A DNA stretch of 64,000 nucleotides. Origin: a virus. A model generated the notes under the pieces. It was not told the origin of the DNA, did not search any database, and saw only the letters and a list, made by a program, of their open reading frames with translations. The stretch spans positions 32,001 through 96,000 of the IMG/VR virus record IMGVR_UViG_3300020153_000001, one strand, 5' to 3'. Below are positions 1-64,000 of this stretch, piece by piece. The first letter of the stretch is position 1. Every line of letters starts with the position of its first letter. Both the position numbers and the translations under genes were made by a program.

Positions 1-524
1 CCAGTCATCGGACTGGCGCCGTTTACCGTGGTGCCGAGCGCACTATTGACGGCGGCAAAGAATCGGGAATCCTCCTGAGCCATTAGGTCCAGCACCAGCT
101 GGTCAGTAACGACTTGGCGAATATCGTACTGATAGGTTCTCAGCAGGCTCTTATCGCACCACAGAGTCGGACTGAGAACTCTGTTGAAAGTGAGCAAGAA
201 ACGATCACCGTGGACGAACCAGGCGCTGTTGTTGGTATTGTAACCAACGTTAATGGCACCGGGGCTGTTGGGCTCCTTGAACAGGATCACAGCCGGCACG
301 TCAGTATTAACTTGCGGGGTCAGCTGGTCGTTGGTGATCGGCAAAAACGGCAGGAACCGACGCTGGACGCCGGTTTCACGAGCCATCAGTCGAACAAAGT
401 TATCCAAATCCTGTTGGGCTGCCGCTTTTTCGTACGGATCGCCCATCAGTTGGTTAAATAGCGCTTCATTCAACAGTCTATAATCCTTAATGGGATCACC
501 TGTTTTGACTGCAGGATCTGCCAT
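1..524 (-). CDS. Putative major capsid protein, N-terminal part (runs off window start; not in ORF track)
   Basis: Manual translation from ATG at 524 with SD GAGGAG: MADPAVKTGDPIKDYRLLNEALFNQLMGDPYEKAAAQQDLDNFVRLMARETGVQRRFLP...EPNSPGAI...LRTYQYDIRQVVTDQLVLDLMAQEDSRF, open to base 1. Resembles HK97-fold capsid proteins of large phages and follows protease/scaffold-like genes. Confidence 0.6.
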   Translation of the reverse strand, partial: MADPAVKTGDPIKDYRLLNEALFNQLMGDPYEKAAAQQDLDNFVRLMARETGVQRRFLPFLPITNDQLTPQVNTDVPAVILFKEPNSPGAINVGYNTNNSAWFVHGDRFLLTFNRVLSPTLWCDKSLLRTYQYDIRQVVTDQLVLDLMAQEDSRFFAAVNSALGTTVNGASPMT

Positions 525-582
525 AGTTTTCGTCTCCTCATATCTTAGAATTACAGTTGCAAGCTCGGTTTTTATCTAGTCA

Positions 583-1203
583 TTAAGAAGAGGTCTTCGG
601 CAAGAAGTAACTCCAGAACGTGAGCACGTTTCTTCGCATAGCGTTCACGCCAACGGGACTAGTCGGATATTGGCCGGGGCCGAGGGCTTGATAGTCATAT
701 CCCCAGTGCAAAGAAGCAATACCGCAAACCCAGTTGGTATAAAACGCACCGTTCGTAATAAGACCACCTACGTTGTCGCTATCCAGACGGACCGTAAGCG
801 GTGTATTAGGCGCGTAGGTACCACTGGTGTAGTACTCCGTGGTCTGTAGTTCAAAACCACCAGTCGCCACGAGACCGGTTATCATACCGCCTGGCGAGGC
901 ATTAACTTGGACAATGTTACCGGCGGCGTTTACGCCTGTATCCGAAACGTCATAGCTCTGGCCGCCTTGCAAGAGGTAAAGAGGCATCGGGTTTCCGGAC
1001 ACGTTGGTCGGAGTAGCCAAAGTGATAGTACCAGCGTTGCCGCCAGAACCGGACACAAAACCAACGCGCCCAGCAGGCCACGAGCTAATGGTCTGCAAAA
1101 GCGCGCTATCGACAGGGGCGACCTTTTGCAGATGAGTCGGCGGATTCCAGCCACGCACGACGTTCAATGCGTGATCGTATGCTTGAACAATCAGTCTAGC
1201 CAT
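583..1203 (-). CDS. Putative capsid decoration/head protein
   Basis: 206 aa Gly/Thr-rich beta-type ORF with SD, directly upstream of the capsid gene; call is positional. Confidence 0.4.
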   Translation of the reverse strand: MARLIVQAYDHALNVVRGWNPPTHLQKVAPVDSALLQTISSWPAGRVGFVSGSGGNAGTITLATPTNVSGNPMPLYLLQGGQSYDVSDTGVNAAGNIVQVNASPGGMITGLVATGGFELQTTEYYTSGTYAPNTPLTVRLDSDNVGGLITNGAFYTNWVCGIASLHWGYDYQALGPGQYPTSPVGVNAMRRNVLTFWSYFLPKTSS

Positions 1204-1234
1204 CGTTATATTCTCCTCTTTAGATTGTTTTCAA

Positions 1235-1612
1235 TTATGACCGAGATAGAATCTTTTGTGCGAACTCTTGTGCTACCGGAAGATCATCTATCCGCGGGAC
1301 ATGGTCTACGGCCACACGCCGAATACTCTGCGTCGAACTTCCAACCGGCTCTCCAATAAACCCGGACGGACGAGCACTGGCCTTTTTGGCCATTCGCTCA
1401 ATAATCTCCAAGCTTCCTTCGTGTGTATTAAGAAGCTTAGCCGCGACTTCCCGTTGGTTCACAGTAATAAACGAGTTTGCAACCAAGGTGTCGACGATTT
1501 CCGGGACGCGTTTGGCCACCTCGGCCCGTTTTTCAAACTGCCGGGCAGCCCTTTTGGAGAGCTCGCTAACGATGAGGCCTAGGTTCTCTGCATATTCTGC
1601 AATTCTTGCCAT
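1235..1612 (-). CDS. Hypothetical head-module protein
   Basis: 125 aa helical ORF, GAGGAG SD, tiles the operon. Confidence 0.55.
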   Translation of the reverse strand: MARIAEYAENLGLIVSELSKRAARQFEKRAEVAKRVPEIVDTLVANSFITVNQREVAAKLLNTHEGSLEIIERMAKKASARPSGFIGEPVGSSTQSIRRVAVDHVPRIDDLPVAQEFAQKILSRS

Positions 1613-1627
1613 ATTTATCTCTCCTCG

Positions 1628-2809
1628 TTAGTTTCTACTTTTATTATACAAATCCGCTATAAAGTCCTCAACGTGATCGCGGAGGCGCTTAGCGCGAGCA
1701 CGCTTCTCTGCGGGTAGCCGAGAAAGAGGAACGTATTTACCGCTCTTTAAATGCACTTCCGCGGACTTGGCCAGGCGATAACCCGTCCTACCGCCTTTTG
1801 ACGCGAGGTCGGTAAGACTTTCTCCTCTGGCCAGAAGCGCATCTAGAGTGGCCGAAAGGATTTCTTCGTCACTAGCGTTTTTTATTTCCTCCGGAGGAGC
1901 CGCTTCCTGCGCTGGGGCCGGAGAGCCGGCCAGCAATCGTTCCATGATTTCTCCTTTATCTTCGGGCGACTCTTCCGGCGTCTCCTCTTCTTCCTGCCCT
2001 TCCTCAGTAGGCTCTTCCTCCTCTTCTAGCGTTTCAGGACTACCTTGCTCGATAGGTTCACTTCTAGCGAGATCGACTATCGCATCAAGCAGTTTGTCTA
2101 TATCTTCGTTAGAAATAGCGGGCTGTTCTTCTTCGGGGGAAGTAGGAATTTCTGACTCGATCTCGTCTTCTTTACTTCTCCTTTCTTCCTCCTCAGCTTC
2201 AGGCTCTTCTTCCTCGGCCTCTTCTTCCTCGACACTCGCATCTTGGGCCAATTTCACCGAATACAATATGGCACCTACCATATTGGCCCGGCTTCTAGCG
2301 TCTTCGACCACTTTGTCTGCGACAATTCTAGATAGTATTCTCGGCGAAATCTCGCTAAGAAGATATCCACCGTCTTCGGATGCCTCTTTTACGAACTCGG
2401 CGATACTAGATGCATAGAATATAGCTGCGTCGGAAAGTTCGTTTGTGCTTGCTTGTTTTATATGGCTTTGCTTCTCGACGCTGGCAGGCGAGGAAGTAGG
2501 GCTATCTGTCGGCGTATCGGACGGTTCTGGGACGCCCTCGAACCCCGCAGGACCGGCAAGCAAATTCTCGGCGCCTTCAATAGTCTCCAGTTCTTTATCC
2601 TCGTCCGTGTCTTTCTCTTCCTCTTCGTCGTGGCTCTCGACACCGGACGGGATCGTATCCTTATTTTCCTGGATCAGTTCTTCGCCGTGTTCGCCGATCT
2701 CCGCAGGTTGGGTCTTATCGTCCTCGTTGTCGCCGATAGATGCTTGCTTTATTTTTCCCTCGATTATCTGCCGAAGAACGTCAGTCACTTCGCGCAAAGA
2801 TTTGCTCAT
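1628..2809 (-). CDS. Acidic scaffold-like protein
   Basis: Very Glu/Pro-rich with basic C-terminus, between protease-like and capsid genes; start moved to ATG 2809 (GAGGAG SD). Confidence 0.45.
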   Translation of the reverse strand: MSKSLREVTDVLRQIIEGKIKQASIGDNEDDKTQPAEIGEHGEELIQENKDTIPSGVESHDEEEEKDTDEDKELETIEGAENLLAGPAGFEGVPEPSDTPTDSPTSSPASVEKQSHIKQASTNELSDAAIFYASSIAEFVKEASEDGGYLLSEISPRILSRIVADKVVEDARSRANMVGAILYSVKLAQDASVEEEEAEEEEPEAEEEERRSKEDEIESEIPTSPEEEQPAISNEDIDKLLDAIVDLARSEPIEQGSPETLEEEEEPTEEGQEEEETPEESPEDKGEIMERLLAGSPAPAQEAAPPEEIKNASDEEILSATLDALLARGESLTDLASKGGRTGYRLAKSAEVHLKSGKYVPLSRLPAEKRARAKRLRDHVEDFIADLYNKSRN

Positions 2810-2859
2810 ATTTTTCTCTCCTCGTTTAAGCTTCAAAGGTAAATCAGACAACAAACTAC

Positions 2860-2900
2860 TACCTTAATATCTATGATAGCATTTATAAAGCCGGGCGCTC
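2860..2900 (-). promoter_or_regulatory. Possible sigma70-type promoter for scaffold/capsid genes
   Basis: - strand TTGAGC-N18-TATCAT with TG extension, just downstream of palindrome copy 1. Confidence 0.3.
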
Positions 2901-2907
2901 AATACAA

Positions 2908-2927
2908 TTTTGACTCCGGAGTCAAAA
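2908..2927. repeat. 20-bp palindrome TTTTGACTCCGGAGTCAAAA, copy 1
   Basis: Exact; extends to 26 bp (2905-2930); supplies the TGA stop of 2922..4319. Confidence 0.98.
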
Positions 2928-4319
2928 TTGCATGGAAACGGCCGCGGCAGCCATTTTCTTGAAATCGGGACTATCTATGTGGTTTGACAACACCGCTAAC
3001 TGATACATTGCATACTCGCACGCTAGCACCGGGCCTAGGGCAGCGTCTGCTTTATCGGCCAGCCTAACGTAGCCTAGACTGCTGGCACTCTTAACAGAAA
3101 GGTCAAAAGGTTTAATAGAGTAGCACAAGAGCGAGCTATCTAGCGATCCGGCGCATTTTGTCATTTCGCGTTGGACGTACGGATTACTTTCCAAGACGGA
3201 GACAACGTCAGCTTGTCGTGACAGCTTGGTAAATACACCCGGCAGATGATCTGTAAAGTCAGGAGCGCCTAACAAATCAGCCCAAACTTTAGGGGGTAGT
3301 AATATACCCAATCGGCCGGCCGCCGATAGCTGCTCGTATTTGTCGGCATCTTTTATAAAAACGCGATTTCCGCTACTCGCTACGCGGGAGATGTCGGCTA
3401 GTCTCCTTGCATAACTTTCGTCAAATGCCGCTGTTTTCTCAACTTCAGCTAACGTGACTAACGCTTTATACTGCTTCTTAACGGCTGACGACGGAAGAGC
3501 GTCAATATACCAGACAGGAAGCGCTAGTTTTATCCGCTCGGCAAGCTCTGCCCCAGAGATAACACGGCCAGAAGCTTCTGCCTGCTTAGTAAGCTCTCCA
3601 TATACGGCAATCGAATACGCTATTCTGTCGGCGGGACGAAGAACATGGGAGATATCGAACCACTCGCAGATGGGGTTTACGGCACATAGGGTATGGCCGT
3701 CGTCAAACGTTTTGCCTATGTTGTTCTTTAGCCCGCCGTACTTAACACATCGATCAGGCCCGCAGTACTCAAGCCTATTCCTGGCTTTGTTGCCGCAACC
3801 AGAACATACGTCGTACGGCACCCTGGTCGCCATGCTTACGGGTATATCCTCCCCTTTTGACAGAAGCTCTATTTCATCGTCGGCGACCAGTCCCTTATTA
3901 CGCTCTGCGGCTTCTTTAGTGCCGTTCAGGTATACTAAGAGCTCTATTCTTCCAGCAGGCTTATTGTAATATGACGCTTTTACAATGCCATAGCTACGTC
4001 TAGGGTCTTTATTGATGTGAGACCTGTAAAAGTAAGCAAACTTAGTGAATGTGGGATGGTCTCGTTCACAAGTCTCTGAAGGAAAATAGTCGCCGTTTTT
4101 ATTTGGACCGAAGTGTTCTCCGTCTCCAAGCGCTATAACATGGATAGGGACTTCGCCCTTCTTAGGCGGCGACTTTTGTAGCACATCTACAAAATACGCA
4201 GCCGCACGCTTTAGCAGCTGCTTCTTATCCTCCCCAACCAGCCCACGAGAAGCCACTTTAATAGCATATGTGACTGGCTCGTCAAAGGACTGGCTATTTG
4301 GAGGAACAACCTTGAGCAT
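2922..4319 (-). CDS. Putative prohead maturation protease-like protein
   Basis: GPNKNGDYF, H-x-NKD, RIELL, VSMATRVPYDVCSGCGN, FDISHV..PAD motifs fit HK97/herpes-type protease relatives with a Cys-rich insert; sits upstream of scaffold and capsid. Confidence 0.55.
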   Translation of the reverse strand: MLKVVPPNSQSFDEPVTYAIKVASRGLVGEDKKQLLKRAAAYFVDVLQKSPPKKGEVPIHVIALGDGEHFGPNKNGDYFPSETCERDHPTFTKFAYFYRSHINKDPRRSYGIVKASYYNKPAGRIELLVYLNGTKEAAERNKGLVADDEIELLSKGEDIPVSMATRVPYDVCSGCGNKARNRLEYCGPDRCVKYGGLKNNIGKTFDDGHTLCAVNPICEWFDISHVLRPADRIAYSIAVYGELTKQAEASGRVISGAELAERIKLALPVWYIDALPSSAVKKQYKALVTLAEVEKTAAFDESYARRLADISRVASSGNRVFIKDADKYEQLSAAGRLGILLPPKVWADLLGAPDFTDHLPGVFTKLSRQADVVSVLESNPYVQREMTKCAGSLDSSLLCYSIKPFDLSVKSASSLGYVRLADKADAALGPVLACEYAMYQLAVLSNHIDSPDFKKMAAAAVSMQF

Positions 4320-4473
4320 TTGTGGCTGCTAAAAGCTGACAGTTTGTTAAAGTAATATAGAACTACTCTAATTTTTGACTGCAATTAATAAGCGTGTAAC
4401 AAAACATAACACGCTAACATACAAGTTAGCACATAATCTGAGCGGAGCAGTTATCTACCGCGACATCAATTAA

Positions 4474-5526
4474 TTAATACTCTCTTCTCAAGTCGAAGAC
4501 GTCAGCCACAGCTCTGCCTAATCCATAGCCGGCAAGACCGCCAACAAGACCACGTGCGCCGCTGCGGCCTAAAGCTTTCTTATTCTTAACTGCGCTTTGC
4601 GCGAGTCCTTTCAAAGCCGCCAAACCACCTCCGGCACGCTGGACGCCGGCTTGATATAGACCCTTAGCGGCTCCGGGCACACGCTTCACAAGCGCGCCTA
4701 GCTGCTTAGCGTAGTCTTTAGCGAGTTCGGGCGAGCGCTTCACAAGCGCGCCTAGCTGCTTAGCGTAGTCTTTAGCGATTTCGGGCGATCGCTTCGCAAG
4801 CGCAGCTAAGTGTCTAGCGTAGTCCTTCGCGATTTCGGGCGAGCGCTTCGCAAAATCGCCTAAGCGCTTAATATATTCCTTTGCGGCTTCGGGCGCGTGT
4901 TTCGCAAGTTCACCTATGTGCCTCGCATATTCCTTTGCAATTTCGGGCGAACGCTTCGCAATGTCCCCTAAGACCTTAATATATTGCTTTGCGATTCCAG
5001 GCGTACGCATCAAAAAGTCGGGCACACCCATAGCTTTAACCAGATCTTTCGCTTTCCCAACCGCTCCGGGAAATGCTCCAATACCTGCGCCTGTAGCCGC
5101 AGAAAGCCCGATGAGCCCTTTTCCAAATGGCGTATAACCGCTCTCACCTTTCTCCAACGATCTGAGTGCCTCCTCGATTTGCTTAATAGTATCAGGCGAT
5201 AGGGCCCCGGCGGCGCCGCCTCCTGCGCCCGCTGCACTTAGCGCACCTAATGCGCCTCCACCTCCTCCCCCGCCTCCCCCGGCCTTACCGCCGAATATAG
5301 ATGTAATACCGCTGGCTCCCAGGCCGGCTCCCGCAACGGCCCCCAAAACGGTCAGCAGTGCCGATGTTTTCTTATCAAACCCCAACAGTTGGCTTAAAAT
5401 GAGCGCTGTCATTCCGAGCCCTGCGCCCGGTATAACAATATCCCATACATCAGCAGCCTCTTTCACATAATCATCGTCAAGGGGAATCCTAGAAGCTATA
5501 TTTGCGACGTGATAAATATCATGCAT
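4474..5526 (-). CDS. Glycine-zipper membrane protein with 18-aa repeats
   Basis: GxxxG hydrophobic helices at both ends; about 7 AKRSPEIAKDYARHLAAL-type repeats. Confidence 0.6.
   Translation of the reverse strand: MHDIYHVANIASRIPLDDDYVKEAADVWDIVIPGAGLGMTALILSQLLGFDKKTSALLTVLGAVAGAGLGASGITSIFGGKAGGGGGGGGGALGALSAAGAGGGAAGALSPDTIKQIEEALRSLEKGESGYTPFGKGLIGLSAATGAGIGAFPGAVGKAKDLVKAMGVPDFLMRTPGIAKQYIKVLGDIAKRSPEIAKEYARHIGELAKHAPEAAKEYIKRLGDFAKRSPEIAKDYARHLAALAKRSPEIAKDYAKQLGALVKRSPELAKDYAKQLGALVKRVPGAAKGLYQAGVQRAGGGLAALKGLAQSAVKNKKALGRSGARGLVGGLAGYGLGRAVADVFDLRREY
4660..5010 (-). repeat. Coding 54-bp (18-aa) tandem repeat
   Basis: Seen in translation and in DNA (gcgcctagctgcttagcgtagtc recurs at 54-bp spacing); boundaries approximate. 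Confidence 0.8.
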
Positions 5527-5605
5527 TATTTTGTCTCCTCTGCCATCAAAGATCGGTCTTTATGCCGTCAACAAGTAATATTATACCACAAACAACGTTA
5601 AAAGA

Positions 5606-6469
5606 CTATTTCTCTCGTGGTGACGCAAACAAATGCCCTAACAAGCTACCTAAAAACCCCCACCCAGCCCAGCGGGCACCGCGACGTAAAACATCTTTAC
5701 CCGTCAGCCTGAGCCGGCCAATCGAGAATCTAGGAAGAACACCCGCGCTCCTACCTATGTTATTAAGAGAGCGTAGCTGGTTTTCTAGCGTGCGAAGCCG
5801 GGCCTGAGTCTGTCGGTTTAACGGACCCCGTTGACCTAACCGAATCTGTCGGATCTCATTATTGATCACTTCTATAGCCCTAGTAAGGTCGCTATGTCTT
5901 GGCTTGATAGGGATGTCCCCGATTTCTCTTCTTAGTTCTTTTCTTATTTTGTCAAAGTCGGGTATTTCAGGGTTAACCCATCTAGCCCACATGGGTTTTG
6001 TAGCAGCCGAACCAGCTCCGGCTAGTCCACTAAGTCCGGCTGTGGTAGCAGGATCAAACCACGATACAAGGTCGGCCAGAGAACCGATAGCACCTGACGT
6101 CCGACTATCCGGCTCAGGTATCACTCTTGTTACAAACCTCTCTAAACCGCTAACCATACCCTCTAAACGACCGGCGCCACCACCACCGCTAGTATCTTTC
6201 TCTACGTCTAACTTTACTTCTTTTCCCATACTATATAACCCGACGCCAACACCAATTGCAGCTCCAAGGGCGCCTAAGGCCGCGCTCAGCCCAGAAAAGA
6301 TTCCATGCTTTTTATCAAACAAAACGCCAAGCAGAACACCTACTGCGCCGAGACCCAAAGCTGGCGGTAACGTAGCAGTCAAGATCTCCCTTGCTTTTTC
6401 GACATCGAACGCCGCCTTGACATGGTTTTTGTAGGCGCGTATTTCGTTCAGTACGCTGTTGTTGCGCAT
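5606..6469 (-). CDS. Glycine-zipper membrane protein
   Basis: Paired Gly-rich hydrophobic helices near N-terminus and one at C-terminus. Confidence 0.6.
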   Translation of the reverse strand: MRNNSVLNEIRAYKNHVKAAFDVEKAREILTATLPPALGLGAVGVLLGVLFDKKHGIFSGLSAALGALGAAIGVGVGLYSMGKEVKLDVEKDTSGGGGAGRLEGMVSGLERFVTRVIPEPDSRTSGAIGSLADLVSWFDPATTAGLSGLAGAGSAATKPMWARWVNPEIPDFDKIRKELRREIGDIPIKPRHSDLTRAIEVINNEIRQIRLGQRGPLNRQTQARLRTLENQLRSLNNIGRSAGVLPRFSIGRLRLTGKDVLRRGARWAGWGFLGSLLGHLFASPREK

Positions 6470-6500
6470 AGCAAGGCCCTGTTCGTTACCTCGTTATTAT

Positions 6501-6764
6501 TCACTTAGATACGTACTTCTTACGCGTCGAACTCCACCGATAGCGCAACGGGGCAGTATAGCCGGTACCAGGCTTTTTGCCCTTAGCACGAGCAAGTGCT
6601 ATGCGAGCCTTGACTTCGGCGGGCATTTCTTCGCCGTATTCGCGTTTAAGGGATCTATATATCTCTTTTGCCTTTTCCGGATAGTTCTTCTCCGTAAAAC
6701 TCTTGGACTTTCTTCCCGATTTCACAAGCTCTGCAAGCTTCTGCAGCGGATATAGGCAAAACAT
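6501..6764 (-). CDS. Small basic protein
   Basis: 87 aa, Lys/Arg-rich, GGAG SD. Confidence 0.55.
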   Translation of the reverse strand: MFCLYPLQKLAELVKSGRKSKSFTEKNYPEKAKEIYRSLKREYGEEMPAEVKARIALARAKGKKPGTGYTAPLRYRWSSTRKKYVSK

Positions 6765-6785
6765 AAGTAAAGCTCTCCTTTACGG

Positions 6786-8132
6786 CTAGACCAATGATTC
6801 TTCTTTGCCTCTTTCTGGTTCAGCTAAATTAAACATACCGGACGACATTCCAGTAGCGATCCGATCTAGCTCTCTGTTGAGAGATACAAGCGAGTTCGTA
6901 TGGAATGTGTCTAGAACGCCGCCAGATTGCAACGCGATACGCAGATACATACGGATGAGGTTAGGTTGCTGCATGGCTCTGGGAGCCAGTCGGCTTAGCG
7001 CGTTATATACCTTCACAATTTCATCGGAAGGATACTTGCTTATAACAGGGTCATTTGCCATCAAGTAAATAAGATAGCTTTTGACCTTAAGCGACGCAGC
7101 TTCGATATTCATTGAAACGTCTTTCGGCTTTACTACTGACGGCTGTGTCTTTCCGAAAATTTCGCCAACAGACTGACCGAAGCTAGAGATAGAGCCCACA
7201 TCAGGGAACATGGAAGACTTGGCCTCTTTCCTAAAGTCGAGCTCTGGGAAAATGGTTTGCCACCGCTCGGGCTCAAGCTCTGGGAAGATGGTTCCGTAGA
7301 TAGGCCTTCTCAGGTCGGCAATATCAAGTTTCTTCTTCGGCGGAGATGCGAAATTGGCAAGCTTTTCTGCCTTAACGGCCTCTAAATACTCGTTGCAGCA
7401 GTCAACAGCCTGTTTAATAAGCGAATATGGAGGTCGTTTGGCGTCGAATATCGGGTCGTTCGAGTAAATAGGAGGATGTTTTAGATTGGCCACGTCAAGC
7501 GCCAGCTTGACGATGGTCTCTCCCTCTTTACCAAATACAGCTACAGCGTTTTGCTTGACAACGTCGGGGTGGACAGAACCGTGACAAGAAAAATACTGTG
7601 CAAGTGCGTCAATAGCATTAGCAAAGCGCCGTTCTGATGCTAGCTTAGCAATTCCGGCTTCTTTCCTTGCTTGGTCAGCCACAAACGGCGTTACGTCTTT
7701 TCTATTAGGCTTTGGTCTGTCTAACGAAGCTAGTTTAATGCTAGCAGACCCTGTTTTAATGGTTGTGGGTCTTATAACGCTACTAACCGGAAGCTTCCAG
7801 TCAGAAGATACCGCTGCAGACTCGTTATAGGAAGGTTGACTAGCAGTCTTTATTGATGTATTTCGGCTAAATACGGCTTTTACGACGTCTTCTGCGTTTA
7901 TAACGCGGGGTACTTCGGCGCGCTTGTCTAAATCTTCTAGTTGAGATAGAGAAGCGGCCGTATTATACGCGCGGACGACCATTCTTATTTGGTCTTTTGT
8001 AAGGTCATAAACCCTTGCGATTTTGACCGCGGCGGTCTGTGGCTCCTCCCCCATTTCTACTAGGTCAATAAGCTCGTTGGCCGCCTTCTTGATCTTCTCT
8101 TTTGTAGCCGGCGTTATGCGCTTAGCTGCCAT
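6786..8132 (-). CDS. Hypothetical, probable virion protein
   Basis: 448 aa; SD GGAG supplied by palindrome copy 2; several K-x-A-S motifs. Confidence 0.65.
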   Translation of the reverse strand: MAAKRITPATKEKIKKAANELIDLVEMGEEPQTAAVKIARVYDLTKDQIRMVVRAYNTAASLSQLEDLDKRAEVPRVINAEDVVKAVFSRNTSIKTASQPSYNESAAVSSDWKLPVSSVIRPTTIKTGSASIKLASLDRPKPNRKDVTPFVADQARKEAGIAKLASERRFANAIDALAQYFSCHGSVHPDVVKQNAVAVFGKEGETIVKLALDVANLKHPPIYSNDPIFDAKRPPYSLIKQAVDCCNEYLEAVKAEKLANFASPPKKKLDIADLRRPIYGTIFPELEPERWQTIFPELDFRKEAKSSMFPDVGSISSFGQSVGEIFGKTQPSVVKPKDVSMNIEAASLKVKSYLIYLMANDPVISKYPSDEIVKVYNALSRLAPRAMQQPNLIRMYLRIALQSGGVLDTFHTNSLVSLNRELDRIATGMSSGMFNLAEPERGKEESLV

Positions 8133-8904
8133 TTTTTGACTCCGGAGTCAAAATTTCAAAGTTCGGCACTAATTTGGCGCTTTCGAGAAGCTTCTTGTCA
8201 CCCCAGTTCCAACCCAGTCGGCTTATGCTGTCAGCCAGGACTTTATGCAGATTGTCGATTTCTGGTCTCTTCGCGTCATCTGACACGGCCGACAGGAACT
8301 TCTCGGCGTTTGTTTCGACAAGTCTATCGCTAAACGCTACCTTAACAGCTAGACGTCGCAGGGCAGTTTGCTTAAGGCATATCTTCCAGAAATCTTTACT
8401 CGAAACGCCGGACATTATCGAAGCATCATATATCACCTCGTCGATAACTTCCTTACCGCCGCAGAACGCAAAGAACTTCCATATAGCCTCCCTGGACGGC
8501 TTACCATCAATTACTTCTATAATGGGGTATATAAGCCGTTGGAATATGTAGCTGTGATTGTTCAACCTATCTCTTATATTATAAAACCAAGCTTCGTAAA
8601 ACCGCACGACGTCACTAGATGCGGATAGTCTGCTGGCTATATCGTTGTCAGACTGACCGGCTATAATCCTTGCCTCAATTTCCCACTTCACCGAAGCCAA
8701 CACTTCTTTGGAGTAAATGCTCTCAGCCGTACGCTGCTCAGAAGTTTGCTTGCCGCGCATGTAATCTATAGCTAAAAGCACATAATCATCGTTATCGTCG
8801 GTACGCGGCAATTCTGAATTGTCCTTGAGCGTTTGCGCACGGCGCCATCGCCAGTCCGGTGGTCGCCATATATCGGACTTGGTAAATTCGTGCTCTGATT
8901 TCAT
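8122..8904 (-). CDS. Hypothetical protein with possible helix-turn-helix segment
   Basis: IEARIIAGQSDNDIASRLSASSDVVRFY is HTH-like; C-terminus ILTPESKNGS is encoded by the palindrome. Confidence 0.55.
   Translation of the reverse strand: MKSEHEFTKSDIWRPPDWRWRRAQTLKDNSELPRTDDNDDYVLLAIDYMRGKQTSEQRTAESIYSKEVLASVKWEIEARIIAGQSDNDIASRLSASSDVVRFYEAWFYNIRDRLNNHSYIFQRLIYPIIEVIDGKPSREAIWKFFAFCGGKEVIDEVIYDASIMSGVSSKDFWKICLKQTALRRLAVKVAFSDRLVETNAEKFLSAVSDDAKRPEIDNLHKVLADSISRLGWNWGDKKLLESAKLVPNFEILTPESKNGS
8134..8153. repeat. 20-bp palindrome, copy 2
   Basis: Exact; codes LTPESK and gives SD 7 nt before ATG 8132. Confidence 0.98.
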
Positions 8905-9308
8905 TACATGATAGCTCCGCCAACGTGAATTACAAGCGACAAAGCAAACTTAGAGTTAGCCGGTATGTTGCTGCCAGCGGTTATCTTCAGAAACAATGTT
9001 CCGCCGGCAGCATCCCGACGGCTGACAACCGAATAAGCCGCCTCTCCGATATATTGAACAGGGGCAGAGGTTTGCGTGGGTATAACTTCGCAAATATGAT
9101 TATACGCCTGGTCCGTGCTAGAAGGTTGGGCGTCGTATAGATCCACTGCCGTTATTGTTGGCACTCCATCTGACTCTACCGCCAGCGAGAAGCGCTTGAT
9201 CAGCCCTTCGGCGGGCACGGGGATGGAAAATACCACTGAAGTAGCCTCTTGCGCTACAACTAGCGGATTTCCTGTAACAGTCGAACGTTTAATTTCGTGT
9301 ATTTTCAT
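8904..9308 (-). CDS. Hypothetical beta-rich protein
   Basis: 134 aa, translationally coupled to the next gene. Confidence 0.6.
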   Translation of the reverse strand: MKIHEIKRSTVTGNPLVVAQEATSVVFSIPVPAEGLIKRFSLAVESDGVPTITAVDLYDAQPSSTDQAYNHICEVIPTQTSAPVQYIGEAAYSVVSRRDAAGGTLFLKITAGSNIPANSKFALSLVIHVGGAIM

Positions 9309-9314
9309 ATCTTG

Positions 9315-11555
9315 TTATCCTAACTCTCTAGCCGAACCAAATTCGCCAGTACCTTCATCGATATGCCGTGTCGTTGCAGTCTGCTGCTGCTCTTTTAGCA
9401 TTACGGCTAGCTTGCCTAATTGTTTGAATTGAGCAGAAAGCATATTCTTAATTCGTTCGACGTCGTATTGTCCGTAACGCTTCTCGAAATCGTCGCTATG
9501 CCAATAGAACGTAAATAGAATACGACCTAGCGCGTCGACGGCCTGTAATACGTCAGGTAAGTGCTTGTCTATGATTTCTCTGTCGTCTGCGATAGATAGA
9601 AGCGAAGACAAAGTAGTTGTGTCGAATACTTCTTTTTGGCCCGTTTGGGCTGCTTCTTGTACAGCCCTTACAAGTTCTGGATTTAACGGCTCATTAGCCC
9701 GACGTCGAACGGGCATAATCCCTTTCACGGAAGATACTGTCATCAGGTATCTTAGACCTGGCTTTGTAGGCACTTGGCTCCCAAAGAGCATATCAGGAAC
9801 GGTAGGGGGTTCTATCATTCCGGGGGCTGGTGTTAGCCTTGGATCAAGTGATATCTGCTCGGCTTGTTTCTCGATAATCCATCTCGTTCCTTGCCGCGTC
9901 GACTTATTTAGAACATCTTCTGCAGACTTTTCGCTAAGCCCATACACAATGAGCAGATCGCTTATTGCTTGCTTACGATCTTTATCTTCGCCGTTTATCG
10001 CGTAATGATCTTTGTTGAACTTGATAACAACGAGCTCGTCGAAATCTCCTTTTGCCACCCTCTTTTGGAGTATATCCGGTCTGCCAGTAAAGTTTAGTTT
10101 CTTGACCTTCTTGTAAGTTATTGGAACAGCTCTCGCGTCTGGCGGTACGAATATGCTATGAGCGCCGAACACAATATTACCGGTCGGCGTTTCTTTGATC
10201 TCAACAGGTTTGTCTTCCGCGCTGGCTCGCAAACCGATACTATGGCCGTCTCGTCCAGCATGTCCAGATACAACAACACGGATAACACTATTTTCTTTAT
10301 CTATAATAATGAATTCTTCATCGCCGAACGTCTTGTTAGTTATCTCTCGAATTATCCCTCTAGGCGTAATGCTGCGTTTTTCCAAGGCTTTATGGAACTT
10401 TTCATCTGGCTCTTTGCTATCGACCTGTACGAGTAGATCGTGCGGATGATAAACATATTTTTCGTCTTTATCGCCGAGAAATTCGACGTATATCCTGGTC
10501 GGTAGATCGCTATAGTACTTATTGGGATACGGTTCGGCAAAATCTACGGATCGAGATGTCGAGCAAAGCCGAGGCGGTACTCTGAACGGTATAACAAGCG
10601 CTCGATGGAACTTGCCATCTTCCCCGCACAGTACTTTGTATATGCCGGGCTCGCTCACGCCGGACTGAATCTGCTCTCGTAGCGTTATCTCAACGTCATC
10701 CGCCTTGGCATATTTCGAGAATGCTTTACGCTTGTCTATTATAAAATAGCCATTCTTTTTAAGCTTAATTTTATCTTCGACAGACAGCCTAGGATCATTA
10801 ATGTCATCTGTCGTTAGTACTTCAACTGCGGCAGTCTTTACTTGCTGACGTTTCGTAGGCTGATATAGTATCGATTGGCCGGCTTTGACAGACCCTTTGG
10901 CTATCTTTAGAAGCCTGTCCACGCCGAAACTCTTATATAGCTTAATAGCGGGCCAGGCCTCGCTAAGCTTTATAAATGCAGCAGCTATTTTTGGACTATT
11001 AGCAATAGCTCGCTCTAGGTTAACGCCTTTCAGTCTTGGCGGATTGTACCTAGCATACGCAATATCTGGCAAATAATTCGTTAACCAATCGGCACTAGCT
11101 GCCTTGGTCGGCAGAAAACGCAGAAAGTCCATGGTGGGCTGAATCGGCCGGATATTCTCCGACACAAGCGTGCCGAGCGGCATATGATGATGCATCATAA
11201 GATGGTCAATCCACTCCGGTATCTTCGGCACGAATATATTACCCTCTGCCAACCACAACAGCTCGTTGCCGACTAGCTCGCCTTTATTGAAAAAGAACGG
11301 CGCAAGAGCAAGCTTACCGCCGATATCAAGCCCCATTACACCAATGGCTTTTCTTTCGTCTTCGCTTTTCTCGATAACCTGGAACCCCAGCATCCGCTCT
11401 GACAGCTGAGGGAACTGATCTATCATCACGGCCATGACGAGATTCGAGAACGCCTTCTCAAACTCTGTCGAACTAGAAGTATCGTCGGCCTTTTTGATGC
11501 CGCGAAGACTGGCAAGTTTGCTTAAAACGGCCTTGCTGGCGAGATAGTTTTGCAT
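9315..11555 (-). CDS. Large hypothetical, probable virion protein
   Basis: 746 aa open frame with several K-x-A motifs; no family recognised. Confidence 0.65.
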   Translation of the reverse strand: MQNYLASKAVLSKLASLRGIKKADDTSSSTEFEKAFSNLVMAVMIDQFPQLSERMLGFQVIEKSEDERKAIGVMGLDIGGKLALAPFFFNKGELVGNELLWLAEGNIFVPKIPEWIDHLMMHHHMPLGTLVSENIRPIQPTMDFLRFLPTKAASADWLTNYLPDIAYARYNPPRLKGVNLERAIANSPKIAAAFIKLSEAWPAIKLYKSFGVDRLLKIAKGSVKAGQSILYQPTKRQQVKTAAVEVLTTDDINDPRLSVEDKIKLKKNGYFIIDKRKAFSKYAKADDVEITLREQIQSGVSEPGIYKVLCGEDGKFHRALVIPFRVPPRLCSTSRSVDFAEPYPNKYYSDLPTRIYVEFLGDKDEKYVYHPHDLLVQVDSKEPDEKFHKALEKRSITPRGIIREITNKTFGDEEFIIIDKENSVIRVVVSGHAGRDGHSIGLRASAEDKPVEIKETPTGNIVFGAHSIFVPPDARAVPITYKKVKKLNFTGRPDILQKRVAKGDFDELVVIKFNKDHYAINGEDKDRKQAISDLLIVYGLSEKSAEDVLNKSTRQGTRWIIEKQAEQISLDPRLTPAPGMIEPPTVPDMLFGSQVPTKPGLRYLMTVSSVKGIMPVRRRANEPLNPELVRAVQEAAQTGQKEVFDTTTLSSLLSIADDREIIDKHLPDVLQAVDALGRILFTFYWHSDDFEKRYGQYDVERIKNMLSAQFKQLGKLAVMLKEQQQTATTRHIDEGTGEFGSARELG

Positions 11556-11575
11556 AACTAGGCTCCGTTTCGCCG

Positions 11576-12061
11576 TTATCGTCGAAAGACCGCTGATAAA
11601 ATACTAGCGACCGCGTAAAGTATGGATCCTAGAACGCCTAGTATGATTATGCCACTGGTAACAATCACATTAACGACGACGTTTACCACAACTCCACCTG
11701 CTTTGGCTGTGCGGCGGCTTCTTCCCTTCTTTCTAAAACTAAATATCGACAGCAAAAAATCTTTCACGCTGACTGCTGCATTATATAGAGCTAATAATGC
11801 AGACCTTAACGCATTCACTACAGAAAGACAGACCGCGCACAATAACGACTGAACGGCAAGAAATATGTCGTACAGGTGTAAGCTATCAATAGGCACTTCT
11901 GCTGGCGAATATCTGAGTTTGAACGTCGTGCTTCTACGCTCCTTGCCAAATATTTTGGCGAAAAGATTGTACACAGCGGTAAGAAGATATCCCGCCATAA
12001 CGCTCATAATTTCCACAAACGTCATAAGTTGCCTTTTAACCCTTTCCCAAGTTTCGTTCAT
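11576..12061 (-). CDS. Hypothetical membrane protein
   Basis: Several hydrophobic segments. Confidence 0.55.
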   Translation of the reverse strand: MNETWERVKRQLMTFVEIMSVMAGYLLTAVYNLFAKIFGKERRSTTFKLRYSPAEVPIDSLHLYDIFLAVQSLLCAVCLSVVNALRSALLALYNAAVSVKDFLLSIFSFRKKGRSRRTAKAGGVVVNVVVNVIVTSGIIILGVLGSILYAVASILSAVFRR

Positions 12062-12290
12062 TGTTTCTTTGCTCCTTTCGCTTATTTATGATATACTGCA
12101 GACACAGCCTGGCAAAATAATACGTCCTCCAGTTGCTTAGCTCGCCGGATTGATAAAAGTCGTTAACATCCTTGAGCAGCTCTTTAATCTGATCGTCGTC
12201 GAGACGCGAGAAGCGCTCGATCCCTTCAGGCTCAACAGCCCTGTCGTGGATGATCTTACCAAGCCTTGCTAGCTCTTCTATGTAATCCAT
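12036..12290 (-). CDS. Hypothetical protein
   Basis: 84 aa, tiles the operon. Confidence 0.5.
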   Translation of the reverse strand: MDYIEELARLGKIIHDRAVEPEGIERFSRLDDDQIKELLKDVNDFYQSGELSNWRTYYFARLCLQYIINKRKEQRNNERNLGKG

Positions 12291-12355
12291 TCTTAAGATA
12301 TAGCACTGAAGATACGACGTTGGATGTTAGTTCCCGGACCGCTGCCGAAACACAT

Positions 12356-13213
12356 TTAAGCTACTTCCTCTTCAGACGATTCTTCAGGTTCCTCATCGAT
12401 CCGACGCCAGGGCGAATGCCAGATCAGAGGTGATCTCTTTCTACTTTTACGCCGTTCGCCCCACATAACATCAGCCGCAACGTCCGTCATCGTACCCATA
12501 AGTTCGTCCATATTTCTGGCAGTACCTCTAATGGGTTCCTGCCCCGGCGCACGGACCATATAGTTAAATCCACCGTCCGGATTTTGTGTAAATATATACG
12601 AAAACGGCTGGCCGGCGGGCGGCGGACCAAATGCATGGGGATAGTTGTACAAAAAGGTTATTGGACTAAGCACATACCACAGCCACGACCAGAAGCTCCA
12701 AGGATTGACGGGGGGATACCAACCTGGGTACCAACCTGGGTACCACCCCGGATACCAACCTGGGTACCACCCTGGATATACCTGCCCGGCGTATCCCCTC
12801 TGACTTTTCCTAGGCCTTCTACCTGGCGCACCGCCTTGTCTAGGCGGAGGAGTTGTACCGCCGCCTGGCGGAGGAGTTGTACCGCCGCCTGGTGGAGGAG
12901 TTGTACCACCGCCTGGTGGAGGAGTTGTACCGCCGCCTGGTGGAGGAGTTGTACCGCCGCCTGGTGGAGGAGTTGTACCGCCGCCTGGTGGAGGGGTCAT
13001 ACCAGCGCCCGGCGGAGGGGTAGGTCTAGCGCCCGGCGAGGCCATATAGTCCGGGCCTCCAAGTCGCTCTGAAAGGACTCGAGCCGCATGTGGCGACGCG
13101 CCGTATCCAATAAGTGTCTCATCGCTTACGTCGCCGATTTCGGCTAGCCTAGCAAGATCGTCTAACGGCGATTCGGCCGAAAGTTTTTCTAGTTTCTTAA
13201 TCAGTCGGTTCAT
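12356..13213 (-). CDS. Pro/Gly-rich repeat protein
   Basis: (GGGTTPPP)x6, (WYPG)x5, acidic tail. Confidence 0.65.
   Translation of the reverse strand: MNRLIKKLEKLSAESPLDDLARLAEIGDVSDETLIGYGASPHAARVLSERLGGPDYMASPGARPTPPPGAGMTPPPGGGTTPPPGGGTTPPPGGGTTPPPGGGTTPPPGGGTTPPPGGGTTPPPRQGGAPGRRPRKSQRGYAGQVYPGWYPGWYPGWYPGWYPGWYPPVNPWSFWSWLWYVLSPITFLYNYPHAFGPPPAGQPFSYIFTQNPDGGFNYMVRAPGQEPIRGTARNMDELMGTMTDVAADVMWGERRKSRKRSPLIWHSPWRRIDEEPEESSEEEVA
12716..12780 (-). repeat. Coding 12-bp repeat (WYPG)
   Basis: Five WYP(G) units with synonymous variation. Confidence 0.85.
12843..13034 (-). repeat. Coding 24-bp tandem repeat
   Basis: ggYggaggagttgtaccRccgcct x6 (12843-12986) plus 2 degenerate units. Confidence 0.95.
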
Positions 13214-13520
13214 CGTCGTCTCCCTTTTTATCTATCTCTATGCGAACGCCGTCTTTTGTTATCTCGGATATAAACTCGGCCATACTAGGCCCATGATATA
13301 CTAAGCGGTCATTTTCTATATTAACTTGTATAGAATTTTGGCTGTTTCGCTTTATCCCTCCTATAATATCCATTATAAATGAATCCGGTTTAGAATCTGA
13401 TACGCATTTCGATACAAAGACTACTCCCGACGCGATTTCAAAGGCCATTAATGGCTCGGACTCGTCTTTCCATATAACAACCAAAAACTCGTCATTAGTA
13501 GATGAGATCGTTATAAACAT
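13197..13520 (-). CDS. Hypothetical protein
   Basis: 107 aa, tiles the operon. Confidence 0.5.
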   Translation of the reverse strand: MFITISSTNDEFLVVIWKDESEPLMAFEIASGVVFVSKCVSDSKPDSFIMDIIGGIKRNSQNSIQVNIENDRLVYHGPSMAEFISEITKDGVRIEIDKKGDDDEPTD

Positions 13521-13540
13521 TGTCCTGTCCTATCGTGCTT

Positions 13541-16500
13541 TTAAGCGATAAGGTCAGTCTCTATACCAGCTAATGGTACGCTAGCCGTTCCAAAGGAATC
13601 ATTTCGTTTACCAGACTGGGCTATATTCTGACCTGGTGGGTTAACCTGAGGTGCTGTTCGAGTTGGAGGAACTCCCGACGATCTAGACGAGAGAGTACGC
13701 ACAAGAGGAGGAACTTCCTGAGTTGCAACTAGCGGCGGCTGGCTGCCGCCCGCAGAATATATAGACCGACGACCGGGAGCCGGCAACGATTGAACATTTT
13801 CGTCGAACGGAGCTGGAGGCTTATGGCCTTCAGATAATCGTTTTAGGGAAGAATACATTTGGTAGTAGCCTTCGCTTAACTTACCAGGAATATTCCGAAC
13901 ATCGCCGCTTAAGATTGCCCCAGCGACTCGGTGAATATAATCCATATTTCCTCCCGTACCGGACGCGAGCAACGCATAAACTACATCGCGGTATTCGATC
14001 TTACCGAGTTGATAGTCTCTCACAATCTTACTCACCACGTCTACAAACTCTGGTGTAAATCTACCCCTACCTACAGTGGCAAACTGCTTCCTAATTATAT
14101 ACGCGGAATAGTTCGCCAAGTCCTGCCGGGTAGGATTTTCTGGCAGCAAATACACGGGCGGACCATAGTCCGGTTGTGTCGTATCTGACTGAGACGCCGG
14201 CGGTCGGGTCGGACGCGTTTGTGCTACCGTAAATTCATCGTCCAATGACTCCCTTTGCCCGCGAAGAAACTCTCTTACACGCCGCCTTTCAGCTATTCCA
14301 GGATCTATAGGCACTCTATTTTCTCCAGCATATTGGCGATCACGCGACCTATCCCTGAACGGTAATGGTGTTCTTTTCTGTCTTTCTTCCCAGGCCTTTC
14401 TCCACCAGTCGTGTTCGTGGCCGAAGTTGCCGCCCGGGAATAATTCATCAACGTCTTTAGAAGCTCCCGGATACGCCGCGGATCTGCCGTGTAACATGAT
14501 GTCGTAGTCATCAAGAACTTTAGTACCACGGTTGGTGATCTGGTTATATGCTTCCTTGATCTTGTCCCATTCTTCCGGAGAGTAAATACTCTTTAGCTGA
14601 GCTACTAAATTTTCAACTGATGCCCTACCCTTTGGACCATGTCTAGCCTCGTGCCCTAGAGAACTTTGAATTTGCAACAGCCTTATCAGACCTATCGCAT
14701 TTCTGACGGAATGGCCGTCGACGTACTGATTACCGTTTTCGTCCTGTTTAGCAAAATGCCGGCTCGCAATACCTATAACGTCTGCTTTATCCCAAAACGT
14801 GTCATAGCCTAACCTGCGCCAGTTGTAGCTATCGCTCCACTGGTCCGCGATTTTTAGCGCGTCCTCAGAAACCTTTCCATACACAGTATCAATAACTCTG
14901 GTGTAGTCTTTATAATCCCGGTTCTTCATTACTTGGTTGTAATAGCTAGTCGCTTCCTTGTGTTTTTGCGCCGATTCCTCCAGCCTCTCATCTATGGTTT
15001 TTTGTACGGTCACTACTCTACCGTCCGGGAACACGGCAAACGTTCGACCGGTCTTTTCATCTTTGTATACGCCAGGCGATAAGCCCTTAGGCGGCGGCTG
15101 CTGCAAGACCTTGATGTGTGGTGGTATATTTTGTGCCGGTTCCCTTGCAGCTTGTTGTTGTTGCTGTTGTTGGTCAGCCTCCGGTTGTTGGTCAGCCTCC
15201 GGTCGCCGGTCAGTACGTCTAGTACGAGCCTCCTGCACTCCATCTTGCGTAAATCCTGGGGCTATGCTTAGGTTTGGCGCACGTTTAGACAGTTTACTAG
15301 CGTCAGCCTTGTCGACATATTGGTTTACGTGCGGCCTTGCCAGCAGCTGTCCAACAAGCACGTGACCTAGCGACGCTTTTTGGTCTTTCGGCAGAGACTG
15401 AAGTAGTGCTAAGTATGGCTCCAATGTATATAAAAGCTTACCATATTCGTCCTGCGGAAGCACATCGCTAAGTTCTTCCATCGAAATTCTGAGCTCATCG
15501 GCCAGCTTTCCAACGGTCATGTTGAGATCGACGGGCTGCTTCTCATTTATTAATTCGGCAAGTTTCAATATACCATCATATCGATCAAGCCCCCTTAAGA
15601 AGTTGATGATATCTATAATCGCCTTGAATGGAACTTTATCGTCGACGCTTTCAACATATTTCTGTTTTATAAAATGCGACACCATAAAATTAATCGCATC
15701 ATCGGGCACGTTGGCCGCTTTTGCTTTAGCGATTAACTCTCGCAGCGTTATTTCCGGCAGGTTTAACTCTATCCACGCGTCATTCACCGATTCTTGTGCT
15801 TGTTTCGTAAACGGAAGCAGCGCTGTCGCGATAGACGCAAGCTTACTATTGAGTCTGCGTAGATAAGTTTGCCTCACGTTATCCGAGAATTCTCCTCCGA
15901 AAATAACCTTGCAGGCTTCGTCTAACCGGCCTTGCTTGGCAGCGCCTTTAAGGTATGATCTTAAAAAATAGTACCACGTGCCAGAATCGACCTGTCTTGA
16001 CTCCTTTATTTGCTTAGCGAAAAAGTTCGCGGCTGTCGCTTCTGGCGAAGGAAGCGGAGTAGTACTGAGCTTTCTATATATCTCGTTAAAACGAGAATAT
16101 GGCGGCGGCTGGATGCCGAGTCTGCTTGCTAGTTGTTCTCCAATCTTGTCGGCAAGCGGTTGTAGTTGTGGATGGTGTGGATAGTATCGAGAAACTATCC
16201 CAAGGAACTTATCAACAAACTCTGGGGGCAGATTGTTGCCACTATATATCTCTGGATGTTTTCGGATAAGATCGCGAGCCTGCGCTACGAAATCCTCAGG
16301 AAACGCGCCCGGATTTATCCCTGATACTCGCAGCAGCGCTGCGGCGGCGGTTCTCTGAAAAAAGCTGCTTTCGGGGTTAAAGTAGTCCAAAATCGGCTTG
16401 ATCTCGTCTCTTTTAACAGGCGGAACTATAATCTTGTAGTACTTATGAATGTCGCCAGCGTCCGTCGATTCTTTAATAAGTGGTCGCGGGCAGTTAGATA

Positions 16501-16543
16501 AGTTATTGATAGCGTTATTGAGTCTGTTGACATATGCGGACAT
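13541..16543 (-). CDS. 1000-aa hypothetical, probable internal virion protein
   Basis: Long ORF with poly-Q/Pro linkers; SD supplied by palindrome copy 3. Confidence 0.65.
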   Translation of the reverse strand: MSAYVNRLNNAINNLSNCPRPLIKESTDAGDIHKYYKIIVPPVKRDEIKPILDYFNPESSFFQRTAAAALLRVSGINPGAFPEDFVAQARDLIRKHPEIYSGNNLPPEFVDKFLGIVSRYYPHHPQLQPLADKIGEQLASRLGIQPPPYSRFNEIYRKLSTTPLPSPEATAANFFAKQIKESRQVDSGTWYYFLRSYLKGAAKQGRLDEACKVIFGGEFSDNVRQTYLRRLNSKLASIATALLPFTKQAQESVNDAWIELNLPEITLRELIAKAKAANVPDDAINFMVSHFIKQKYVESVDDKVPFKAIIDIINFLRGLDRYDGILKLAELINEKQPVDLNMTVGKLADELRISMEELSDVLPQDEYGKLLYTLEPYLALLQSLPKDQKASLGHVLVGQLLARPHVNQYVDKADASKLSKRAPNLSIAPGFTQDGVQEARTRRTDRRPEADQQPEADQQQQQQQAAREPAQNIPPHIKVLQQPPPKGLSPGVYKDEKTGRTFAVFPDGRVVTVQKTIDERLEESAQKHKEATSYYNQVMKNRDYKDYTRVIDTVYGKVSEDALKIADQWSDSYNWRRLGYDTFWDKADVIGIASRHFAKQDENGNQYVDGHSVRNAIGLIRLLQIQSSLGHEARHGPKGRASVENLVAQLKSIYSPEEWDKIKEAYNQITNRGTKVLDDYDIMLHGRSAAYPGASKDVDELFPGGNFGHEHDWWRKAWEERQKRTPLPFRDRSRDRQYAGENRVPIDPGIAERRRVREFLRGQRESLDDEFTVAQTRPTRPPASQSDTTQPDYGPPVYLLPENPTRQDLANYSAYIIRKQFATVGRGRFTPEFVDVVSKIVRDYQLGKIEYRDVVYALLASGTGGNMDYIHRVAGAILSGDVRNIPGKLSEGYYQMYSSLKRLSEGHKPPAPFDENVQSLPAPGRRSIYSAGGSQPPLVATQEVPPLVRTLSSRSSGVPPTRTAPQVNPPGQNIAQSGKRNDSFGTASVPLAGIETDLIA

Positions 16544-16544
16544 T

Positions 16545-16564
16545 TTTTGACTCCGGAGTCAAAA
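16545..16564. repeat. 20-bp palindrome, copy 3
   Basis: Exact; supplies both the TGA stop of the beta'-C gene and the SD of the next gene. Confidence 0.98.
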
Positions 16565-18412
16565 TTGCCTGGCCTGTTCGACAACACCCTTAGCCCATTG
16601 CTGAAGGGGTATACCTATTGCTTTAGCAGGAACAAAGCTTGTGCCGTAAATATCAGCCATAGAACCCTGTCTTACCGCCGATAGCAGCGCGCGTACCTGG
16701 TTCGAGCCAAACAGTCTGGTCATCCAGTTAGGATCAAATTCAAGCGTAGAAGCCGCACGGACCATGTATGGTTCAAACGGCGGCGGCTCGCTATGAACAA
16801 CGATGTCTTTTATACCAGCTTCCCTTAGCTCTTTAACGACAGACTGTTTGATCTTCGTACCTATGGTATAGTGCAACACGGGAACCTCTAAGTAATAGCC
16901 TATAGCGCTATCGACGGGCACCCTCATACTACCACGACGGGGCTTCCATCGCTTTACTATTTCGCCATACGGCACAATTTCGTCTAAATAAAACCCCCCA
17001 AACGGCTGGGTTATAACAACATGGTCGATAAGCCCACGTGCTAACAGCTCGACGTTTCGTCTATGTACCGGCTGACCAGCATCTCGCATGGCGTCGCAAA
17101 ACATCTTAACAAACGCGCGTCGACCTTCGCCTATTCCTTTTTGTCTCACTACCTCGGCAGGGTTAGGTAGCCCCTCCGTAATCATGTCACCGGCTTCTAC
17201 AGTATCGCCTTCTTTCACTATAGGAGGATGGCTAGGCGGCGAAAGATGCTCCACGTCGCCAACAACGATTTTCCATTGGCCGATCTCGTTTCTTGTGATG
17301 GACCGAACTTTACCATCAACCTGACTGTGTATTGCCCCGCCCACAAACGTCTTTGGGACGTTTAGCATCTGTTCGAGTACCTTAAAACCACTAAACTTCG
17401 TCACACCGCCCGTGTGCTTTGAGCTTATAGATGTTTGCGTTATTCGCTCTCCTATGGCCTGCGCCGCGGAAAGACCAGGTATGCTACCGATTTCAGGAAG
17501 TCGACCGTGTTCGCGTATACCAGCATCGACAGCATAGACGCCGTCAACTGCCGGGCTAGCAATAGGACTACGAACAACGATCTTTTTAATGCCGTCTTTC
17601 TTGAGGTCTTCGTATACCGCCGGAGTAATCTCTGTACCGGCTGGCCATCTTCCTGCAGGAAGGGCTAAGAATGCGCCGATATTGTCGGGGTCGTCTGCAT
17701 TTACCGGCAACCCTAACGGGTAAGGTAGCTTAGCCTTATGATCATGGCCTATGACAACTAATCTATGAGCCGCTCTGTTTAGAAGTTTTGAAAGATAACC
17801 GCTTCTGGCGACGCCCAGCTTAGAATCTGCTAGTCCCTTTCTTGCTCCGTAGCAAGCAGCCCAGAACTCTGCTGTCGGTACACCAGCTGAATAGCTAGAA
17901 AGGACAGGGAATGGTACAACTTCGCCAGCCCTGTCGAAATACGCCGTATCGCCCATAATAAGCCGCTTAAGCATTGCAGGATTGCCTCTGGCGCCGGAAT
18001 AGACGTGTTCATAGAATCGGTTATTCCGCGCCTTGGCCTCATCCATCGTCAATTGAAGCAGCGTTTGCGAATGGGCAAATATAGCTTCAGATATCTTTTT
18101 GCGCTTCTCGTCGTCTGGCAGATCGCTTCCCGCAATACGCTCAATATCTTTTAAGATGGCTGGACGGTAGGAATAAGAAGATGGGAGGGGCTTTAAGTCT
18201 TCAAGGGAAAAAGATGCGCCGTCGCTGGCTAGTAGCGCCTGGACCGCGAGCTGGTTAAGCCGCCTTGTAATTTGCCCGTACTTATCAGGATACTTCTTAG
18301 CAAGTTCGGCGTAGAAGCTATTTACAGACTTCTTCGTGAACTCCTCGGGCAGACTAAGGTCAGAAGGGAGAACTTCCGAGAGTAAAAGGCGGCCTACCGT
18401 AACCTGATTCAT
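16559..18412 (-). CDS. rpoC: RNA polymerase beta' subunit, C-terminal part
   Basis: TVGRLL, SGARGN, bridge helix GARKGLADSKLGVARSGYLSKLL, trigger loop AAQAIGERITQTSISSKHTGG. Confidence 0.92.
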   Translation of the reverse strand: MNQVTVGRLLLSEVLPSDLSLPEEFTKKSVNSFYAELAKKYPDKYGQITRRLNQLAVQALLASDGASFSLEDLKPLPSSYSYRPAILKDIERIAGSDLPDDEKRKKISEAIFAHSQTLLQLTMDEAKARNNRFYEHVYSGARGNPAMLKRLIMGDTAYFDRAGEVVPFPVLSSYSAGVPTAEFWAACYGARKGLADSKLGVARSGYLSKLLNRAAHRLVVIGHDHKAKLPYPLGLPVNADDPDNIGAFLALPAGRWPAGTEITPAVYEDLKKDGIKKIVVRSPIASPAVDGVYAVDAGIREHGRLPEIGSIPGLSAAQAIGERITQTSISSKHTGGVTKFSGFKVLEQMLNVPKTFVGGAIHSQVDGKVRSITRNEIGQWKIVVGDVEHLSPPSHPPIVKEGDTVEAGDMITEGLPNPAEVVRQKGIGEGRRAFVKMFCDAMRDAGQPVHRRNVELLARGLIDHVVITQPFGGFYLDEIVPYGEIVKRWKPRRGSMRVPVDSAIGYYLEVPVLHYTIGTKIKQSVVKELREAGIKDIVVHSEPPPFEPYMVRAASTLEFDPNWMTRLFGSNQVRALLSAVRQGSMADIYGTSFVPAKAIGIPLQQWAKGVVEQARQF

Positions 18413-18674
18413 GGTATCGAGCTAAGTCCTGATCCGATGGTTGTGCGGGAACAGACAACTGTGGCATAAACGGCTTGGCATCGATAACTTGCGTAGGAGC
18501 GCGTTCGGCTGGATAACCTGTCATTGACAGTACTTTTGGGAAATCAGCGCTTACGCAAGTATCGAATACAAGCACGTTTCCATTATCAAATCCTGCAGCC
18601 ACAGCGTTGCCGAATGTATCTAGTACGACAAACTTCTTACACTCTAACTCTTTATCGTCTATGATAATTTTCAT
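18360..18674 (-). CDS. Hypothetical protein
   Basis: 104 aa; overlaps the start of rpoC-C. Confidence 0.5.
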   Translation of the reverse strand: MKIIIDDKELECKKFVVLDTFGNAVAAGFDNGNVLVFDTCVSADFPKVLSMTGYPAERAPTQVIDAKPFMPQLSVPAQPSDQDLARYHESGYGRPPFTLGSSPF

Positions 18675-18721
18675 TGTGCTACACCAACTGTAAGTTTAAT
18701 TTGAAATGGCCGACGTTACGG

Positions 18722-18886
18722 CTATATCTTTGGAGCTTTAGTAGGTTTAACGTACTTTGGCATTACGGCACGCGCGGTACGCGCTGGCTGATTTGTCTTC
18801 TTCGCCTCTGATTCGGCACGACGAAGAAGATGCTTCAACGACAAAACGGGCCGTAGCGAGAAAAACTGTCTCTTTTTTCTAGCCAT
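18722..18886 (-). CDS. Small very basic protein (54 aa, below ORF-track cutoff)
   Basis: Manual translation MARKKRQFFSLRPVLSLKHLLRRAESEAKKTNQPARTARAVMPKYVKPTKAPKI fills an otherwise empty gap. Confidence 0.45.
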   Translation of the reverse strand: MARKKRQFFSLRPVLSLKHLLRRAESEAKKTNQPARTARAVMPKYVKPTKAPKI

Positions 18887-18904
18887 AGTTAAAGTCACCC
18901 TATT

Positions 18905-19678
18905 TTATGGCTGTATGCCGAATAGTGCGTGTGGTAACATCCAACCATACGTTGTTGGACTGCGCAGGATCATTTCGAGTTGTTGGTTATTAGCGGACAG
19001 CGCACTTGTAATAGCAGCCCTTGCAGTTTGCGCGTCCGCTAGCATGCGCTGCGCATCCTTACTACTCTTATTAGGTGTCGCCTGATATGCTATCCTGCTC
19101 GCTAAGTACGTGTTCAGTCTATCGTTTATCTTATTGCGGTCCGCGGGGTCGGATAGAGTCAAATGAGATAAAACCTTAACGGTCCGCGCAAACATCGCAT
19201 CGTCTAATGCGGTGTAGAATACGTTGAGCTCGTTGACGGTTTTATTCGACCGGAGTGCGCTACGAAGCAATTTCAAGTCGCCGTCTTGTATCGCTTCGTA
19301 GGTTTTCATATATAGCTCTGTCTCGTCACCATGACCTATCACATCCTTGAGCGAGCTGATGCCAGACGAGGCGGGCGGCTGCCTTGTAAGCCACGCTAGC
19401 TGACTAAACTCCTCAAGCTCTTTAAGCCCCTTAAGCTCATCAGCAGGTTCTGTCGGTTTCGAGTAGTTTAATAGAGAATATAAACCACCGCCCGCGGCAC
19501 CCAAAAGCCCGCCAAGCAAAGTCTTGCTTCTTTGGCCTGGAAACAGTAAATCAAGCAGGGCGCCTATCGCTAGACCGGCCCCACCGCCCAATAGGGCGGG
19601 CTTTGCAAATCTAGCTAACTCCTCCCAATCAAGGGCAAGCTTTGTAAAACTGTCGTTTGCAAAATCGTAGATTAGCAT
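18905..19678 (-). CDS. Glycine-zipper membrane protein
   Basis: LLGGGAGLAIGALL and LLGGLLGAAGGGLY helix pair after N-terminal FTKLA; GGAGG SD. Confidence 0.6.
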   Translation of the reverse strand: MLIYDFANDSFTKLALDWEELARFAKPALLGGGAGLAIGALLDLLFPGQRSKTLLGGLLGAAGGGLYSLLNYSKPTEPADELKGLKELEEFSQLAWLTRQPPASSGISSLKDVIGHGDETELYMKTYEAIQDGDLKLLRSALRSNKTVNELNVFYTALDDAMFARTVKVLSHLTLSDPADRNKINDRLNTYLASRIAYQATPNKSSKDAQRMLADAQTARAAITSALSANNQQLEMILRSPTTYGWMLPHALFGIQP

Positions 19679-19706
19679 ACCTTATCTGCCTCCTTATATA
19701 TGCATT

Positions 19707-20081
19707 CTATTTAGTAAACCATTTCTGTTGTATTGCTTTATACCAGTTCGCAAAGTTGACCTTTTCCCTCAACCCCGGCGACATCGCAGTTAACGCAAGA
19801 CCGCCTAACGCAAGAAGTATCGGCACAAACGGCTCTTTCGACACAAAAGAGCCAAGTACCGCCAATATAGTTGGCAATGTACCATAACCAGCGAGCTCGG
19901 TAGGCAACTGGCGTCGTAATTCCTGTTCCGCTGCAGCTCGTTGTTTGCTTACGTAATCACCAATTAAGTTGGTTAGCTCATCTGCTTTATCTTGTGGAAG
20001 TATACCAGCCAGCGTCTGGCGTATTTTACCAAGAGTATCTTGCTGTGCCTGTGCTTGCTTTGATAGTAGCCTTATGGACAT
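19707..20081 (-). CDS. Membrane protein
   Basis: Two C-terminal hydrophobic helices; GGAGG SD. Confidence 0.6.
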   Translation of the reverse strand: MSIRLLSKQAQAQQDTLGKIRQTLAGILPQDKADELTNLIGDYVSKQRAAAEQELRRQLPTELAGYGTLPTILAVLGSFVSKEPFVPILLALGGLALTAMSPGLREKVNFANWYKAIQQKWFTK

Positions 20082-20083
20082 GT

Positions 20084-20803
20084 CTATCCTCCGAATATCG
20101 ATTTCTTAATATCCGGCGGTATAGATGCCGTATTTTCGTTGGGCTGCGCCGTCTCAGGTGGCGGCGATAGTGCCGGAGTAGTTTGTTCTTTTTCCTTAGG
20201 CGACTGCCGTACTTCTTCCTTTTCTGTCAAGTATACCTCTTCGTCAGACAACGCGTCTGACGGTATTTTCAAATTCAGCGCGTCGTAGATGCCTACTAGC
20301 AGCTTCCTGACTTTTACGAGTTCTGTATAAAGCGTAGTCGGTGTAACTTCTGCTTTTTGCACCTTGGGTGTCTCTTCACGCTCTAGCTCTTCTTTTGGCT
20401 TGCCTTCCGGTTTTTCCTCGGGTTTGCCCTCAGGCGGAGGTTCAGGCGGAGGAGGAGGCATAGCACCGAGTAAACCCATTAACGAGCCAAGGTCACCAGC
20501 GCCGGCAATCGGCATTGGTCCACCCGGCCCGGGAGGCATCGCGCCAGGCGGACCGCCCATAGGAGGCCCACCCATAGGAGGCCCACCCATTGGTGGGGCG
20601 CCTGGAGGACCACCAGGAGGAGCCATGCCAGCCATATCCATTGGCGGCATGCCACCTGTAGGTGGGGGCATCATACCAGCAGCTGGATCCTGCCCCGCTT
20701 TGACCGGAGTAAAGCCGCGTTTTTCCATATCCTTCTGCAAGGCGTTCGATAAGTACATCGCAATGATTGATCTAGCGAGATCGTCGACGTTATATGTCGC
20801 CAT
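20084..20803 (-). CDS. Pro/Gly/Met-rich low-complexity protein
   Basis: GGPPM repeats, acidic central region, GGAG SD. Confidence 0.6.
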   Translation of the reverse strand: MATYNVDDLARSIIAMYLSNALQKDMEKRGFTPVKAGQDPAAGMMPPPTGGMPPMDMAGMAPPGGPPGAPPMGGPPMGGPPMGGPPGAMPPGPGGPMPIAGAGDLGSLMGLLGAMPPPPPEPPPEGKPEEKPEGKPKEELEREETPKVQKAEVTPTTLYTELVKVRKLLVGIYDALNLKIPSDALSDEEVYLTEKEEVRQSPKEKEQTTPALSPPPETAQPNENTASIPPDIKKSIFGG

Positions 20804-20814
20804 CTTTGTCTCCC

Positions 20815-21096
20815 TTATAGCTTTATGACTACACGTCGCTTGCCTTCCTGGTCGATTTCGCCGTTGTCGCTTAAGTATGCTGTATGTTCTTTTTCGGCTT
20901 CTTCGTCCTCTTCGCTGCTTCCAAACCAGTTTTTATACGCATACCAACCAAGCAAAGACAGTCCGGCTAGGCTAAGTACTACAGGCCAAAACGCAGAATA
21001 AGAAACTGTCGACGTGGTCGATGGCCCGGCGCTATTTGTCGCGGCGTTTGCTGTTGCACTAGCGGCCTGGCCGAGCTTTACGGCTTTATTTTTCAC
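20815..21096 (-). CDS. Single-pass membrane protein
   Basis: One TM helix followed by acidic stretch; GGAGG SD. Confidence 0.6.
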   Translation of the reverse strand: MKNKAVKLGQAASATANAATNSAGPSTTSTVSYSAFWPVVLSLAGLSLLGWYAYKNWFGSSEEDEEAEKEHTAYLSDNGEIDQEGKRRVVIKL

Positions 21097-21234
21097 TAGA
21101 CGCCTCCTTTACCGATTTCTTATTATATATTGTACCAGATAAAAGTCTTATGTTGGACAATCCGGTCTAATATATTTAGCCAGACGCTAATCTCCTCGGA
21201 ATCATTTGTAAGTAAAACGGGACGATCAATTTTC

Positions 21235-22866
21235 CTAAGGCTGGTATTTAAAAAAGCCTTTTGTCAAAATATCAATTATCGGCGTTGTATATGTTTTACT
21301 AAACTCGCTTTCAGGGATAGGCGGCTTATATCCATATCTCATTCGACGTATATTAATATACCCGTCGCCAAGTCTGCTGCGGCTGGGTCCGATTGTACGA
21401 AAATATGGAATTACGTCTTCTACAACCCAGTCAATCGGGGTCTTGACTACATCTGAACCGCCTGGCAGCAGCCCCGCGCGCTTAGCCGACTGAACAAGTG
21501 GATGGTCGTCAAGACCTTTTACATATCCAATGAAAGCTATACTAAACGCATCAGCCGCAATCTCGCTTACAGTCCTTTGTAGGGAGTTCTCGATAGGAAG
21601 CGGGTAATTCATACTATGCCCAAACTCGTGGGCGAATACAGGCAGCTTATCCGATGTTTCAATGGTGTGCGTGCGAGGGCGATAAGCGCCTAGTAATTCC
21701 GGTGGCGGTGATTTTACCGATAGTCCGGGAAACCTAGTACCGAACTTGTTGTATAGATGATTTAAAACTTCTCCTACTCTACTCCATTCTTCAGTTTTCA
21801 ATTGCACCCGGCGATCTACTATTGCTGACGCCGCTTCGACTTCGCCAAGTATCAACTCAAGTTCATCTAAGTCACTTTGCAAAATTGTAGACATATTTTC
21901 TGGCTTGACCGCCGTTGGGCTCTGTGCAATGCCGAGGCGCTCGCTAAGCCTCCTGAGTGGGCCGGGCAGTTTTGGTGTTCTGCTAATTTCTGGATACGTA
22001 TAAAGCTCAGCTACAACTGGGCGTTTTGAAGGAAACAAAGTACGAAGATGGGACATTTGGCTGTCGCCTGTAATGAGCCCCTTTACTACCTGCTGTGCTT
22101 GCTCTCGACCGAATCTTTTCGTGAGAAACTGTTTCAAACTGTCTATAGATTCGCCACCATGAACCACTCCAACAGCCAACGAAACGCGCGCCGGATCTGC
22201 GAGTATTCTTTTTACAGCAATCTGCCTCTCTGACGGATCAATATCGAACATATTTACAAAAGACTCAACAGCAGAACGCACTTCATCCGAAGTCATCTGG
22301 CTGATGACAGGAGCATATTTGTCGTGGAAGCTGCTTAGGAGATGCTGTGCGGCCACGTCCGCGACGCCAGGATAGAGCCTCATTGTCAAATCCATTACTA
22401 GCCTGTCTCTTAGCGTCGCGTCAAACCGCTGCCCACCAACTATAGACCTTACCTCTTCAGGATAAGATATTAGAATCGCAGACAAATAGCGCCCAGCTAG
22501 ATCATTTTTGGTCTTATCGTCAATGCTCGCCAGATAGGCGTTAAAATCGGGCTTATCCGATGAAAATATATGTTGCTGTACCGGCTTTGCCAGCAGCGAT
22601 CTGGCAAAGAATTCAAAATCAGGTCTGAAGCTAATTGCCGAACGGCCCAACAACGCGTGGTACGATCTGTCTAGCGGCGCTATTCCAATAGCTCGATTAA
22701 GAGCTGCTGCTAGGGGGTGCCCGAGAACGTCCGGAGTAGTCTTTACTTCAATAGGCTCAAACTCGCTATAACGCCCCGTTGCTGCAGAGTATGTCTTCTC
22801 AAGCGCGCGCTCTCCGGATAAAAGTTTCCTTAAGTATGTATATACGTTCGATACCGCGGCTGGCAT
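21235..22866 (-). CDS. Zincin metallopeptidase-domain protein (ImmA/IrrE-like motif), paralog 1
   Basis: FAHEFGH...SEIAADAFS; N-terminal region similar to 22985..24703. Confidence 0.7.
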   Translation of the reverse strand: MPAAVSNVYTYLRKLLSGERALEKTYSAATGRYSEFEPIEVKTTPDVLGHPLAAALNRAIGIAPLDRSYHALLGRSAISFRPDFEFFARSLLAKPVQQHIFSSDKPDFNAYLASIDDKTKNDLAGRYLSAILISYPEEVRSIVGGQRFDATLRDRLVMDLTMRLYPGVADVAAQHLLSSFHDKYAPVISQMTSDEVRSAVESFVNMFDIDPSERQIAVKRILADPARVSLAVGVVHGGESIDSLKQFLTKRFGREQAQQVVKGLITGDSQMSHLRTLFPSKRPVVAELYTYPEISRTPKLPGPLRRLSERLGIAQSPTAVKPENMSTILQSDLDELELILGEVEAASAIVDRRVQLKTEEWSRVGEVLNHLYNKFGTRFPGLSVKSPPPELLGAYRPRTHTIETSDKLPVFAHEFGHSMNYPLPIENSLQRTVSEIAADAFSIAFIGYVKGLDDHPLVQSAKRAGLLPGGSDVVKTPIDWVVEDVIPYFRTIGPSRSRLGDGYINIRRMRYGYKPPIPESEFSKTYTTPIIDILTKGFFKYQP

Positions 22867-22883
22867 GGATTATTAATGGCAAC

Positions 22884-22903
22884 TTTTGACTCCGGAGTCA
22901 AAA
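22884..22903. repeat. 20-bp palindrome, copy 4
   Basis: Exact; intergenic between zincin paralogs. Confidence 0.98.
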
Positions 22904-22984
22904 TTCTTGTTGGCTTATGGCCTAAAATCCGAAGTGTCACCAACGACATCATCACTTACTCATTTAGTTTGTGCTTTTTCTTAT

Positions 22985-24703
22985 CTATTCGCGATTATCG
23001 TTTTTAATAGTCGAGTGGGCTCGTTCCAAATCGTCGACGTTCGGCGCAAGCGGTCTGGCAAGGTCGCGCATTAACGGGCTTAGGAAGTTATCCGACCCTA
23101 TTACGCGGCCGAGCGAAGAGCGTCCAAGCTTCCTATACACAGAGATACTGACATCACCTAAAGCGCTTCGACTGGGGCCTGCGCGTTCTACATAAGGTAT
23201 GACGTCCTTTATCACCCAGTCAAAAAGGCCTGTTGTTTGTTTTGCCCCGCCCGGAAGCAAACCAGCGCGCTTGGCTAATATAACAAGCGGATGATCGTCC
23301 TTACCATACACGTATGCCGTTGCTGCTATCGAAAAGGCGTTAGCGATGATCTCCCCGACTAGATTCGTATAGTAATCGTTTTCTAGCGGACTACCCTCAA
23401 ACGAATAGGTCAGGCCGTGGGCGAGCTCGTGGAAAAACGTAGATAATTTTCTATCCATCATCAGCTTTCGTTCCCGCGGCAGGTAAAGACCTGCCGCGTC
23501 GGGCGTAGGCTCCTCCGGCGAAATCCCTGGCAGAGTTCCACCGAATCTTTCATATAAGTGTTTGACGACCTCTTCGGCTCGCGCCAGCTCTTTGTCCGAC
23601 AACGTTTTATCTTCAATCGCTACACCAATAAGTCCTAATGTCCCTGCTAGCTCTCCGTGAACTAGCTCAAGCCTTCCTACTTCTCTAACTCCATCCCTCA
23701 AATCTTCTAAATCTTTTATTGATACATCGAGAAACCATATTAGATTTTCTCTGGAAGGCTCTGTTATCGGTCTGCCGTATTGCGGTCTTATTCTCGTTTG
23801 TGGTAACGCAAGAATTTCCGTGACAAGTCCGCGACCTTCTCTAGGTGTCGAATAAAGCGGCCTGACGCGCTCACTTGCTCTGCCAGCGGTAAGCCCGCGC
23901 ATGATGGACTTGATCTGCTCATCATCTACTTTGCCAGCTAGGAAATCCTTTAACTGATCAATAGAGTAGCCTCCGCTTGCTACCACTGCTGCTAGGGTAG
24001 TTCGTCTTGGGCTTAGTAGTATCTGCGATATGGCTTTTTCCCTATCCTTGCCGCTAATACCAAACATGTCAACATACTTTTCGGCAAGCAAGCGTTTATC
24101 CGCCGGGCTCATTTGATTAACGATAGGGCCGAATATTCTGTAATATTCGTCTGCCAACTGGTCGGCGGCGATGTCAGCTACACCAGGATAAAGATGAAAG
24201 ATAAGCTTTAAGAACAAGGTATCTCTTAGCGCGTCGTTAAATGGTAATCTTCCTATTATTTCCCGCTCTTTTTCTGGCGTACGCGCGAACAGGTGGCTTA
24301 GGAAACGACCGGCCAAACTGGCACGTACGTTAGGGTCAACGCTCGCTAAGAATTTAGAAAAATCTGGATTTTCGGAAAGAAGATACCTTCTGACAGGCTC
24401 GTCTAGGGCTTGTACAGCCTCTCGTCTGAACTTATCGTTGAACGTAAGGATTGATTTACGTTTTAGTTCTTCGTAAGTAGGCGTTAGCGCTTGTATTCCA
24501 GTAACTCTTGTTGTAGCGGCCTCTAACGGCGTAAGGTACGACGGCAAATACGTGGGTAATATAGCATTAGCTGCAGAATATTCCTTGGGACGGCCAGTTA
24601 GGGCAGAATAAGTAGAAGCCGGACCGGTAGGTTCCGGCTTACCTGACAGTAGTTGCTTCAGCTGGTTATAGACATAGCCTATAGGACCACCGTTACCATT
24701 CAT
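22985..24703 (-). CDS. Zincin metallopeptidase-domain protein, paralog 2
   Basis: FFHELAH...GEIIANAFS; shares LYPGVADIAA and YSALTGR blocks with paralog 1. Confidence 0.7.
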   Translation of the reverse strand: MNGNGGPIGYVYNQLKQLLSGKPEPTGPASTYSALTGRPKEYSAANAILPTYLPSYLTPLEAATTRVTGIQALTPTYEELKRKSILTFNDKFRREAVQALDEPVRRYLLSENPDFSKFLASVDPNVRASLAGRFLSHLFARTPEKEREIIGRLPFNDALRDTLFLKLIFHLYPGVADIAADQLADEYYRIFGPIVNQMSPADKRLLAEKYVDMFGISGKDREKAISQILLSPRRTTLAAVVASGGYSIDQLKDFLAGKVDDEQIKSIMRGLTAGRASERVRPLYSTPREGRGLVTEILALPQTRIRPQYGRPITEPSRENLIWFLDVSIKDLEDLRDGVREVGRLELVHGELAGTLGLIGVAIEDKTLSDKELARAEEVVKHLYERFGGTLPGISPEEPTPDAAGLYLPRERKLMMDRKLSTFFHELAHGLTYSFEGSPLENDYYTNLVGEIIANAFSIAATAYVYGKDDHPLVILAKRAGLLPGGAKQTTGLFDWVIKDVIPYVERAGPSRSALGDVSISVYRKLGRSSLGRVIGSDNFLSPLMRDLARPLAPNVDDLERAHSTIKNDNRE

Positions 24704-24739
24704 CGGGAAAACCTCCTTTTTGTTAAAGATAGGTAACTA

Positions 24740-25816
24740 CTATTTTGACTCCGGAGTCAAAGATTTTTGGGCCCTGCTACCTAAAGCCCGAATTATGGGG
24801 TCAAGCAGTCTTCCTAATCCGCCTCGCGGCCTATCGTTTCCGAATTTATCCATAAACTCCTTCACCTTCTTATAAGTGTTCGCTCTTTCCGGATACCAAC
24901 TTATCCAATGCTGCGCCAACCATCTATCCGGAATAGTGCCGCTATATCCCAGTACGGCTAGAGACGGCGGAACAAATTTCTTAGAAATCGGGAAATCCGG
25001 TACGGCTTCTTTTAAGGCCTTCCATTCTGGCCAATCTGGTTCCGGCAGCCAACCGGCGCTTACTGCCATCACGACAGGCCATGTCAGCTTATTGTTATAG
25101 TAGTCGAGAACTGCGGCGGCAAACGTGTTTGCGCCAATTTCATTTATAGTACGCCATATCGTTACCATCGAAGCCAGCCTTGGGTCTCTTACCATAACAT
25201 AAGGCTGATCTTCGTCACCCTGCAGACCAAAGTAGTCAAAAATACTTTTAGCCATGAGCGTATCCAACGAGTGTCCTAACTCGTGGGCGATAACGGCTGT
25301 TCCTTTAGGCGTTGCCATGACATCTGGATCGATGATCAGCTTACCTGTGAGTGCGTTAAATCCACCCAACAAGGAGGGCTGTCTACCGACTTCGGCTGAT
25401 GTGATATATGGCATGGCTCGAAGTGCGGCATAATCTAGAATCTGCTTAACCTTTGCCGTATCAACCAACCTTCCGCCGCTTGTAGCTGCATTGAGCGCTT
25501 GCCACAAACGCTCCTCGGATTCGGTTTGCGCCCTACCTATCGGGGAGGAAAAAAATGCCGGTGCAGAAGAACTAGCGTCTTCGGGCATAATACTATGTAG
25601 TTTGGCAACCATTTTTGTTACCGGACCGCGCAACTCCTGTTCTTCCTGATAACGAATGTCTTTTATAGTAGGACCATATTCCGACCATTGATACAGACTA
25701 TTTAATAGGTCAACATTATGTGCCCGTTGTTCGTGGTGATGTGTAACGGGGGGTTCTTTGCTTTGGGCGTTTTTTAGCAGGTTTTGTAGATCATTAACGG
25801 CTCGTTTGCAGATCAT
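24740..25816 (-). CDS. Zincin metallopeptidase-domain protein, paralog 3
   Basis: IAHELGH...NEIGANTFA; ends LTPESK-stop. Confidence 0.7.
   Translation of the reverse strand: MICKRAVNDLQNLLKNAQSKEPPVTHHHEQRAHNVDLLNSLYQWSEYGPTIKDIRYQEEQELRGPVTKMVAKLHSIMPEDASSSAPAFFSSPIGRAQTESEERLWQALNAATSGGRLVDTAKVKQILDYAALRAMPYITSAEVGRQPSLLGGFNALTGKLIIDPDVMATPKGTAVIAHELGHSLDTLMAKSIFDYFGLQGDEDQPYVMVRDPRLASMVTIWRTINEIGANTFAAAVLDYYNNKLTWPVVMAVSAGWLPEPDWPEWKALKEAVPDFPISKKFVPPSLAVLGYSGTIPDRWLAQHWISWYPERANTYKKVKEFMDKFGNDRPRGGLGRLLDPIIRALGSRAQKSLTPESK
24743..24762. repeat. 20-bp palindrome, copy 5 (19/20)
   Basis: TTTTGACTCCGGAGTCAAAG; encodes the last residues of 24740..25816. Confidence 0.95.
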
Positions 25817-25832
25817 CTTTCTAGGTCCTAAG

Positions 25833-28800
25833 TTATTTCTCGATTATCTTTATTGGCTGGTCTATAGCAATTTCTCCTCTAGCAAACGCGGCAAGCGCGT
25901 CTTTTTTCGTTTTAAATATTTTTACTGGTTTACGGCTATCGACGCGACTAGCATACCATAGGCCGATGAGATAGTCTTGTTGGGGGGTATAAACAGGCTC
26001 TGCAAATATGGCTGCTTTGAATAGATTCTTCGACGGTAGCAATTTATCGTAGGCTTCCTTGACGGCGTCGTCGGATGCGGGTACATGGAATTGCATCGTA
26101 TCGCCGTCGAAGTCAGCGCCAAAGGCCTGTGTAATAAGAGGGCTTATCTCTATGGTTTTACCCGGTATAAGAACGGGTCGAAACGCCATAATTCCGTACT
26201 TGTGAAGCACGGGCGCGCGGTTTACTACAACAGGCCGCTCTTGGATAACACGTTCCAAAGACTGCTTAGCATAGGGATGGCGCTCATTAACAAGCATATT
26301 CGCCACTAGAAACGGCGAAGCACGTAACGCTGGCGGAACGTTACGAAGCACGCTATCAGGAAGGCCGCGATGCATTAGGTCGCGAATAATAAACGGCTTA
26401 TACGCGACCCAAGCCGCCTCCTCGGGAATACCTATCTCGTCAATATCTAAAGAACTGTTCGGCGTAATGACTGCCCTACCAGCCAGCGTGGCACTAATAC
26501 CAAGCATTTTTCTCTGCATTATGCTGGCTTTCGGGCTGGAACCAACCACGGTAGCCAGCAAACCCTTAATACCCTGCTTCTTCAGGGCGTAGCTATGTGG
26601 ATCGTCTAGGCCTGTAAGCCCGTAAAAGATGGACATGAGCGATCTTCGCTCTTCCCGTAGATCGCTAATATCCGAGGCCAGTTCTTTATAAGCGCCGATG
26701 AAGTCGATGAGCTCTTTATAAAGATAGTTCGCATCATTAACGACAAGCGTGCCGTCTTTAATCATCGAGATAGGTCGAAAGATGGGCGGAATGACTGGAA
26801 CTTTGGTCCAAAATAGCTCGGACGGGTGGATACTAAAGCGTTTGAGGCCTTCAAGGTAGTTTAGCTTTTTGATAAGCGACGACCGTTTCGATGGCGTAGC
26901 AGTTTGGAGTTCTTCCCTGGTACGCGTTATTTCTCTATCGACGTCATAGTTTTTAAATAGTTCATAAAGCGCCATCGGACCGGATATAGGCCCTTTTGAT
27001 TGACGATACCGTTCAGGTATGGGAAGCTCGCCAGCAAATATGCTAATGAGGTCCTTCTCGCTTACGCCAATCAATCTACCAAGCAGTTCCACCATGATTG
27101 GGTTTGGAACCGGCTCTGGTAGCTTGATGGCGCTCCACCGCGTGCCAGCTAGACCTCCGGTAAGACCGTCGTCAAACAGCCCACCCTCTACCGTTCGGAA
27201 ACCGTCGCTATAGACACGAACTGTCTCGGAGTTCTGAACATATCGGTTACCCGCTAGTTGATCTATATCTTTATCTCGAAGCGCAAGAAGCCGTATACCA
27301 GAACGTTCTTGGATGGGGTTAATCCCTGCCCCTCTAAGCAAGGCGACAAATTTGTGCCATATATGCGGGATCTTGGGCTGCGGTAGGCTGTGGCCAGTCA
27401 TAAATTGTCGCCATGCCTCATCGTTCGCTTGTCCGCGGATAAGTGCGGCATCGGTTATTGTGTTGTACGCGCCGTGCGCCAACAGCGCGTTAAGCTCAAG
27501 GATCCCCAACCGTTTGGCTTTTCCCGATTCACCAACAGTGGGGATATCTTCTGCGCTTGCAGCAATAGCCTCGTCTACGGCCTGAAGCTTATCTTCTGCA
27601 ATATGGCACAGGCGCAGAATATATCCATAGCCTGTAAGCGCGCGTATTTTTCTACCCGTAACGGGATCTGTGAGCACTTCTGTATCGCTAACACCATGCT
27701 TCTTTAGCACGTCAGAAACGTATTGATGCAGCCTGTCGGCGTGTTCAAAATCCTTTACATAGATTGGCTTTCCTATCTTCTTAGCAACCTTCCCTAGAAG
27801 TGCTTCATATATTTGACCAATATTAGCCCGCGAAATAATAAACGGCGACGCGATGATATCGACAGGCTTGCCATCTTCGCCTATGGGCATCTGGCTATCG
27901 GGTTTAATGATAACGACGCCTTTATTTCCATATAGCCCCGCAATCTTATCTCCTTGTTGGGTCTCGAATATCGACTTTACGATAGCAACAATGCCCTCTT
28001 TTGTCTTACCAGCCGCTATTACTATCCCAGGCGCGTCATAGTCCCACGTAACGCTGTCATCAACAAACATCTTGTGGGAAGCTCTAGCGGTGGTGATAGG
28101 AAGCATCTTGGCACTAAGAATAATCGGCTCGCCCTTACGGAGAACCGTTCCTGGCCGCGCCACGCCCTCGTTAGTATACTTCTCTAAGTCCTCAGCGGTC
28201 ATTTTGCCAGGAAATAGCGACACGTAAGCCTGTTTTCCGCTAGGCTCTGCTGTTTGGTGCTGATAGACAAAAAGATTCTCGGCAGACAGTTTGCGCGCAA
28301 ATGACTGTGAGATAACGAAAGCGTCTTCGTATGTATCGCCGGTAGCCATATAGGCAATCTTTGCGTTTGTTCCCACCGCAAGATTGCCGTTTATATCGGT
28401 AAAATTGCTATAAGCCAAAAGCTGGCCAGGCTTTACGACATCGCCAGGCTTTACAAGCGGCTCGTTATATAAAGCCGTCTGCCTGGCATAAGGCGTATTG
28501 TTGTGCAACCAGATCTTCTTTGTGCTTCGGCTGTCAGCGTCATAAAGCTCGATAAAATCGGGAGTTACTTTGCGTACGACCCCCTTATATGGGCTATAAA
28601 CGGCACCAGCGTATTTTCCAAATATTGATACAAACGGTCTTCCACGGCTATCAACCGATTGCACTAAAGGCGCTTCTCTGTTTATGATGGGCAATGCTTG
28701 CGTAATAAATCGGCTTCCCATCGCCACGCGCTGCGGGAAGCAGGCGCTTTTCATGGGGATAAGTGACGCAAGCGGACCAAAGATATGCGTTGCATCCTTG

Positions 28801-30191
28801 ATGTAATGCGTTATTTTTTCCCTTGGTACGAAGAGCTCGTAGCCTTTTGATATTGCACGAACGTAACGACGACCGCTTTCTAGCTCGCCAGGGAACGCTA
28901 TCGTAACGTCCTCTACTTGATCCGATCTTAGCCAAGTCTCCTTATTTGTCTTTGCGTCGATGACTGGAATATAAAGAAGGCCGTCCGATCCTCGTCTTGC
29001 CGAGATTGTCATCCTTGTTTCTACCCCTACTTTGAGGGATTCTGGGGTAGTAACAGGGTCGATAAATCCTAGCTGCGTAGCATGGACGTCCCTGGCAGAA
29101 GATGGGATGGCCTCTACGGCGCCTATACCACCCTCCCCCATTCGTGTAAGACGGAAGGCGTGGTCAAGGATTTCGACGGGGTTGATCTCGGCTGGCGCCA
29201 TCACAAGCCCAGAAGCGCGAATTACATGATCAACGATAGGCTGGGCTGGTCTTGGCGGTATGATCTCTTTTTTGGGATTACGCATGGCCTTCCAGAGGAT
29301 ATTTCTTAAAATGAGGCGCATCTTTGCAGGGACGTTTTCGGCAAAGATATCCTCTGGACCAAGGAACTGCTGGTTGGCCAAAGAGTCTCTATCGTCTTCT
29401 CTGGCCTTGCCTTGGAGAAGCTGGATCATCTTGGCTGTAGCTGCTAGCGCCGCGCGTTTGTCGACATAGTTCTGCATTAGCCCTAAGTTGCGGCGCATCA
29501 CGTCCTGCGCTACAGGAACTTGCAAGAACTCGCGCGCAAGATCTACATCCGTAGAGCCAAACATTCTTTTGGCAAAACGCCGCGCATCTTCTACTTTCTC
29601 TGTTACATTGCGTGCCAGAAGATCAGCACCCCATGCTTGCCTTAGCTCTTCATCAGTTACTCCGATAGCTCTTAGAATAGGATAAAGCCGAAACTTCGCC
29701 TGTCCTGCTTGTATGTAGAATATGCCTGTCGTAGGGTCGAGTACGTAACGATGGGTTTTGCCGGCTGGGAGGTTGATGAAAGCCTCCGGCTCCCCTGTCT
29801 GACGGAACCGGACGTAGACGCCAGGTTTTAGCCGTTGTTGGTTCGTAATGGAATACTCAACGCCGCCTATAACAAAGACGCCTCGGTCGGTAAGATAGGG
29901 AACTTTGGCAAGAAGTGTGCGTTTCTCGATAACGCCTGATGGCGTTGTTATTCGTATCGTTCCATAAAGATCCCGCGCCAGTGTGCTGTTTGTGATAATG
30001 GCGCGCTTGTGATTAATAGGGCTTAAGATTTCTTCTTCTGGTTCCTTGTCTTTATATTCCACGTCTTTTAGCTCGATAGTCCAGTTACCCTGGCTATAAG
30101 AAGGCGTGGAAATAAAAGAATTACGGACAGCGTCGAAGATACGCTGCCGTATCGTCTTAACATCGGCAATATCGATAAGCTCGCCAGTCAT
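25833..30191 (-). CDS. rpoB-rpoC: RNA polymerase beta subunit fused to N-terminal part of beta' (includes catalytic loop)
   Basis: Beta motifs GVFVIGGVEY, TPES..VG, YEDAFVIS, GDK..GLYGNKG, RLGILELNAL; then beta' motifs GGLFD, PVIPPIFRP, GRAVI, NRAPVLH, GADFDGD. Confidence 0.95.
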   Translation of the reverse strand: MTGELIDIADVKTIRQRIFDAVRNSFISTPSYSQGNWTIELKDVEYKDKEPEEEILSPINHKRAIITNSTLARDLYGTIRITTPSGVIEKRTLLAKVPYLTDRGVFVIGGVEYSITNQQRLKPGVYVRFRQTGEPEAFINLPAGKTHRYVLDPTTGIFYIQAGQAKFRLYPILRAIGVTDEELRQAWGADLLARNVTEKVEDARRFAKRMFGSTDVDLAREFLQVPVAQDVMRRNLGLMQNYVDKRAALAATAKMIQLLQGKAREDDRDSLANQQFLGPEDIFAENVPAKMRLILRNILWKAMRNPKKEIIPPRPAQPIVDHVIRASGLVMAPAEINPVEILDHAFRLTRMGEGGIGAVEAIPSSARDVHATQLGFIDPVTTPESLKVGVETRMTISARRGSDGLLYIPVIDAKTNKETWLRSDQVEDVTIAFPGELESGRRYVRAISKGYELFVPREKITHYIKDATHIFGPLASLIPMKSACFPQRVAMGSRFITQALPIINREAPLVQSVDSRGRPFVSIFGKYAGAVYSPYKGVVRKVTPDFIELYDADSRSTKKIWLHNNTPYARQTALYNEPLVKPGDVVKPGQLLAYSNFTDINGNLAVGTNAKIAYMATGDTYEDAFVISQSFARKLSAENLFVYQHQTAEPSGKQAYVSLFPGKMTAEDLEKYTNEGVARPGTVLRKGEPIILSAKMLPITTARASHKMFVDDSVTWDYDAPGIVIAAGKTKEGIVAIVKSIFETQQGDKIAGLYGNKGVVIIKPDSQMPIGEDGKPVDIIASPFIISRANIGQIYEALLGKVAKKIGKPIYVKDFEHADRLHQYVSDVLKKHGVSDTEVLTDPVTGRKIRALTGYGYILRLCHIAEDKLQAVDEAIAASAEDIPTVGESGKAKRLGILELNALLAHGAYNTITDAALIRGQANDEAWRQFMTGHSLPQPKIPHIWHKFVALLRGAGINPIQERSGIRLLALRDKDIDQLAGNRYVQNSETVRVYSDGFRTVEGGLFDDGLTGGLAGTRWSAIKLPEPVPNPIMVELLGRLIGVSEKDLISIFAGELPIPERYRQSKGPISGPMALYELFKNYDVDREITRTREELQTATPSKRSSLIKKLNYLEGLKRFSIHPSELFWTKVPVIPPIFRPISMIKDGTLVVNDANYLYKELIDFIGAYKELASDISDLREERRSLMSIFYGLTGLDDPHSYALKKQGIKGLLATVVGSSPKASIMQRKMLGISATLAGRAVITPNSSLDIDEIGIPEEAAWVAYKPFIIRDLMHRGLPDSVLRNVPPALRASPFLVANMLVNERHPYAKQSLERVIQERPVVVNRAPVLHKYGIMAFRPVLIPGKTIEISPLITQAFGADFDGDTMQFHVPASDDAVKEAYDKLLPSKNLFKAAIFAEPVYTPQQDYLIGLWYASRVDSRKPVKIFKTKKDALAAFARGEIAIDQPIKIIEK

Positions 30192-30194
30192 TGT

Positions 30195-31262
30195 TTAAGA
30201 GAGGAAGTGAATCGTACGCTTTTCGTTGGTGCGTTTTGGACCTTCTTTAGCAAGCCCGTAAGGTATGGCGGGACGACCTGCGCTTTGCTCGACGGTCTTA
30301 TGCTGGAAGATCTGCTGGAATTCGTCAGGATCGATCTCAACAGGGTAAGGGGAACCAGACAGAATACTAAGCGCTTTCCCTACAGCAGCTTGCTCTGGGT
30401 CAGGAGAATGCGGGCTGGCTTGCTCGAAGGCACGATATGTTAAAAGGGCCGCAACGACTCCTAAACCATATAGCCCATAGACAAACGCCGGCGGGACGGC
30501 CGATATAATCTGCCATAATACGCCTGAAGAAGCCGTCTTTGTAAGCGTTACTCCCACTTCTGGCTTTGCGGGACTATCGTCCGTGCTCACTGCGGAGTCA
30601 AACGGCTCTGGCATCTTAGCCTTAATTAGCCGTTTCAACGACGCAAGCATCCTCTTCTTGGCCGCCGCTACGTCTTCTGAGACCTCTGCTGTAAGCTTTG
30701 AATTTGTAATAAGATCGCCTATCTTTCCTCCTACCCACGACCCAAGCCACACTAAGAGTCCCGTCATCGTAAAGCCTGCAACATGCCTTAGCGATTGTAT
30801 GGGCATATAGCCAGAAACATACTCAATACCTTCCGCAGTAAGCGCAACGGGAAGGGGAAGGGTAACGGACTGTTGAGCCTGCTTAACTTCTTTAACCACA
30901 CCTATCCACTCTTCCTTAGGGATGCCGCCATAAAAACGCTGCTGACGAACCTTCTCTATCGCAGACCGCACGGAATCGCGTAGCTTGTGGAGGCTAAATA
31001 CACTTCCTATCGCCGATATCGCCATTGAGCCTAGCAAGGCATACCACATGATTTCCGCGGCAGTAACGCTTTCGGGGGATAGGGCAGACATTGTTTGGGC
31101 GTTCTTAACGAATCTCTTGTCAATATAGTCAAAGAAATCTTCAAGGTCGCGTCGGGTGATCGTAACACTCACGAAACCGCTCTTTTTTGACTCCGGAGTC
31201 AAAATTTTACGTAAAATGGGATGCATCTTTCGTAAGCTCCGAATAAAGTTGTGCCCATTCAA
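30195..31262 (-). CDS. Multi-pass membrane protein, probable virion-associated
   Basis: Three hydrophobic segments; LTPESK near N-terminus; start uncertain. Confidence 0.55.
   Translation of the reverse strand: MNGHNFIRSLRKMHPILRKILTPESKKSGFVSVTITRRDLEDFFDYIDKRFVKNAQTMSALSPESVTAAEIMWYALLGSMAISAIGSVFSLHKLRDSVRSAIEKVRQQRFYGGIPKEEWIGVVKEVKQAQQSVTLPLPVALTAEGIEYVSGYMPIQSLRHVAGFTMTGLLVWLGSWVGGKIGDLITNSKLTAEVSEDVAAAKKRMLASLKRLIKAKMPEPFDSAVSTDDSPAKPEVGVTLTKTASSGVLWQIISAVPPAFVYGLYGLGVVAALLTYRAFEQASPHSPDPEQAAVGKALSILSGSPYPVEIDPDEFQQIFQHKTVEQSAGRPAIPYGLAKEGPKRTNEKRTIHFLS
31185..31204. repeat. 20-bp palindrome, copy 6
   Basis: Exact; 3 nt beyond the stop of 31207..31608 and in frame in 30195..31262. 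Confidence 0.98.
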
Positions 31263-31608
31263 GATAAATGTGATAGTTTTTCCGTTCGTCGTCCCAGTGC
31301 CGCTCTACAAAGATCTGTCGGAACCAACCATTTGCAATCCTGTCTTGTACCCACTGGTACGCTTTACGATCATCTTCATTAGACAAATCAAAAAGATCGT
31401 GCCGCCAATCAGCGACAAGCGTCGTATACTCGTAAATCTCGTTCAGGTCAAGCTTAGGAAGTACGTTTGAAGACCTTAGACGTAGCGGTAGACCGAACGG
31501 CATGAACTGCCAGTAAAGATAGCCGTTATGCCGTTCGTCTTGCTCACCGGCGTACTTATAGATTGCCGCAGGACGCTGACCTGTAAACGTCTGCTGTAGA
31601 TTGGACAT
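31207..31608 (-). CDS. Hypothetical protein
   Basis: 133 aa, aromatic-rich globular sequence. Confidence 0.6.
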   Translation of the reverse strand: MSNLQQTFTGQRPAAIYKYAGEQDERHNGYLYWQFMPFGLPLRLRSSNVLPKLDLNEIYEYTTLVADWRHDLFDLSNEDDRKAYQWVQDRIANGWFRQIFVERHWDDERKNYHIYLEWAQLYSELTKDASHFT

Positions 31609-31639
31609 TGAAACATACTTTTTTATTTATTACCTGGCA

Positions 31640-32059
31640 TCAAGCTACCTCTTTTTTAGCCTTTTCCTCTTCGGCTTTTTGGGCCTCTGCATCGAATTCG
31701 TCTGCTAGTTCTTCGCAGACAGTCTTTATGGCTTCATCGCGCGCCCATTCGTCGGACGATCTAGCATGGCCTCTAGTCACCTGCTTATAGGCGCCAAATA
31801 GGCTATGCACCGTAACAAAACCAGCACCAAAGAGGGTAGGTAGAACCAACCAGGAGAGTGCTTTCTCTAATACCGAACCAGCAGTACCGGTGAGAAAGGA
31901 CAGGCCTTTGGTGGCTATTGTCCCAAATATGGATCCTCCTCCACCAGCGGCTGCTTTCTTTACGCGTTTCTTGGCTGCTGGTTTTCGATTTTGTTTGCTG
32001 GAATAAGCTCGTATCCGCTCACAAGGACTTTCTTTGCAGGTTCTTTTTTGAACTCCCAC
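31640..32059 (-). CDS. Hypothetical membrane protein
   Basis: Gly-rich hydrophobic segment and acidic tail; start uncertain. Confidence 0.45.
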   Translation of the reverse strand: MGVQKRTCKESPCERIRAYSSKQNRKPAAKKRVKKAAAGGGGSIFGTIATKGLSFLTGTAGSVLEKALSWLVLPTLFGAGFVTVHSLFGAYKQVTRGHARSSDEWARDEAIKTVCEELADEFDAEAQKAEEEKAKKEVA

Positions 32060-32430
32060 TTCTGCTCTTCCTTTGCTCCAGGAGGAAGTATAAGCCTAGG
32101 CTTGCTGCTAAGGTACTGCTCGGACATAGCTCGGCTAGCACGCTTACGCATCTGCATGAGCTTATCGCGGTTTTCGTCCTGTCTTAGCGCAGTAAGGCAA
32201 GCCTCTCTAGCATTATCCAACAGCTGACGCGCTTCCATACGCTCATTTGGCCAATCTTCGTGCATCGTATATACCGCGACAGCACGTTTGTAGAACTCGA
32301 CAGGGTCGACGCTTGTAACGCACTGCCAAACATCGTTTTTGGCATCTGCGGCCTTTTCGGTATCGACGACCATAATACGACCACGCTCAGCCCAAAATTC
32401 AACCGTCTTATACTTATATACTTTACCCAT
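31960..32430 (-). CDS. Hypothetical protein
   Basis: Start moved to ATG 32430 (GAGGAGG SD, coupled to the GNAT stop). Confidence 0.6.
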   Translation of the reverse strand: MGKVYKYKTVEFWAERGRIMVVDTEKAADAKNDVWQCVTSVDPVEFYKRAVAVYTMHEDWPNERMEARQLLDNAREACLTALRQDENRDKLMQMRKRASRAMSEQYLSSKPRLILPPGAKEEQKWEFKKEPAKKVLVSGYELIPANKIENQQPRNA

Positions 32431-32980
32431 TACTCGACTCCTCCTCGTTAGAAGAGGGAATACGTCGGAAAAATAAAACCGTGTCTTCGTTTTTGTCAGG
32501 TCGACGGATAAGCCTGGACTCAAATCCAGACTTCTTAAAAAGCGCAAGCGCAGCCAGATTTCTTTCTCCTACTTTGGCGTATATACTATAACCTTTTGCG
32601 TGGGTCATAAGATCATTTAGCATTGCGCTTGCCAACCCTTGTCGACGGAACTGCTTGATAACGCCAATACGAAGTATTCGCACTCGCTTTCGTTTACTGT
32701 TAACAGAAAACACCATAAAACCCACAATAGGCGCCACGTCTTTTTCCACAAGGCATACAAGAAGCCATCTATGCTTTGCTAACGCACGACGCATAGGGTC
32801 GATAGGAGGTAACCGGCCAAAGCAGTCCTCATACACGTGAAGCACCCCTATAATGTCAGTGTGACTAAGAATAGGGCGCAGTATAAAATCTCCCTCTGAG
32901 AATATAGTATGTATCTGACCCAGCCTAACTGGCATGATAGCACCTACAAGTGCGGGAAGGCGTATGTTCTTGTCCGACAT
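32423..32980 (-). CDS. GNAT N-acetyltransferase (RimI-like)
   Basis: Acetyl-CoA motif IGVIKQFRRQGLASAML and NLAALALFKKSGF; start moved to ATG 32980. Confidence 0.85.
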   Translation of the reverse strand: MSDKNIRLPALVGAIMPVRLGQIHTIFSEGDFILRPILSHTDIIGVLHVYEDCFGRLPPIDPMRRALAKHRWLLVCLVEKDVAPIVGFMVFSVNSKRKRVRILRIGVIKQFRRQGLASAMLNDLMTHAKGYSIYAKVGERNLAALALFKKSGFESRLIRRPDKNEDTVLFFRRIPSSNEEESSNG

Positions 32981-33155
32981 CACAGACGCTCCGTACAATC
33001 CGGAAGTACAAAGAGCACGAAGGACAAAAAGAAAAATAAGGAAGGGTTTCTTTTGTTGAATACGAAAATATAATCGTATTATATTGACCGGTGTCTTTAT
33101 TTTAGTTTAACATATTGATAACTTATTTTCGATATTCGGAAGGAGAACGCTGACG

Positions 33156-33491
33156 ATGCCACGATCTGTACTGCTAACACCAGCAATACTAATCTCTATG
33201 ACAAAAAAAGAGCTTAAAAAATACGACGACGAGCTCGCAGATATCATCGACTATGCGCCAGGAGTAGCGTATACAAAATGCTTGACAACAGAAGACGCGC
33301 TGTCCGCAAATAAGTTTTGGCGAGACGTTATGACAAAGATAGGGAAAACGTGGGACGATGAGAAGCTTATTGAAATTGGACAAAAACTTGAGGCTGACGA
33401 GATTGTCGTTAAGTATTATAATGACAATGGTAACCCAACGCTAAGACGTATTAAGGTCCCTAATAAGAGGAGCTCGAAATGGCAAAGGTAG
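33156..33491 (+). CDS. Hypothetical protein
   Basis: 111 aa, AAGGAG SD, divergent from the GNAT gene. Confidence 0.6.
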   Translation: MPRSVLLTPAILISMTKKELKKYDDELADIIDYAPGVAYTKCLTTEDALSANKFWRDVMTKIGKTWDDEKLIEIGQKLEADEIVVKYYNDNGNPTLRRIKVPNKRSSKWQR

Positions 33492-33754
33492 TCTCTACGC
33501 GTGTTGAAAGCGGTAACATCATCGTGACCCTGGAGGCCGACAACCGGGAAGAGCTAGTCGATCCTTTCACTATGCGAATGGCGCTCGACGCGGCCAATAA
33601 GCTCGGTTTCCATAACTGCGCTATCGCTATGAACACAAAAGGCCCTTATCCCGTTGACGCCGAAACAGGCGAACCCCTCAGTATGCCTAAACCTAACGTT
33701 AAAGTGGCGTTTAGACGGGATATCAATTGCGTGTTTAACACGATGCCGTTCTAA
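33479..33754 (+). CDS. Hypothetical protein
   Basis: 91 aa, GAGGAG SD, overlapping coupling. Confidence 0.6.
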   Translation: MAKVVSTRVESGNIIVTLEADNREELVDPFTMRMALDAANKLGFHNCAIAMNTKGPYPVDAETGEPLSMPKPNVKVAFRRDINCVFNTMPF

Positions 33755-33781
33755 AGCCGGTCAATCTGTCTTCTCCACGAT

Positions 33782-33801
33782 TTTTGACTCCGGAGTCAAA
33801 A
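33782..33801. repeat. 20-bp palindrome, copy 7
   Basis: Exact; intergenic. Confidence 0.98.
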
Positions 33802-33888
33802 AATCTGTCTTCGATAGCTGATAGTCTGCCTACAGCGCGTCTAGTTTAATAGTCGAAAGTAATTTTTGCTTTATGTTGGAGTCGTGTT

Positions 33889-34968
33889 ATGGGGATCTAT
33901 CTCATCGGCTACCCCGGCGACGTTGGCGGAGCAAACGCAGAGTGCTGGCATACGGTTAAATTGTGGCGTAAATTTGGATTGGACGTAACCCTCATCCCCA
34001 CATGGGGGGGACCTCTTCCCGAATTCCGCAGCCGCTGCGACGAGATAGGATGCCGGACGCTCGTCATTAAGCAATCTGAGCTCTCTAATCTTGAGGAACT
34101 AAAAGGCGCCCCTGTAATCTCCTTCTGCAATAGCGAGTTTCTTAAAAACGCAGATACTATACGGCGCATGGGCTGCAAGATCATTTGGGTAGGGTGCATG
34201 TGCTGGCTGTTTAACGAAGAGAAACGGCACTACGCAAGAATGAACCGACCGTTTGACGCCTATATATTCCAGAGCCAGCATCAGTATAACACCTTACTAC
34301 CACAGCTCGAACGCTACGGCGTTAAAAAAGAAAGCTGCTTTCTTGTAAGGGCGGCATTTGCGCTCGATGAGTGGACCTTTAAACCACTCCCTCACAGGAA
34401 AGGCGAGCCATTCGTCGTGGGAAGGATAAGCCGACCTGCCCCAGACAAATTTCATACTTATACATGGAAGATATATGAGCGCATTATCCACCCTATTCAC
34501 GCAAGGATTATGGCGTGGAGCCCGGAAGTAGAAAAAAAGATAGGAAAGCCTCCACAATGGGCCACGGTACTAACCAGCCGGGCGGAGACAGCACAGGAAT
34601 TTTTCTCGCAATTGCATTGTATGATACAAGCAAGCGATCATGCTCAAGAGAACTGGCCCCGTTCCGGTCTTGAGGCTATGGCGGCAGGGGTGCCCATCGT
34701 TACGCACAACGCTTGGGGATGGAAGGAGATGATAATTCATGGCGTTACGGGATTTTTGGCGGACGATTTGGACGAAATGGCCTATTACGCTACTAAGCTA
34801 GCATACGAAGAGGAGCTTAGGCGGTTTATAGTAGAGTCTGCACGAAAAAAGCTTTATGAACTTACAGACGACAACACGATATGGCAAAGATGGAAAACCG
34901 CCTTTGAGTACGTCGATAAAACGTATGGGACGAAGATTTTGACTCCGGAGTCAAAATCTGCCATCTAG
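33889..34968 (+). CDS. Glycosyltransferase, GT-B/GT4-like
   Basis: VGGANAE at N-terminus; ENWPRSGLEAMAAGVPIV..GWKEMIIHGVTGFL. Confidence 0.85.
   Translation: MGIYLIGYPGDVGGANAECWHTVKLWRKFGLDVTLIPTWGGPLPEFRSRCDEIGCRTLVIKQSELSNLEELKGAPVISFCNSEFLKNADTIRRMGCKIIWVGCMCWLFNEEKRHYARMNRPFDAYIFQSQHQYNTLLPQLERYGVKKESCFLVRAAFALDEWTFKPLPHRKGEPFVVGRISRPAPDKFHTYTWKIYERIIHPIHARIMAWSPEVEKKIGKPPQWATVLTSRAETAQEFFSQLHCMIQASDHAQENWPRSGLEAMAAGVPIVTHNAWGWKEMIIHGVTGFLADDLDEMAYYATKLAYEEELRRFIVESARKKLYELTDDNTIWQRWKTAFEYVDKTYGTKILTPESKSAI
34937..34956. repeat. 20-bp palindrome, copy 8
   Basis: Exact, extends to 26 bp (34934-34959); codes LTPESK at the GT C-terminus. Confidence 0.98.
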
Positions 34969-35013
34969 TACGCTCTTTTTTAAAATCTAGCTAAAAAAAG
35001 AAAATATAGATTC

Positions 35014-35035
35014 GGGCTGTTGATCAGCCCTTTTT
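35014..35035 (+). terminator. Intrinsic terminator after the GT4 gene
   Basis: GGGCTG-TTGAT-CAGCCC followed by T5. Confidence 0.7.
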
Positions 35036-35058
35036 ATATCCCCTTAAACATAAGAGCT

Positions 35059-35247
35059 AAAAAAAGAGCACGCTCTGGCAGTGGGTTCGTCTAGGCGCCC
35101 CGGGCCGACGGGCGCCTCCCCCCGTATACTTCCGAAACGACTTCTTCGGATATTCCACCGCCAGCAGGCCCGGCTCTTTTTCCCCTCCCGCCTACTAGCC
35201 GCCGGGCTCGGCTGGCCCAACAGGGCCTTGGCGGGAAGAGCCCGTAC
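35059..35247 (-). ncRNA. Candidate structured RNA, copy A (family unknown)
   Basis: GC-rich multi-stem element ending in U7; homologous to 36115-36319 with compensatory stem changes. Confidence 0.65.
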
Positions 35248-35255
35248 ATTCATGT

Positions 35256-35286
35256 TTAATTGCCGTGTTATTGTCAAATCTTTAGC
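35256..35286 (-). promoter_or_regulatory. Repeated promoter-like motif GCTAAA-N16-GGCAATTAA
   Basis: Directly upstream of RNA copy A; same motif at four other sites. Confidence 0.6.
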
Positions 35287-35330
35287 TTATATTGCATGGG
35301 CTAAAAAAAGCAAACCCCGTCATGGAAGAA

Positions 35331-35350
35331 TTTTGACTCCGGAGTCAAAA
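35331..35350. repeat. 20-bp palindrome, copy 9
   Basis: Exact; between a terminator and the next promoter motif. Confidence 0.98.
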
Positions 35351-35375
35351 CTTGCCGTTTGAGTTTTTAATAGAT

Positions 35376-35429
35376 AAAAAAAGAGAGCGCAGCCAGCAGG
35401 GGAACTAGACAGCTCGCCCTGCTGGCTGC
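35376..35429 (-). terminator. Intrinsic terminator
   Basis: 13-bp stem GCAGCCAGCAGGG/CCCTGCTGGCTGC then GCTCTCTTTTTTT. Confidence 0.8.
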
Positions 35430-35436
35430 TTATTTT

Positions 35437-36066
35437 TTATTTATAAACGACAATGTCTATTTCGTATTTACCCCCGTGATACCCTGGGGAATACCGGACG
35501 CCGGCAACGTGGGCTCGGTCGCCCGGTTGTTCAACTACTGGCGAATGCCATCCATCCTTTCCGGGGGCGACCTTAACGGTCTCACCCCAGGATGTCTTTA
35601 ATACCTTCGGTAGCCGCCAGTAGCCCTCGGCCATCTGGCGGCATGTGGGGTGAGCAAGCACTAGTGTTAGTGTCTCGTGATGCCGCTCCCCCGCTCTGCT
35701 GAGGAAATCCTCGTTCTTGTCGAGCCTTTCCCCCGTCCTGGGGTACTCGGCTCGAATAATCTCTTTTGTCAGGTCGACGGGTAATTGAAGCTCCCCGGCC
35801 AACTCTTCCCACGTAAGGGCCTCCTGCCCAAACGTCCCGTGCATTGGGCTCAGTAATTCTATTGGACGGGTTCCGTCCTCGAGCCCGATCTCGTATTCCG
35901 TCCACGACCATTTCCCGCAGGGGTGGTGTTCTCTTTTCAAAACAACGCACCACCCCGGGATATCTTTACCTTCAAATTTTCGGGCCTCGCGGCCCTTGAT
36001 AAGGTATAGACGCGGATACCGCCCGCCATGTTCCCTGCCGTCAGTCCACTGGAAAACGCTAATCAT
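35437..36066 (-). CDS. Hypothetical accessory protein
   Basis: Start moved to ATG 36066 (GAGGAG SD); the ORF-track extension runs through the structured RNA. Confidence 0.65.
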   Translation of the reverse strand: MISVFQWTDGREHGGRYPRLYLIKGREARKFEGKDIPGWCVVLKREHHPCGKWSWTEYEIGLEDGTRPIELLSPMHGTFGQEALTWEELAGELQLPVDLTKEIIRAEYPRTGERLDKNEDFLSRAGERHHETLTLVLAHPTCRQMAEGYWRLPKVLKTSWGETVKVAPGKDGWHSPVVEQPGDRAHVAGVRYSPGYHGGKYEIDIVVYK

Positions 36067-36114
36067 GTTTTTATCTCCTCTTAAAAAAAAGGACTTGAAA
36101 CTTGCCGAAAATCT

Positions 36115-36319
36115 AAAAAAAGAGCTTTTTGAGGTGGTAGGTTCAACGGCGCCCCGGGCCACGGGCGCCTCCGCCGTATTTACCTTTTCCCCCGAAGGGG
36201 ATGCACTTCTCTCTCTTCGGATATTCTCCACCCCAACGGCCCGGCTCTTTTTTCCCCTCCCGCCTACTAGCCGCCGGGCTCGGCTGGTCCTTTGGACCTT
36301 GGCGGGAGGGAGCCCGTCC
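36115..36319 (-). ncRNA. Candidate structured RNA, copy B (leader of 35437..36066)
   Basis: Shares blocks such as CAGCCGAGCCCGGCGGCTAGTAGGCGGGAGGGGAAAAA with copy A. Confidence 0.65.
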
Positions 36320-36327
36320 ATTCATGT

Positions 36328-36358
36328 TTAATTGCCGTGTTATTGCCAAATCTTTAGC
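36328..36358 (-). promoter_or_regulatory. Promoter-like motif GCTAAA-N16-GGCAATTAA
   Basis: Near-identical to 35256-35286. Confidence 0.6.
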
Positions 36359-36696
36359 CAACAATTAGACCTACCCTTTCCTCCCCCCTTTTTTCTATAG
36401 GCTGGTAGAATAGATAGAAATAATGAGCGAGAGAGATAGAGAAAGAGAGGAGAGAGCTAGATAAAAAATTGGGAGGAAAAGAGTGGTAGTTGCCCTTATT
36501 ATGGTTTGGTTGGTTTCTCTTTTTTTAAGAACGGAACAAAGAGAAAGTTAGATTAACTCGTTATTTTCTTATATAAGAAAAAAAGAGAGAGAAGGAAAAA
36601 TAATAAAAGCAAAGAAAAAAATCTCTAAAAAATAGAGAGGCGGCAGGTAAAAAAAAGTAAAAAAAGTCTTTTTTTCCTTATCTATGGGAAGGAAAG

Positions 36697-36737
36697 TAGC
36701 TAAAGAGAGAGCGGCCCCCGCCTCGGGGGCGGGGGCC
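36697..36737 (-). terminator. Intrinsic terminator
   Basis: 10-bp stem GGCCCCCGCC/GGCGGGGGCC then GCTCTCTCTTTAGCTA, right after the stop of 36738..36932. Confidence 0.7.
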
Positions 36738-36932
36738 TCATTTTACTATAACCGGGTCCCCCTTCCGGGGGACCACGACGACTCCCCCGGACGAGGTGAC
36801 GACGACGATGTCATCACCCCGCCGGACGACGGCGACCGTCCCGGGGAGCGACTCAATCTGGGAAGGGGGCGCAGAACACCCCCCTCCCCCCATCGCGGCT
36901 AGGATGATTAAAGCAATGAACGCCCTTTTCAT
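36738..36932 (-). CDS. Small putative lipoprotein
   Basis: MKRAFIALIILAAMGGGGC signal-peptide-II-like N-terminus, 64 aa, AGGAGG SD; start moved to ATG 36932. Confidence 0.55.
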   Translation of the reverse strand: MKRAFIALIILAAMGGGGCSAPPSQIESLPGTVAVVRRGDDIVVVTSSGGVVVVPRKGDPVIVK

Positions 36933-37129
36933 CTTTTTATTCCTCCTTTTATAAAAGGAACTTTTTCCGACCCACATATAAATGCCAATTTTTAATGCAT
37001 TATTCGGGAATCTTTCCTCCTTCCCTAATACGCGCCTTGTAGCAAGGAGCTTTTCCCTAGCCGCTACGTCATTCTTATAAATAAGGAAGAATATAAAAAG
37101 CGGCAAGTTTTGGGGATAAGAAGACCTTT

Positions 37130-37149
37130 TTTTGACTCCGGAGTCAAAA
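37130..37149. repeat. 20-bp palindrome, copy 10
   Basis: Exact, T7/A7 flanks (37127-37152). Confidence 0.98.
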
Positions 37150-37325
37150 AAATAAAGAGGAGGGGTGAAAAGGAGTTATGAATACAATAAACATCCTCTA
37201 TAATTGAGGGAAGAAGTTTTAAAAATAAAAAAATAGAAGTGGAGCTTATAAACCGTTTTGTAGGCGTTTAATCTTAAAAAAGAGCCATCTCCATAAGATG
37301 AATGACGCGGCAAGGCGCCGATTAA

Positions 37326-37393
37326 GCCGGTCTCCGACGGCGGAAACGGCGGCTTGTACCCGCCGAAGCGGGGTTCGACTCCCCGGACCGGCT
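37326..37393 (+). tRNA. tRNA-Thr(UGU)-like, compact non-canonical cloverleaf, 68 nt
   Basis: Acceptor GCCGGTC/GACCGGC, anticodon stem CGGCGG/CCGCCG with loop CTTGTAC, T-arm CGGGG-TTCGACT-CCCCG, minimal D-arm; no CCA. Confidence 0.7.
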
Positions 37394-37395
37394 GT

Positions 37396-37463
37396 GCCTG
37401 CCTGATGCGGCATCGACGCTGATTCGTACTCAGCGGAAGGGGGTTCGACTCCCCCGGCAGGCT
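37396..37463 (+). tRNA. tRNA-Thr(CGU)-like, compact non-canonical cloverleaf, 68 nt
   Basis: Acceptor GCCTGCC/GGCAGGC, D-arm GATG-CGG-CATC, anticodon stem CGCTGA/TCAGCG with loop TTCGTAC, T-arm GGGGG-TTCGACT-CCCCC; no CCA. Confidence 0.7.
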
Positions 37464-37513
37464 ATTAACTAATAGACCTATCTTTTATCATTATTAATAA
37501 AAATAAATAAATG

Positions 37514-37604
37514 AAAATTCCGCAGAATTCCCGTTTTTCACTGCCGAATTTCTGCAAAATTTCCGCAAAATTCCTGCTGAATTCTGCGGAATTCCTGCAA
37601 AATC
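37514..37604. repeat. Imperfect 10-11-bp tandem repeats with a 15-bp inverted repeat
   Basis: gaatttctgca/aaatttccgca/aaattcctgct/gaattctgcg/gaattcctgca (37546-37599); AATTCCGCAGAATTC (37516-37530) is the reverse complement of 37579-37593. Confidence 0.8.
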
Positions 37605-37828
37605 AACGTATTAATTTGGCCGTAATCGCTATGAATCCAATCATCCTGCAATTCGTGCGCCAGCCAACTAAAGCGATTAGCCGATAAGCACGACAAATTT
37701 AACTAATTACCTTCCACATACACAATACTAGCTAAAAAATAAAAATTCTAGACTGAGGGTAGAAGCTTTGAACGGCCCCCTCAGCCAACCCAAGCTCCTT
37801 TCGGGGGAAGTGGGAGGAAGATGGATAA

Positions 37829-37916
37829 TTGGCCGCCTGCTTCATTGCCAGGGCGGGGCCCTTTCTGCGGTCGAACCGCACCGGAACCTCGCCCCGGCCG
37901 GCCGTCTGGCGGCCAA
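37829..37916 (-). ncRNA. Candidate structured RNA (family unknown)
   Basis: Closing stem TTGGCCGCC/GGCGGCCAA, internal GGGGC/GCCCC stem and TGCGG-TTCGA-CCGCA hairpin; follows the promoter motif. Confidence 0.45.
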
Positions 37917-37947
37917 CGAATATAAATAATACCCTTTGGGGTCACAC

Positions 37948-37978
37948 TTAAATGCCATTGTTTTGCCAATTGTTTAAC
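37948..37978 (-). promoter_or_regulatory. Promoter-like motif variant GTTAAA-N16-GGCATTTAA
   Basis: Same spacing; 6 nt downstream of palindrome copy 11. Confidence 0.55.
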
Positions 37979-37984
37979 GAAATT

Positions 37985-38004
37985 TTTTGACTCCGGAGTC
38001 AAAA
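37985..38004. repeat. 20-bp palindrome, copy 11
   Basis: Exact; intergenic. Confidence 0.98.
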
Positions 38005-38041
38005 GATTTGATCTTCTGAACGTGCTCCTCCAAAGATAAAT

Positions 38042-38087
38042 AAAAAAGGGGGCTGGTCGAGCATAGTTTCCCTGGCTCGACCAGCCC
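38042..38087 (-). terminator. Intrinsic terminator
   Basis: 13-bp stem GGGCTGGTCGAGC/GCTCGACCAGCCC with U-tract. Confidence 0.75.
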
Positions 38088-38324
38088 TTTTAACGGCCGG
38101 TTCACCACGTCTTGATCCCGATGAACCGGCCAACCAAATATAGCGCGGCCAAGGCCGCGATGAATGCCCTGGCCGCGCTACCGGCGTCCATATTGGCGGC
38201 GGCAACCGCCACCGCCAATACGAACGCGACAACGGCCGCCAACATTTCCCATCTCCTCAAAAAAGCAAGGAAAAAAACTAAAAACCCAGGGGAATCGGAC
38301 CGCCCGATTCAAGCTTAAATGCCG

Positions 38325-38552
38325 CTACTTTGACAAAAAATATACCGCTATAAATACAATAAGCGGCGTCAGTGCCGTCATGCCTAGCTTAAACCCAAAG
38401 TCGCCGCCTATAAGCACAGCCGCCGCAATAGCGAGCGAAGCTGCAGCTATACCGATAGGTAGGCCGAACTTCGCATTCTGGGCGTATTCATTAACTATCA
38501 GCGGTAGAAAGAACAATCCAGTCGCAACGGCGGCCAAAATTAACCCGTCCAT
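38325..38552 (-). CDS. Small membrane protein
   Basis: 75 aa, mostly hydrophobic, AAGGA SD. Confidence 0.55.
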   Translation of the reverse strand: MDGLILAAVATGLFFLPLIVNEYAQNAKFGLPIGIAAASLAIAAAVLIGGDFGFKLGMTALTPLIVFIAVYFLSK

Positions 38553-38630
38553 TGTCGTGTCCTTTCGCTTCCATTAAGCCGTTAAAAATATCGACAGAGG
38601 GCACCAGCCTCTAATAGTACGACGCCTGAT

Positions 38631-39029
38631 TTAGTTCTCGATAACAGGAAGCATGTCTATAGCAATAACGGCCCGTAACAGATTAGCAAGGTCGCGGTCA
38701 AAGTCCACATCATTAGTAGTTACGTATAGCTTGTTATTTCGACACCCTACCCTTGTCTCATATAATATGCTTTCGATCTTTTTCGTGTTTTGTTCGTACT
38801 TATCATCTTCTCTTAGATCTCTAATCGTACTTCCGTTGTCATCTATGGTAAAACCATCCCCTTGCTCTCTTACATAAAGCTCGATATGATAACCTTTGCG
38901 TGATTTAATAGGGCAGAATACGATAACGTGATCGTCAAATAATGTATAATCGAATCCCAACGTCATCTGGCACAAATACTTGCGCAATAGCGTCTCAAGA
39001 TTCAGTTTAGCCTTCGTTTCGTGTTTCAT
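38631..39029 (-). CDS. DUF1828-like protein
   Basis: IELYVREQGDGFTIDDNGSTIRDL resembles the DUF1828 core (recalled, not searched). Confidence 0.5.
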   Translation of the reverse strand: MKHETKAKLNLETLLRKYLCQMTLGFDYTLFDDHVIVFCPIKSRKGYHIELYVREQGDGFTIDDNGSTIRDLREDDKYEQNTKKIESILYETRVGCRNNKLYVTTNDVDFDRDLANLLRAVIAIDMLPVIEN

Positions 39030-39062
39030 CGAAGCCCTTTCTTAAAAGAGACCAAAAACCAT

Positions 39063-39082
39063 TTTTGACTCCGGAGTCAAAA
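39063..39082. repeat. 20-bp palindrome, copy 12
   Basis: Exact; at a divergent strand switch. Confidence 0.98.
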
Positions 39083-39164
39083 TGCCGGGGCGATTCATAA
39101 GAGCATAGAAATATGATAGATTGGAGATTGGGCAAACCGTATTTCCGTAACGGAGGAAGAACGC

Positions 39165-39554
39165 GTGGAGAAGCGATTTCTGCCTGTAAAGAAGAAAACG
39201 GTCATCGAAATTTGCCTGCTTTTGGGGTTTGATGAGAATTTTGAAAATCTCAGCCAGAAAGAGAAGGATATCGTTACAGCTGTTGTTTTTGTCGCTTACA
39301 AATACGACGCTGAGATTGTGAGAATTATATTTAGAAAGTATAAAGATCAGCTTCTCGATAATATAGAGACAGCGGATATCAAGCTAGGCATAGCAGATAA
39401 TACGTGGGCTACCATCTTTATCAACGGCATACCTCAAAAATGGTATGATATTAAAAACGCGAAGTTTATAGACGATACCCCTATCGTGCTAGACGCCCGA
39501 GTGTTCGATATAAAAGGGATTACTAAGCTCATTGAGCTTCGGCTTACCGACTAA
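39165..39554 (+). CDS. Hypothetical protein
   Basis: GTG start with GGAGG SD; bracketed by palindrome copies 12 and 13. Confidence 0.6.
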   Translation: MEKRFLPVKKKTVIEICLLLGFDENFENLSQKEKDIVTAVVFVAYKYDAEIVRIIFRKYKDQLLDNIETADIKLGIADNTWATIFINGIPQKWYDIKNAKFIDDTPIVLDARVFDIKGITKLIELRLTD

Positions 39555-39560
39555 GCCGAA

Positions 39561-39580
39561 TTTTGACTCCGGAGTCAAAA
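39561..39580. repeat. 20-bp palindrome, copy 13
   Basis: Exact, extends to 24 bp; intergenic. Confidence 0.98.
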
Positions 39581-39600
39581 TTTTTAGAAAGAACCACCAA

Positions 39601-40302
39601 ATGAGCCGACTGACAGCCATATTTGAAGACCCCGAATCGACCCCTCCCATTCTTTATCTTGCTCTTGCAGAAAAATATGGACCAAACGTATTAGACGGAG
39701 AGTATGCTGCTATTAAAGCCGAGCTAGAAGAAGAATTGGGCCATGAAGTAAACGAGAGCATAATGAATAAGGTCATGGCGGCAATAAGCGTCATGACAAA
39801 TGATTATTGGCAGAACCGCATTATAGACTTTAGCCGAGTTACGATAGCGCTTGCGACGGGCGCATTTGATCTACTAAACTACAGACCACCTTCTGTCTAC
39901 GAGATCGCGATCGCAAGCGTCGATATATGTCTGCTCAGGACGGGCTACCCGCTTATTTTCGCGGACAGGATAAAACGATTTGTTAATCTTTCCTGCAGCG
40001 CCGAGCAGTACGTATTAGTACCTAAGATCATCAACTACTTATATGACGTAGACAACAACTTCCGCGCAATTAATGCTTGGCAGGGCGATAAGCCCATGAT
40101 GGATGCCGTCTATGCGATAGCGAAAACGAAGGTTGATAAGGTAGATATGGACGTGATTGAGCAGTTCCAGAGATTTATTGACTGCGCGTATCGGCACGGA
40201 TATGAGGCGTCTGCTAAATATGCTACCGCGATGCTAACAGCATATAGCGAAAGTAAGTCTGCGTTTTTCAGCTTCAAAAGCGCTGTAGAGGCAGAGAAAT
40301 AA
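39601..40302 (+). CDS. Hypothetical protein
   Basis: Start moved to ATG 39601 (MSRLTAIFED) to avoid overlap with 39165..39554. Confidence 0.6.
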   Translation: MSRLTAIFEDPESTPPILYLALAEKYGPNVLDGEYAAIKAELEEELGHEVNESIMNKVMAAISVMTNDYWQNRIIDFSRVTIALATGAFDLLNYRPPSVYEIAIASVDICLLRTGYPLIFADRIKRFVNLSCSAEQYVLVPKIINYLYDVDNNFRAINAWQGDKPMMDAVYAIAKTKVDKVDMDVIEQFQRFIDCAYRHGYEASAKYATAMLTAYSESKSAFFSFKSAVEAEK

Positions 40303-40318
40303 ATAAAGTTCAATATCT

Positions 40319-40380
40319 AAAAAGAGAGCAGAGAGGGGCTGGTGGCTACAAATACCAGCCAACCAGCCCCTCCCCTTTTA
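40319..40380. terminator. Probable bidirectional terminator between convergent genes
   Basis: GAGGGGCTGGT/ACCAGCCCCTC stem with A-tract on the left and T-tract on the right. Confidence 0.7.
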
Positions 40381-40402
40381 ATTTCTAATTTTGTCTTAAT
40401 CT

Positions 40403-41182
40403 TTAGTCAGCAGATCTGCCCGGACGAGGGTGGGACAACAAGAACCACCCATCAAGGCCCCTAATCTCCTCATGCTCCGGGGCAGTAACCGGGCCTGTAA
40501 TCTTGGCCAGAGCGTAGGCCGTATCCTTGTTCTCGTCAAACCACCTTATCCAGGTCTGGACCGTAACTTTATGGTTATAAAGCGTCTTTACCAGGTCTTC
40601 ATCAAATGGGTCCGGCGACACTCCATATAGATTGACGGGGATGATACTAAGGTTTCCCTGTTTTATTGGAACACACTCTGTATTTTCGTCAAATCTGATA
40701 TCAACCGTCGGTATGTCGCCCGCCTCTTCTAGAATCCATGCATAGCTTAGTCCGGATGCCACATACCATGAGACGGACTCGTATCCTCGGCTTCTGAACA
40801 TATTCAATATGTTTTCTCCGCCTTTTCTTGCGTGGGCGGGCGGGAATATGTCTCTAACGTAACGCCATAACTTTAGTTTGCCGGGCAGCTCGGCCCGGTG
40901 ACATCCCGACCGGCTTGTCAAATCCCGACCGATAAGCGCGAATCCTTCCGCCGCCTCGTACGTCCATGCTGGGATATCTTCTTCTCCTTTAATAGAATTG
41001 GGCATAACCGGATTTCCCTGTATCTTACGTATGCATAAATGATCCTCAAAGTTAACGTTGACTTTATTAACGTAAAAGCCAGTCTGATATCCTTCATGGT
41101 CTACTTTGACTGCAGGGACAAATAAAAAGTTGGTCGCGTCGATAGTCACGTCAACAGCTTTCGGTTCGGTAGCGATAGACAT
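40403..41182 (-). CDS. Hypothetical accessory protein
   Basis: 259 aa, AGGAGG SD. Confidence 0.65.
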   Translation of the reverse strand: MSIATEPKAVDVTIDATNFLFVPAVKVDHEGYQTGFYVNKVNVNFEDHLCIRKIQGNPVMPNSIKGEEDIPAWTYEAAEGFALIGRDLTSRSGCHRAELPGKLKLWRYVRDIFPPAHARKGGENILNMFRSRGYESVSWYVASGLSYAWILEEAGDIPTVDIRFDENTECVPIKQGNLSIIPVNLYGVSPDPFDEDLVKTLYNHKVTVQTWIRWFDENKDTAYALAKITGPVTAPEHEEIRGLDGWFLLSHPRPGRSAD

Positions 41183-41221
41183 AAAACGCCTCCTTTTTTG
41201 AAAAAGGGTAACACTACAGAC

Positions 41222-41265
41222 AAAAAACGACGACCACCAGTAAAACCTGCTACTAATGGTCGTCG
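41222..41265 (-). terminator. Terminator after csrA
   Basis: CGACGACCA/TGGTCGTCG stem then U6. Confidence 0.6.
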
Positions 41266-41287
41266 CCCACGCGGGTATACAAAAAAA

Positions 41288-41479
41288 TCACTCGGTTGAC
41301 GCTTGCTTTTTCATCTTTTCTTCTAGCTCGCCCCGCCATATTTTTACTTCGGGAGGGGCGTCTATGGCCAATCTAACCTTCCCTGCCCGCTTGTCGATAT
41401 CCGTTACGACTATCCTTATCGAAATGTTACCGTGGTTGATGACAAGGGTTTCGTTCTTTCTTCGCGCAAGTACTAGCAT
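41288..41479 (-). CDS. csrA: CsrA/RsmA-family translational regulator
   Basis: MLVLARRKNETLVI...KVRLAIDAPPEVKIWRGEL matches the family signature; AAGGAG SD. Confidence 0.9.
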   Translation of the reverse strand: MLVLARRKNETLVINHGNISIRIVVTDIDKRAGKVRLAIDAPPEVKIWRGELEEKMKKQASTE

Positions 41480-41530
41480 TTCGACTCCTTTCTAAAAAGG
41501 GAAAGAAAAATATGGCCTGATACAAAAAAG

Positions 41531-41890
41531 TGGAGGCGGCGGGAATCGAACCCGCGTCCCGCGGCGGCCTTCGGATAGGCCTGGTACGTGCGTAGTCGGT
41601 TTTTGAATTTCGCCAGCCGGGGCCCAACCGACAGGGCCATCTCGACGGCTAGCCGGCCTTGAAGTTTAATCTTGGGCCAAACCGGCGCCGACCCAAGACG
41701 AGCCGGAATTGCCGACCGGTTTTCGGGCCTCTCCGGCAAAAGCCCTCAACCGGGCTGCCTATCGACTAAGCAGCAATCGCGAGCGGCTGCTCGGCGTGTA
41801 ATTTTGCAGTCGGCTTTTAACGTGGCCAGCCGACCAACCACGGCACGGTGCCTATCGCCAGAGCCGTCCGGTCGAATCCAATTCGCCCCC
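41531..41890 (-). ncRNA. ssrA: tmRNA
   Basis: 5' GGGGGCG pairs with 3' CGCCTCC-A (G3:U70 Ala identity); GGATTCGAC and GGTTCGATTCC motifs; tag ORF 41807-41766 = AKLHAEQPLAIAA-stop. Confidence 0.95.
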
Positions 41891-41895
41891 AATAA

Positions 41896-41904
41896 TTAAA
41901 TGCC
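41896..41904 (-). promoter_or_regulatory. GGCATTTAA element 5 nt upstream of tmRNA
   Basis: Matches the downstream box of the repeated motif; upstream box absent. Confidence 0.4.
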
Positions 41905-42039
41905 ACAATTATTAATGAAGACAGCTGTTTCTATCTATGAGCTTATTCGCTCTCAGGCAATTCAATGGATGTCGGTAGTCAAATACGAGTTCCCAGGCAC
42001 GGCGAGGTTTGTACTCGTATAGTGCCTCGATGATTTGAT

Positions 42040-42261
42040 CTACCAAAGCGATACAATGGCCGACTCTGGGAACGCACACAGCCGATTTGCCTCTGCGAGA
42101 AAAGCTCGCACACTGGCCCACTTGTTCAGTTGCGCCCAGCGATCTCCATCAACGCGTAGGTCGAGGATGTACGTCGTAATATCGCTGAGTGCCTCAGAGA
42201 TCAGATGGCTTGCGAGCGCACGTCTGTCTTTAGGTGACAATATATTATGCTCCTCTGACAC
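42040..42261 (-). CDS. Small hypothetical protein
   Basis: 73 aa, coupled to the radical SAM gene. Confidence 0.5.
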   Translation of the reverse strand: MSEEHNILSPKDRRALASHLISEALSDITTYILDLRVDGDRWAQLNKWASVRAFLAEANRLCAFPESAIVSLW

Positions 42262-43015
42262 GATAAGGTACCTCTTGATGCTGTCGGTTTCTATAAGCTT
42301 CCCATTTTTCTGAAGATCTCAGCCACGTTTCAGACATTAATATACCATATTTTTTCTTACAACTACTAGCAAACTTTTTGTCGAGTCCCAGCGTGCAACC
42401 ACAATGAGAACATAACTTTCTTTGATGCTCGACGATAAAGTCTGGGTCGAATAGATCACTCAAGTTCGGTGTTCTGGCACCAAGCCCTAAAACGGCATCT
42501 AAAGCACCGCCTATACAGCAGAACGTATAGCCTACAGAGTCCAAGGAAATCCCACACCTACCCGGATTACAGGAACACAAATAGCACGGTTCCCGCGTAA
42601 TACCTAAATCGATTGGCGCTACACAATAATCTAATATGCTATGGACGATACTATACCTTTGTGGTGCGTTACCTAACACGACTCCCTTGGCCAGAGCCCA
42701 ACTTAACAATAGTTGCGAGTCTTGGGTGGCGCCGTTTGTGAAAACGTAGACTTCATTGAAATGTTTAAGCCCAAGATCGACAAAATTGAGAAAGTCAGGA
42801 TGAAGCGTTGGCTCCCCACCAAGAATAATGACCGTATGGAATCCATACTTTGGAGCTTCTTCGCAACACTTCTTAGCGTCATCTAATGTCATATCCGGTG
42901 TATGTGTGTCGTTAAGAAACGCAAAACGATTACAACCAACGCATCGTAGATTGCACTTATACGTGATATGCCATTCAACTTTGCCGCTTTTTGGTCTGTA
43001 GTCTTTGGTATTCAT
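42245..43015 (-). CDS. Radical SAM protein, paralog 1
   Basis: CNLRCVGC, GGEPTLHPDF, FTNG, Cys-rich SPASM/twitch-like tail. Confidence 0.9.
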   Translation of the reverse strand: MNTKDYRPKSGKVEWHITYKCNLRCVGCNRFAFLNDTHTPDMTLDDAKKCCEEAPKYGFHTVIILGGEPTLHPDFLNFVDLGLKHFNEVYVFTNGATQDSQLLLSWALAKGVVLGNAPQRYSIVHSILDYCVAPIDLGITREPCYLCSCNPGRCGISLDSVGYTFCCIGGALDAVLGLGARTPNLSDLFDPDFIVEHQRKLCSHCGCTLGLDKKFASSCKKKYGILMSETWLRSSEKWEAYRNRQHQEVPYRVRGA

Positions 43016-43748
43016 ATCTGCTCGCCTTTAACCAGGAATCGGACAGGTAAATCCTATCGACTAGATGCAGCATTGACTTTTGAACCTTCTTATCTAGTCC
43101 CATGAACGCGCCGCAACGCTTGCATAACTGTTCCGTCTGCCATCTAGCAAAGTCTGGGTCGAACAGATCGGCTAACTTTTTCGTCCTTACATTAAGGCTT
43201 CTTAATGAATCGATAACACCTCCGATGCAACACACAGTATAACCTAGGCTATCTACCGAAAAACCACAACCCCAACCTGAACATCCCGAATGCCAGTCGC
43301 ACGGTGTTGTTCTATTTATCCCAAAGTCAGACGGATCTATAAATGTGTCTTTCACAAATGCTCGATAAAACGCCTTGATATTCTTCTTAAAAGAACCGCG
43401 GTCTATAAGAGCCCCTTTTGATTCAGCCCAAGCAAGAATATAATGCGTTGCCTCTGTAAAGCCGTTAGAAACAATCTTTATACGTGCAACGTGCGGATGT
43501 AGGCGATCAACGAAATTCAATATATCTGGGTGCAATGTCGGCTCGCCACCTAGTAACACTATTGTGAACCTTTTTCCCAACGCTAGCATTTGCTCGATAA
43601 ACGAGTCAACATCTCGCATTGTCATATCGGGGACAGGAATATCAGCAATAGAGAGGCCTCTATTGCAGCCCGGACAACGTAGATTACATCGATACGTTAT
43701 ATGGAACTCGGCCGCGTTATTCTTTGGTGTATAGTCTGGCGCTGTCAT
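42975..43748 (-). CDS. Radical SAM protein, paralog 2
   Basis: CNLRCPGC, GGEPTLHPD, VSNG, Cys-rich tail; clear duplicate of paralog 1. Confidence 0.9.
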   Translation of the reverse strand: MTAPDYTPKNNAAEFHITYRCNLRCPGCNRGLSIADIPVPDMTMRDVDSFIEQMLALGKRFTIVLLGGEPTLHPDILNFVDRLHPHVARIKIVSNGFTEATHYILAWAESKGALIDRGSFKKNIKAFYRAFVKDTFIDPSDFGINRTTPCDWHSGCSGWGCGFSVDSLGYTVCCIGGVIDSLRSLNVRTKKLADLFDPDFARWQTEQLCKRCGAFMGLDKKVQKSMLHLVDRIYLSDSWLKASRYEYQRLQTKKRQS

Positions 43749-45430
43749 AGGGATCTGGCTCTATCGAGGGCATTGACTACCGTCTCTAATATCTTGTTAT
43801 TATCAAACTGAGCCTCCGCGTACTCTCTAACAACGCTCCTGTCAAACTCCATCGCAGCACGCAAAGCGTCCACGTAGATTTTAAACTCAGGCAGGCTAGA
43901 TTTGGCTTGAGGAATTGCGGGCACAAAAATGCCGGTAACACCGTCTGTTATAAACGGAGCGCCTCTTGTAACCCCTACGATAGGACAGCCGGAAAGGAGG
44001 ATTTCCGCGGTAGCTATACCGCCAGACTCGTCTTGAGATAGATACGCGCATGCCCTAGACCTGGCAGCAACGTGAAATAGCTCTTCACGCTTATAGCTGC
44101 CATATCTAATGATGACACTTTTTGGAAATAGTTTAACTAATAGCTCAGTTAAACCTTCTGGTACGTAATTTTTGACATAAACAAGGAGGTCATACGTTGG
44201 ATCTTTAGGGCCATCTGGCCAAGGATCGACGGGGTACGGCCATAAAACTATTTCGGCGTTATTGAGCGGCCCCCTATTAGCGATTACAAGATTTTTATAC
44301 CACTCACTGTGGCAAAATATCATTCGACAGGTGGCGGCGTCTAATATGGAGGATTCTAGTTTGTCTATCCTAGGCCGACGTGAATTAATAAAGAAAACGT
44401 TAGGACCCACCACAAAAGGCCCAGTCTCATCTGCCCATCGGACGATCTTTTGCCTATCTCCTAGCCACCAAAACCAGGGCAATACTGCTTTGCTAATAGG
44501 CTGGTCTGTTATTTGCAACCAATCTAAACCCTTCTTTATTCTGTCTTTCAGTAGCTTTTGAAGGGCGAACATCCCTATACCGGGACCAGCGTTAAATGGA
44601 GACTTCAAGTTGCCTATCAGATTAACTCTTTTGCCTGTACCGGAAGTGTGAACCATCGGCGGCTTATCGCCGCTAGTATGCGGTGTCTGATGTTGTATGT
44701 CGGCTTTGACGTTGGGGGATGGGGGCTGGTTCAATAGCTGACCGCCTGGTAGTTCTATGGGAAACGTATTCCAAGGTCGACTCCATCGTATGTCTATTTT
44801 TTCGCATTTTTTAATCGTTCGTTGCCCTAATTTTACGTAGTCGCTCGCGCTCATGTGGTATGAATTCGTACCATCCCATCTATAAACAAGGTACGGCGGA
44901 TAGTACTTGCACGGGTCAACTTCTTTGAACTTGGCTGCTATCAGTCGACCACCAAACTCCTGATCTTCTCCGCTATTTAGATTCTTGTAGCCGCCTATTT
45001 TGTAGAAAGCATCTTTTCTAAACGCCCACGATGGATGATATACATTTTGTGATGGCATAGCCTTTAGCTTGTTATCTTTGAACGACAATACAAGACTAGG
45101 CCTGCAAAAATCGCCCTCCTTTAACGCCCTTGCGCAGGCAGAAAACCAGTGCGGCAGGTAAATATCATCGTCGTCGGCAACGAGGAATCCTTCTGCATCC
45201 GGGCTAGCCAGAGCAATACATGCGTTTCTTTTCTCGCCTAACGAGTTAAAGCGGCGAGGTATAGATATAATTCGCCATCCGTCACCCTCTTGATTACCAT
45301 ACTGGCCGGCGTCATCTAGTATAATTAGCTCTCTTAGCGCCTTTGGGTAATCTTGGTATAAAAAGCACTGGATGAGCTCGCCTAATAAATGGGGCCTATC
45401 ATATGTTACGCAGACGGCTGTCAGCTTCAT
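43745..45430 (-). CDS. Two-domain glycosyltransferase (GT-A/GT2 + GT-B-like)
   Basis: ILDDAG and ADDDDIY (DxD) in the N-terminal half; ESGGIATAEILLSGCPIV in the C-terminal half. Confidence 0.85.
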   Translation of the reverse strand: MKLTAVCVTYDRPHLLGELIQCFLYQDYPKALRELIILDDAGQYGNQEGDGWRIISIPRRFNSLGEKRNACIALASPDAEGFLVADDDDIYLPHWFSACARALKEGDFCRPSLVLSFKDNKLKAMPSQNVYHPSWAFRKDAFYKIGGYKNLNSGEDQEFGGRLIAAKFKEVDPCKYYPPYLVYRWDGTNSYHMSASDYVKLGQRTIKKCEKIDIRWSRPWNTFPIELPGGQLLNQPPSPNVKADIQHQTPHTSGDKPPMVHTSGTGKRVNLIGNLKSPFNAGPGIGMFALQKLLKDRIKKGLDWLQITDQPISKAVLPWFWWLGDRQKIVRWADETGPFVVGPNVFFINSRRPRIDKLESSILDAATCRMIFCHSEWYKNLVIANRGPLNNAEIVLWPYPVDPWPDGPKDPTYDLLVYVKNYVPEGLTELLVKLFPKSVIIRYGSYKREELFHVAARSRACAYLSQDESGGIATAEILLSGCPIVGVTRGAPFITDGVTGIFVPAIPQAKSSLPEFKIYVDALRAAMEFDRSVVREYAEAQFDNNKILETVVNALDRARSL

Positions 45431-47312
45431 GTGTTTTTGACTCCGGAGTCAAAAACCGATGGCTAACGAGGCAGTTCTTATTCACGAGCTGTTTTAATAC
45501 CCGCAGCCCGATACTTCTCCCCGTGTGTGGGTGAGCTGCCAGCTTAGTAATCTGGTCTTTATGTATTCTATAACGTACTAACACGTCAGGAATATTGTAT
45601 AATTTACGACCACTCATATAAGCACGAAGCCATAAGTCTAGGTCGATACAACAACTTAAACGCTCGTCATATCCCCCTAAACTGGTTATACTCTTCTTCC
45701 TGTACATTACGCCTGGGTTATTAATGAACCAAGGCCGGTTCCATAAAACGTATTTCGCTAGCTCATAATAAGAAGGTATGGGCGTACTAGCATGATTTGT
45801 TACGTGCAGTATTCTACCTGTGTCATCGTCGAATGCTTCTAGCTGGCATCCGCAAATATCAATATCTGGGTTCGACTTCATTGCGGACACCATCCTTGCC
45901 AGCCACGTTGGGTACGCAATATCGTCGCTATCAAAACAGGCTACGAGCTCGTGTTTCGCCTCTTTAAGCCCTACATTTCTAGCAGCGCTAGCCCCTCTGT
46001 GGTCGGGTAGTACTATTAGCCTTACCCTGCTATCGGACTTGGCTATATCGTGTAGCTTGTTCTTTGTTGATTCGTTTGACGACCCATCGTCAACCAATAT
46101 GAGCTCCCAACTGGGCCACGTCTGCGAAGATATTGACTGGTAGCATTCCTCTAGATATTTGGGTTTCGTGTTATACACAGGAACGACTATAGATACCGGC
46201 GTTTCGGTCGCAGTGAACGGCACATCTGGCGGCAAGGTGCCGTTGTAGACAGCTTGTAGATATTCGGCCCAGCGACGGCCGACTTCGTCCATATTATAGT
46301 TTGCCCTTATCACTTCTCTAGCGCGTAAGATATTTGCTTTATTGCTTTCGCTAGTAGCTTCTAGGATTGCAGTAGCTAGCGTCTTACCGTCGCGCGTCGG
46401 CCGAATGGTTACAGAAAATTTGCCATACTTAGACTCAAAATATGGTACGCCACCAACTGGCGTAGCAACTGTCGGTATTCCCGCAGCCCACGCTTCCAGC
46501 AACGCCAAGCTGCAGCCTTCGCAACGGCTTACAAGGACAAAGCAGTCAACGGCAGATAAAATGTCGCCGACTTGTGCGCATTTTTCTACAAAACGGGCAC
46601 GAGGGCATATAGAACGAATATAGTTAACCTCTTTTTCTTCCGCCGGCCCCACAAACACAGGGATGTATCTGTCACCTAGAACGTTGGCTGCGTTTGCGAC
46701 CACGTCGACTATCTTGCAACCGTCATCGACAACCCTACCAACGTAACCTATCACAACGTCATCATCCGACACCTTCCAACGATTTCTTATTTCTTGTCTA
46801 CCTAGGATGGTATTGCATCGATCCAGGTCAACGCCATTAATAATGACAGTTGTAGCTTCCGGCTTTGGTAAAATCGCAGATGCGGCTGGAGATACAGCCA
46901 CCCATCTATCCACAAGCGGCGCTACAGCAGCCGATAGTCTCCTTATATAATCGCTGCTGCTGTTCGAGACAAAAACGCTTATGCTGTTTTCACATTTATT
47001 AGGCGAAAAACAGCCTCTATACACCACGATCTTATTACTCGCGAAATTCCATATATCCGGCCTGTATAGTTGGACCGATCCCAAGAGAAGAGCTTCTTCG
47101 ACAACCAACGGATTATTAAGCGAACTAAGAAACGCAATGCCGAGATAATTAAACACCTTACTGTCCAACGACTTTGCCAGATTGACAGCGGATCTTGAGT
47201 TGCCGCCGAAAGACAAATGATTTACGACAATCCCAACAGGTATTCTATTGGGATATAGCTCAGACATTAGTCTGGTCCTAATTTCATGCGAAACCTTAAT
47301 GTCAGGAAACAT
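45399..47312 (-). CDS. Two-domain glycosyltransferase (GT4 + GT2)
   Basis: EGCSLALLEAWAAGIP; VSIVVPVYN...VDDGS...FDSDD. Confidence 0.9.
   Translation of the reverse strand: MFPDIKVSHEIRTRLMSELYPNRIPVGIVVNHLSFGGNSRSAVNLAKSLDSKVFNYLGIAFLSSLNNPLVVEEALLLGSVQLYRPDIWNFASNKIVVYRGCFSPNKCENSISVFVSNSSSDYIRRLSAAVAPLVDRWVAVSPAASAILPKPEATTVIINGVDLDRCNTILGRQEIRNRWKVSDDDVVIGYVGRVVDDGCKIVDVVANAANVLGDRYIPVFVGPAEEKEVNYIRSICPRARFVEKCAQVGDILSAVDCFVLVSRCEGCSLALLEAWAAGIPTVATPVGGVPYFESKYGKFSVTIRPTRDGKTLATAILEATSESNKANILRAREVIRANYNMDEVGRRWAEYLQAVYNGTLPPDVPFTATETPVSIVVPVYNTKPKYLEECYQSISSQTWPSWELILVDDGSSNESTKNKLHDIAKSDSRVRLIVLPDHRGASAARNVGLKEAKHELVACFDSDDIAYPTWLARMVSAMKSNPDIDICGCQLEAFDDDTGRILHVTNHASTPIPSYYELAKYVLWNRPWFINNPGVMYRKKSITSLGGYDERLSCCIDLDLWLRAYMSGRKLYNIPDVLVRYRIHKDQITKLAAHPHTGRSIGLRVLKQLVNKNCLVSHRFLTPESKTHEADSRLRNI
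45435..45454. repeat. 20-bp palindrome, copy 14
   Basis: Exact, extends to 24 bp; codes LTPESK; GGAG lies 10 nt before ATG 45430. Confidence 0.98.
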
Positions 47313-49125
47313 TTGCTAAGCTCTTGAGACACGACGAAAATTCTCTTTTCAGGATAGCAGATCGATAGGCCATGTCTGGACTGGCTGTAAGCTGTTCTTT
47401 ACCATGTTTTCGGTAGTTAACTAATATGTCTGGTATGTTGGTTATTTTCAGTCCTGCCTTAAACGCACGTAACCACAGATCTAAATCCTCGCAATATAGC
47501 GAGTTTTCGTTGTAACCCCCGATTTTCACTATTTTACTTCTTCTAAATATAACGCCAGGATTGTTGATGAGCCACAACCCTCCCGTATCTGCACGTGGCT
47601 TTATGCATTCATACGTAATTGCTTCTGGATGCTGCGTCGTATAGATTGTCTTACCGGTGGTGTCGTCAAATAAGCGTAACTGACACCCGCATATGTCAAT
47701 ATCGGGATTTGCCTTCATTGCAGCAACCATTCTTGCCAACCACTTTTGATCGGCAACATCGTCGCTATCCATGTTAGCCACAAGATCGTACTTCGCTACA
47801 TTAATTGCAACGTTACGGGCAGTAGCAACACCGCAGCGCACTGGAAGTCGCACGAGTCTTACTCTAGAGTCCTTGGCAATTTCTTGCAGCTTTTCCGTAG
47901 TGCACGTCTGAGTAGACCCGTCATCTACGATCACAAGTTCCCAGTGTTTCCATGTCTGAGCCTTTATAGAATCCCAATATTCCTGCAAATATTCAGGTTT
48001 TGTGTTGTAAACTGGAGTCATTATGGAAACGTAAGTCTCTGACGGCGTAAATGGCTTATCGGCAGGAGCTTCGCCAGTATGAATAGCGCATAAATATTCT
48101 GTCCATCTACGTCCAAACTCGTGGATATTGTAGTTTGCCAGTATAATATCTTTTGCCCGTCTTCGGCTTTCTTTATCTACCATCACCTTCAATACTGCAC
48201 GGGCAAGCTCGTCTGCAGAGCACGCGGAAACGTCGACTGTAGGGCTGCCATATTTGGCCCTGCAATAGGATACGACACCCACATCCGACGAAACCGTTGG
48301 TACGCCAGCCGCCCAGGCCTCCATAATAGCTAGACCGCACCCTTCTGATAGGCTTGGAAGTACGAAGCAATCCATCGCAGCAAGCGCATCACCCACATGA
48401 ATCGATGACGACACTATCTTGCTGGAAGGACAAACGGCATATATCTTTTCGACTGTCAACTTGTTATAAATTTCGCCTACAAAGACAGGCACAAAACGCT
48501 TACCAAGCATCCGCGCAACTTCTGCTAAGAGTTCTGGCTTTTTGCTCCTGTCGTTTGCTATCCTGCCTAAGTAGCCTAATACGATCTGGTCTTCGCTTAC
48601 TTTCCAGCGTCGTCTAATTTCGTCGCGTCCAATTATAGGCAAGCATCTGTTTATATCGACACCATTTAGGATTATCGTTACTGCACTATGGTTTGGCAAA
48701 GCGCTTGCCGCCGCAGGCGATACGGCAGCCCAATATTTAACATATGGAATCAACGCATTGTGGCATGGTATTCCGGCGCCATGACCGACATATAAGACGT
48801 TACCGTCGTTATATAACAGAGGTAGCAGAGGAACTAACGGGCTACAATTTGCCACTATAGTGATTATGTTTTTGTAGCTTGACCATCGTGTAACGTCGCC
48901 ATAGTTCACAAGTTTTGTAAATCGTTGTACTTCATCAACTAGCTCGATACAATGTCCGTCGTAGTAACCTAGCGCTACGCCAAGAAAATCTATCTTATTC
49001 CGATCTACGGATTTAAGTAGATCGGCTATCCACCTTTCGTAGCCGCCCATAAACATCGCGTAGGCGCTAATTCCAACAACAGCTTTTCCTTTGTCGATTT
49101 GTACTTGGCTATGCGCTGCATTCAT
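47302..49125 (-). CDS. Two-domain glycosyltransferase (GT4 + GT2), paralog
   Basis: GGYERW; EGCGLAIMEAWAAGVP; PVYNT...VDDGS...MDSDD. Confidence 0.9.
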   Translation of the reverse strand: MNAAHSQVQIDKGKAVVGISAYAMFMGGYERWIADLLKSVDRNKIDFLGVALGYYDGHCIELVDEVQRFTKLVNYGDVTRWSSYKNIITIVANCSPLVPLLPLLYNDGNVLYVGHGAGIPCHNALIPYVKYWAAVSPAAASALPNHSAVTIILNGVDINRCLPIIGRDEIRRRWKVSEDQIVLGYLGRIANDRSKKPELLAEVARMLGKRFVPVFVGEIYNKLTVEKIYAVCPSSKIVSSSIHVGDALAAMDCFVLPSLSEGCGLAIMEAWAAGVPTVSSDVGVVSYCRAKYGSPTVDVSACSADELARAVLKVMVDKESRRRAKDIILANYNIHEFGRRWTEYLCAIHTGEAPADKPFTPSETYVSIMTPVYNTKPEYLQEYWDSIKAQTWKHWELVIVDDGSTQTCTTEKLQEIAKDSRVRLVRLPVRCGVATARNVAINVAKYDLVANMDSDDVADQKWLARMVAAMKANPDIDICGCQLRLFDDTTGKTIYTTQHPEAITYECIKPRADTGGLWLINNPGVIFRRSKIVKIGGYNENSLYCEDLDLWLRAFKAGLKITNIPDILVNYRKHGKEQLTASPDMAYRSAILKREFSSCLKSLANVS

Positions 49126-50503
49126 CGCACGCTCTAAACTCGCTTATTAGGTCGGCGCTGTCTAATATTATGTCATAGCTTTCGCTTAACATAACCACTC
49201 CACACACTGGCTCATTTCTTGCGACGACTCTGACAATTTTACCGTCATAACAAGGTAGTGTGTCTTGTATATCGGCAACAAACACTTTGCTTAGCGTATT
49301 ACAGTCAACTATAACCCAATGTCTTCCATCTGAGCATTCTGGCGATAGAGCAACTAAGCAATCTTCTGGCGCATAAATAGTCCCTCGTTGGTAGCAGTCA
49401 TCGACAGCCCAATCGACGATGGCCCCTTCTGATAACGCCCCCTGCAAGGCTTTCATATAAGATGGGCGGGCGATGTATGCATATACCCGATATATAGACC
49501 TTGCCCTGACCACACCTAATATGCCGGTAGCTTGCGGCGGGGATGCGTGCTCGCACCCGAGTACGATACACTCCCAATCTTTCGGCACGCTTGCTAAGAA
49601 TTCAGATACTTGTTCTGTGAAATTATCCGCAATATAGGCACAGTCCTCCATGATAAGTACCGAGTCGACGCCGCTAGAAAAACCGTCATGCAGCGCTTGT
49701 AGGTGTGTCATTTGGCGGCCGAGGAGCCTATTATTTAGACTTACTCGGCGTATAGCCTTGGATCTGTCTGCGTCCGTTAATTTATAAACAGTTGGGATGA
49801 CAAACGGCCATCTAGACCCGTGTAGCGAGTCTATTAGCTTCGAGGCCAGGTTTGGACGATAGTCATTCTCAATTACATATGCACAACCGACAAACTTTTT
49901 AAGTTCTTCTTCCGAAAGCTTGCAGCCCCATTTACAAATCGGACAGTGTTCTGTGGCCATTGCTATCTTATTCTGCCACGCTCTCGGGTCTCGACTTAAT
50001 CGGCAACCACATATTTTGCATATCTTTTTGTCGTGGTCGTAATTAGAACAGGCTTGGCATATCTGTAGGATTTTATTTATCTCTTTGGCAGATCTAGTAG
50101 GTCTACCACTTGCTAGCCACCGTGTAAGCGCCTTTGAATATCTTACAGCGCGATTAATGATATTTGGCGTTTTCGAGCCTTGAACTTCTGTCGTGCCCTT
50201 TTTACATTGTGGTCTTCGAGATAATATAGTGATAGCTTCTTTGTTATTAACACTTCCTTTTAAAGCAACGTAGTCTCCGCATATCTTGCACGTCCAGTGT
50301 CGATTTCCGTCAGCTCTATAACTTTCTATCCATACGTGTCCGCCGACATTTAAAATCTCACTCTGCCAACCGCACGGCGGTAGCTTATCGAAGTCCGGCA
50401 ATATTACAGAACCATCGGAGTTCCTAGCCAACCTAACAATCGCGCCGCAACGGCTGCATTCAAGTAGAGTTTCTGTGATTTTGTTAAATGTGCAGGCCGA
50501 CAT
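49109..50503 (-). CDS. Cys-rich Zn-finger + GT-A (GT25-like) + Cys-repeat domain protein
   Basis: Several CxxC pairs, ICQAC..CKICGC..HCPICKW; VLIMEDC GT25-like motif; C-terminal copy of the repeat found in 50511..52532. Confidence 0.6.
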   Translation of the reverse strand: MSACTFNKITETLLECSRCGAIVRLARNSDGSVILPDFDKLPPCGWQSEILNVGGHVWIESYRADGNRHWTCKICGDYVALKGSVNNKEAITILSRRPQCKKGTTEVQGSKTPNIINRAVRYSKALTRWLASGRPTRSAKEINKILQICQACSNYDHDKKICKICGCRLSRDPRAWQNKIAMATEHCPICKWGCKLSEEELKKFVGCAYVIENDYRPNLASKLIDSLHGSRWPFVIPTVYKLTDADRSKAIRRVSLNNRLLGRQMTHLQALHDGFSSGVDSVLIMEDCAYIADNFTEQVSEFLASVPKDWECIVLGCEHASPPQATGILGVVRARSIYRVYAYIARPSYMKALQGALSEGAIVDWAVDDCYQRGTIYAPEDCLVALSPECSDGRHWVIVDCNTLSKVFVADIQDTLPCYDGKIVRVVARNEPVCGVVMLSESYDIILDSADLISEFRACDECSA

Positions 50504-50510
50504 GACTCTA

Positions 50511-52532
50511 CTACTCCGGACAGCTAGACAATTCTGACAGGACTTCGACTGTAGGACGAACAGCGGTTACATATTCCAAGGCTGTCCCGTATTGTACAAC
50601 GCCGTCTGCAATTCGCTTTATGGTATAAACCCGGTCTAGCGGCAATACACCGCCGTAATATTCGCTATCGCGGCTATCGCACAATTGCAGCCTTGTGTAT
50701 ATCTCAAAGTCGTAGCCACTACCCAACTCCGGACTATTATTAGAACTAGACTCCGAACTGCTTTCATTACTTGACCCTGAAGAATCGATTGGGCTGGTCT
50801 GGGCGGGCAGAATCGGCTGGACTATGCGAGGGTCCTGTTGGCCTAAGAGCAATACGGCTTGGGCATTGGTAGCAGGGCAGTTAGATCCAATATAGATTGC
50901 CGGCCAAATTCGGTATCCTTCTGGCGTGGTTCTCCAGTCAACAGCAATGTAGGGGTCTTCATAATCGGTCCATACTCCTTCATACCAACCTTCTGCGTAA
51001 GCGACAGTCCCCGGGTCGTCGCAGAGATGAAAGATGGTGTAGGTCGTGCCCCCCGAACTGCTTTCGCTACTGGACTCGGAACTGGATTCACTACTAGACT
51101 CGCTACTGCTTTCGCTGCTGGATTCGGAGCTGGATTCGCTACTGGACTCGGAACTGCTTTCGCCGCATGGTAATACTAGTACGTCGTCCATTTGGGAAGA
51201 ACTGCACAAGCAACCCTCCTTAAAGTAGAGCTCGATTACGCTAAACTTTATGCAATTGCCATCGATAGTTGGTGGGCTTGCAAGGGCATAAGCCGTGGTT
51301 GTTATTCCATTACAACCACACAACGACTCTAGGCATTCTTCGCAAGATGAAAACGGCCCGGTTACATCTTCTGGAACAATAGACTCCGTCGGAGCGTTTT
51401 GGGTTACATAGCCACACGAGTAAATCCTACCATTAACCATTACTCGTACTATAAGTCCTTGCAGAAACGGCAGTACGTCTTGATACCCCTCCAGCTTTAT
51501 AAGCTTGTTAGGATCATTACAATCTTCTATAACCCAAGTACAACGTAAGCAGTCGGTACTAACAACCTCGATAGTGAGAGTGTTAATGCCGACATATTTT
51601 TCGCCAGAGTAACCCTTTGTGACAGTGCCGCAGATGAGAATATAGTCGCCTTCCTTTATCCTAATTACGACATTTCCTTCATACCGCCCGAGCTCGGTAT
51701 GTAAAGATGGGAATAGTAGCTTTCTACTAGGATCATTACAATCCTCTACTATATAGGTACATTCATCGCAATCATTTATGGTCTCCACGGTTAGCGTTTC
51801 GCTGGTATTAGTCTCTGTATATAGGCCCCTTTCCACTTTGCCGCACATAACAAAATTGGATCCTTCCAGGACGCGTACAAACTGACCTTCATAAGTGTCA
51901 AGACCAGGATATTCCGATAGATGGACTTTCCTGTTCTCGTCGGCACAGTCTTTTACATACCATTTCGGAATACACTCCTCGCAGTCTTTGTAAGGTCCAA
52001 CAATCCGACGACCGCGCCGCTCTTCGCCGTCCTCGCTATAAACAACCTTACCACACGCAACGACTTCATCGTTTTCGTCTAGTACTGCAACAATCAGGTC
52101 CACGTATCGCGATAATTCATAGTTTAATGCTGGAAAACGCAATATCGACTGCGTATTGCAGTCTTCTATACCATACTCGCACACGGAACACGTATCGAGA
52201 GGCTCGATTGTAGGTATATCGCTATGTTCTTCTTCTGTATAATGCCCAAACTCAATCGTACCGCATACAACAACATGATCAACGTCAGTGACACGGACGA
52301 GAGTGCCCCGGCCAAGCTCTGCTAGCGCGTCCTGGCGATGGACGACATAGACTCTTCTGTTACTGTCAAAACAGTCTACAACAACCCACACATCGGCGGC
52401 GCTAGAACTACTAGACGAACCTGAGCCGCCAGACGAACTAGATTCGCTAGATGAACTAGGCTCTTCACCGCTAATCGAACAAATATCGTCCGGCAACGGC
52501 TTAAACGCTAGTGTTGTATATCGCTTTGCCAT
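50511..52532 (-). CDS. Cys-repeat, Ser-rich protein, putative tail-fibre/appendage
   Basis: Five ~70-aa repeats (DC...CG...CxxC) and three Ser-rich tracts; adjacent to baseplate genes. Confidence 0.55.
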   Translation of the reverse strand: MAKRYTTLAFKPLPDDICSISGEEPSSSSESSSSGGSGSSSSSSAADVWVVVDCFDSNRRVYVVHRQDALAELGRGTLVRVTDVDHVVVCGTIEFGHYTEEEHSDIPTIEPLDTCSVCEYGIEDCNTQSILRFPALNYELSRYVDLIVAVLDENDEVVACGKVVYSEDGEERRGRRIVGPYKDCEECIPKWYVKDCADENRKVHLSEYPGLDTYEGQFVRVLEGSNFVMCGKVERGLYTETNTSETLTVETINDCDECTYIVEDCNDPSRKLLFPSLHTELGRYEGNVVIRIKEGDYILICGTVTKGYSGEKYVGINTLTIEVVSTDCLRCTWVIEDCNDPNKLIKLEGYQDVLPFLQGLIVRVMVNGRIYSCGYVTQNAPTESIVPEDVTGPFSSCEECLESLCGCNGITTTAYALASPPTIDGNCIKFSVIELYFKEGCLCSSSQMDDVLVLPCGESSSESSSESSSESSSESSSESSSESSSESSSESSSGGTTYTIFHLCDDPGTVAYAEGWYEGVWTDYEDPYIAVDWRTTPEGYRIWPAIYIGSNCPATNAQAVLLLGQQDPRIVQPILPAQTSPIDSSGSSNESSSESSSNNSPELGSGYDFEIYTRLQLCDSRDSEYYGGVLPLDRVYTIKRIADGVVQYGTALEYVTAVRPTVEVLSELSSCPE
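51053..51162 (-). repeat. (SSES)n coding repeat with scrambled codons
   Basis: About 8 SSES units using AGC/AGT/TCC/TCT/TCG and GAA/GAG. Confidence 0.9.
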
Positions 52533-52557
52533 ACTACTATCCTTTTTTAACTATTGA

Positions 52558-53946
52558 CTATTGCGCGTTCACTTGTAATAAAGGTTTCGTACCATCTTGA
52601 ACGTACTCGACGACGGAAATAAATTGCATGTCCGGCGCTACATTAGCAGGTAGTATAATCGCAGTAGCGCATCTATAGAAAAATCTAACCATTACTTCGG
52701 CTGGATTTATTGTGCTAAGGTCTTCATAGTATTCGGACAAAAGGTTGTATAACATAACATCCAACGTTCTCTCTCGCTCGCGTACTCGATCCCAAAACAG
52801 AGTCACATCGTTAGAGCTACCTTCTAATGGCCAGCTAATCTCATAGCCACGCGCAGTTTCGACTATTGTTGTTTGAACAGTGTTGTTTACGGCGTATATA
52901 GTGTTCGATGGTCCTGATACGATAATCGAATCCTTTTCTAGGTGCCGTTGCGACACATCTTCTAGCTCTCTAACAGATGCGTTTTCGGCTGTACGCTCCG
53001 CACTCACCAGTGTCAATATACCATCGGGATATATCGGTATCTTTGGAACATATGAAGGCACGACGCCGTCGTGAAAGTCTATAACATTGAAGCCTTCCAC
53101 GAGCGGCGTCCATTTTGTGAGCTTGTCGTTTTCTGAAACAGCAAGTTCAAACGATGACGATACAAAATATTCCATTTTATCTGTTTTAACAAGATTACCA
53201 CCTGTAACCGGGGTAATGTCCAAAACTATTTCCGATTCGGCAACAGAGATGGGGATCTCATAGTATAAAGCTGCTAAACCCCTAAGCCTCGCTGGCGTTA
53301 GTCCTTTGGCTAGCGCCTCCACCATCAGCAGCGTAAAGAGTAAACGATCGTAGTAGTCGTCGACGCATTTGTTGTTGACATCAATGAGGTATGTGAAGAA
53401 TCTATCTAGTAAGGATGAGTTCAGAAGCGTAGCATTCTTTAGCCACAAAACATAAAAGTACCGCTGCCCGCCGCCATAGTAACCATAAAAGGACGCTCGC
53501 GGATCGCTAAGAAAGTACAAGTAGTCGCCGTCTATATAGAACTCATCATCCCATGTAATAGTTGGATCGAACGGCTTATTTACAATAGCTTCTATGCTGA
53601 ATATATGCGACGGCAACGGTACCCGATACTGTCCACTTACAGCCTGAATATCGTCATCGCTGATAATTAATGGAATGTGCTTGTATTTAACGACCGGAGA
53701 GAATTTGTCGAGTATCGAGCTAAGATCGTAAGAGAAGTCGCTTATTATTAGCTCGTAAATCTTATAGTGCGACTTAAATACAGCATCTACCAAGGACTCA
53801 TGTCCTGGCATCGCGGCCGTGAAGCTGTCCCTTATAGCCAAAAAGCTGTCCAAAGGGATGGATACATCTATAGATGGTATATCAATCGGTCTGTATATAG
53901 CGCTTATCGACCTGGATGTAGCCGTACCATCTCGCCAGGTAATCAT
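52558..53946 (-). CDS. Putative baseplate component
   Basis: Follows the baseplate J-like gene; start moved to ATG 53946 (SD from palindrome). Confidence 0.45.
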   Translation of the reverse strand: MITWRDGTATSRSISAIYRPIDIPSIDVSIPLDSFLAIRDSFTAAMPGHESLVDAVFKSHYKIYELIISDFSYDLSSILDKFSPVVKYKHIPLIISDDDIQAVSGQYRVPLPSHIFSIEAIVNKPFDPTITWDDEFYIDGDYLYFLSDPRASFYGYYGGGQRYFYVLWLKNATLLNSSLLDRFFTYLIDVNNKCVDDYYDRLLFTLLMVEALAKGLTPARLRGLAALYYEIPISVAESEIVLDITPVTGGNLVKTDKMEYFVSSSFELAVSENDKLTKWTPLVEGFNVIDFHDGVVPSYVPKIPIYPDGILTLVSAERTAENASVRELEDVSQRHLEKDSIIVSGPSNTIYAVNNTVQTTIVETARGYEISWPLEGSSNDVTLFWDRVRERERTLDVMLYNLLSEYYEDLSTINPAEVMVRFFYRCATAIILPANVAPDMQFISVVEYVQDGTKPLLQVNAQ

Positions 53947-53966
53947 TTTTGACTCCGGAGTCAAAA
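53947..53966. repeat. 20-bp palindrome, copy 15
   Basis: Exact; fills the whole gap between stop 53967 and ATG 53946. Confidence 0.98.
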
Positions 53967-55574
53967 TTATGAAACCAGGATAGACACGTTCTGGGGATAT
54001 TGAACTAGTGCTGTGTTCTTTCCAGAAACGCCATAAGCAGATAATGTAGGCACACAAAGGCTGCTAGAAAATCCGATTGTGTAATAAGTAAGATTAGGTA
54101 GCAGGATAGATCCCCCAAATGTGGTATTTGTTATATAAACTCCAGACGGTAGTAATGAATTAACTGCATCAGCTAGGTCGGCGCCGTAAACGCATTCTTC
54201 AAACATGAGCGAGTTGATAAACTCGCTTGCTTTTGCCTTTATCGCATTTGCTATTTCATCCGACACGGTTTTTGTTAAATAAATTCTCGTATTAACGTGG
54301 CAAATGAATGGCGCTTTTACCAGTATGTCTAGCCCGACAGGCCTAATCTCGTCACAAGATAGGTATTTTTGCGCGCTATCGACAGCGGGCATATGATAAA
54401 TAGTAGCATAATAATCTTGCGTTCTTGTTCCGACCTCTTCCGGTAATACTTCAGTATCGGTGTCGACGAATTCAACTGTTATTTTATGAAACGGCGAAAA
54501 AACACCCTCTGCGATACTTGCTATATCCGGAACGAATGGAAAACCTGTAGGGTTTAGATCAAGGCTAGCTGTTTGCAATGTTATTTCGTATCCCTCGTCG
54601 GTAGGCAGCGACGTAATAGATCTTACTTTTGTGACTAAGTACGATACAGGACACAAGCCCCTCCCAACTGTAAACGACCAGATACCATCATTATTAGAGT
54701 TAATCCCTATCAATGTAGCTGTTACGCGTTTTGTTGTGTAAATAGGTGTTCGCAGAGTTCTTACATAGATATCAATCTTGCCGCCTATAGAAACGGGCAA
54801 TATACCGCGACGGTCTCGCTGCATTTCGGCGTCATTGGCGCCAATAACAGATACTGCAATAGTTCCGAGTAGATTGTTGTCATAGTATTTGTTCGTGGAG
54901 GCTGTTCTTAGTAGCGAAAGAACCTGTGTGTTGTTAGCTAGCCCCCTAATCCCAAGACCAGCCAATATCCTGTTTGCAGCTTCTTTGGCGGTTTCGGGAT
55001 CTGCGCCTCCGTAGAACGACGACGACAAGATCGCGTAAAGATTAGGTATTTCGAGCGTAGTCGAAAGCGGCGTGTTTTCTTGAATATTATAAACGGACCC
55101 GACGGACGTGGCCTTTAATGGCACATCAAACCCCCAATAAGGACCAACTCGTACTAATATCCGATCTTCCGGACTCAGTCTATATTCTTCAGAAGGAATA
55201 GCTCTTACAGTCTCTGTCGATTCGTACGACAGATTGCTGGTGGTAGTGAATATGGTACCGGCTGGTATCGTGATTACAGATGTCGAACTAACTAGTATTG
55301 TGGCCGAGCCTGTGGCGTAGAGACCGTCGCTAATAGAAACGCCCAGCCCTTGTAAGAACGATCTAGCAACATCCTCATCGACCAGTCCCGCTACTATATT
55401 CTGTAGACCGACCGATTTGAGTTTTCGCTCCACGTCGTCGGAGATATATCCATATATGGCTGTGGCGGGCTGAACAAGCAATCGATCTATAATGTTGTTC
55501 TGGAATGATATATCAGGAAACTGAGAAGAAAGGATGCCTAATAGGGTTTGCCGAATTGTTGTCACATCAGCCAT
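53967..55574 (-). CDS. Baseplate J-like wedge protein (contractile tail)
   Basis: ATGSATI..TIPAGT.FTT, ATSVGSVYNI, FYGGADPET, VSVIGANDAEMQRD. Confidence 0.8.
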   Translation of the reverse strand: MADVTTIRQTLLGILSSQFPDISFQNNIIDRLLVQPATAIYGYISDDVERKLKSVGLQNIVAGLVDEDVARSFLQGLGVSISDGLYATGSATILVSSTSVITIPAGTIFTTTSNLSYESTETVRAIPSEEYRLSPEDRILVRVGPYWGFDVPLKATSVGSVYNIQENTPLSTTLEIPNLYAILSSSFYGGADPETAKEAANRILAGLGIRGLANNTQVLSLLRTASTNKYYDNNLLGTIAVSVIGANDAEMQRDRRGILPVSIGGKIDIYVRTLRTPIYTTKRVTATLIGINSNNDGIWSFTVGRGLCPVSYLVTKVRSITSLPTDEGYEITLQTASLDLNPTGFPFVPDIASIAEGVFSPFHKITVEFVDTDTEVLPEEVGTRTQDYYATIYHMPAVDSAQKYLSCDEIRPVGLDILVKAPFICHVNTRIYLTKTVSDEIANAIKAKASEFINSLMFEECVYGADLADAVNSLLPSGVYITNTTFGGSILLPNLTYYTIGFSSSLCVPTLSAYGVSGKNTALVQYPQNVSILVS

Positions 55575-55590
55575 GGTTTATTGTCCTTAT

Positions 55591-56031
55591 TTACTGTAAA
55601 CTGAACTGGTATTTGCACGAAATATCGATACCGTCAAGATCGTTAAGCTGAAACTGTACTTTCATGGTATTGTTTTCGATAGTGCTCGTTACGTTCCCGA
55701 CAATCTGCACGACGTGCTCGTTAGAGATAGTTTTGACGAGAATGTTGGTATAATACCATCTTACAAAATCTCTTAGCGTCTTGCTGAATAAGTCGTTTAC
55801 GATGCTACTTGTCAGGGCGCCCGCCGAGTAATATTGTCGACACAGGACCAAAAACGGCGAGCCAAAATATGGATCTGAATACTCAGATATGCTTTCGGGC
55901 GTTGTTGACGCATACGCATATAATAGCTGTTCTATGTAGATGTTTTTGTCTGTGGCTAGTTGATACGGCGGCGACAGGGCCGTTAGCTCGCCAGACTGAT
56001 CTTTCTTGTACAAACAGATATCGTATATCAT
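55591..56031 (-). CDS. Hypothetical, possibly gp25-like baseplate protein
   Basis: Size and position upstream of baseplate J; weak. Confidence 0.4.
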   Translation of the reverse strand: MIYDICLYKKDQSGELTALSPPYQLATDKNIYIEQLLYAYASTTPESISEYSDPYFGSPFLVLCRQYYSAGALTSSIVNDLFSKTLRDFVRWYYTNILVKTISNEHVVQIVGNVTSTIENNTMKVQFQLNDLDGIDISCKYQFSLQ

Positions 56032-56390
56032 CTCGTAGATTCCCTTCCTTCTACCGCAAAGTCGTCGACTATAGTCTTGGTAAACATCGGCAGCCGCGTC
56101 GATAAATTGCTAGAAATAATAAACGCCCTGCTAGGCGTTAGGTTCCTCAATAAAAACGCCCTATACATCGCAAGACTGTAGGCAGACTTCAACTGAGCCG
56201 TTATCATCTTGCCATCGCTAGCGCGTCGTTCTTGTAACACCTCAGCCGGTGTTTTGCCAGAGGCTTGTTTAAAGACGTTATATGCGCTTTCTCCACCATC
56301 GTTTAAAGATATATCTTCAGGAACAAACCAATCACTAGCGCCGTTACTGACGCTAATCATTTCCGACCACATATCGAATATATCAGACAC
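56028..56390 (-). CDS. Hypothetical protein
   Basis: 120 aa, coupled on both sides. Confidence 0.55.
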   Translation of the reverse strand: MSDIFDMWSEMISVSNGASDWFVPEDISLNDGGESAYNVFKQASGKTPAEVLQERRASDGKMITAQLKSAYSLAMYRAFLLRNLTPSRAFIISSNLSTRLPMFTKTIVDDFAVEGRESTR

Positions 56391-57198
56391 TGTATTTTCC
56401 TTTCTGTAACTGATACCAATACTTGATCCGCTCTTCTATCTCGGCAATACGCTGACTAACCCTACCAGGGCTTAAGTGCAGCTTTTCTGCTATCTCTTTC
56501 TGCGGCGTTTTATTTCTGCCGTGAAGCCCGTAATAGAGCTCTATAATCGCCTTGTCAATTGGATCAGCATCTATGTAAGCTAGCTCAAGCAGCTGCGTAA
56601 AGGCATCCGTCGTGGCAAGCGGAGAAGTAGGGATTTCAGATATTCCCTCCGCCGTTTGTCTGACAGTAGTAGCTTCGGGTAGTGCCATCCTGCCCTTTTG
56701 TCGTATTTTCTTTATCCTTTCAATGGAAAGACCCGTGTAGTCCGCCAATTCTTCCGTATTTGGTAGCCTGCCCAGCGTCTGCACTAGCTCCTCTTCAGCG
56801 TTATTAAGCATAGTAATATCCATCGACACCTGCTCTGACTGCCGTATTATCTGTCTTGTCTGGCCGCCAAGTCGCTTCAGGCGTTGTAAATTTAGGAAAA
56901 CATGGTTAGTTAGGGGGCCTTTAGATGGATCGTAAGATTTAATAGCGTCTATGACTAGTTTTTTGGCCCTCGTCCGAAGACTGGGCGTGTCGGCTATATC
57001 GGCGGCGTAGTAGTGAATGGCATAGTCTAGTAGACTATTCATTTTATCGACCAAAGCCGTCATGGCATCCGGTGACTTTGTCTTAACCCAGCTTTCGTAC
57101 AGGGGAATATACTCTTCTTCCTTAAATTTGTATTTCGATCCTGCCTGACCTGTTTGCCTTCTTTCTAGAATAATATCTAATAGCGACCTTTCCAGCAT
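56383..57198 (-). CDS. Sigma-70-family sigma factor (FliA/WhiG-like)
   Basis: Region 2 AIKSYDPSKG..TNHV, region 3 LGRLPNTEELADYTGLSIERI, region 4 PQKEIAEKLHLSPGRVSQRI. Confidence 0.85.
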   Translation of the reverse strand: MLERSLLDIILERRQTGQAGSKYKFKEEEYIPLYESWVKTKSPDAMTALVDKMNSLLDYAIHYYAADIADTPSLRTRAKKLVIDAIKSYDPSKGPLTNHVFLNLQRLKRLGGQTRQIIRQSEQVSMDITMLNNAEEELVQTLGRLPNTEELADYTGLSIERIKKIRQKGRMALPEATTVRQTAEGISEIPTSPLATTDAFTQLLELAYIDADPIDKAIIELYYGLHGRNKTPQKEIAEKLHLSPGRVSQRIAEIEERIKYWYQLQKGKYSV

Positions 57199-57289
57199 AA
57201 TATATCTCCGCGAAGTGATAGCTAAAAATAAAAAACTCCGCCAAAACCAATTATACCTTAAATAATCACAAGGCTCTATTTGCTACATA

Positions 57290-57309
57290 TTTTGACTCCG
57301 GAGTCAAAA
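57290..57309. repeat. 20-bp palindrome, copy 16
   Basis: Exact; upstream of the sigma gene. Confidence 0.98.
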
Positions 57310-57334
57310 ATAGAACGTAGAAGCGTTCTAAAAT

Positions 57335-57376
57335 TAGCTAAAAAGAGAGAGCACCGGCCGAGGGGGCTCGGCCGGT
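57335..57376 (-). terminator. Intrinsic terminator after csx15
   Basis: ACCGGCCGAG/CTCGGCCGGT then GCTCTCTCTTTTTAGCTA. Confidence 0.8.
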
Positions 57377-57385
57377 ACTTCCCCC

Positions 57386-57763
57386 TCATCGTTTATTCCG
57401 GGCCGAGTCCCGGGCCGCTTGCAGATTAATAATTTCCGCCACTTCGTATTGTGGCGGAGTAGTTTCGCCGGGGCGGAGGCGCAGGATGGGTGGGAAATAA
57501 CCCATCCTGCCGTGCAGTTCGGCTAGAACGGCGCAGGCAGCCGAAGCCAGGGACGGCGGATTGACCAGAATGGGAAGGCTTTGCCACTGGTCGGGCGTGA
57601 GCCCGACCTCATCGAGCAAGGCGGCTGCCTGCTTGGGGAAGGAACAATTGTGGTCAAACTGGCACTTTACGTTTATCACTTTCGTGACCAGTTTACCCGT
57701 TAGAGCCTGGATCTGCTCCTGCTGTTGTGCCGTGATGGGGTGTGCAAAGTTGATCAAGATCAT
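57386..57763 (-). CDS. csx15: Csx15-like protein (type III CRISPR accessory family), stand-alone
   Basis: ILINFAHPIT..Q...QFD....F..Q...L...GLT..QWQ..PILVNPP.L...A..VLAELHGRMGYFPPILRLRP matches the Csx15 signature as I recall it. Confidence 0.8.
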   Translation of the reverse strand: MILINFAHPITAQQQEQIQALTGKLVTKVINVKCQFDHNCSFPKQAAALLDEVGLTPDQWQSLPILVNPPSLASAACAVLAELHGRMGYFPPILRLRPGETTPPQYEVAEIINLQAARDSARNKR

Positions 57764-57824
57764 TTCACTTCTCCTTTAAAAAAAGCCCAACTCCGGCGCC
57801 GCCACGGCGGCAGCGCCACCAAAC

Positions 57825-57855
57825 TTAATTGCCTAGAAAATGGCCAAAATTTAGC
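57825..57855 (-). promoter_or_regulatory. Promoter-like motif GCTAAA-N16-GGCAATTAA
   Basis: Upstream of the csx15 leader hairpin. Confidence 0.6.
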
Positions 57856-57930
57856 CGCCTAGTCCCGGAAAACCGTTAATTTTTAGATTATGCGGGAGCC
57901 GACACGCGACAAACTATAGATTAGAAACAA

Positions 57931-57956
57931 AAAACTGCGCTAATTAGCGCAGTTTT
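57931..57956 (-). terminator. Perfect 26-bp palindrome, probable terminator of the HD gene
   Basis: AAAACTGCGCTAATTAGCGCAGTTTT, followed by a U-tract on the - strand. Confidence 0.6.
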
Positions 57957-57992
57957 CCGTGTTAAGAGTAAAAATTTAAGTAGATAAAAAGG

Positions 57993-58607
57993 TCATTGTG
58001 GCATATTTTGTGATCGTACTAGGTGCTTGCATAAAGCTCGCCTAAATATGGGCTTTGCAAGCCATCTTGCCTTAGCAAAGTCCCACCACGTAACGCATAC
58101 ACTGTCGGCGTAATCAGCATATTTCTCAAAGTCCATGTCCCATATTGGTAGCTCGCCCCTAGATGCCACAATTCGCTTTACTTCGTTTACTAAGGCGAGG
58201 TTGTCAGCAACTTTGACGCGTTTATCGTCGAGTATTGCTGGGTCCAAAAACGCGGCCTTGCTTATTACTTCTATTAGTTGACGTTCATATTTCTTATGGA
58301 CGTGCATTCCGGGTAGGCCTCTTATTGGACTGATTATATCTCCTATAAACGCTTCTGCCGCGTCGTGTATTAATGCGGCAATATGGATGTCCTTGTCCTG
58401 CGGCCATAGCTTCCTGGAAATGATGTGAGCGAGGACGCTGTGGCTCAAAACGCTAAAAAACTTTGTACAATGCCCCTGAAATCGGCAAATCTTGCTTAGA
58501 CTGCTTATGATTTCCTCCCAGTCTATATCGTGCGGAGTTAGCTTTCTTATATCTATGACCCTGCCTGAGGCTGTTTCAAACCTTCCACGGTGCTTATAAC
58601 GACTCAT
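57993..58607 (-). CDS. HD-domain phosphohydrolase (YfbR-like)
   Basis: SLSKICRFQGH, SVLSHS, ALIHDAAEAFIGDI. Confidence 0.85.
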   Translation of the reverse strand: MSRYKHRGRFETASGRVIDIRKLTPHDIDWEEIISSLSKICRFQGHCTKFFSVLSHSVLAHIISRKLWPQDKDIHIAALIHDAAEAFIGDIISPIRGLPGMHVHKKYERQLIEVISKAAFLDPAILDDKRVKVADNLALVNEVKRIVASRGELPIWDMDFEKYADYADSVCVTWWDFAKARWLAKPIFRRALCKHLVRSQNMPQ

Positions 58608-58661
58608 AACGTTACTCCTACGGCTAAAGCGGCTTCATATATTATAGCCAAAAAATCAACT

Positions 58662-58681
58662 TTTTGACTCCGGAGTCAAAA
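58662..58681. repeat. 20-bp palindrome, copy 17
   Basis: Exact; 15 nt upstream of a - strand TATAAT (58641-58646) that precedes the HD gene. Confidence 0.98.
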
Positions 58682-58773
58682 ATTACATGGTCATTATAGT
58701 AGGCAAAATAGACTGATAAATCTAGTCGTGGGCAGTTTCTTAGGAAACATCCGTAAGAATCGTTTCGATAGAA

Positions 58774-58830
58774 TAGCTAAAAAAGAGACAGCCGGCCTAC
58801 CCGCAGTTTGTACAAACTACGGGTAGGCCG
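58774..58830 (-). terminator. Intrinsic terminator
   Basis: Near-perfect 38-nt inverted repeat (58793-58830) then GCTGTCTCTTTTTTAGCTA. Confidence 0.8.
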
Positions 58831-58837
58831 ACCATTT

Positions 58838-59455
58838 TTAGCTTGTCTGAGCCGCCCTCTCCAGTGTCCCATCCAGCCACCAGGGCAGTACTTCCTTGTA
58901 ATCCCCGGCTAAGCTCTGCCGCCAATTCTCCAAAAGCGGCAGGTTAACCAGGGTTGACAGCAGTGCGAGATTTTCCGGGGTCTGCAGGGCCTCGTCGAAC
59001 GCGGCGAGGGCATCGACGTACCGATTCACCGCGTCCCAGAGCGGTATAGAAGCTGGCTCATTCCAGCTTGCCTCCTGGGCTTCCGAAAGGGCCTCCAAAA
59101 CGAAGAGGGATTCCATTCGGGCCTCTAATAATTCGGCGCATATTGCTTCTTCAAGTTCCGGCGCGGTTTGGCCGCGCCGGGCGCCTAACAGTTGAGCGTC
59201 CTCTGTCCACAGCCGAATGAAATCCTCACCTAGCTCCGCCGCGGCGATGGCTACTGGTGGGTGTAAGCAGCCATCCATATCCGGCGGGACTTGGACCCCA
59301 AATGCACGACAGCGCCCCAGTGCCGCGGCCAATTGGTACGCCGCTAGTTTGGCCTCATAGGAGACCTCTTTCTGTTCCCGGTTCTCGAACTCTTCTAAGG
59401 CGGCCGCCTCAAGGGCCTCTTTTAGTTCATCCAGGAAGAAGAATTCTTGACACAT
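58838..59455 (-). CDS. Hypothetical acidic helical accessory protein
   Basis: Start moved to ATG 59455 (GGAGG SD). Confidence 0.65.
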   Translation of the reverse strand: MCQEFFFLDELKEALEAAALEEFENREQKEVSYEAKLAAYQLAAALGRCRAFGVQVPPDMDGCLHPPVAIAAAELGEDFIRLWTEDAQLLGARRGQTAPELEEAICAELLEARMESLFVLEALSEAQEASWNEPASIPLWDAVNRYVDALAAFDEALQTPENLALLSTLVNLPLLENWRQSLAGDYKEVLPWWLDGTLERAAQTS

Positions 59456-59527
59456 TTTATTCCCTCCAAAAGTAAAAAAAAAAGGACCGTTCCTCTTGGG
59501 GCGGCACCGCACCGCCCGCGTCCCATA

Positions 59528-59559
59528 TTAATTGCCGCGAAAACTCCAAAAACTTTAGC
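59528..59559 (-). promoter_or_regulatory. Promoter-like motif GCTAAA-N17-GGCAATTAA
   Basis: Upstream of a structured leader and 58838..59455. Confidence 0.6.
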
Positions 59560-59569
59560 GGTATCGGGG

Positions 59570-59604
59570 GGAGGCGGAGCAGTGTACCGCTCCGCCTCCT
59601 TTTT
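59570..59604 (+). terminator. Terminator-like hairpin, U-tract on + strand
   Basis: GGAGGCGGAGC/GCTCCGCCTCC followed by T5. Confidence 0.5.
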
Positions 59605-59679
59605 CTGCTGATTTCGCAATCAACAAATTTTAGGGCTTTCTCTATTTGGCTATTCTTTCAGCAGCGTCGAAAACCAACT

Positions 59680-60510
59680 CTATCGTTTGTCGGCCTCCTT
59701 GAATGTGCAAGCATAGCACTTGCTAAGCGTGTCTACTACAATGTCTTCGTCGAGCTCGTGCCCAAAATATGTGGCGCATCCTATCTGATCACTACCATCA
59801 TCGTCGACGATACAGACAACAACGTCATAGACACAACCGTTTAACGTGTCTTCCAGTGTTTTGTACAGCTTCTCCACAGTCGACTGGTCGTTCTGGTCTG
59901 TCACGTACTGGCAAATACGTTGCTTAAATTCCTCTATAGGCATATTACTGAGCGCTTTCGCAACGGTTTCATCAAAATCAAGGATATTAGATAGATTGAA
60001 GTTGCTAATACCGAAATCCAAATCCATTGCGTATCGAACAGTTTTCATATCCGGCAGAAATAACCCTGCCGGGCAAACAACGTCCCATTGTCGATCAATC
60101 TGACATCCGCCAATAGGGTATATATAGATACCGCTATGTATGTAGGCCTCAAATGGTATAAGTAGTGAGGCAAGGTATCTTGGCGCGTTGCTATCCTCGC
60201 GCAACGGTTCTTCGCATTTGTAGTACCGGTATAGTTTCCTTGCGAGCTCTTCGTCTTTTACCAAGTCTTTTAGAAAGAACAAAGGCACTACACCATAATG
60301 CTCAAGATATTCGTTACCAACGTAAGCTGGTTCGACGAAGGCAATCGTCAGATCGCCGTTGCCGGTTTCGATAACCCACAGCGCTGTATCGTCAATTTCA
60401 ACGATATCGTCGTATCTCAAATCTGCGTAACGAATTTTTTGCAGGTTTCGTGCTTTTAGCTGACGAAAGTCACGCACATCATTTAAACTAAGGCGTAATA
60501 CTTCGGGCAC
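59680..60510 (-). CDS. Hypothetical protein
   Basis: GTG start, AAGGAGG SD, 276 aa. Confidence 0.65.
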   Translation of the reverse strand: MPEVLRLSLNDVRDFRQLKARNLQKIRYADLRYDDIVEIDDTALWVIETGNGDLTIAFVEPAYVGNEYLEHYGVVPLFFLKDLVKDEELARKLYRYYKCEEPLREDSNAPRYLASLLIPFEAYIHSGIYIYPIGGCQIDRQWDVVCPAGLFLPDMKTVRYAMDLDFGISNFNLSNILDFDETVAKALSNMPIEEFKQRICQYVTDQNDQSTVEKLYKTLEDTLNGCVYDVVVCIVDDDGSDQIGCATYFGHELDEDIVVDTLSKCYACTFKEADKR

Positions 60511-60544
60511 GGTCCAGATCCTCCTTAAGGGTAGCGTTAATAAT

Positions 60545-60564
60545 TTTTGACTCCGGAGTCAAAA
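60545..60564. repeat. 20-bp palindrome, copy 18
   Basis: Exact; intergenic. Confidence 0.98.
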
Positions 60565-60685
60565 TTAAGCCTATAAGATCCCAACCGTCCGATCCACCGA
60601 CTGTGTAAGTGATAGCTAGTCTGCGCTGTTCTGTGATGGAACTCGCGTAGGAAGATTGTGGCTGTCGCCTATTGATAAAAAATAA

Positions 60686-60758
60686 TAGGCCGGGCAGGAA
60701 TCGAACCTGCAGCCGGCGGATTAGAAGTCCGCTGCTCTATCCTTTGAGCTACCGGCCC
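60686..60758 (-). tRNA. tRNA-Arg(UCU)
   Basis: Canonical 73-nt cloverleaf; anticodon arm GCGGA-CTTCTAA-TCCGC; no CCA. Confidence 0.92.
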
Positions 60759-60799
60759 TTGGCTTTTCCTTTAAGATCAGGGAGAAATGCGCCCGCCTC

Positions 60800-61810
60800 C
60801 TATCCGGTTATTTGTCTAAACGCCTCGTTGCACGCAGATATCGCAAATTTGCTATCTAGACCGTCGGAGAACGCGGCTATTTCGTCGTGGTCGACAAGCT
60901 GTTTGGACAGATTGTTATAAGCAGCATAATAGTCCGGCGCGAGTAGCTCTTTTCTTTCTGCTAGCTGTTGACCTAACTGGATGATGTTTTCGCGTGTCGT
61001 CTTGCAGGGGCTGGCCAAGAAGGTGCAGAGCGCCCGCCTTACATCTCCTGCTGTTAGGAAATAGCTGATAGCTTCATTAAGAGCGCTCTCATTAAACGTA
61101 GGCGGAATGCCGTGTCCAAACTGCGAATAGTATGAAAGCAAGCTGACCTCTGATATATATGTCCTATTTACAAGCGGCCAAATAGCTGGCGTGACGCAGC
61201 CGTCAAATGCGAGGTTTGTCACTATATTACCGTTTATCGAAGAGCGACTATTTTCGTCGGCTGGCAAGACGACTATATTGTAGCTGTCGAAGTCGTAGTC
61301 TACAGCTTTCAAGTTATGACAAGCACACAAGTCATGGAGCCTACGCGTTGCATATTCTTCTGTCTGTCTTATAAACGACCCGCCCGACATGTAACAGCGC
61401 GGAGCAAGCCTGCACAAAACCTTTACAGCTAGCAGATCGATAATACGCTCCGACGTATGATATTGGCGAGACATGGCGAAATCGTATATGGCGTAGATTT
61501 CCTCCTTTGTCAGATACTTGGCTGCGCGGAACAAAGTTAAGATCGGAGCATTTACGATAACCGGATATCGCTCTTCAACGCTGGCAAAAGGTATAAGGCC
61601 AAGATCGGCGACGGCTATCGGGCACGTTTCAATAAGCCGACGTAATAGGCGACGACAGTCGGGAGCAGACCAGTCGTTATATATAGCAGATAGCAGCGTG
61701 TATTTTGGGTCACAAAACTTCTCCCTAATATTGCTAATAGAAACCGACCCGAAGTCTATTCCTCTAGATTTGAAATCCCTTAGCAGGGCTAAAAACGGGT
61801 CGTAGACCAT
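60800..61810 (-). CDS. Hypothetical protein (probable paralog of 62886..63872)
   Basis: APILTLFRAAKYLTKEEIYAIYD versus APIFAALQVFPYLSKEEIRKIFD. Confidence 0.6.
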   Translation of the reverse strand: MVYDPFLALLRDFKSRGIDFGSVSISNIREKFCDPKYTLLSAIYNDWSAPDCRRLLRRLIETCPIAVADLGLIPFASVEERYPVIVNAPILTLFRAAKYLTKEEIYAIYDFAMSRQYHTSERIIDLLAVKVLCRLAPRCYMSGGSFIRQTEEYATRRLHDLCACHNLKAVDYDFDSYNIVVLPADENSRSSINGNIVTNLAFDGCVTPAIWPLVNRTYISEVSLLSYYSQFGHGIPPTFNESALNEAISYFLTAGDVRRALCTFLASPCKTTRENIIQLGQQLAERKELLAPDYYAAYNNLSKQLVDHDEIAAFSDGLDSKFAISACNEAFRQITG

Positions 61811-61902
61811 GCTAAGTCTCCCATATGACCGCTGCTCGAAGAGAAACTAAATAATCTTATGGGTGCCCGTAATTTGTTTAACTTGCGGCAAGCGGCCGTA
61901 AA

Positions 61903-61975
61903 TAGGCCAGGCAGGACTCGAACCTGCGACCCGTTGCTTATAAGGCAACCGCTCTCACCCCTGAGCTACTGGCCT
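61903..61975 (-). tRNA. tRNA-Ile(UAU)
   Basis: Canonical 73-nt cloverleaf; anticodon arm GTTGC-CTTATAA-GCAAC; no CCA. Confidence 0.92.
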
Positions 61976-61996
61976 ACCTCAATTGCTACTGACATG

Positions 61997-62881
61997 CTAC
62001 ACGCATATCATACTCGAGCGCTGTTCTGCATTAGTCGATGTTGTCGGCGTACTTGCTATGTAATCGTATAGCGTCAGTAGAAAAGACGCGTTCTTCGTTT
62101 TTCCCTGCAACACTTCGATACATCGCCTGGGTAAAGACCCTATATACCTGAAAGCAATGGCTTCTGCAAGGTCATACATTGCGTTGGCCGTTGCTTTGTC
62201 AAATAAACTTTCCCTGGCATAATAAGCTAGCATATATGGAATAGAATTGACCGGCTCGTTAACATGCTTTAGCAAATCTAACAAAGGCGGTTCGTGTTCG
62301 TTATTCGGCTTATATCCGAGAAACAGCGGCATAATAGATGGCAGGAAAAATTTATCGTTATCGACTATCTCCTTGAAAGTCTTACCGCAGCAGATCCTGC
62401 AAGCATCGGCGAACGTTAATCTACGCGTGTTGAAGTACTTAGGAATAGCACACGGCTCAAGTAGCTCTGTGTGTCTTAGACTATCAATGTCTGAAACGTC
62501 GACGTTGCTTACTACGCATTTGTGTTCTTCTCCAACGACATCTTCAAATACGCTATCGAACACCTTTTTTGTCTGTTCAGTTCTTAGCGTCTTTACAAAT
62601 AGTTCTCTAAATAGCTTTCTAACAGGCGGTTTAAGCTCCGGATACAGATCGATAACAACCAGTCTAATATCTTCGACGAAATATACCATGCTGGCCTTAA
62701 ACAAAGATTCGTCAACAGTCGATGGCATTATACTTATCATTGCTTTCGTGTTACACAGCTCGTATGCCATTTGTATAATGACGTTTTTGCCGCCGATTAG
62801 TGTTGATGTTTCGCCACTGTCGTAATTAACTATACTGCTAAGTCTGTATAACATACCGGCGTTTCTATATAGAAATAACAT
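61997..62881 (-). CDS. Hypothetical protein
   Basis: Start moved to ATG 62881 (GGAGG SD). Confidence 0.6.
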   Translation of the reverse strand: MLFLYRNAGMLYRLSSIVNYDSGETSTLIGGKNVIIQMAYELCNTKAMISIMPSTVDESLFKASMVYFVEDIRLVVIDLYPELKPPVRKLFRELFVKTLRTEQTKKVFDSVFEDVVGEEHKCVVSNVDVSDIDSLRHTELLEPCAIPKYFNTRRLTFADACRICCGKTFKEIVDNDKFFLPSIMPLFLGYKPNNEHEPPLLDLLKHVNEPVNSIPYMLAYYARESLFDKATANAMYDLAEAIAFRYIGSLPRRCIEVLQGKTKNASFLLTLYDYIASTPTTSTNAEQRSSMICV

Positions 62882-62885
62882 GCTA

Positions 62886-63872
62886 CTACCCTCCCGCAAA
62901 CGCACTGTCAACCACATCCGTGATATACAAGCTATCTAGTTTATTAATGTCTTCGGCAGATAGAGAATAACGCATAAATGTTCTAAACATTGTGTAAGCT
63001 TCCGTTTTTACAAGCGCAGATGCTGTTTTAAGCGCAACATCTGGTAATACTGAAAACGGCGAATTGAACACAATACTAGCAAGATATATCGGATCTGCTT
63101 TACTGTATATGTTACTGACGTATTCGTTCAGTATGAAAGGATTAAATAGTACTGGTAAGGTCGAATGATGCTCTGATATTAAATGTCCTGGTGGAATGTA
63201 CAGTTCCCACAAATAGGACATTGTTACAGGTCCGCGCACAGCACCTTCGTCGGATATTCCCTCTACGAACCTGAACTTCGTCCTGGCAGTGTGGTGTCGC
63301 TTAGCCTGCTTGAAATGCGTCATGTTTGCCAAATACGCCGGCAAATCGGCAAAGTCGTTAATATCACTGGAACTGGTAAATTCGCGCAAACTGGCTGTGG
63401 TCGCTTCTGTAACCTCGGCGACTGCGTTTTTCGACCGACGGCTAACGGCTTTGGCAACTAGCTGGCAAGCACAAATGACGGAGATGTTAGATTTTATCTC
63501 ATATAACTTTTGCTCGTATATTATGTCGAATATTTTTCTTATCTCTTCTTTCGATAAATATGGGAATACCTGCAAAGCTGCGAATATTGGCGCTGAACGA
63601 ATAGCAAGGTCTCGCTGCTCCGGACTTAGTCTATGAATCAGGGTCTCAAGAAGCGTCTCCGGGCAGCGCGTTGCTGCGTCTAGACGTTGTTCTTCCGTTA
63701 ATGCGCCATATCCGTAGATTACAGCCATAACGGGGTAGTCGTCGTAAGCCTTTGCTATATCTTCAACGGAACCATACAACAACGCTAGCAATACGTTACA
63801 TGAGTCTGTCTTCTTCGCCTCTTTCGGCACCACGATTTGTCGTCCTGCGACAAGTTTCGGGTCTGGCCACAT
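62886..63872 (-). CDS. Hypothetical helical protein
   Basis: 328 aa, AAGGA SD. Confidence 0.6.
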   Translation of the reverse strand: MWPDPKLVAGRQIVVPKEAKKTDSCNVLLALLYGSVEDIAKAYDDYPVMAVIYGYGALTEEQRLDAATRCPETLLETLIHRLSPEQRDLAIRSAPIFAALQVFPYLSKEEIRKIFDIIYEQKLYEIKSNISVICACQLVAKAVSRRSKNAVAEVTEATTASLREFTSSSDINDFADLPAYLANMTHFKQAKRHHTARTKFRFVEGISDEGAVRGPVTMSYLWELYIPPGHLISEHHSTLPVLFNPFILNEYVSNIYSKADPIYLASIVFNSPFSVLPDVALKTASALVKTEAYTMFRTFMRYSLSAEDINKLDSLYITDVVDSAFAGG

Positions 63873-63875
63873 CGG

Positions 63876-64000
63876 TCATTTCCTTTTTAAGTGCGGAAAT
63901 AGGTCGTCTAGCATAACATATTGTACCCAGTCTGGAATCTGCCAGTGATCCGGCTTTGTTATAACCGCAATAACCTTCGTCGTTTTCGGCTCTTCGCCCC
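63876..64000 (-). CDS. Partial CDS (3' end; begins beyond the window)
   Basis: ...EEPKTTKVIAVITKPDHWQIPDWVQYVMLDDLFPHLKRK-stop. Confidence 0.5.
   Translation of the reverse strand, partial: GEEPKTTKVIAVITKPDHWQIPDWVQYVMLDDLFPHLKRK

Follow-up and report, generated by a model that had tools for sequence, protein, structure and literature searches.

The question raised by this locus is why one perfect 20-bp palindrome recurs at the gene junctions of a phage genome, and what might read it. The window analyzed here is the whole stretch of 64,000 nucleotides (G000:C1:32001-96000), part of a 135,539-bp IMG/VR virus record of an uncultured phage from a hot spring (G000). Scanning of the window located TTTTGACTCCGGAGTCAAAA at all 18 starts reported in the earlier note, 17 times exactly and at 24743 with 19/20 bases, and no further match at up to three mismatches; dinucleotide-shuffled versions of the window gave a mean of 0.01 matches. 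The reported placement at gene junctions also holds for every copy, as each is located at a gene boundary or straddles one, and only gene ends are touched; genes were called with our own ORF script rather than a trained gene finder. An artefact, which the note had listed as a possibility, is unsupported; several copies are spanned (e.g., 31001-35206 and 37437-41000) by Logan contigs that were assembled independently from two runs, which may be the source sample itself. The 18 copies, to which no strand is assigned, are as follows (window positions):

2908-2927: palindrome whose internal TGA ends the upstream ORF 2922-4319 (minus strand); the next start follows after about 53 nt.
8134-8153: palindrome read through by the upstream ORF 8122-8904 (minus strand) in the LTPESK frame; 1 nt, then the ATG of 6786-8132 (minus strand); the orthologous junction of relative G001 has a decayed relic only.
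16545-16564: palindrome whose internal TGA is the stop of the RNAP beta'-C gene 16559-18412 (minus strand); 1 nt, then the ATG of a 1000-aa gene; a site is also at the orthologous G001 junction.
22884-22903: intergenic palindrome; the ATG of 21235-22866 (minus strand) is 17 nt further on.
24743-24762: 19/20 palindrome with an altered outermost base, coding for the end of 24740-25816 (minus strand; LTPESK, then stop); the next gene has its ATG 39 nt on and its own AGGAGG ribosome-binding site.
31185-31204: palindrome with the stop of 31207-31608 (minus strand) 2 nt before it, preceding the gene ahead of RNAP beta-beta'N; the orthologous G001 junction also has a site.
33782-33801: palindrome separating the plus-strand early genes 33479-33754 and 33889-34968.
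34937-34956: palindrome within the 3' end of glycosyltransferase 33889-34968 (plus strand), translated as ILTPESKSAI, then stop.
35331-35350: palindrome at the 3' terminus of ORF 35081-35362 (plus strand; a doubtful ORF), adjoining the end of a minus-strand ncRNA.
37130-37149: intergenic palindrome between 36738-37106 (minus strand) and a tRNA-Thr pair.
37985-38004: intergenic palindrome; the minus-strand promoter-like motif GGCATTTAA is 28 nt downstream of it.
39063-39082: palindrome between the divergent genes 38631-39029 (minus strand) and 39165-39554 (plus strand).
39561-39580: palindrome with the stop of 39165-39554 (plus strand) 6 nt before it; the following plus-strand gene begins at an ATG 20 nt further on; the orthologous G001 junction has no site.
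45435-45454: palindrome read through by the upstream ORF 45399-47312 (minus strand) in the LTPESK frame; 4 nt, then the ATG of glycosyltransferase 43745-45430 (minus strand); G001 has a relic only.
53947-53966: palindrome forming the entire gap from the stop of the baseplate-J-like gene 53967-55574 (minus strand) to the ATG of 52558-53946 (minus strand); the orthologous G001 junction also has a site.
57290-57309: intergenic palindrome upstream of 56383-57198 (minus strand), after a terminator hairpin and T-run-AGCTA.
58662-58681: intergenic palindrome; the ATG of 57993-58607 (minus strand) is 54 nt downstream.
60545-60564: intergenic palindrome, 34 nt ahead of the GTG of 59680-60510 (minus strand), a gene with an AGGAGG ribosome-binding site of its own.

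The palindrome is under very strong purifying selection. The full record (~135.5 kb) contains 28 exact copies, two with one mismatch and one with two, and a further copy with a one-base deletion at genome 3822 brings the total to 31-32 sites, or about one per 4.4 kb. Beyond the 28 exact copies and these four variants, no matches are found in the genome until the chance level at 5–6 mismatches. The claim that near-matches are absent thus holds in the window but not across the genome, given the four variant copies, nor in relative G001, where decayed relics persist. The sequences flanking the palindromes are roughly symmetric, and no asymmetric flank is conserved.

A mismatch scan of the full genome and its relatives confirmed the copies genome-wide and revealed allelic versions in the relatives. 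The phage under study carries TTGACTCCGGAGTCAA, G001 carries TTGATTCCGGAATCAA in 38 copies, and TTGAATCCGGATTCAA is common to G002, G003, and L181. At position 7:14 of the 20-mer, the pair is C:G in G000, T:A in G001, and A:T in the other three; the change between lineages is mirror-symmetric in every case, and a single base pair is used within any one genome. Inside genomes, only the outermost bases and the central two vary. About 15 of the 31 G000 sites have a G001 site no more than 45 nt from the projected orthologous junction, with an overall DNA identity of only 65-74%. Junctions at which G001 lost the site retain decayed relics in place, and the G001 copy at 18600 is a half-converted hybrid, which fits sites that tracked their reader half-site by half-site rather than a recent insertion. 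The sites are therefore old and strongly selected, they are conserved at orthologous junctions of a relative, and their sequence has shifted symmetrically and in concert across lineages; this points to a co-evolving sequence-specific reader. In three places G001 also has two palindromes separated by a spacer of ~35 nt, and these spacers are partly similar. G004 has an unrelated junction palindrome (centre GGCGCC) in the same stop-palindrome-SD-ATG layout.

The palindrome is confined to this phage clade. The exact 20-mer was absent from other IMG/VR contigs, and a search of 185,579 species genomes with the 18-mer returned only nine singletons, the chance level, and no cellular genome with multiple copies; a host repeat is unsupported.

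With a probability of roughly 0.45, we read the palindrome as a duplex-DNA target of a dimeric factor, encoded by the phage, which would act on transcription where cistrons meet, in the manner of stoperators or the Cluster O repeats. We infer all three parts of this reading, namely action as DNA and not RNA, a dimeric phage protein as reader, and a transcriptional effect. A homodimeric, two-fold-symmetric, sequence-specific factor encoded by the phage would read the dispersed cis-acting palindrome on duplex DNA, at sites placed in short cistron-boundary gaps, typically straight after a stop and/or straight before the ribosome-binding site or ATG that follows. Once bound, the factor would most likely gate transcription along long polycistronic units, either by a stoperator- or Cluster O-type roadblock or silencing action or by marking unit boundaries for the phage's own polymerase. 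The duplex-DNA site is favored by a dyad that is perfect through its centre, by the weak predicted RNA hairpin, and by the uniform 7:14 pair in each genome. The link to expression is suggested by the proximity to stop and start codons and by a 52-kb middle region of G001 that has 18 palindrome sites and zero directional promoter-like motifs. Counted against a DNA-level role are the hugging of stops and starts, a frame bias, variants compatible with G.U pairing, and the restriction of variation to the central and outermost bases.

The dimeric reader of the whole dyad, which the earlier note had proposed, gains from the symmetric alleles at orthologous junctions, but the protein search yielded no candidate established as the reader. 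The sole detectable DNA-binding domain is an 80-aa winged HTH (genome 101379-101621), which is absent from the G002 fragment and has homologues elsewhere on contigs without repeated palindromes. No repressor was recognized in the phage, the Phage_integrase domain was not found in G000-G002, and six-frame searches for ParB_N (PF02195) were negative in G000, G001, and G002 and positive in the control genomes. The phage therefore looks virulent, so a role in lysogenic silencing like that in L5 does not transfer directly.

The evidence counted against DNA action would suit an element that works as RNA, in which the transcribed palindrome would fold into a short hairpin between cistrons. Such a hairpin might couple the translation of neighboring genes, with the GGAG in the G000 centre as a masked Shine-Dalgarno sequence, or it might be a cleavage or stability signal for a hairpin-specific RNA-binding protein or nuclease. 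The upstream stop codon falls within -6..+7 nt at 29 of 78 sites and a start codon follows 0-5 nt after the site in 15 of 73; GGAG stands 6-10 nt ahead of at least seven real ATGs in G000. The changes between lineages are compensatory, variants inside the genome fall in the would-be loop or, as with both single-arm variants, would allow G.U pairing on the sense strand, and the read-through ORFs use one frame ~13 times versus 2. The layout shared with the different palindrome of G004 also fits. However, the predicted hairpin is weak, at -3.4 to -5.7 kcal/mol at 37 °C and ~0 at 55-70 °C, which argues for DNA in a phage from a hot spring. Masking of the Shine-Dalgarno sequence is not general, as GGAA or GGAT replaces GGAG in G001 and G002, and many copies are distant from any start codon. 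A hairpin loop needs no self-complementary centre, yet the centre is perfect in two independent palindrome families (CCGG in G000 and GGCGCC in G004). Any Watson-Crick pair at 7:14 would preserve the stem, and a constraint on structure alone would allow base pairs to drift copy by copy, yet one pair is used per genome and the copies are identical. The RNA stem, one of the options in the earlier note, thus keeps some standing despite its weakness, and we consider it unlikely.

We consider it improbable that the palindrome serves the phage's fused beta-beta' multisubunit RNAP, or the specificity factor of this polymerase, as a core promoter or loading site. Transcription would then start at or just after the palindrome to give leaderless or very short-leader mRNAs, by analogy with the near-identical T7-group promoters that co-evolve with their polymerase. 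The encoded polymerase, the density of sites at junctions, a ribosome-binding site or ATG 0-27 nt after about half of them, and long middle regions without another recurrent motif are all consistent with this, as are several sites immediately after terminator hairpins (genome 124366; G001 17813, 79497, and 127053). A perfect palindrome without a conserved asymmetric flank is nevertheless directionless. Several copies either have a terminator immediately behind them or stand at the 3' ends of convergent genes (genome 19458, 128713, 66937, and 67331), and the capsid-gene orthologue of G002 keeps its upstream terminator and has no palindrome. A separate strand-specific promoter-like motif, GGCA[AT]TTAA..GG, stays constant while the palindrome changes, G000 and G001 share 83% identity in the RNAP, and ~75 other loci of the RNAP clade lack a repeated palindrome. 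In a broader form, to which we give a similarly low weight, the palindrome would be the punctuation code of this uncharacterized polymerase, a symmetric loading, start, or factor-dependent stop signal with a specificity that flips between C:G, T:A, and A:T. If true, this would represent a symmetric promoter/terminator grammar, which to our knowledge has not been described for any multisubunit RNAP.

Known promoter types fit poorly. For a sigma-70-type promoter with TTGAC as -35, another of the options raised earlier, the flanks contain no -10 element at 17 ± 1 bp, the Sigma70_r2 domain was not found, the '-35' turns into TTGATT or TTGAAT in relatives, and ATGs occur 0-4 nt after the site. N4-type promoters are few, directional template-strand hairpins (5-7 bp with a 3-nt loop) used by a virion single-subunit RNAP; the phage instead has a perfect even-centred dyad in 31 copies and a multisubunit RNAP. 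A T7-like promoter, which has a directional, asymmetric consensus and a defined start site, is disfavored because the site is palindromic and has no asymmetric flank.

A role in genome architecture or partition comparable to that of parS, matS, or packaging sites, in which a protein would nucleate on the palindromes to compact, organize, or segregate the chromosome with no direct role in expression, is distinctly doubtful. The sites are exact, symmetric, and evenly dispersed, and their junction placement would merely reflect avoidance of coding sequence, which has little room for an exact 20-bp word that contains, on either strand, a stop in one of the three frames. Against this, sites in long gaps sit at the edges beside stop and start codons beyond random placement, and seven of the 31 copies are crowded in a 6-kb early regulatory region. 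The sequence matches neither parS nor matS, as noted earlier, and the suggested parS/ParB system is unsupported because ParB_N was not found.

Spread of a selfish palindromic element by insertion or gene conversion, or a recombination boundary that marks module exchange, is very improbable: identical copies within a genome, the paired sites of G001, and presence/absence differences at some junctions would suit it, but half of the sites are orthologous despite ~30% DNA difference, lost sites decay in place with no clean empty sites, the searches found neither a Y1 (RAYT-type) transposase nor a tyrosine recombinase (G001 alone has a small serine recombinase), and synteny breakpoints are not enriched at sites (6/26 versus 35/116, p=0.63), which also leaves the earlier option of a symmetric recombination site unsupported.

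Other identities were likewise unsupported. An intrinsic terminator does not agree with an AU-rich stem that in G000 has a T-run before it and an A-run after it; classical terminators are present separately in the genome. CRP/FNR operators are TGTGA-N6-TCACA or TTGAT-N4-ATCAA, whereas the G001 site is TTGAT-N6-ATCAA or TTTGA-N8-TCAAA and the half-site varies between lineages. For a GANTC (CcrM/HinfI-type) methylation or restriction target, the PF01555 methyltransferase domain was not found; outside the sites, GANTC occurs at 0.74-1.07 and TCCGGA at 0.95-1.16 of expectation.

Several known systems resemble these sites in part. REP elements are short palindromes just after operon stop codons that are genome-specific and co-evolve with a protein (RAYT). 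They form imperfect but stable GC-rich hairpins, occur by the hundreds in cellular genomes, and are accompanied by a Y1 transposase. In the phage, Y1_Tnp (PF01797) is absent, the hairpin is weak, and the nine singletons include no multi-copy cellular genome, so the REP option of the earlier note is unsupported. T7-group promoters are ~20 bp, nearly identical, present in ~15-20 copies at gene junctions, and shift in concert between related phages with polymerases ~80% identical. They are asymmetric, directional, and served by a single-subunit RNAP, whereas the palindrome is symmetric and a separate directional motif is present. The CIRs of the Streptomyces phage phiC31 (Ingham et al. 1994, Smith et al. 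1999) are reportedly palindromic, repressor-bound operators in many intergenic regions, mostly off promoters; phiC31 is temperate and has a known repressor, with fewer copies of an unrelated sequence.

Cluster A stoperators (L5, Bxb1) comprise up to ~30 near-identical sites in short intergenic spaces and act genome-wide on transcription elongation (PMC6550527, PMC9283540), and their motif tracks repressor divergence between related phages (PMC6550527). Here too, tens of near-identical sites are found at junctions (31-32 in 135.5 kb). The palindrome differs between lineages. The 13-bp stoperators are asymmetric, show an orientation bias, and are bound by a monomeric immunity repressor in temperate phages; the site described here is a perfect 20-bp palindrome in a phage that looks virulent, with no repressor, integrase, or partition gene found.

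Corndog and the other Cluster O mycobacteriophages have 17-bp dyad repeats, TGTTCGGNNNCCGAACA, with 34 invariant copies for which dimeric regulatory proteins were proposed and the function is unproven (PMC4351075). Both systems have more than 30 copies per genome with invariant half-sites, mostly in short gaps or gene ends, at positions common to relatives, with losses by point mutation and a motif absent from host genomes. They differ in that the Cluster O repeat has 7-bp arms around a variable odd 3-bp spacer (TGTTCGG-N3-CCGAACA), whereas the site in the G000 clade is an unrelated 16-20-bp palindrome without spacer, perfect through its centre. One third of the Cluster O sites lie inside genes, whereas only gene ends are used in G000, a hot-spring phage of another host and clade with its own multisubunit RNAP; the allelic series between lineages is a further difference. 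This kind of signal has thus already been seen in other phages, where its function is unproven, and the description as an undescribed genome-wide site system was overstated in view of the comparable dispersed palindromes and operators of Cluster O (PMC4351075) and the Cluster A stoperators (PMC6550527).

The 20-bp palindrome is real, strongly selected and phage-specific. TTTTGACTCCGGAGTCAAAA is present at all 18 window starts given by the earlier note (17 exact copies and one matching at 19 of 20 positions), and no additional match with up to three mismatches occurs in the window (shuffle mean 0.01). The window covers bases 32001-96000 of an IMG/VR virus record (G000; 135,539 bp, rated 94% complete). 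Exact copies number 28 in the whole record; two more carry a single mismatch, one carries two, and a further copy with a one-base deletion lies at genome 3822. Beyond these variants, matches reappear only at 5-6 mismatches, the level of chance. The absence of a family of near-matches holds within the window (at up to three mismatches) and is slightly overstated for the whole genome, where the mismatch and deletion copies are found, and for the relative G001, where decayed relics persist. Two DNA runs of hot-spring and sediment metagenomes, which may be the source sample, yield Logan contigs that cross several copies unbroken. Because contigs span the copies and relatives also carry the sites, the assembly or linker artefact that had been considered is excluded. 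The "joints" and loose ends of the contig layout are not rearrangements; they are contig ends of 20-24 nt, which align to other copies.

The phage has an RNA polymerase of the cellular type, encoded as two proteins: a beta-beta'N fusion of 1452 aa and a beta'C protein of 617 aa. Relatives of this polymerase occur at no fewer than 484 metagenome loci, and the phage therefore belongs to a large uncharacterised clade.

Window 25833-30191, minus strand: beta-beta'N fusion
Window 16559-18412, minus strand: beta'C protein

Allelic versions of the palindrome are carried by relatives. G001, a complete 144-kb phage whose polymerase is 83% identical to that of G000, is syntenic with it at 65-74% DNA identity and has 38 copies of TTGATTCCGGAATCAA, usually flanked by A5 and T5 so that the palindrome extends to 28 bp. 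TTGAATCCGGATTCAA is found in G002 and G003, fragments of one further phage (13 and 7 copies), and three times in the metagenome contig L181. The three lineages differ at a single mirrored pair, 7:14 (C:G, T:A or A:T); within a genome, copies vary only at the central two bases, at the outermost bases or at one arm position. For about 15 of the G000 sites, G001 has one at the orthologous junction as well; G001 junctions without one keep a decayed relic, such as ACGAATCCGGAGTCAAAT opposite window 8134, and a single copy in G001 is a half-converted hybrid. These comparisons indicate that the sites are old and under strong selection. Since the sites followed the change of specificity half-site by half-site, we infer a sequence-specific reader that co-evolves with them. 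Paired palindromes 55-61 bp apart were also observed in G001 (18600/18655, 109310/109366, 138329/138385 and 46346/46407); three of the four spacers are partially similar (GTATTACGG ... TCGTAATAA), and one pair corresponds to a single site in G000.

The more distant relative G004 (IMGVR_UViG_3300027839_000007; polymerase identity 39%) carries an unrelated junction palindrome, TATTGGCGCCAATA, in five copies; with flanks it extends up to 20-22 bp. Its layout is that of the G000 clade, with the palindrome after a stop codon and ahead of the following ribosome-binding site (stop-palindrome-SD-ATG). No repeated palindrome was found near the polymerase gene in about 75 other loci of the polymerase clade.

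G004 9849: TATTGGCGCCAATA palindrome
G004 33219: TATTGGCGCCAATA palindrome
G004 46168: TATTGGCGCCAATA palindrome
G004 54199: TATTGGCGCCAATA palindrome
G004 82921: TATTGGCGCCAATA palindrome

By our own ORF calls, all copies lie at a gene boundary, as had been proposed. Across three genomes, relative to the direction of the flanking genes, the upstream stop codon falls within -6 to +7 nt of the palindrome at 29 of 78 sites, in seven of which the TGA in TTT-TGA serves as the stop; fourteen upstream ORFs continue across the palindrome. A start codon follows 0-5 nt past it at 15 of 73 sites, and at about 20 others a ribosome-binding site and start lie 11-27 nt past it. In G000, the central GGAG stands 6-10 nt ahead of at least seven genuine ATGs. 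Read-through favours the frame L-(T/I/N)-P-(E/D)-S-K (about 13 cases versus 2 in the other open frame). One G002 copy (45268-45287; L148:5268-5287) lies in frame (ILNPDSK) within a 774-aa ORF, in the linker that joins a KxDG nucleotidyltransferase/ligase-like domain to a membrane-spanning C-terminal part; in G000 and G001 the palindrome is directly ahead of the start of this gene instead. The ATG following the G002 copy was rejected as a sign of start association, as it stands for Ile/Val of the orthologues and may be a plain substitution.

Our leading interpretation, at a probability of about 0.45, is a co-evolving protein-DNA site system that acts on transcription. A dimeric phage factor would bind the palindromes as dispersed operators and, once bound, would gate transcription at cistron boundaries. 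The palindrome is probably recognised as DNA. Two independent palindrome families (the G000 clade and G004) are self-complementary through the exact centre, a pairing that a loop does not need. Predicted hairpins are weak at 37 °C (-3.4 to -5.7 kcal/mol), their energies are about zero at 55-70 °C, and the sample source is a hot spring. Moreover, each genome keeps a single identity at the lineage-variable pair, where any pair would preserve a stem. Action as an RNA hairpin is accordingly unlikely, even though it is favoured by the closeness of the sites to stop and start codons, the bias in the read-through frame and the loop-like variation within genomes; both single-arm variants (2/2) are G.U-compatible on the sense strand, a count that is not significant.

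A promoter or polymerase loading site is a less probable explanation still. It draws on a long middle region of G001 that holds 18 palindromes and no other recurrent motif, which keeps the idea in consideration at that low level. A strand-specific motif, GGCA[AT]TTAA..GG, is promoter-like (8 copies in G000, 18 in G001 and 2 in G002); almost all copies run in gene direction, and it sits ahead of duplicated ncRNAs. This motif does not follow the changes of the palindrome, so a role of the palindrome as core promoter of the polymerase is unlikely. In addition, the G002 orthologue of a capsid gene retains its upstream terminator without a palindrome, and terminators directly follow some copies. 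Another recurrent signal, a terminator-like hairpin with a T-run and then a conserved AGCTA (TTTTTAGCTA), is strand-specific and common to G000, G001 and G002.

Window 35264, 36336, 37956, 38323 and 41904, minus strand: GGCA[AT]TTAA..GG
Genome 11452, 19451, 100735 and 128708, minus strand: GGCA[AT]TTAA..GG
Genome-wide, for example window 57335-57342, 58774-58781 and 37729-37736, minus strand: hairpin, T-run and AGCTA

The promoter-like motif was not found in more distant relatives. A AAGATTTGNC element often lies upstream of it, and many short hairpin-plus-T-run units lie downstream. Fixed phasing between palindrome and motif was rejected; a distance of 24-29 nt recurs, but orthologous loci differ (4 versus 24, 6 versus 67).

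An architectural role is slightly less probable than a promoter, and a mobile element is very improbable; orthology and relics indicate that the copies were not recently inserted. Six-frame family searches of G000, G001 and G002 found no Y1_Tnp, N6_N4_Mtase, ParB_N, Sigma70_r2, Phage_integrase or RHH_1, and HTH_3, HTH_17 and Resolvase gave weak or lineage-restricted matches only. The parS option of the earlier note falls with ParB_N, REP/RAYT elements with the Y1 transposase, and a sigma-70 promoter with Sigma70_r2. The recombination site option fared no better, since synteny breaks at 6 of 26 site junctions versus 35 of 116 others, with no enrichment. A methylation or restriction link through GANTC, TCCGGA or CCGG was discarded because the N6/N4 methyltransferase is absent and, away from the sites, these words are about as frequent as expected. 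An intrinsic terminator does not fit the AU-rich stem or, in G000, a T-run on the wrong side. A host repeat or CRISPR-repeat mimic was rejected, as the 18-mer yields 9 singletons across 185,579 species genomes, which is chance level. The 20-mer occurs in no other IMG/VR contig, and no Rfam family matches at the palindrome sites.

Among about 55 proteins scanned against Pfam and PHROG, one DNA-binding domain was detected, an 80-aa winged HTH (HTH_24, E=4e-10; genome 101379-101621), and no other DNA-binding candidate.

Genome 101379-102546 (L152:5379-6546, outside the window), minus strand: two-gene module of a metallophosphoesterase-like protein and the winged HTH

Although it is a candidate for the reader by its domain, its link to the palindrome is unsupported, because it is missing from the G002 fragment and the contigs bearing homologues (L269-L273) have no repeated palindromes. 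The G001 orthologue is only 45% identical, with a different recognition helix. A profile search placed the protein in a family of 80-95 aa; a word-seeded search found only the protein itself. In L270, an unrelated siphovirus-like contig, an 84-aa homologue follows a Metallophos protein.

The phage also carries glycosyltransferase and radical-SAM genes, and most other G000 proteins examined lack a family match. A reverse transcriptase is kept in G000, G001 (54%) and G002 (27%), and a palindrome copy at genome 99897 lies directly upstream of it.

Window 42245-49125, minus strand: cluster of two radical-SAM and three large glycosyltransferase-domain genes, possibly a module for modifying glycans or nucleic acids
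Window 41528-41890, minus strand: tmRNA (Rfam 146 bits; ARAGORN tag peptide AEQPLAIAA)
Window 37325-37464, plus strand: two adjacent tRNA-Thr (UGU, CGU)
Window 60686-60758, minus strand: tRNA-Arg (UCU)
Window 61902-61976, minus strand: tRNA-Ile (UAU)
Genome 98714-99679 (L152:2714-3679, outside the window), minus strand: reverse transcriptase (RVT_1, E=7e-18)

TTCGAA is missing from G000, where about 32 occurrences would be expected, and is depleted in G001 (23 versus 64), and AAGCTT is depleted in G002 (4 versus 17); the pattern resembles avoidance of restriction sites that varies from lineage to lineage.

If the operator reading is true, the relatives provide a natural allelic series of three site versions that differ in one mirrored base pair at the same junctions. 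This series is the most useful aspect, as it makes the reader tractable to isolate and its specificity testable by cross-binding. In a phage that encodes its own multisubunit RNA polymerase, it could tell transcription gating from DNA organisation or RNA action. Taken alone, the palindrome network is a further instance of a known, unexplained pattern. Genome-wide networks of this kind occur in unrelated phages; the same pattern was already described, and left unexplained, in the Cluster O mycobacteriophages, for whose dyad repeats dimeric regulatory proteins were proposed by the authors (PMC4351075). The stoperators of Cluster A mycobacteriophages, which gate transcription as dispersed sites (PMC6550527, PMC9283540), are the only case with a proven function and an understood mechanism.

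Follow-up and report, generated by a model that had tools for sequence, protein, structure and literature searches.

Background

To our knowledge, every cellular RNA polymerase (RNAP) has an alpha-type platform that unites its two large subunits, and the only exceptions known to us are the enzymes of phages phiKZ and AR9. The large subunits may themselves be fused, as in the full-length RpoBC proteins of Helicobacter and Wolbachia, which work with alpha and omega, or cut, as in cyanobacteria and plastids, where alpha and omega are also present, beta is a separate chain and beta' is divided after its double-psi barrel into gamma (RpoC1) and beta' (RpoC2). Among phages, N4 delivers a single-chain RNAP from its virion. 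The phiKZ and AR9 enzymes are multisubunit phage RNAPs without alpha or omega, in which beta' is split after the barrel and one set of subunits is packed in the virion (PMC7598289). In these enzymes beta is also split (2-3 chains, with 4-5 chains in total), nothing is fused, and each genome carries two paralogous sets and no sigma-70 homologue. The mReC phages, also Caudoviricetes, encode a bacterial-like RNAP, often beside a sigma gene (Weinheimer and Aylward 2020, PMC7481178); in those parts of the survey's table considered here, their beta and beta' are separate, unsplit and about 890 aa or longer, a layout also seen in the cultured Cobetia phage Carin-5 and Rhizobium phage RHph_TM30.

The enzyme of the cultured Salmonella phage Arash, formed by gp206 (1525 aa), gp216 (606 aa) and the sigma factor gp10 (OQ632216; PMC10585845), belongs to the same family as the one described below and shares its architecture. 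The paper on Arash names the proteins beta and beta' and leaves both fusion and split unmentioned (PMC10585845). The preliminary description of our locus had asked whether its layout was already on record in a characterised phage family. Arash does have it, as do Vibrio phages D69, D148 and D181, but we found no published description of a fused-and-split architecture in the literature.

Gene layout and architecture of the two chains

The window analysed here is a stretch of 64,000 nucleotides from a 135.5-kb virus record (IMGVR_UViG_3300020153_000001, 94% complete); coordinates are those of the window, and all features given lie on its minus strand. The longer polymerase gene (25833-30191) is a single ORF, from ATG to stop, whose 1452-aa product (chain 1, P0001) combines a complete beta with the N-terminal half of beta', as seen from the Pfam domains Rpb2_3 and Rpb2_6 (beta) and Rpb1_1 and Rpb1_2 (beta' N-terminal half). 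Family profile alignments equate its residues 33-981 with E. coli beta 54-1337 and residues 1065-1449 with E. coli beta' 160-550, the beta' part covering about 20-552 overall. The second gene (16559-18412), 7.4 kb away and likewise open from ATG to stop, encodes the 617-aa C-terminal half of beta' (chain 2, P0002) with the Pfam domain Rpb1_5. Its residues 3-345 correspond in the family profile to E. coli beta' 571-948 and residues 362-490 to 1152-1286, with an overall span from about 569 to the end. At the cut between the chains just about 17 E. coli beta' residues, forming a loop (~552-569), are absent. No catalytic element is missing from the pair, which retains the bridge helix and trigger loop as well as the two double-psi barrels and the Mg site DFDGD.

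Logan contigs from two runs, possibly of the source sample, span 16000-30500 uninterrupted at about 20x, with 0 differences and 0 gaps. The frameshift or mis-assembly that the preliminary description had named as a possible source of error is thus absent from the fusion and the split in this independent re-assembly, and there is hardly any doubt that the fused-and-split architecture is real. The same description had the longer ORF run from beta motifs into beta' motifs through DFDGD and stop soon after; the order of motifs stands, but chain 1 continues for about 88 residues past the loop. Its start of the shorter ORF at the TVGR motif, ahead of the bridge helix and trigger loop, agrees with how chain 2 aligns to E. 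coli beta' (571-948). Its reading of the locus as a bacterial-like phage RNAP made of two chains, one of which holds both catalytic barrels, is borne out by the Pfam domains and by conservation in the family.

Comparison with other re-partitioned polymerases places the locus apart from each of them. Cellular RpoBC fusions, to which we add proteins of about 2510 aa found in MAGs of Ratteibacteria, Omnitrophota and Vermiphilus, likewise join the beta C-terminus to the beta' N-terminus in the rpoB-rpoC order, but they keep the whole of beta' in one chain, retain the zinc ribbon and fall inside the cellular clade. The cut in beta' had been likened to that of cyanobacteria; it is indeed near the gamma/beta' cut, and the modelled C-terminal part of chain 1 has the cyanobacterial gamma subunit as its best structural match, but the residue is not the same, as the phage cut falls about 50-70 residues earlier. 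The phiKZ and AR9 enzymes are far more divergent, whereas the window phage has one polymerase set, made of two chains, together with a recognisable sigma.

Catalytic and structural elements

The beta portion of chain 1 (residues 1-965, 27297-30191), delineated by profile against E. coli beta, corresponds to 34-1049 of the 1100 residues of cyanobacterial beta. Its double-psi barrel is detected as Rpb2_6 (E 1e-38), with the lysine motif (27915-27953) aligned to E. coli beta 1049-1148, and the paired catalytic lysines, K749 and K757, do not vary within the family. At the fusion junction (27264-27332) beta' conservation sets in (E. coli beta' ~20) right after the final conserved beta motif, with no real linker. 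The N-terminal zinc ribbon of beta' is deleted (site at 27120-27185): the equivalents of E. coli C70, C72, C85 and C88 are gone, residues 976-1090 of P0001 are without cysteine, and a short Gly-rich turn replaces about 30 residues. The four Cys positions of the second beta' zinc site are occupied by H, S, Y and D; hence both beta' zinc sites are lost, and the 2069 residues of the two chains contain only four cysteines. The beta' clamp helices (26808-26939), a coiled coil that serves as the main sigma docking site of bacterial RNAP, are kept at their usual length, with a gap-free profile alignment to E. coli beta' ~260-310. The flap-tip region of beta, which docks sigma region 4, is about 8 residues shorter in the family profile.

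The catalytic Mg site reads GADFDGD (26100-26120). Its acidic triad (D1360, D1362 and D1364) is invariant in 36 family members, while the universal Asn is replaced by Gly: the residue preceding ADFDGD is Gly in 95 of 120 family members and Asn in every cellular row of the alignment. In chain 2, the bridge helix (17753-17848) aligns with E. coli beta' ~769-805. The trigger loop (17402-17476) retains the catalytic His, and its alignment runs through E. coli beta' ~911-948 before jumping to 1152, the SI3 insertion being absent from chain 2 when aligned by profile to E. coli beta'.

Family distribution and evolutionary history

The two-gene layout is common to more than 100 listed protein clusters (1257 matches), the fused domain set is the same in the best 120 of these 1257 matches, and a free-standing beta'C of like length occurs in 648 clusters. 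Full-length relatives of chain 1 are 31-83% identical to it, with full-length fusions in five viral contigs, and the layout recurs in DTR-complete viral contigs as well as in the cultured Salmonella and Vibrio phages. Arash is about 30% identical to the window phage in chain 1 and about 25% in chain 2; it additionally has a second sigma (gp196) and an SNF2 helicase adjoining beta'C, both of which the window genome lacks. When 80 genome loci were classified by ORF and HMM, the same boundaries were obtained in L001-L006, L018-L024 and L028: the fusion ORF ends at profile position ~1450 and the second ORF begins at the TVGR motif. Even in longer forms of beta'C, the beta'C part still begins at residue 1. 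By contrast, the distance from the fusion to the beta'C gene varies by genome (1.1, 3.6, 4.8, 7.4, 13.3 and ~48 kb), the value for Arash being 4.8 kb. Both phage chains can be aligned over nearly their full length with bacterial beta and beta', at 25-30% identity. Together these observations establish the fused-and-split layout as a conserved trait of a very large phage family.

This family would probably have been passed over by the published survey of mReC phages, which required each match to be at least 800 aa long and beta' to contain the motif NADxDGD (PMC7481178). In the window phage beta is fused, the free piece of beta' has 617 aa and the motif is GADFDGD. Such filters would exclude the Arash-like family.

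In a phylogenetic tree, the comparison that the preliminary description had called for, the 12 split rows are set apart by a branch (SH-aLRT 94) as a family distinct from the cellular rows, all of which form one clade (support 100), while Carin-5 sits on a very long branch of its own. The split family is sister to the unsplit fusions L030 and L025 (support 99), and an AU test does not reject a single clade of all phage fusions (p 0.19). The tree comes from a short search and has several long branches, and the order of events relies on rooting at the cellular clade. The junction is identical in the split relatives and in L030 and L025, a shared derived feature, and the unsplit phage fusions also share the loss of the zinc ribbon. 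Of the unsplit fusions, L026 resembles Arash in having the portal gene immediately upstream of its polymerase gene, and L030 has another gene in common with the window phage genome, which identifies both as phage contigs. Given that the unsplit sister fusions have the same junction, the fusion is likely to have preceded the split. An ancestral phage would have fused rpoB to rpoC with loss of the zinc ribbon, and beta' would later have been cut once, at an inter-domain hot spot after the barrel.

Composition and delivery of the enzyme

In light of these features, we propose, as on balance the best explanation, that the large subunits of a bacterial-type multisubunit phage RNAP with a fixed and non-canonical partition are encoded by these two ORFs alone. 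[quoted passage not shown] The covalent link between beta and beta'N would take the place of the assembly platform formed by the alpha dimer, and the core would therefore consist of two polypeptides. A lineage-specific sigma would bind the retained clamp helices and target the core to phage promoters. Like their Arash counterparts, which were measured in virions, the sigma and the two chains would be virion components that reach the cell along with the genome, so that early, and perhaps all, phage transcription would be independent of the host polymerase.

Profiles for alpha and omega (PF01000, PF01193 and PF01192) had zero matches at E<=1 across the whole 135.5-kb record, extending to the full record the absence previously noted for the window, and those for alpha (PF01000 and PF01193) were equally blank in two DTR-complete relatives and in Arash. 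This absence is a result of Pfam profiles, which an analogue sharing only the fold could escape. We lean slightly towards an enzyme that works without host alpha. A less probable arrangement, which still deserves consideration, is a hybrid enzyme in which the phage supplies only catalytic subunits and sigma, and its chains assemble on the host alpha dimer, perhaps with omega. All cellular RNAPs need alpha (PMC7598289), the alpha-binding surfaces could persist in a phage enzyme much nearer to bacterial beta and beta' than those of the phiKZ type, and the Arash paper gives no test for host proteins in virions and does not say whether host alpha is present there or bound to the enzyme (PMC10585845). 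Against this, the hosts are very diverse, with isolates obtained on Salmonella and Vibrio and family contigs binned with Planctomycetota, Methylococcales and Aquaspirillum, so that a fixed dependence on the alpha of each host would be demanding. Moreover, cores without alpha do exist in phiKZ and AR9, and the covalent linkage of beta and beta' removes the main job of alpha.

The delivery of the enzyme can be judged by analogy with Arash, whose virions yielded 3516 mass spectra for gp206, the most of any protein and with 100% coverage, 1210 for gp216 and 467 for the sigma gp10 (PMC10585845). In the window phage the genes around those of the RNAP encode homologues of structural proteins of Arash, and the sigma gene adjoins a baseplate-wedge-like gene; in Arash, too, these genes lie inside the structural module. 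It is therefore fairly likely that the RNAP is also carried in the virion of the window phage, the packaging data being those of one relative with about 30% identity to chain 1. With lower probability, the enzyme would be made only after infection and serve middle or late transcription, with the host RNAP reading the early genes. The particle data are limited to Arash, and its authors caution that proteins abundant during infection might be carried along when particles are purified (PMC10585845). This scenario has to contend with the top rank of gp206 in the virion spectral counts and the presence of the sigma there, with the location of RNAP and sigma genes inside the structural module both here and in relatives, and with the single polymerase set, no second one having been found in the 135.5-kb genome. 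Delivery of a polymerase with the DNA, such that early genes need no host enzyme, is likely the same strategy as that of the N4 virion RNAP, the crAss-like two-barrel RNAP and the P23-45 RNAP fused to a tape-measure protein. The N4 enzyme is unrelated and the other two are extremely divergent two-barrel proteins without a sigma, whereas the window RNAP amounts to a nearly complete bacterial core.

A single clear sigma is encoded by the genome, a 271-aa factor of the sigma-70 family (56383-57198), with Pfam Sigma70_r3 and r4 detected and region 2 unrecognised by Pfam. Its orthologue in Arash is gp10, the genes downstream follow in the same order in both phages, and the Arash virion sigma was its sole match in a search of 50,697 phage records. 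A gp10-type sigma accompanies the polymerase in every complete relative checked, and is present in G001, G005 and G004. A model of the complex of sigma with residues 990-1452 of chain 1 gave an ipSAE of 0.47 against 0.00 for the best control, a weak pass of a mark attained by 58 of 80 complexes of solved structure and by 2 of 110 mismatched pairs, with just 7 of those 80 and both mismatches at <=0.60. The runs agreed in at least 68% of contacts, with partner pLDDT of at least 67. A pass of this kind may reflect memory of solved sigma-beta' complexes.

We consider this sigma to be quite probably the partner, and the initiation factor, of the phage polymerase. It is distinctly unlikely that it instead redirects the host core, like T4 gp55 or SPO1 gp28, and that the phage RNAP uses another, unrecognised initiation factor. 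In favour of such redirection, sigma factors for use with the host RNAP are found in many phages that have no polymerase of their own (PMC7598289), and the phage chains are altered at two places of sigma contact in bacteria, the zinc ribbon and part of the flap tip. A partnership with the phage enzyme is favoured by the retention of the clamp helices in chain 1, the co-occurrence with the polymerase, the exclusive match to a virion sigma and, weakly, the complex model.

Finally, although inteins and homing endonucleases are frequent in the RNAP genes of the Arash-like family, frameshift, chimeric assembly or pseudogene decay is refuted by the identical re-assembly, the recurrence of the same boundaries in hundreds of independent assemblies and cultured phages and the detection of Arash gp206 as a protein over its full length, and rejoining by protein trans-splicing is scarcely credible because the end of chain 1 and the start of chain 2 lie directly in conserved beta' sequence, leaving no room for split-intein halves.

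More tentatively, we suggest that the enzyme might be a minimal, sigma-dependent holoenzyme of three polypeptides, without alpha, omega or zinc, that is packed in the virion, ejected with the DNA and responsible for all transcription of a phage of 100-250 kb. In such an enzyme the covalent link might substitute for alpha, and the Asn-to-Gly change at the contact with the NTP sugar might reflect an altered check of the substrate.

Significance

The enzymes of phiKZ and AR9 are too divergent to reveal much about the bacterial one. The Arash-like family, at 25-30% identity to bacterial beta and beta', has kept a sigma-70-type factor while dropping alpha, omega and the zinc sites and re-cutting its chains. 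As the enzyme is bacterial-like and yet stripped, it raises questions that can be directly tested in cultured systems, namely Arash on Salmonella and the Vibrio phages: whether tethering beta to beta' makes alpha dispensable, what function the universal Asn and the zinc sites actually have, and how a two-chain polymerase of 2000 residues is packed in a capsid and passed into a cell. The Arash-like RNAP, compact and bacterial-like, also lends itself to structural studies and possibly to transcription in vitro. Judging from its filters, the published survey of phage RNAPs would have removed a lineage that may exceed the described one in size.

Two open reading frames encode a complete catalytic core

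The source record, an IMG/VR virus, is linear, 135,539 bp long and 94% complete by CheckV, and the window takes up its bases 32001-96000. Its polymerase is encoded by two minus-strand genes, each a single open frame. The gene at 25833-30191 specifies P0001 (chain 1; 1452 aa), in which Pfam Rpb2 domains 3 and 6 are joined to Rpb1 domains 1 and 2, and it runs from beta into the N half of beta' as the preliminary description had read it. The gene at 16559-18412 specifies P0002 (chain 2; 617 aa; Pfam Rpb1 domain 5), which corresponds to the C half of beta' (beta'C). Among PDB sequences, phmmer matches the two chains to bacterial beta and beta' chains only, and the same sequences include no solved structure of the split family, i.e. 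of a fused beta-beta'N with a free beta'C.

Alignment to the E. coli subunits with profile A1, built from 36 family members, places P0001 residues 33-196, 256-748, 753-850 and 861-981 on beta 54-228, 419-932, 1049-1148 and 1211-1337, with the last match reaching residue 1337 of a subunit that ends at 1342; the lineage-specific insertions of E. coli beta are not present. P0001 1065-1449 matches beta' 160-550, whereas P0002 3-345 and 362-490 match beta' 571-948 and 1152-1286, with the SI3 insertion absent. Given that beta' is aligned up to 550 in chain 1 and from 571 in chain 2, the cut costs only a loop of ~17 E. coli residues. Both double-psi barrels lie on chain 1, while the bridge helix, the trigger loop and the C-terminal part lie on chain 2. 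A six-frame scan with two family profiles recovered only these two genes; hence the genome has one polymerase set, which distinguishes it from the phiKZ-type phages. Thus, the two chains form a complete, single and conserved catalytic core.

Frameshift or mis-assembly, named in the preliminary description as a possible flaw, does not explain this layout. Logan assemblies of two public runs (one labelled hot springs, the other sediment, near-equal in size and possibly the source sample) span 16000-30500 in one contig at ~20x with 0 differences and 0 gaps, and the sole "joints" reported in them are matches of 24 bases within a palindrome that recurs. Conservation of the same boundaries in relatives weighs more than the re-assembly, and the two-chain layout is not an artefact. 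Trans-splicing of the chains by a split intein is ruled out, as neither end carries extra residues.

Conservation of the partition

Full-length fusions are found in five viral contigs at 31-83% identity. The distance from the fusion gene to beta'C is 1.1 kb in contig G005, 3.6 kb in G002, 4.8 kb in Salmonella phage Arash, 7.4 kb in the window, 13.3 kb in G001 (DTR-complete, 83% identical) and ~48 kb in G004. The HMM boundaries are equal in all loci examined, with chain 1 ending near profile position 1450 and chain 2 starting at position 1-4. In a collection of 5.8 billion proteins, P0001 900-1452 matches 1257 clusters at E<=1e-10; the fused domain set is present in 120 of the best 120 of these, mostly at lengths of ~1420-1490 aa, the longer ones having inteins. 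P0002 matches 648 clusters with a typical length of 603-670 aa; over 100 longer forms keep the start of beta'C at residue 1 and add inteins or a C-terminal extension of 470-1300 aa. These extensions (P0241-P0360; L018:15969-19601) mostly have no Pfam match, though some contain DUF5661 or AAA-type kinase domains, and the 1000-aa ORF after the window beta'C shows no similarity to them.

Inteins (Intein_splicing, LAGLIDADG, Hint, Hom_end_hint) occur in both RNAP genes of many members, e.g. P0007, P0009, P0053, P0130 and P0211. The fusion genes of Vibrio phages D148 and D181 are interrupted by a homing-endonuclease gene, and in locus L020 an HNH endonuclease gene (L020:15419-16078) directly precedes beta'C.

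Junction, zinc sites and altered motifs

Comparison of the beta' N-terminus by HMM alignment reveals that the last conserved beta motif is followed, with essentially nothing between them, by the first conserved segment of beta' (near E. coli beta' residue 20), with the N-terminal region of beta' shortened from ~160 to ~100 residues. The zinc ribbon (E. coli C70, C72, C85, C88) is gone, a short Gly-rich turn stands in its place, and P0001 976-1090 contains no cysteine. At the second zinc site, P0002 has His, Ser, Tyr and Asp in place of the E. coli cysteines C814, C888, C895 and C898; the two chains combined have only four cysteines. In an AF2 model of chain 1 residues 745-1452 (pLDDT 72, pTM 0.50) the inter-domain placement, and hence the junction geometry, is highly uncertain.

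GADFDGD (P0001 1358-1364; 26100-26120, minus strand) replaces the universal NADFDGD. The Asn is Gly in 95 of 120 family proteins, this phage included, and Ala in Arash; it is kept in every cellular sequence examined. The universal Asn touches the ribose of an incoming NTP and contributes to the rejection of dNTPs. No gap interrupts the alignment over the clamp helices, whereas the family profile is ~8 residues shorter over the beta flap-tip region. In the trigger loop (P0002 313-337; window 17402-17476) Ile and Ser stand where E. coli has Met932 and Arg933, with the catalytic His retained; the rifampicin-pocket region of beta has diverged as well.

Absence of alpha and omega

A six-frame search of the whole genome with the alpha and omega profiles (PF01000, PF01193, PF01192) gave no match at E<=1, with 14 of 14 control genomes positive, so that the absence first noted in the window extends to the genome. 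PF01000 and PF01193 were likewise not found in two DTR-complete relatives, two partial relatives and the complete Arash genome. One way to accommodate this would be a hybrid enzyme in which the phage chains work with host alpha, and the bacterial-type matches of both chains would be compatible with it; set beside a tether already present on chain 1, we consider such a hybrid unlikely. We instead propose that the beta-beta' tether might make the alpha platform unnecessary, and of the three parts of the mechanism advanced here this is the one we hold with least confidence.

Several neighbouring genes were considered as stand-ins for alpha or omega. The 133-aa ORF at 31207-31608 has no PDB match at E<=0.001 despite a pLDDT of 81; it is conserved upstream in six relatives, its only other matches are faint tail-terminator and neck-like rows, and we take it for a virion part. 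A ~250-255-aa ORF after the fusion gene in loci L003, L006, L018 and L020 encodes a protein largely of PPMDP-type Pro/Met/Gly-rich repeats and has neither a Pfam match nor a window homologue (L006:14364-15128, L003:14371-15141, L018:14428-15141, L020:14379-15200). Pfam, PHROGs and the Atlas gave no relative of the 1000-aa ORF that follows beta'C (13541-16543), and the other genes, those between the two RNAP genes, gave nothing by Pfam or PHROGs. A role of the conserved neighbours as accessory subunits is thus unsupported.

Relationship to known phage polymerases

A tblastn search of 50,697 phage records yielded near-full-length matches in Arash and in Vibrio phages D69, D148 and D181. The fusion of Arash is gp206 (1525 aa), and its beta'C is gp216 (606 aa). 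The refuting condition of the preliminary description, an architecture already described in a characterised phage family, applies only in a weak sense: Arash has the layout, but its paper labels gp206 and gp216 "beta" and "beta'" and mentions neither fusion nor split (PMC10585845). A literature search of journals outside subscription found no published description of the beta-beta'N / beta'C partition; jumbo-phage RNAP reviews of 2020, 2021 and 2026 cover the phiKZ/AR9 type only, and the papers citing Arash are unrelated to transcription.

The study of mReC phages, which have separate bacterial-like beta and beta', says nothing of fusion or splitting in an mReC polymerase, and its filters demanded hits of at least 800 aa each and NADxDGD (PMC7481178); these would have left out the split family. 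Every row covered in its supplementary table has two separate proteins, each ~890 aa or more (PMC7481178), and these rows, with the filters, rule out mReC membership of the window enzyme. In cultured phages of mReC-like layout the subunits are neither fused nor split; Cobetia phage Carin-5, for example, encodes a sigma, a 1083-aa beta' and a 927-aa beta, and the beta' of Rhizobium phage RHph_TM30 is 1127 aa long. The two-chain enzyme belongs to a known kind, the phage-encoded bacterial-type RNAPs. It has cultured members already in GenBank, and it is the architecture itself for which no description was found in the literature.

Evolution of the fusion and the split

Unsplit full beta-beta' fusions occur on phage-like contigs in L030 (2023 aa), L025 (2420 aa), L026 (2318 aa) and, partially, L029. 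Fusions of ~2505-2530 aa are also seen in cellular MAGs of Ratteibacteria, Omnitrophota and Vermiphilus (L031, L033-L036, L038, L039). Besides these, the genome scan and ORF classification gave loci in candidate-phyla bacteria and others where rpoB and rpoC are ordinary separate genes. In a tree of 41 rows and 1806 columns (IQ-TREE, LG+C20+F+G4 by PMSF, short search, SH-aLRT only), with rows hand-picked from the available loci and 19 of ~60 cellular loci kept, the 12 split enzymes fall on one side of a branch (SH-aLRT 94) and are sister to L030 and L025 (99), and all cellular rows, the ~2510-aa fusions included, form one clade (100). The phylogeny called for at the outset thus sets the split enzymes apart from the cellular ones. 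L026 is placed between the two groups, Carin-5 lies on a very long branch, and an AU test did not reject one clade of all 15 phage fusions (log-likelihood difference 2.6, p 0.19). Independently of the tree, L030 and L025 have the linker-less junction and the zinc-ribbon deletion in common with the split family; the ribbon is absent from L026 too and retained in the cellular fusions. Cellular rpoBC fusion is known from Helicobacter and Wolbachia, and that of Ratteibacteria, Omnitrophota and Vermiphilus looks like an independent cellular event.

With the root assumed on the cellular side, the simplest history would begin with a phage ancestor in which rpoB and rpoC were fused and the ribbon was lost, followed by one cut after the barrel and then by free drift of the two genes apart. 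An older idea holds that mobile elements cause such splits (PMC7598289); the inteins and homing endonucleases crowding the RNAP genes fit such an origin but do not show it. In a MAG labelled Gammaproteobacteria (L041:13061-16845), a separate rpoB is followed by beta' as two ORFs, of 728 and 467 aa, that are separated by a gap; this may represent a further split, or else a gene that has been interrupted.

Genome setting, sigma factor and a proposed mechanism

The polymerase genes sit among homologues of Arash structural proteins, including those of gp222 (2922-4319) and gp218 (9315-11555). The block of beta'C and proteins of 746, 260 and 448 aa is syntenic in L003 and L006, and Arash, L005 and L026 have the portal gene immediately upstream of that for the polymerase. 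Mass spectrometry of Arash virions assigned 3516 spectra to gp206, the most of any protein, with 100% coverage, 1210 to gp216 and 467 to the sigma gp10 (PMC10585845). Directly after beta'C, Arash encodes a SNF2-family helicase (gp217; L001:26055-27473) that recalls the bacterial RNAP recycling factor RapA; it is abundant in virions, with 1148 spectra (PMC10585845), and the genome of the window has no SNF2 helicase domain. The spectra are those of Arash particles, and the two-chain polymerase might alternatively be a non-virion enzyme; next to these counts and the structural neighbourhood, such a reading seems improbable.

The only clear sigma in the genome is the ORF at 56383-57198, which matches Pfam Sigma70 regions 3 and 4; region 2 has no Pfam match there, though a region-2-like stretch seems visible by eye in the family alignment. 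Its sole match in the phage collection is Arash gp10, the virion sigma, and the downstream order is equal in both phages, with two small genes and then a baseplate-wedge-like gene. Homologues occur in both complete relatives and in a 71%-complete one, being missing only from fragments of 34% and 42%; in L022 the homologue lies 9 kb from the polymerase gene. The preliminary description had cast this sigma as a possible partner of the polymerase, and a complex model with P0001 990-1452 gave an ipSAE of 0.47 against 0.00 for the best of 3 controls, its runs sharing at least 68% of contacts and the partner pLDDT being at least 67. Of 80 solved complexes 58 reach the ipSAE mark, as do 2 of 110 mismatched pairs, but those that reach it at 0.60 or under are only 7 of the same 80 and both mismatches. 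The model thus lends weak support to the pairing, and its pass may only reflect likeness, because sigma-beta' complexes have already been solved. The sigma might instead serve the host core polymerase, but given its kinship to gp10 we regard this as quite unlikely.

Two repeated motifs accompany these genes. The perfect palindrome TTTTGACTCCGGAGTCAAAA occurs at 16544-16563 and at 17 further window sites (30 in the 135.5-kb genome), at gene junctions and very often directly before a start codon, e.g. within the 15 bases that separate the beta'C stop from the ORF after it; the GGAG of the palindrome could be a ribosome-binding site held in a hairpin. One G001 site is GATTCCGGAATC, where two symmetric changes leave the palindrome intact. 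TTTTAGCTA has 9 occurrences in the genome on the gene-sense strand and 0 on the opposite one (window 57227, 57343, 58782, 37737, 35062 and 34996, minus strand; the others elsewhere in the genome). These sites are intergenic; in most cases a GC-rich hairpin and T-run come immediately before the motif and a start codon follows after 15-30 bases, and G001 shows the same arrangement. TTTTAGCTA is a candidate for a phage promoter, or for a terminator-promoter module, used by the two-chain polymerase.

Together, the preliminary observation is confirmed and its interpretation as a two-chain phage RNAP is supported. With most confidence among the three parts of the mechanism, we propose that the gp10-type sigma serves as initiation factor of this polymerase. 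Second in confidence, the capsid would be loaded with enzyme and sigma, which would enter together with the DNA, and early transcription could then proceed without need of the host polymerase.

Follow-up and report, generated by a model that had tools for sequence, protein, structure and literature searches.

The window analysed here is a stretch of 64,000 nucleotides (bases 32001-96000 of an IMG/VR phage record of 135.5 kb and 94% completeness), and it carries a pair of related, structured RNAs that are real and belong to no known family. We think it probable, though well short of certain, that the two are paralogous genes encoding a structured small RNA that is new and restricted to this lineage, and that one of them (copy B) doubles as the leader of a protein-coding gene. 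An original prediction had placed two copies on the minus strand, and these positions were borne out both on the reading strand and by alignment (Table 1). A BLAST search with copy A against the whole 135.5-kb record returned exactly two places, at 100% and 78% identity. A 49-nt invariant block, which spans P3, the AGUA junction, the 3' strand of P1, an A tract and GAGCCGGGCC, is embedded in an RNA whose remainder is 22% diverged. The copies vary in the P2 loop, in P4 sequence, in the length of the P5 loop (6 versus 17 nt) and in J5/6; indels of one base affect P1, P4, the A tract and the loops of P2 and P6, in addition to insertions of 11 and 7 nt. Both copies end in GCTCTTTTTTTAG, and the 3' end of each reads GCUCUUUUUUUAG, closing in the run of seven U residues (U7) that had been predicted for both.

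Table 1. Positions, in window coordinates, of the two RNA copies, their structural elements and the features around them
Feature	Position	Strand	Remarks
RNA copy A	35059..35247	-	189 nt, stand-alone unit; covariance model score 244 bits
Copy A promoter-like 34-mer	35247..35280	-	core GGCAATTAAACATG at 35251-35264; strand-specific motif class
Copy A domain 1	35182..35240	-	three-way junction; junction AGUA
Copy A P1	35230-35240/35182-35192		
Copy A P2 hairpin	35214-35227		
Copy A P3 hairpin	35197-35213		loop AGCCCGG
Copy A domain 2	35061..35181	-	
Copy A P0	35173-35181/35061-35069		A5GAGC/GCUCU5
Copy A linker	35167-35173		CCGGGCC
Copy A P4	35155-35164/35075-35084		
Copy A P5	35131-35150		
Copy A P6	35094-35116		loop GUCGGCCCG
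RNA copy B	36115..36319	-	205 nt, 48 nt upstream of 209-aa ORF; copy-A model score 117 bits
Copy B promoter-like 34-mer	36319..36352	-	core at 36323-36336
Copy B domain 1	36254..36312	-	
Copy B P1	36301-36312/36254-36264		
Copy B P2	36286-36298		C-G to U-A relative to copy A
Copy B P3	36269-36285		
Copy B P3 closing pair	36269..36285	-	A at 36285 / U at 36269, G-C in minor metagenome haplotype
Copy B domain 2	36117..36252	-	
Copy B P0	36244-36252/36117-36125		
Copy B P4	36226-36236/36129-36140		9-11 bp
Copy B P5	36191-36221		17-nt loop
Copy B P6	36148-36169		
209-aa ORF	35437..36066	-	no assigned family or clear fold; lacks its own promoter motif
20-bp palindrome TTTTGACTCCGGAGTCAAAA	35331..35350	no strand	genome-wide; upstream of copy A promoter
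Palindrome, further copy	34937-34956		downstream of copy A
Palindrome, degenerate half copy	just past copy B		

The same two-domain structure is predicted for both copies. Domain 1 is a three-way junction consisting of P1 (10-11 bp), the P2 hairpin and the P3 hairpin (5 bp, with the loop AGCCCGG), with AGUA as its junction segment. The outermost helix of domain 2 is P0, formed between A5GAGC and the GCUCU5 of the 3' tail; it encloses a second, conserved three-way junction of 90-105 nt made up of P4, P5 and P6. All the helices that had been named beforehand, namely P1, P2, P3, the P4 stem then described as closing domain 2, and the P5 and P6 hairpins, were found in both copies. The sequence GCCCG(G) is displayed in the loops of both P3 and P6, and a single-stranded linker, CCGGGCC, which is complementary to both of these loops, is invariant in both copies; the predicted linker-loop pairings comprise 6 bp at -11.6 and 7 bp at -14.9 kcal/mol. 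The MFE z-scores are modest (-2.6 for copy A and -2.2 for copy B). Folding in silico at 65-75 C predicted the same helices, with a competing 4-bp alternative of P3 showing up at high temperature.

To compare the copies at the level of pairing, we built a single-sequence covariance model of copy A and then used it to align copy B. In this alignment, which leans toward the model to which it was fitted, each of the 54 base pairs in the model is formed by both copies, and standard pairs occupy 100% of the 107 pair cells. The paired positions have accumulated 14 substitutions, every one of which keeps pairing (14/14); these include double changes, one of them in P2 and two to four in P4, as well as four exchanges between G-C and G-U. 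Five pairs are changed on both sides, as against 0-1 in controls in which the 3' partner was slid by 1-3 columns and in which 47-59% of the positions were paired. This result bears out the compensatory changes that had been claimed from inspection of the two copies. When P4 was instead read without gaps from the junction side, 2 double changes were still seen, and P4 of copy B remained a perfect 9-bp helix of different sequence. A separate line of evidence came from the source metagenome, where a minor unitig of 77 nt (depth 6.8, versus about 10-14) differs at two linked sites and no others, 36285 (T>C) and 36269 (A>G). In RNA numbering these are A35>G and U51>C, so that the pair closing P3 of copy B changes from A-U to G-C. 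This population variant is an independent natural covariation, and it favours a P3 of 5 bp and a 7-nt loop over the competing 4-bp form; it was seen in two source DNA data sets, which are perhaps one set filed twice, and is counted here as one observation. The covariation thus comes from two paralogues and one variant haplotype, and since P0, P6 and the proposed pseudoknots are invariant, its support does not extend to these pairings. Taken together, these comparisons show that the structure of the RNA is under selection. The minor haplotype also indicates that at least one diverged strain is present at the RNA locus in the source metagenome.

The locus is also read as protein by gene callers, which join copy B to the downstream ORF. 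An ATG inside the promoter-like motif opens a 52-aa frame in copy A, and the ATG at the same position in copy B runs in frame into the next gene, for which reason a 294-aa protein is reported. One could hence argue that there is no RNA gene here, and that the repeated segment is a small ORF, an N-terminal extension of the 209-aa protein, or a DNA element such as a recombination site or an origin. We hold this to be very improbable. Between one copy and the other the frame is shifted at least three times by one-base indels, and, as several indels are not multiples of three, the frames opened by the ATG diverge rather than being conserved. No Shine-Dalgarno sequence precedes the ATG within the promoter-like motif, and a protein search for mis-annotated homologues found no relatives of the 85-aa extension obtained by translating copy B. 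The substitutions keep base pairs and not codons. Furthermore, the G-U pairs occur on the minus strand only and make the fold specific to that strand, which folds better than the plus strand (-95.0 versus -80.5 and -91.4 versus -88.1 kcal/mol). These features show that the RNA is non-coding and strand-specific.

As had been predicted, the same motif precedes both copies: the identical 34-mer GATTTGRCAATAACACGGCAATTAAACATGAATG lies directly upstream of each, and these are its two occurrences in the window, with 0 expected in shuffles. Its core belongs to a class, GGCAWTTAWRNNTG, with 8 occurrences in the phage, 8/8 of them on the minus (coding) strand, and 5 in G001, the nearest relative, where 5/5 are on the plus (coding) strand; the reversed-motif control gave 0 occurrences. 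The phage encodes a beta/beta'-type RNA polymerase, split over ORFs of 1452 and 617 aa, as well as a tmRNA and tRNAs, and given that it possesses its own polymerase we take the motif to be a probable phage-specific promoter. In both the phage and its relative a GC-rich hairpin usually begins within a few bases of the motif, and a U-run, a Shine-Dalgarno sequence and an ORF come after it. Three occurrences instead lead long GC-rich RNAs, namely copy A, copy B and an orphan at about 37.75-37.95 kb. Because the motif ordinarily leads such short hairpin and U-run arrangements ahead of an ORF, the long RNAs could be elaborated leaders and not free RNAs. At the 3' side, ordinary gene ends in this phage consist of a stem, a 6-9-nt spacer ending in CUC, a run of U6-7 and AG, and P4, the spacer and U7 follow this form in both copies. 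At the ends of the units, simple consensus scans recognised no sigma-70 promoter and no canonical hairpin-U terminator. On the reading preferred below, both units would be transcribed, with a putative RNA start at the motif and a putative end at U7.

The phage DNA was obtained from a hot-springs metagenome run, and the phage is a thermophilic one from a poorly sampled lineage. We picked out five related phage records through their RNA polymerase, the nearest being G001, a complete record with 83% polymerase identity that is syntenic with the phage on both flanks of the RNA locus. The segment at 34.9-39.4 kb of the window is swapped in G001 for 8.5 kb of unrelated DNA, and unrelated GC-rich structured elements occupy the equivalent place there. 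The RNA pair sits in a variable, fast-turnover, RNA-rich accessory island, which seems, in both genomes, to be specialised for small structured RNAs. This island, within which most copies of the promoter-like motif lie, is made of small units comprising the motif, a hairpin, a U-run and the 20-bp palindrome. One candidate rearrangement, a 368-nt 'deletion' with the joint 34957->35326 in metagenome unitigs, was rejected as a repeat artefact, as one of its sides spans 20 nt and lies in the repeated palindrome. The surroundings of the two copies differ as had been foreseen, with copy B standing ahead of a gene and copy A lacking a downstream ORF. Past copy A there is a bidirectional terminator-like hairpin, then the end of a convergent glycosyltransferase gene about 90 nt off, and nothing else.

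The composition of the island from motif, hairpin, U-run and palindrome units, the resemblance of P4, spacer and U7 to the ordinary terminators of the phage, and the unrelated GC-rich structured elements at the equivalent place in the relative would all sit well with structural punctuation that has no specific partner. The RNAs would then serve to insulate moron cassettes, as oversized modules for termination or 5' stabilisation, and would have been duplicated together with a cassette boundary. However, a plain insulator leaves unexplained the 49-nt invariant core beside the diverged remainder, the upkeep of four or five separate helices by compensatory changes, the likewise compensatory P3 variant in the population, and the presence of two loops of the same sequence beside a complementary linker. 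We accordingly view this explanation as improbable.

Searches for homologues were extended well beyond the window. BLAST and the covariance models R1 and R2 found the RNA to be absent from the five related phage records, and an unfiltered R1 search of the syntenic 16 kb in G001 gave weak matches of <=23 bits inside a GC-rich ORF. As the nearest relative of the phage lacks the RNA, the latter is dispensable for the lineage. A blastn search of the locus against 50,697 phage records recovered no homologue. Exact and gapped motif scans of IMG/VR returned chance or coding matches only, four of which were traced to proline-rich coding DNA of unrelated high-GC phages and rejected; a scan for the promoter plus motif in IMG/VR returned only the known relative. 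Of the 26 matches in a metagenome scan and the 27 in a genome scan, all were coding or chance matches by inspection, and none scored with the covariance models, which recover copies A and B only. As far as present data go, the RNA appears confined to one phage. Within the phage genome, complementarity of the RNA to potential antisense targets is at chance level.

The family had gone unrecognised when the copies were first described, and this assessment holds. With the 4227 covariance models of Rfam 15 at gathering thresholds, the whole window yielded a tmRNA and two tRNAs and no match to either RNA copy. At E<=10, searches with the 1.6-kb region and with each bare copy gave best E-values of 0.5-5 to unrelated miRNA, sRNA and viral models, and these lists contain no riboswitch, ribozyme, 5S, SRP, 6S, RNase P, Y RNA, pRNA or HEARO family. 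Likewise, none of the self-cleaving ribozymes (hammerhead, twister, twister-sister, pistol, hatchet, HDV-like, hairpin, VS and glmS) appeared at E<=10. The suggestion of a riboswitch-like or ribozyme identity is therefore not upheld, as no ligand-aptamer or ribozyme family matched at this threshold. A CsrB/RsmZ-type decoy role for CsrA, which had only been hinted at, fares no better in its simplest test: GGA motifs number 5 and 7 in the copies against 4.6 and 6.0 in shuffles, and none of them lies in a hairpin loop. Thus, of the earlier proposal of a new phage sRNA, leader or ribozyme, a structured non-coding RNA with a free-standing copy A and a gene-leading copy B survives, and the ribozyme, the aptamer and the CsrA decoy are left unsupported.

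That the RNA belongs to a known class, in strongly diverged or chimeric form, is in our estimate quite improbable; candidates would be a CRISPR-repeat mimic around P6, a CsrA sponge, or a decoy resembling 5S rRNA or tRNA. Certain features do recall such classes. The phage encodes a CsrA homologue (PF02599, E=7e-16). P6 and the (G)UUGAAC or ACGAAC that follows it loosely resemble type I-C repeats, and the letters of P4 and P5 in domain 2 (CUGGCGG...CUGCCAG and CCGAAG..GAAGUG) resemble 5S rRNA. The sole match to a CRISPR repeat is that of CRISPR-DR57 in P5 of copy B (13.9 bits, E=2.1), which is at chance level, falls in copy B only and lies in a region missing from copy A. No CRISPR-DR model matched the P6 hairpin at E<=10, and at the same threshold none of the 5S, tRNA, tmRNA, Y RNA, 6S, SRP and RNase P models matched P6 or either domain. 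The 5S model RF00001 is absent from all the E<=10 lists, and domain 2 measures 90-105 nt versus 115-120 nt for 5S rRNA. Neither ARAGORN nor Rfam finds a tRNA-like gene at the RNA locus, the tRNAs lying elsewhere in the window; and GGA, as stated above, is neither enriched nor placed in a hairpin loop. RNA anti-CRISPRs (Racrs) are solitary CRISPR-repeat mimics in phage genomes (PMC10651486). They resemble the present RNAs in being small phage non-coding RNAs with their own promoter (putative in our case) and a GC-rich hairpin. Unlike Racrs, which are single repeat-sized units matching the host repeat (PMC10651486), the RNAs reported here are about 200 nt long, have two domains and show no CRISPR-DR match to P6.

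The gene behind copy B encodes a 209-aa protein and is headed by a strong Shine-Dalgarno sequence, with no promoter motif in the 48 nt between it and copy B. Searches of this protein against Pfam, PHROGs and the ESM Atlas found nothing. Its AlphaFold model has a pLDDT of 83.6; Foldseek recovered no PDB match at E<=0.001, and a wide VIA-align search gave a best Z of 4.4 to Rieske-type beta domains, which is not convincing, so that a ToxN-like fold is still conceivable. A type III toxin-antitoxin system of the ToxIN kind, in which tandem repeats of about 36 nt precede the gene of a ToxN/AbiQ-family endoribonuclease, drew no support from these data: the RNA has no short tandem repeats, and the 209-aa ORF belongs to no Pfam or PHROG family. 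Two homologues, P0002 and P0003, with 42-43% identity, are found in other phage contigs, each about 80 nt behind the preceding gene, and the RNA model has no match near either of them.

This layout of copy B, in which the promoter motif is followed by the 205-nt RNA, U7, 48 nt, a Shine-Dalgarno sequence and the ATG, is the classic one of a cis-acting conditional terminator, whether riboswitch-like, protein-dependent or an antitermination leader. Domain 1 would then sense a ligand or protein and decide on termination at P0/P4 and U7 ahead of the 209-aa ORF, and copy A would be a duplicate left without a gene, or a decoy titrating the same effector. The recurrence of the motif ahead of a GC hairpin, U-run, Shine-Dalgarno sequence and ORF suggests promoter-proximal attenuation as a general theme in the phage; the invariant junction and loop core is aptamer-like, and the linker is able to pair with either loop. 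Nevertheless, no riboswitch or leader family matched at E<=10, and copy A has nothing to regulate. The homologues of the 209-aa gene occur elsewhere without the RNA, and the absence of such a leader from these genes weakens the case for a dedicated cis-regulator. Domain 2, as a three-way junction of 90-105 nt, far exceeds what an expression platform needs. No anti-terminator alternative was clearly conserved between the two copies: one alternative pairing, of the 5' half of domain 1 with the linker and the 5' strand of P4, is broken in copy B by inspection. P0 and an alternative 5' GGCUC/GAGCC pairing are both invariant, as judged from two sequences only. Weighing these points, we consider a conditional terminator possible but unlikely.

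Under the reading that we prefer, that of paralogous small RNA genes, each gene would be a self-contained unit that starts at the GGCAWTTAWRNNTG-class motif and ends at the terminator-like module of stem, CUC spacer, U7 and AG. The RNA would be transcribed up to U7, and its 3' U tail would be tucked into P0 by pairing with the internal A5GAGC tract. The product may be a folded particle that, via its invariant core, serves as a scaffold for a protein or RNA partner, with the linker forming one of two mutually exclusive pseudoknots. Copy A would act only in trans. Read-through of copy B would generate the 5' leader of the 209-aa ORF, and its terminator would thereby set the expression level of that gene. 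As expression of the 209-aa gene requires read-through of copy B, the latter would physically be a leader as well.

The same loops and linker allow a more elaborate proposal, which we regard as speculative and rather improbable, namely a thermostable riboregulator of a new class. Here the GCCCGG loops of P3 and P6 would compete for the CCGGGCC linker and toggle the fold between a domain-bridging pseudoknot (linker and P3 loop) and an intra-domain one (linker and P6 loop). The choice between the two may be set by a ligand, by a phage or host protein, or by temperature, and would decide termination at U7 and hence expression of the downstream gene, as well as the fold that the released small RNA adopts. 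In that event copy A would be a dedicated trans-acting or decoy version.

A number of orphan structured RNAs of phages and mobile elements have emerged from comparative genomics, such as GOLLD, ROOL and the smaller Breaker/Weinberg motifs, all of which are in Rfam. The pair reported here resembles the GOLLD/ROOL type in being phage-borne and intergenic, in lying beside tRNA and tmRNA genes in an accessory region, in having no assigned function and in adopting a multi-junction GC-rich fold with invariant loops. It differs from GOLLD and ROOL in being much smaller, and from all of these RNAs in sharing no sequence or structure match and in consisting of two paralogues from one genome. The 6S RNA of phage lambda, a short PR'-tR' transcript of ~200 nt, ends at a terminator just ahead of the downstream genes, and the arrangement proposed for copy B, in which a short RNA and a read-through mRNA would share one start, is similar. 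Unlike lambda 6S RNA, the present pair has an elaborate conserved fold, and no operon follows copy A. Riboswitches with intrinsic-terminator platforms include stand-alone releasers of small RNAs, as in the case of SreA/SreB of Listeria. With these the pair shares a three-way junction with an invariant core, a terminator-like U tract, a Shine-Dalgarno sequence and an ORF, and the existence of one geneless copy. In contrast to them, it matches no aptamer family and shows no clearly conserved anti-terminator between its two copies; the 'platform' is itself a conserved three-way junction, and the downstream gene family lacks the leader elsewhere.

Structured RNAs of phages have been rare entry points to new biology, with pRNA, GOLLD/ROOL and RNA anti-CRISPRs as precedents. 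The GC-rich, heat-stable two-domain fold of about 190 nt suits structure determination, and if the double loop and linker constitute a switch, they would represent a new regulatory architecture. The weight of the case is tempered by its origin in a single genome: the pair is well supported as an orphan, with functions such as those outlined above proposed from sequence.

The motif GGCAWTTAWRNNTG is strand-specific: all 8 occurrences in the phage genome lie on the minus strand, and in the closest relative phage, G001, 5 of 5 lie on the coding strand. A reversed control of the motif gave 0 occurrences. The usual order of elements downstream is a GC hairpin, a U-run, a Shine-Dalgarno (SD) sequence and an ORF. 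We regard the motif as a candidate class of promoter in the accessory island of the phage, to which promoter-proximal attenuation may be coupled. Comparison with G001 delineated a hypervariable island, the content of which is wholly unlike between the two phages, flanked by genes that are syntenic and share 64-74% DNA identity.

Coordinates of the features (G000:C1, whole record of the phage; L011, 16-kb syntenic stretch of G001)
Feature	Sequence	Coordinates	Strand
Motif GGCAWTTAWRNNTG, six sites	window	35251-35264, 36323-36336, 36973-36986, 37943-37956, 38310-38323, 57820-57833	-
Motif GGCAWTTAWRNNTG, two further sites	G000:C1	19438-19451, 128695-128708	-
Called protein P0001	window	35437-36321	-
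Minor contig	window	35950-36116	
Third orphan RNA	window	37745-37945	-
G001 orphan RNA	L011	7490-7680	+
G001 leader	L011	6975-7060	+
Stem-spacer-CUC-U6-7-AG ends	window	35385, 58787, 37284; 3' ends of RNA copies A and B	
Palindrome TTTTGACTCCGGAGTCAAAA	window	34937-34956, 35331-35350, 16 others	
TTTGATTCCGGAATCAAA	L011	6917-6934	
Hypervariable island	window	34900-39400	
Hypervariable island, G001	L011	6584-15158	
tRNA-Thr pair (UGU, CGU)	window	37325-37464	+
CsrA gene and tmRNA, respectively	window	41288-41479, 41528-41890	-

The public gene calls for this region include a 294-aa 'protein', P0001, whose residues 1-85 are the translation of copy B of the duplicated structured RNA and its terminator. 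The true start of the ORF behind copy B is most likely at 36066, with a strong SD sequence upstream. Across the N-terminus of this 209-aa ORF, 12 of 84 positions are changed in a minor contig of the source metagenome; of these, five were listed one by one, and most of the five fall on the third base of a codon. The contig then jumps from 36033 to 36116. These differences point to a second strain in which copy B and the ORF are joined differently.

Behind another copy of GGCAWTTAWRNNTG is a third structured RNA, again GC-rich and orphan; it has a T-loop-like hairpin (UGCGG-UUCGA-CCGCA), an MFE z-score of -2.5 and no Rfam match at gathering thresholds. G001 has an orphan structured RNA of its own, with a four-way junction and a strong terminator (z=-4.67), preceded by a TATAAT-type promoter. 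The leader of an 83-aa ORF in G001 contains the crossing complementarities UUACCACC..CCCCGCC..GGUGGUAA..GGCGGGG, which look like a pseudoknot.

Gene and RNA ends in the phage have a common and unusual form: after a strong stem come a spacer of 6-9 nt with CUC as its last bases, a U6-7 tract and AG. In canonical intrinsic terminators the U tract directly abuts the stem, whereas in the phage the spacer parts the two; this kind of end may have been adapted as a signal for the polymerase of the phage.

The window also contains 18 copies of a perfect 20-bp palindrome, TTTTGACTCCGGAGTCAAAA, which adjoins the promoter-like motif at two sites. At the equivalent place G001 has TTTGATTCCGGAATCAAA, and the two half-sites have therefore been altered jointly.

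Two adjoining tRNA-Thr genes on the minority strand were called by ARAGORN and went unreported by the Rfam tRNA model at its gathering score, which suggests that they are unusual tRNAs. G001 gave no tmRNA hit in its first 16 kb. The window holds a full-length tmRNA (146 bits with the Rfam model; tag AEQPLAIAA according to ARAGORN), and directly downstream of it lies a phage-encoded CsrA gene (PF02599, E=7e-16).
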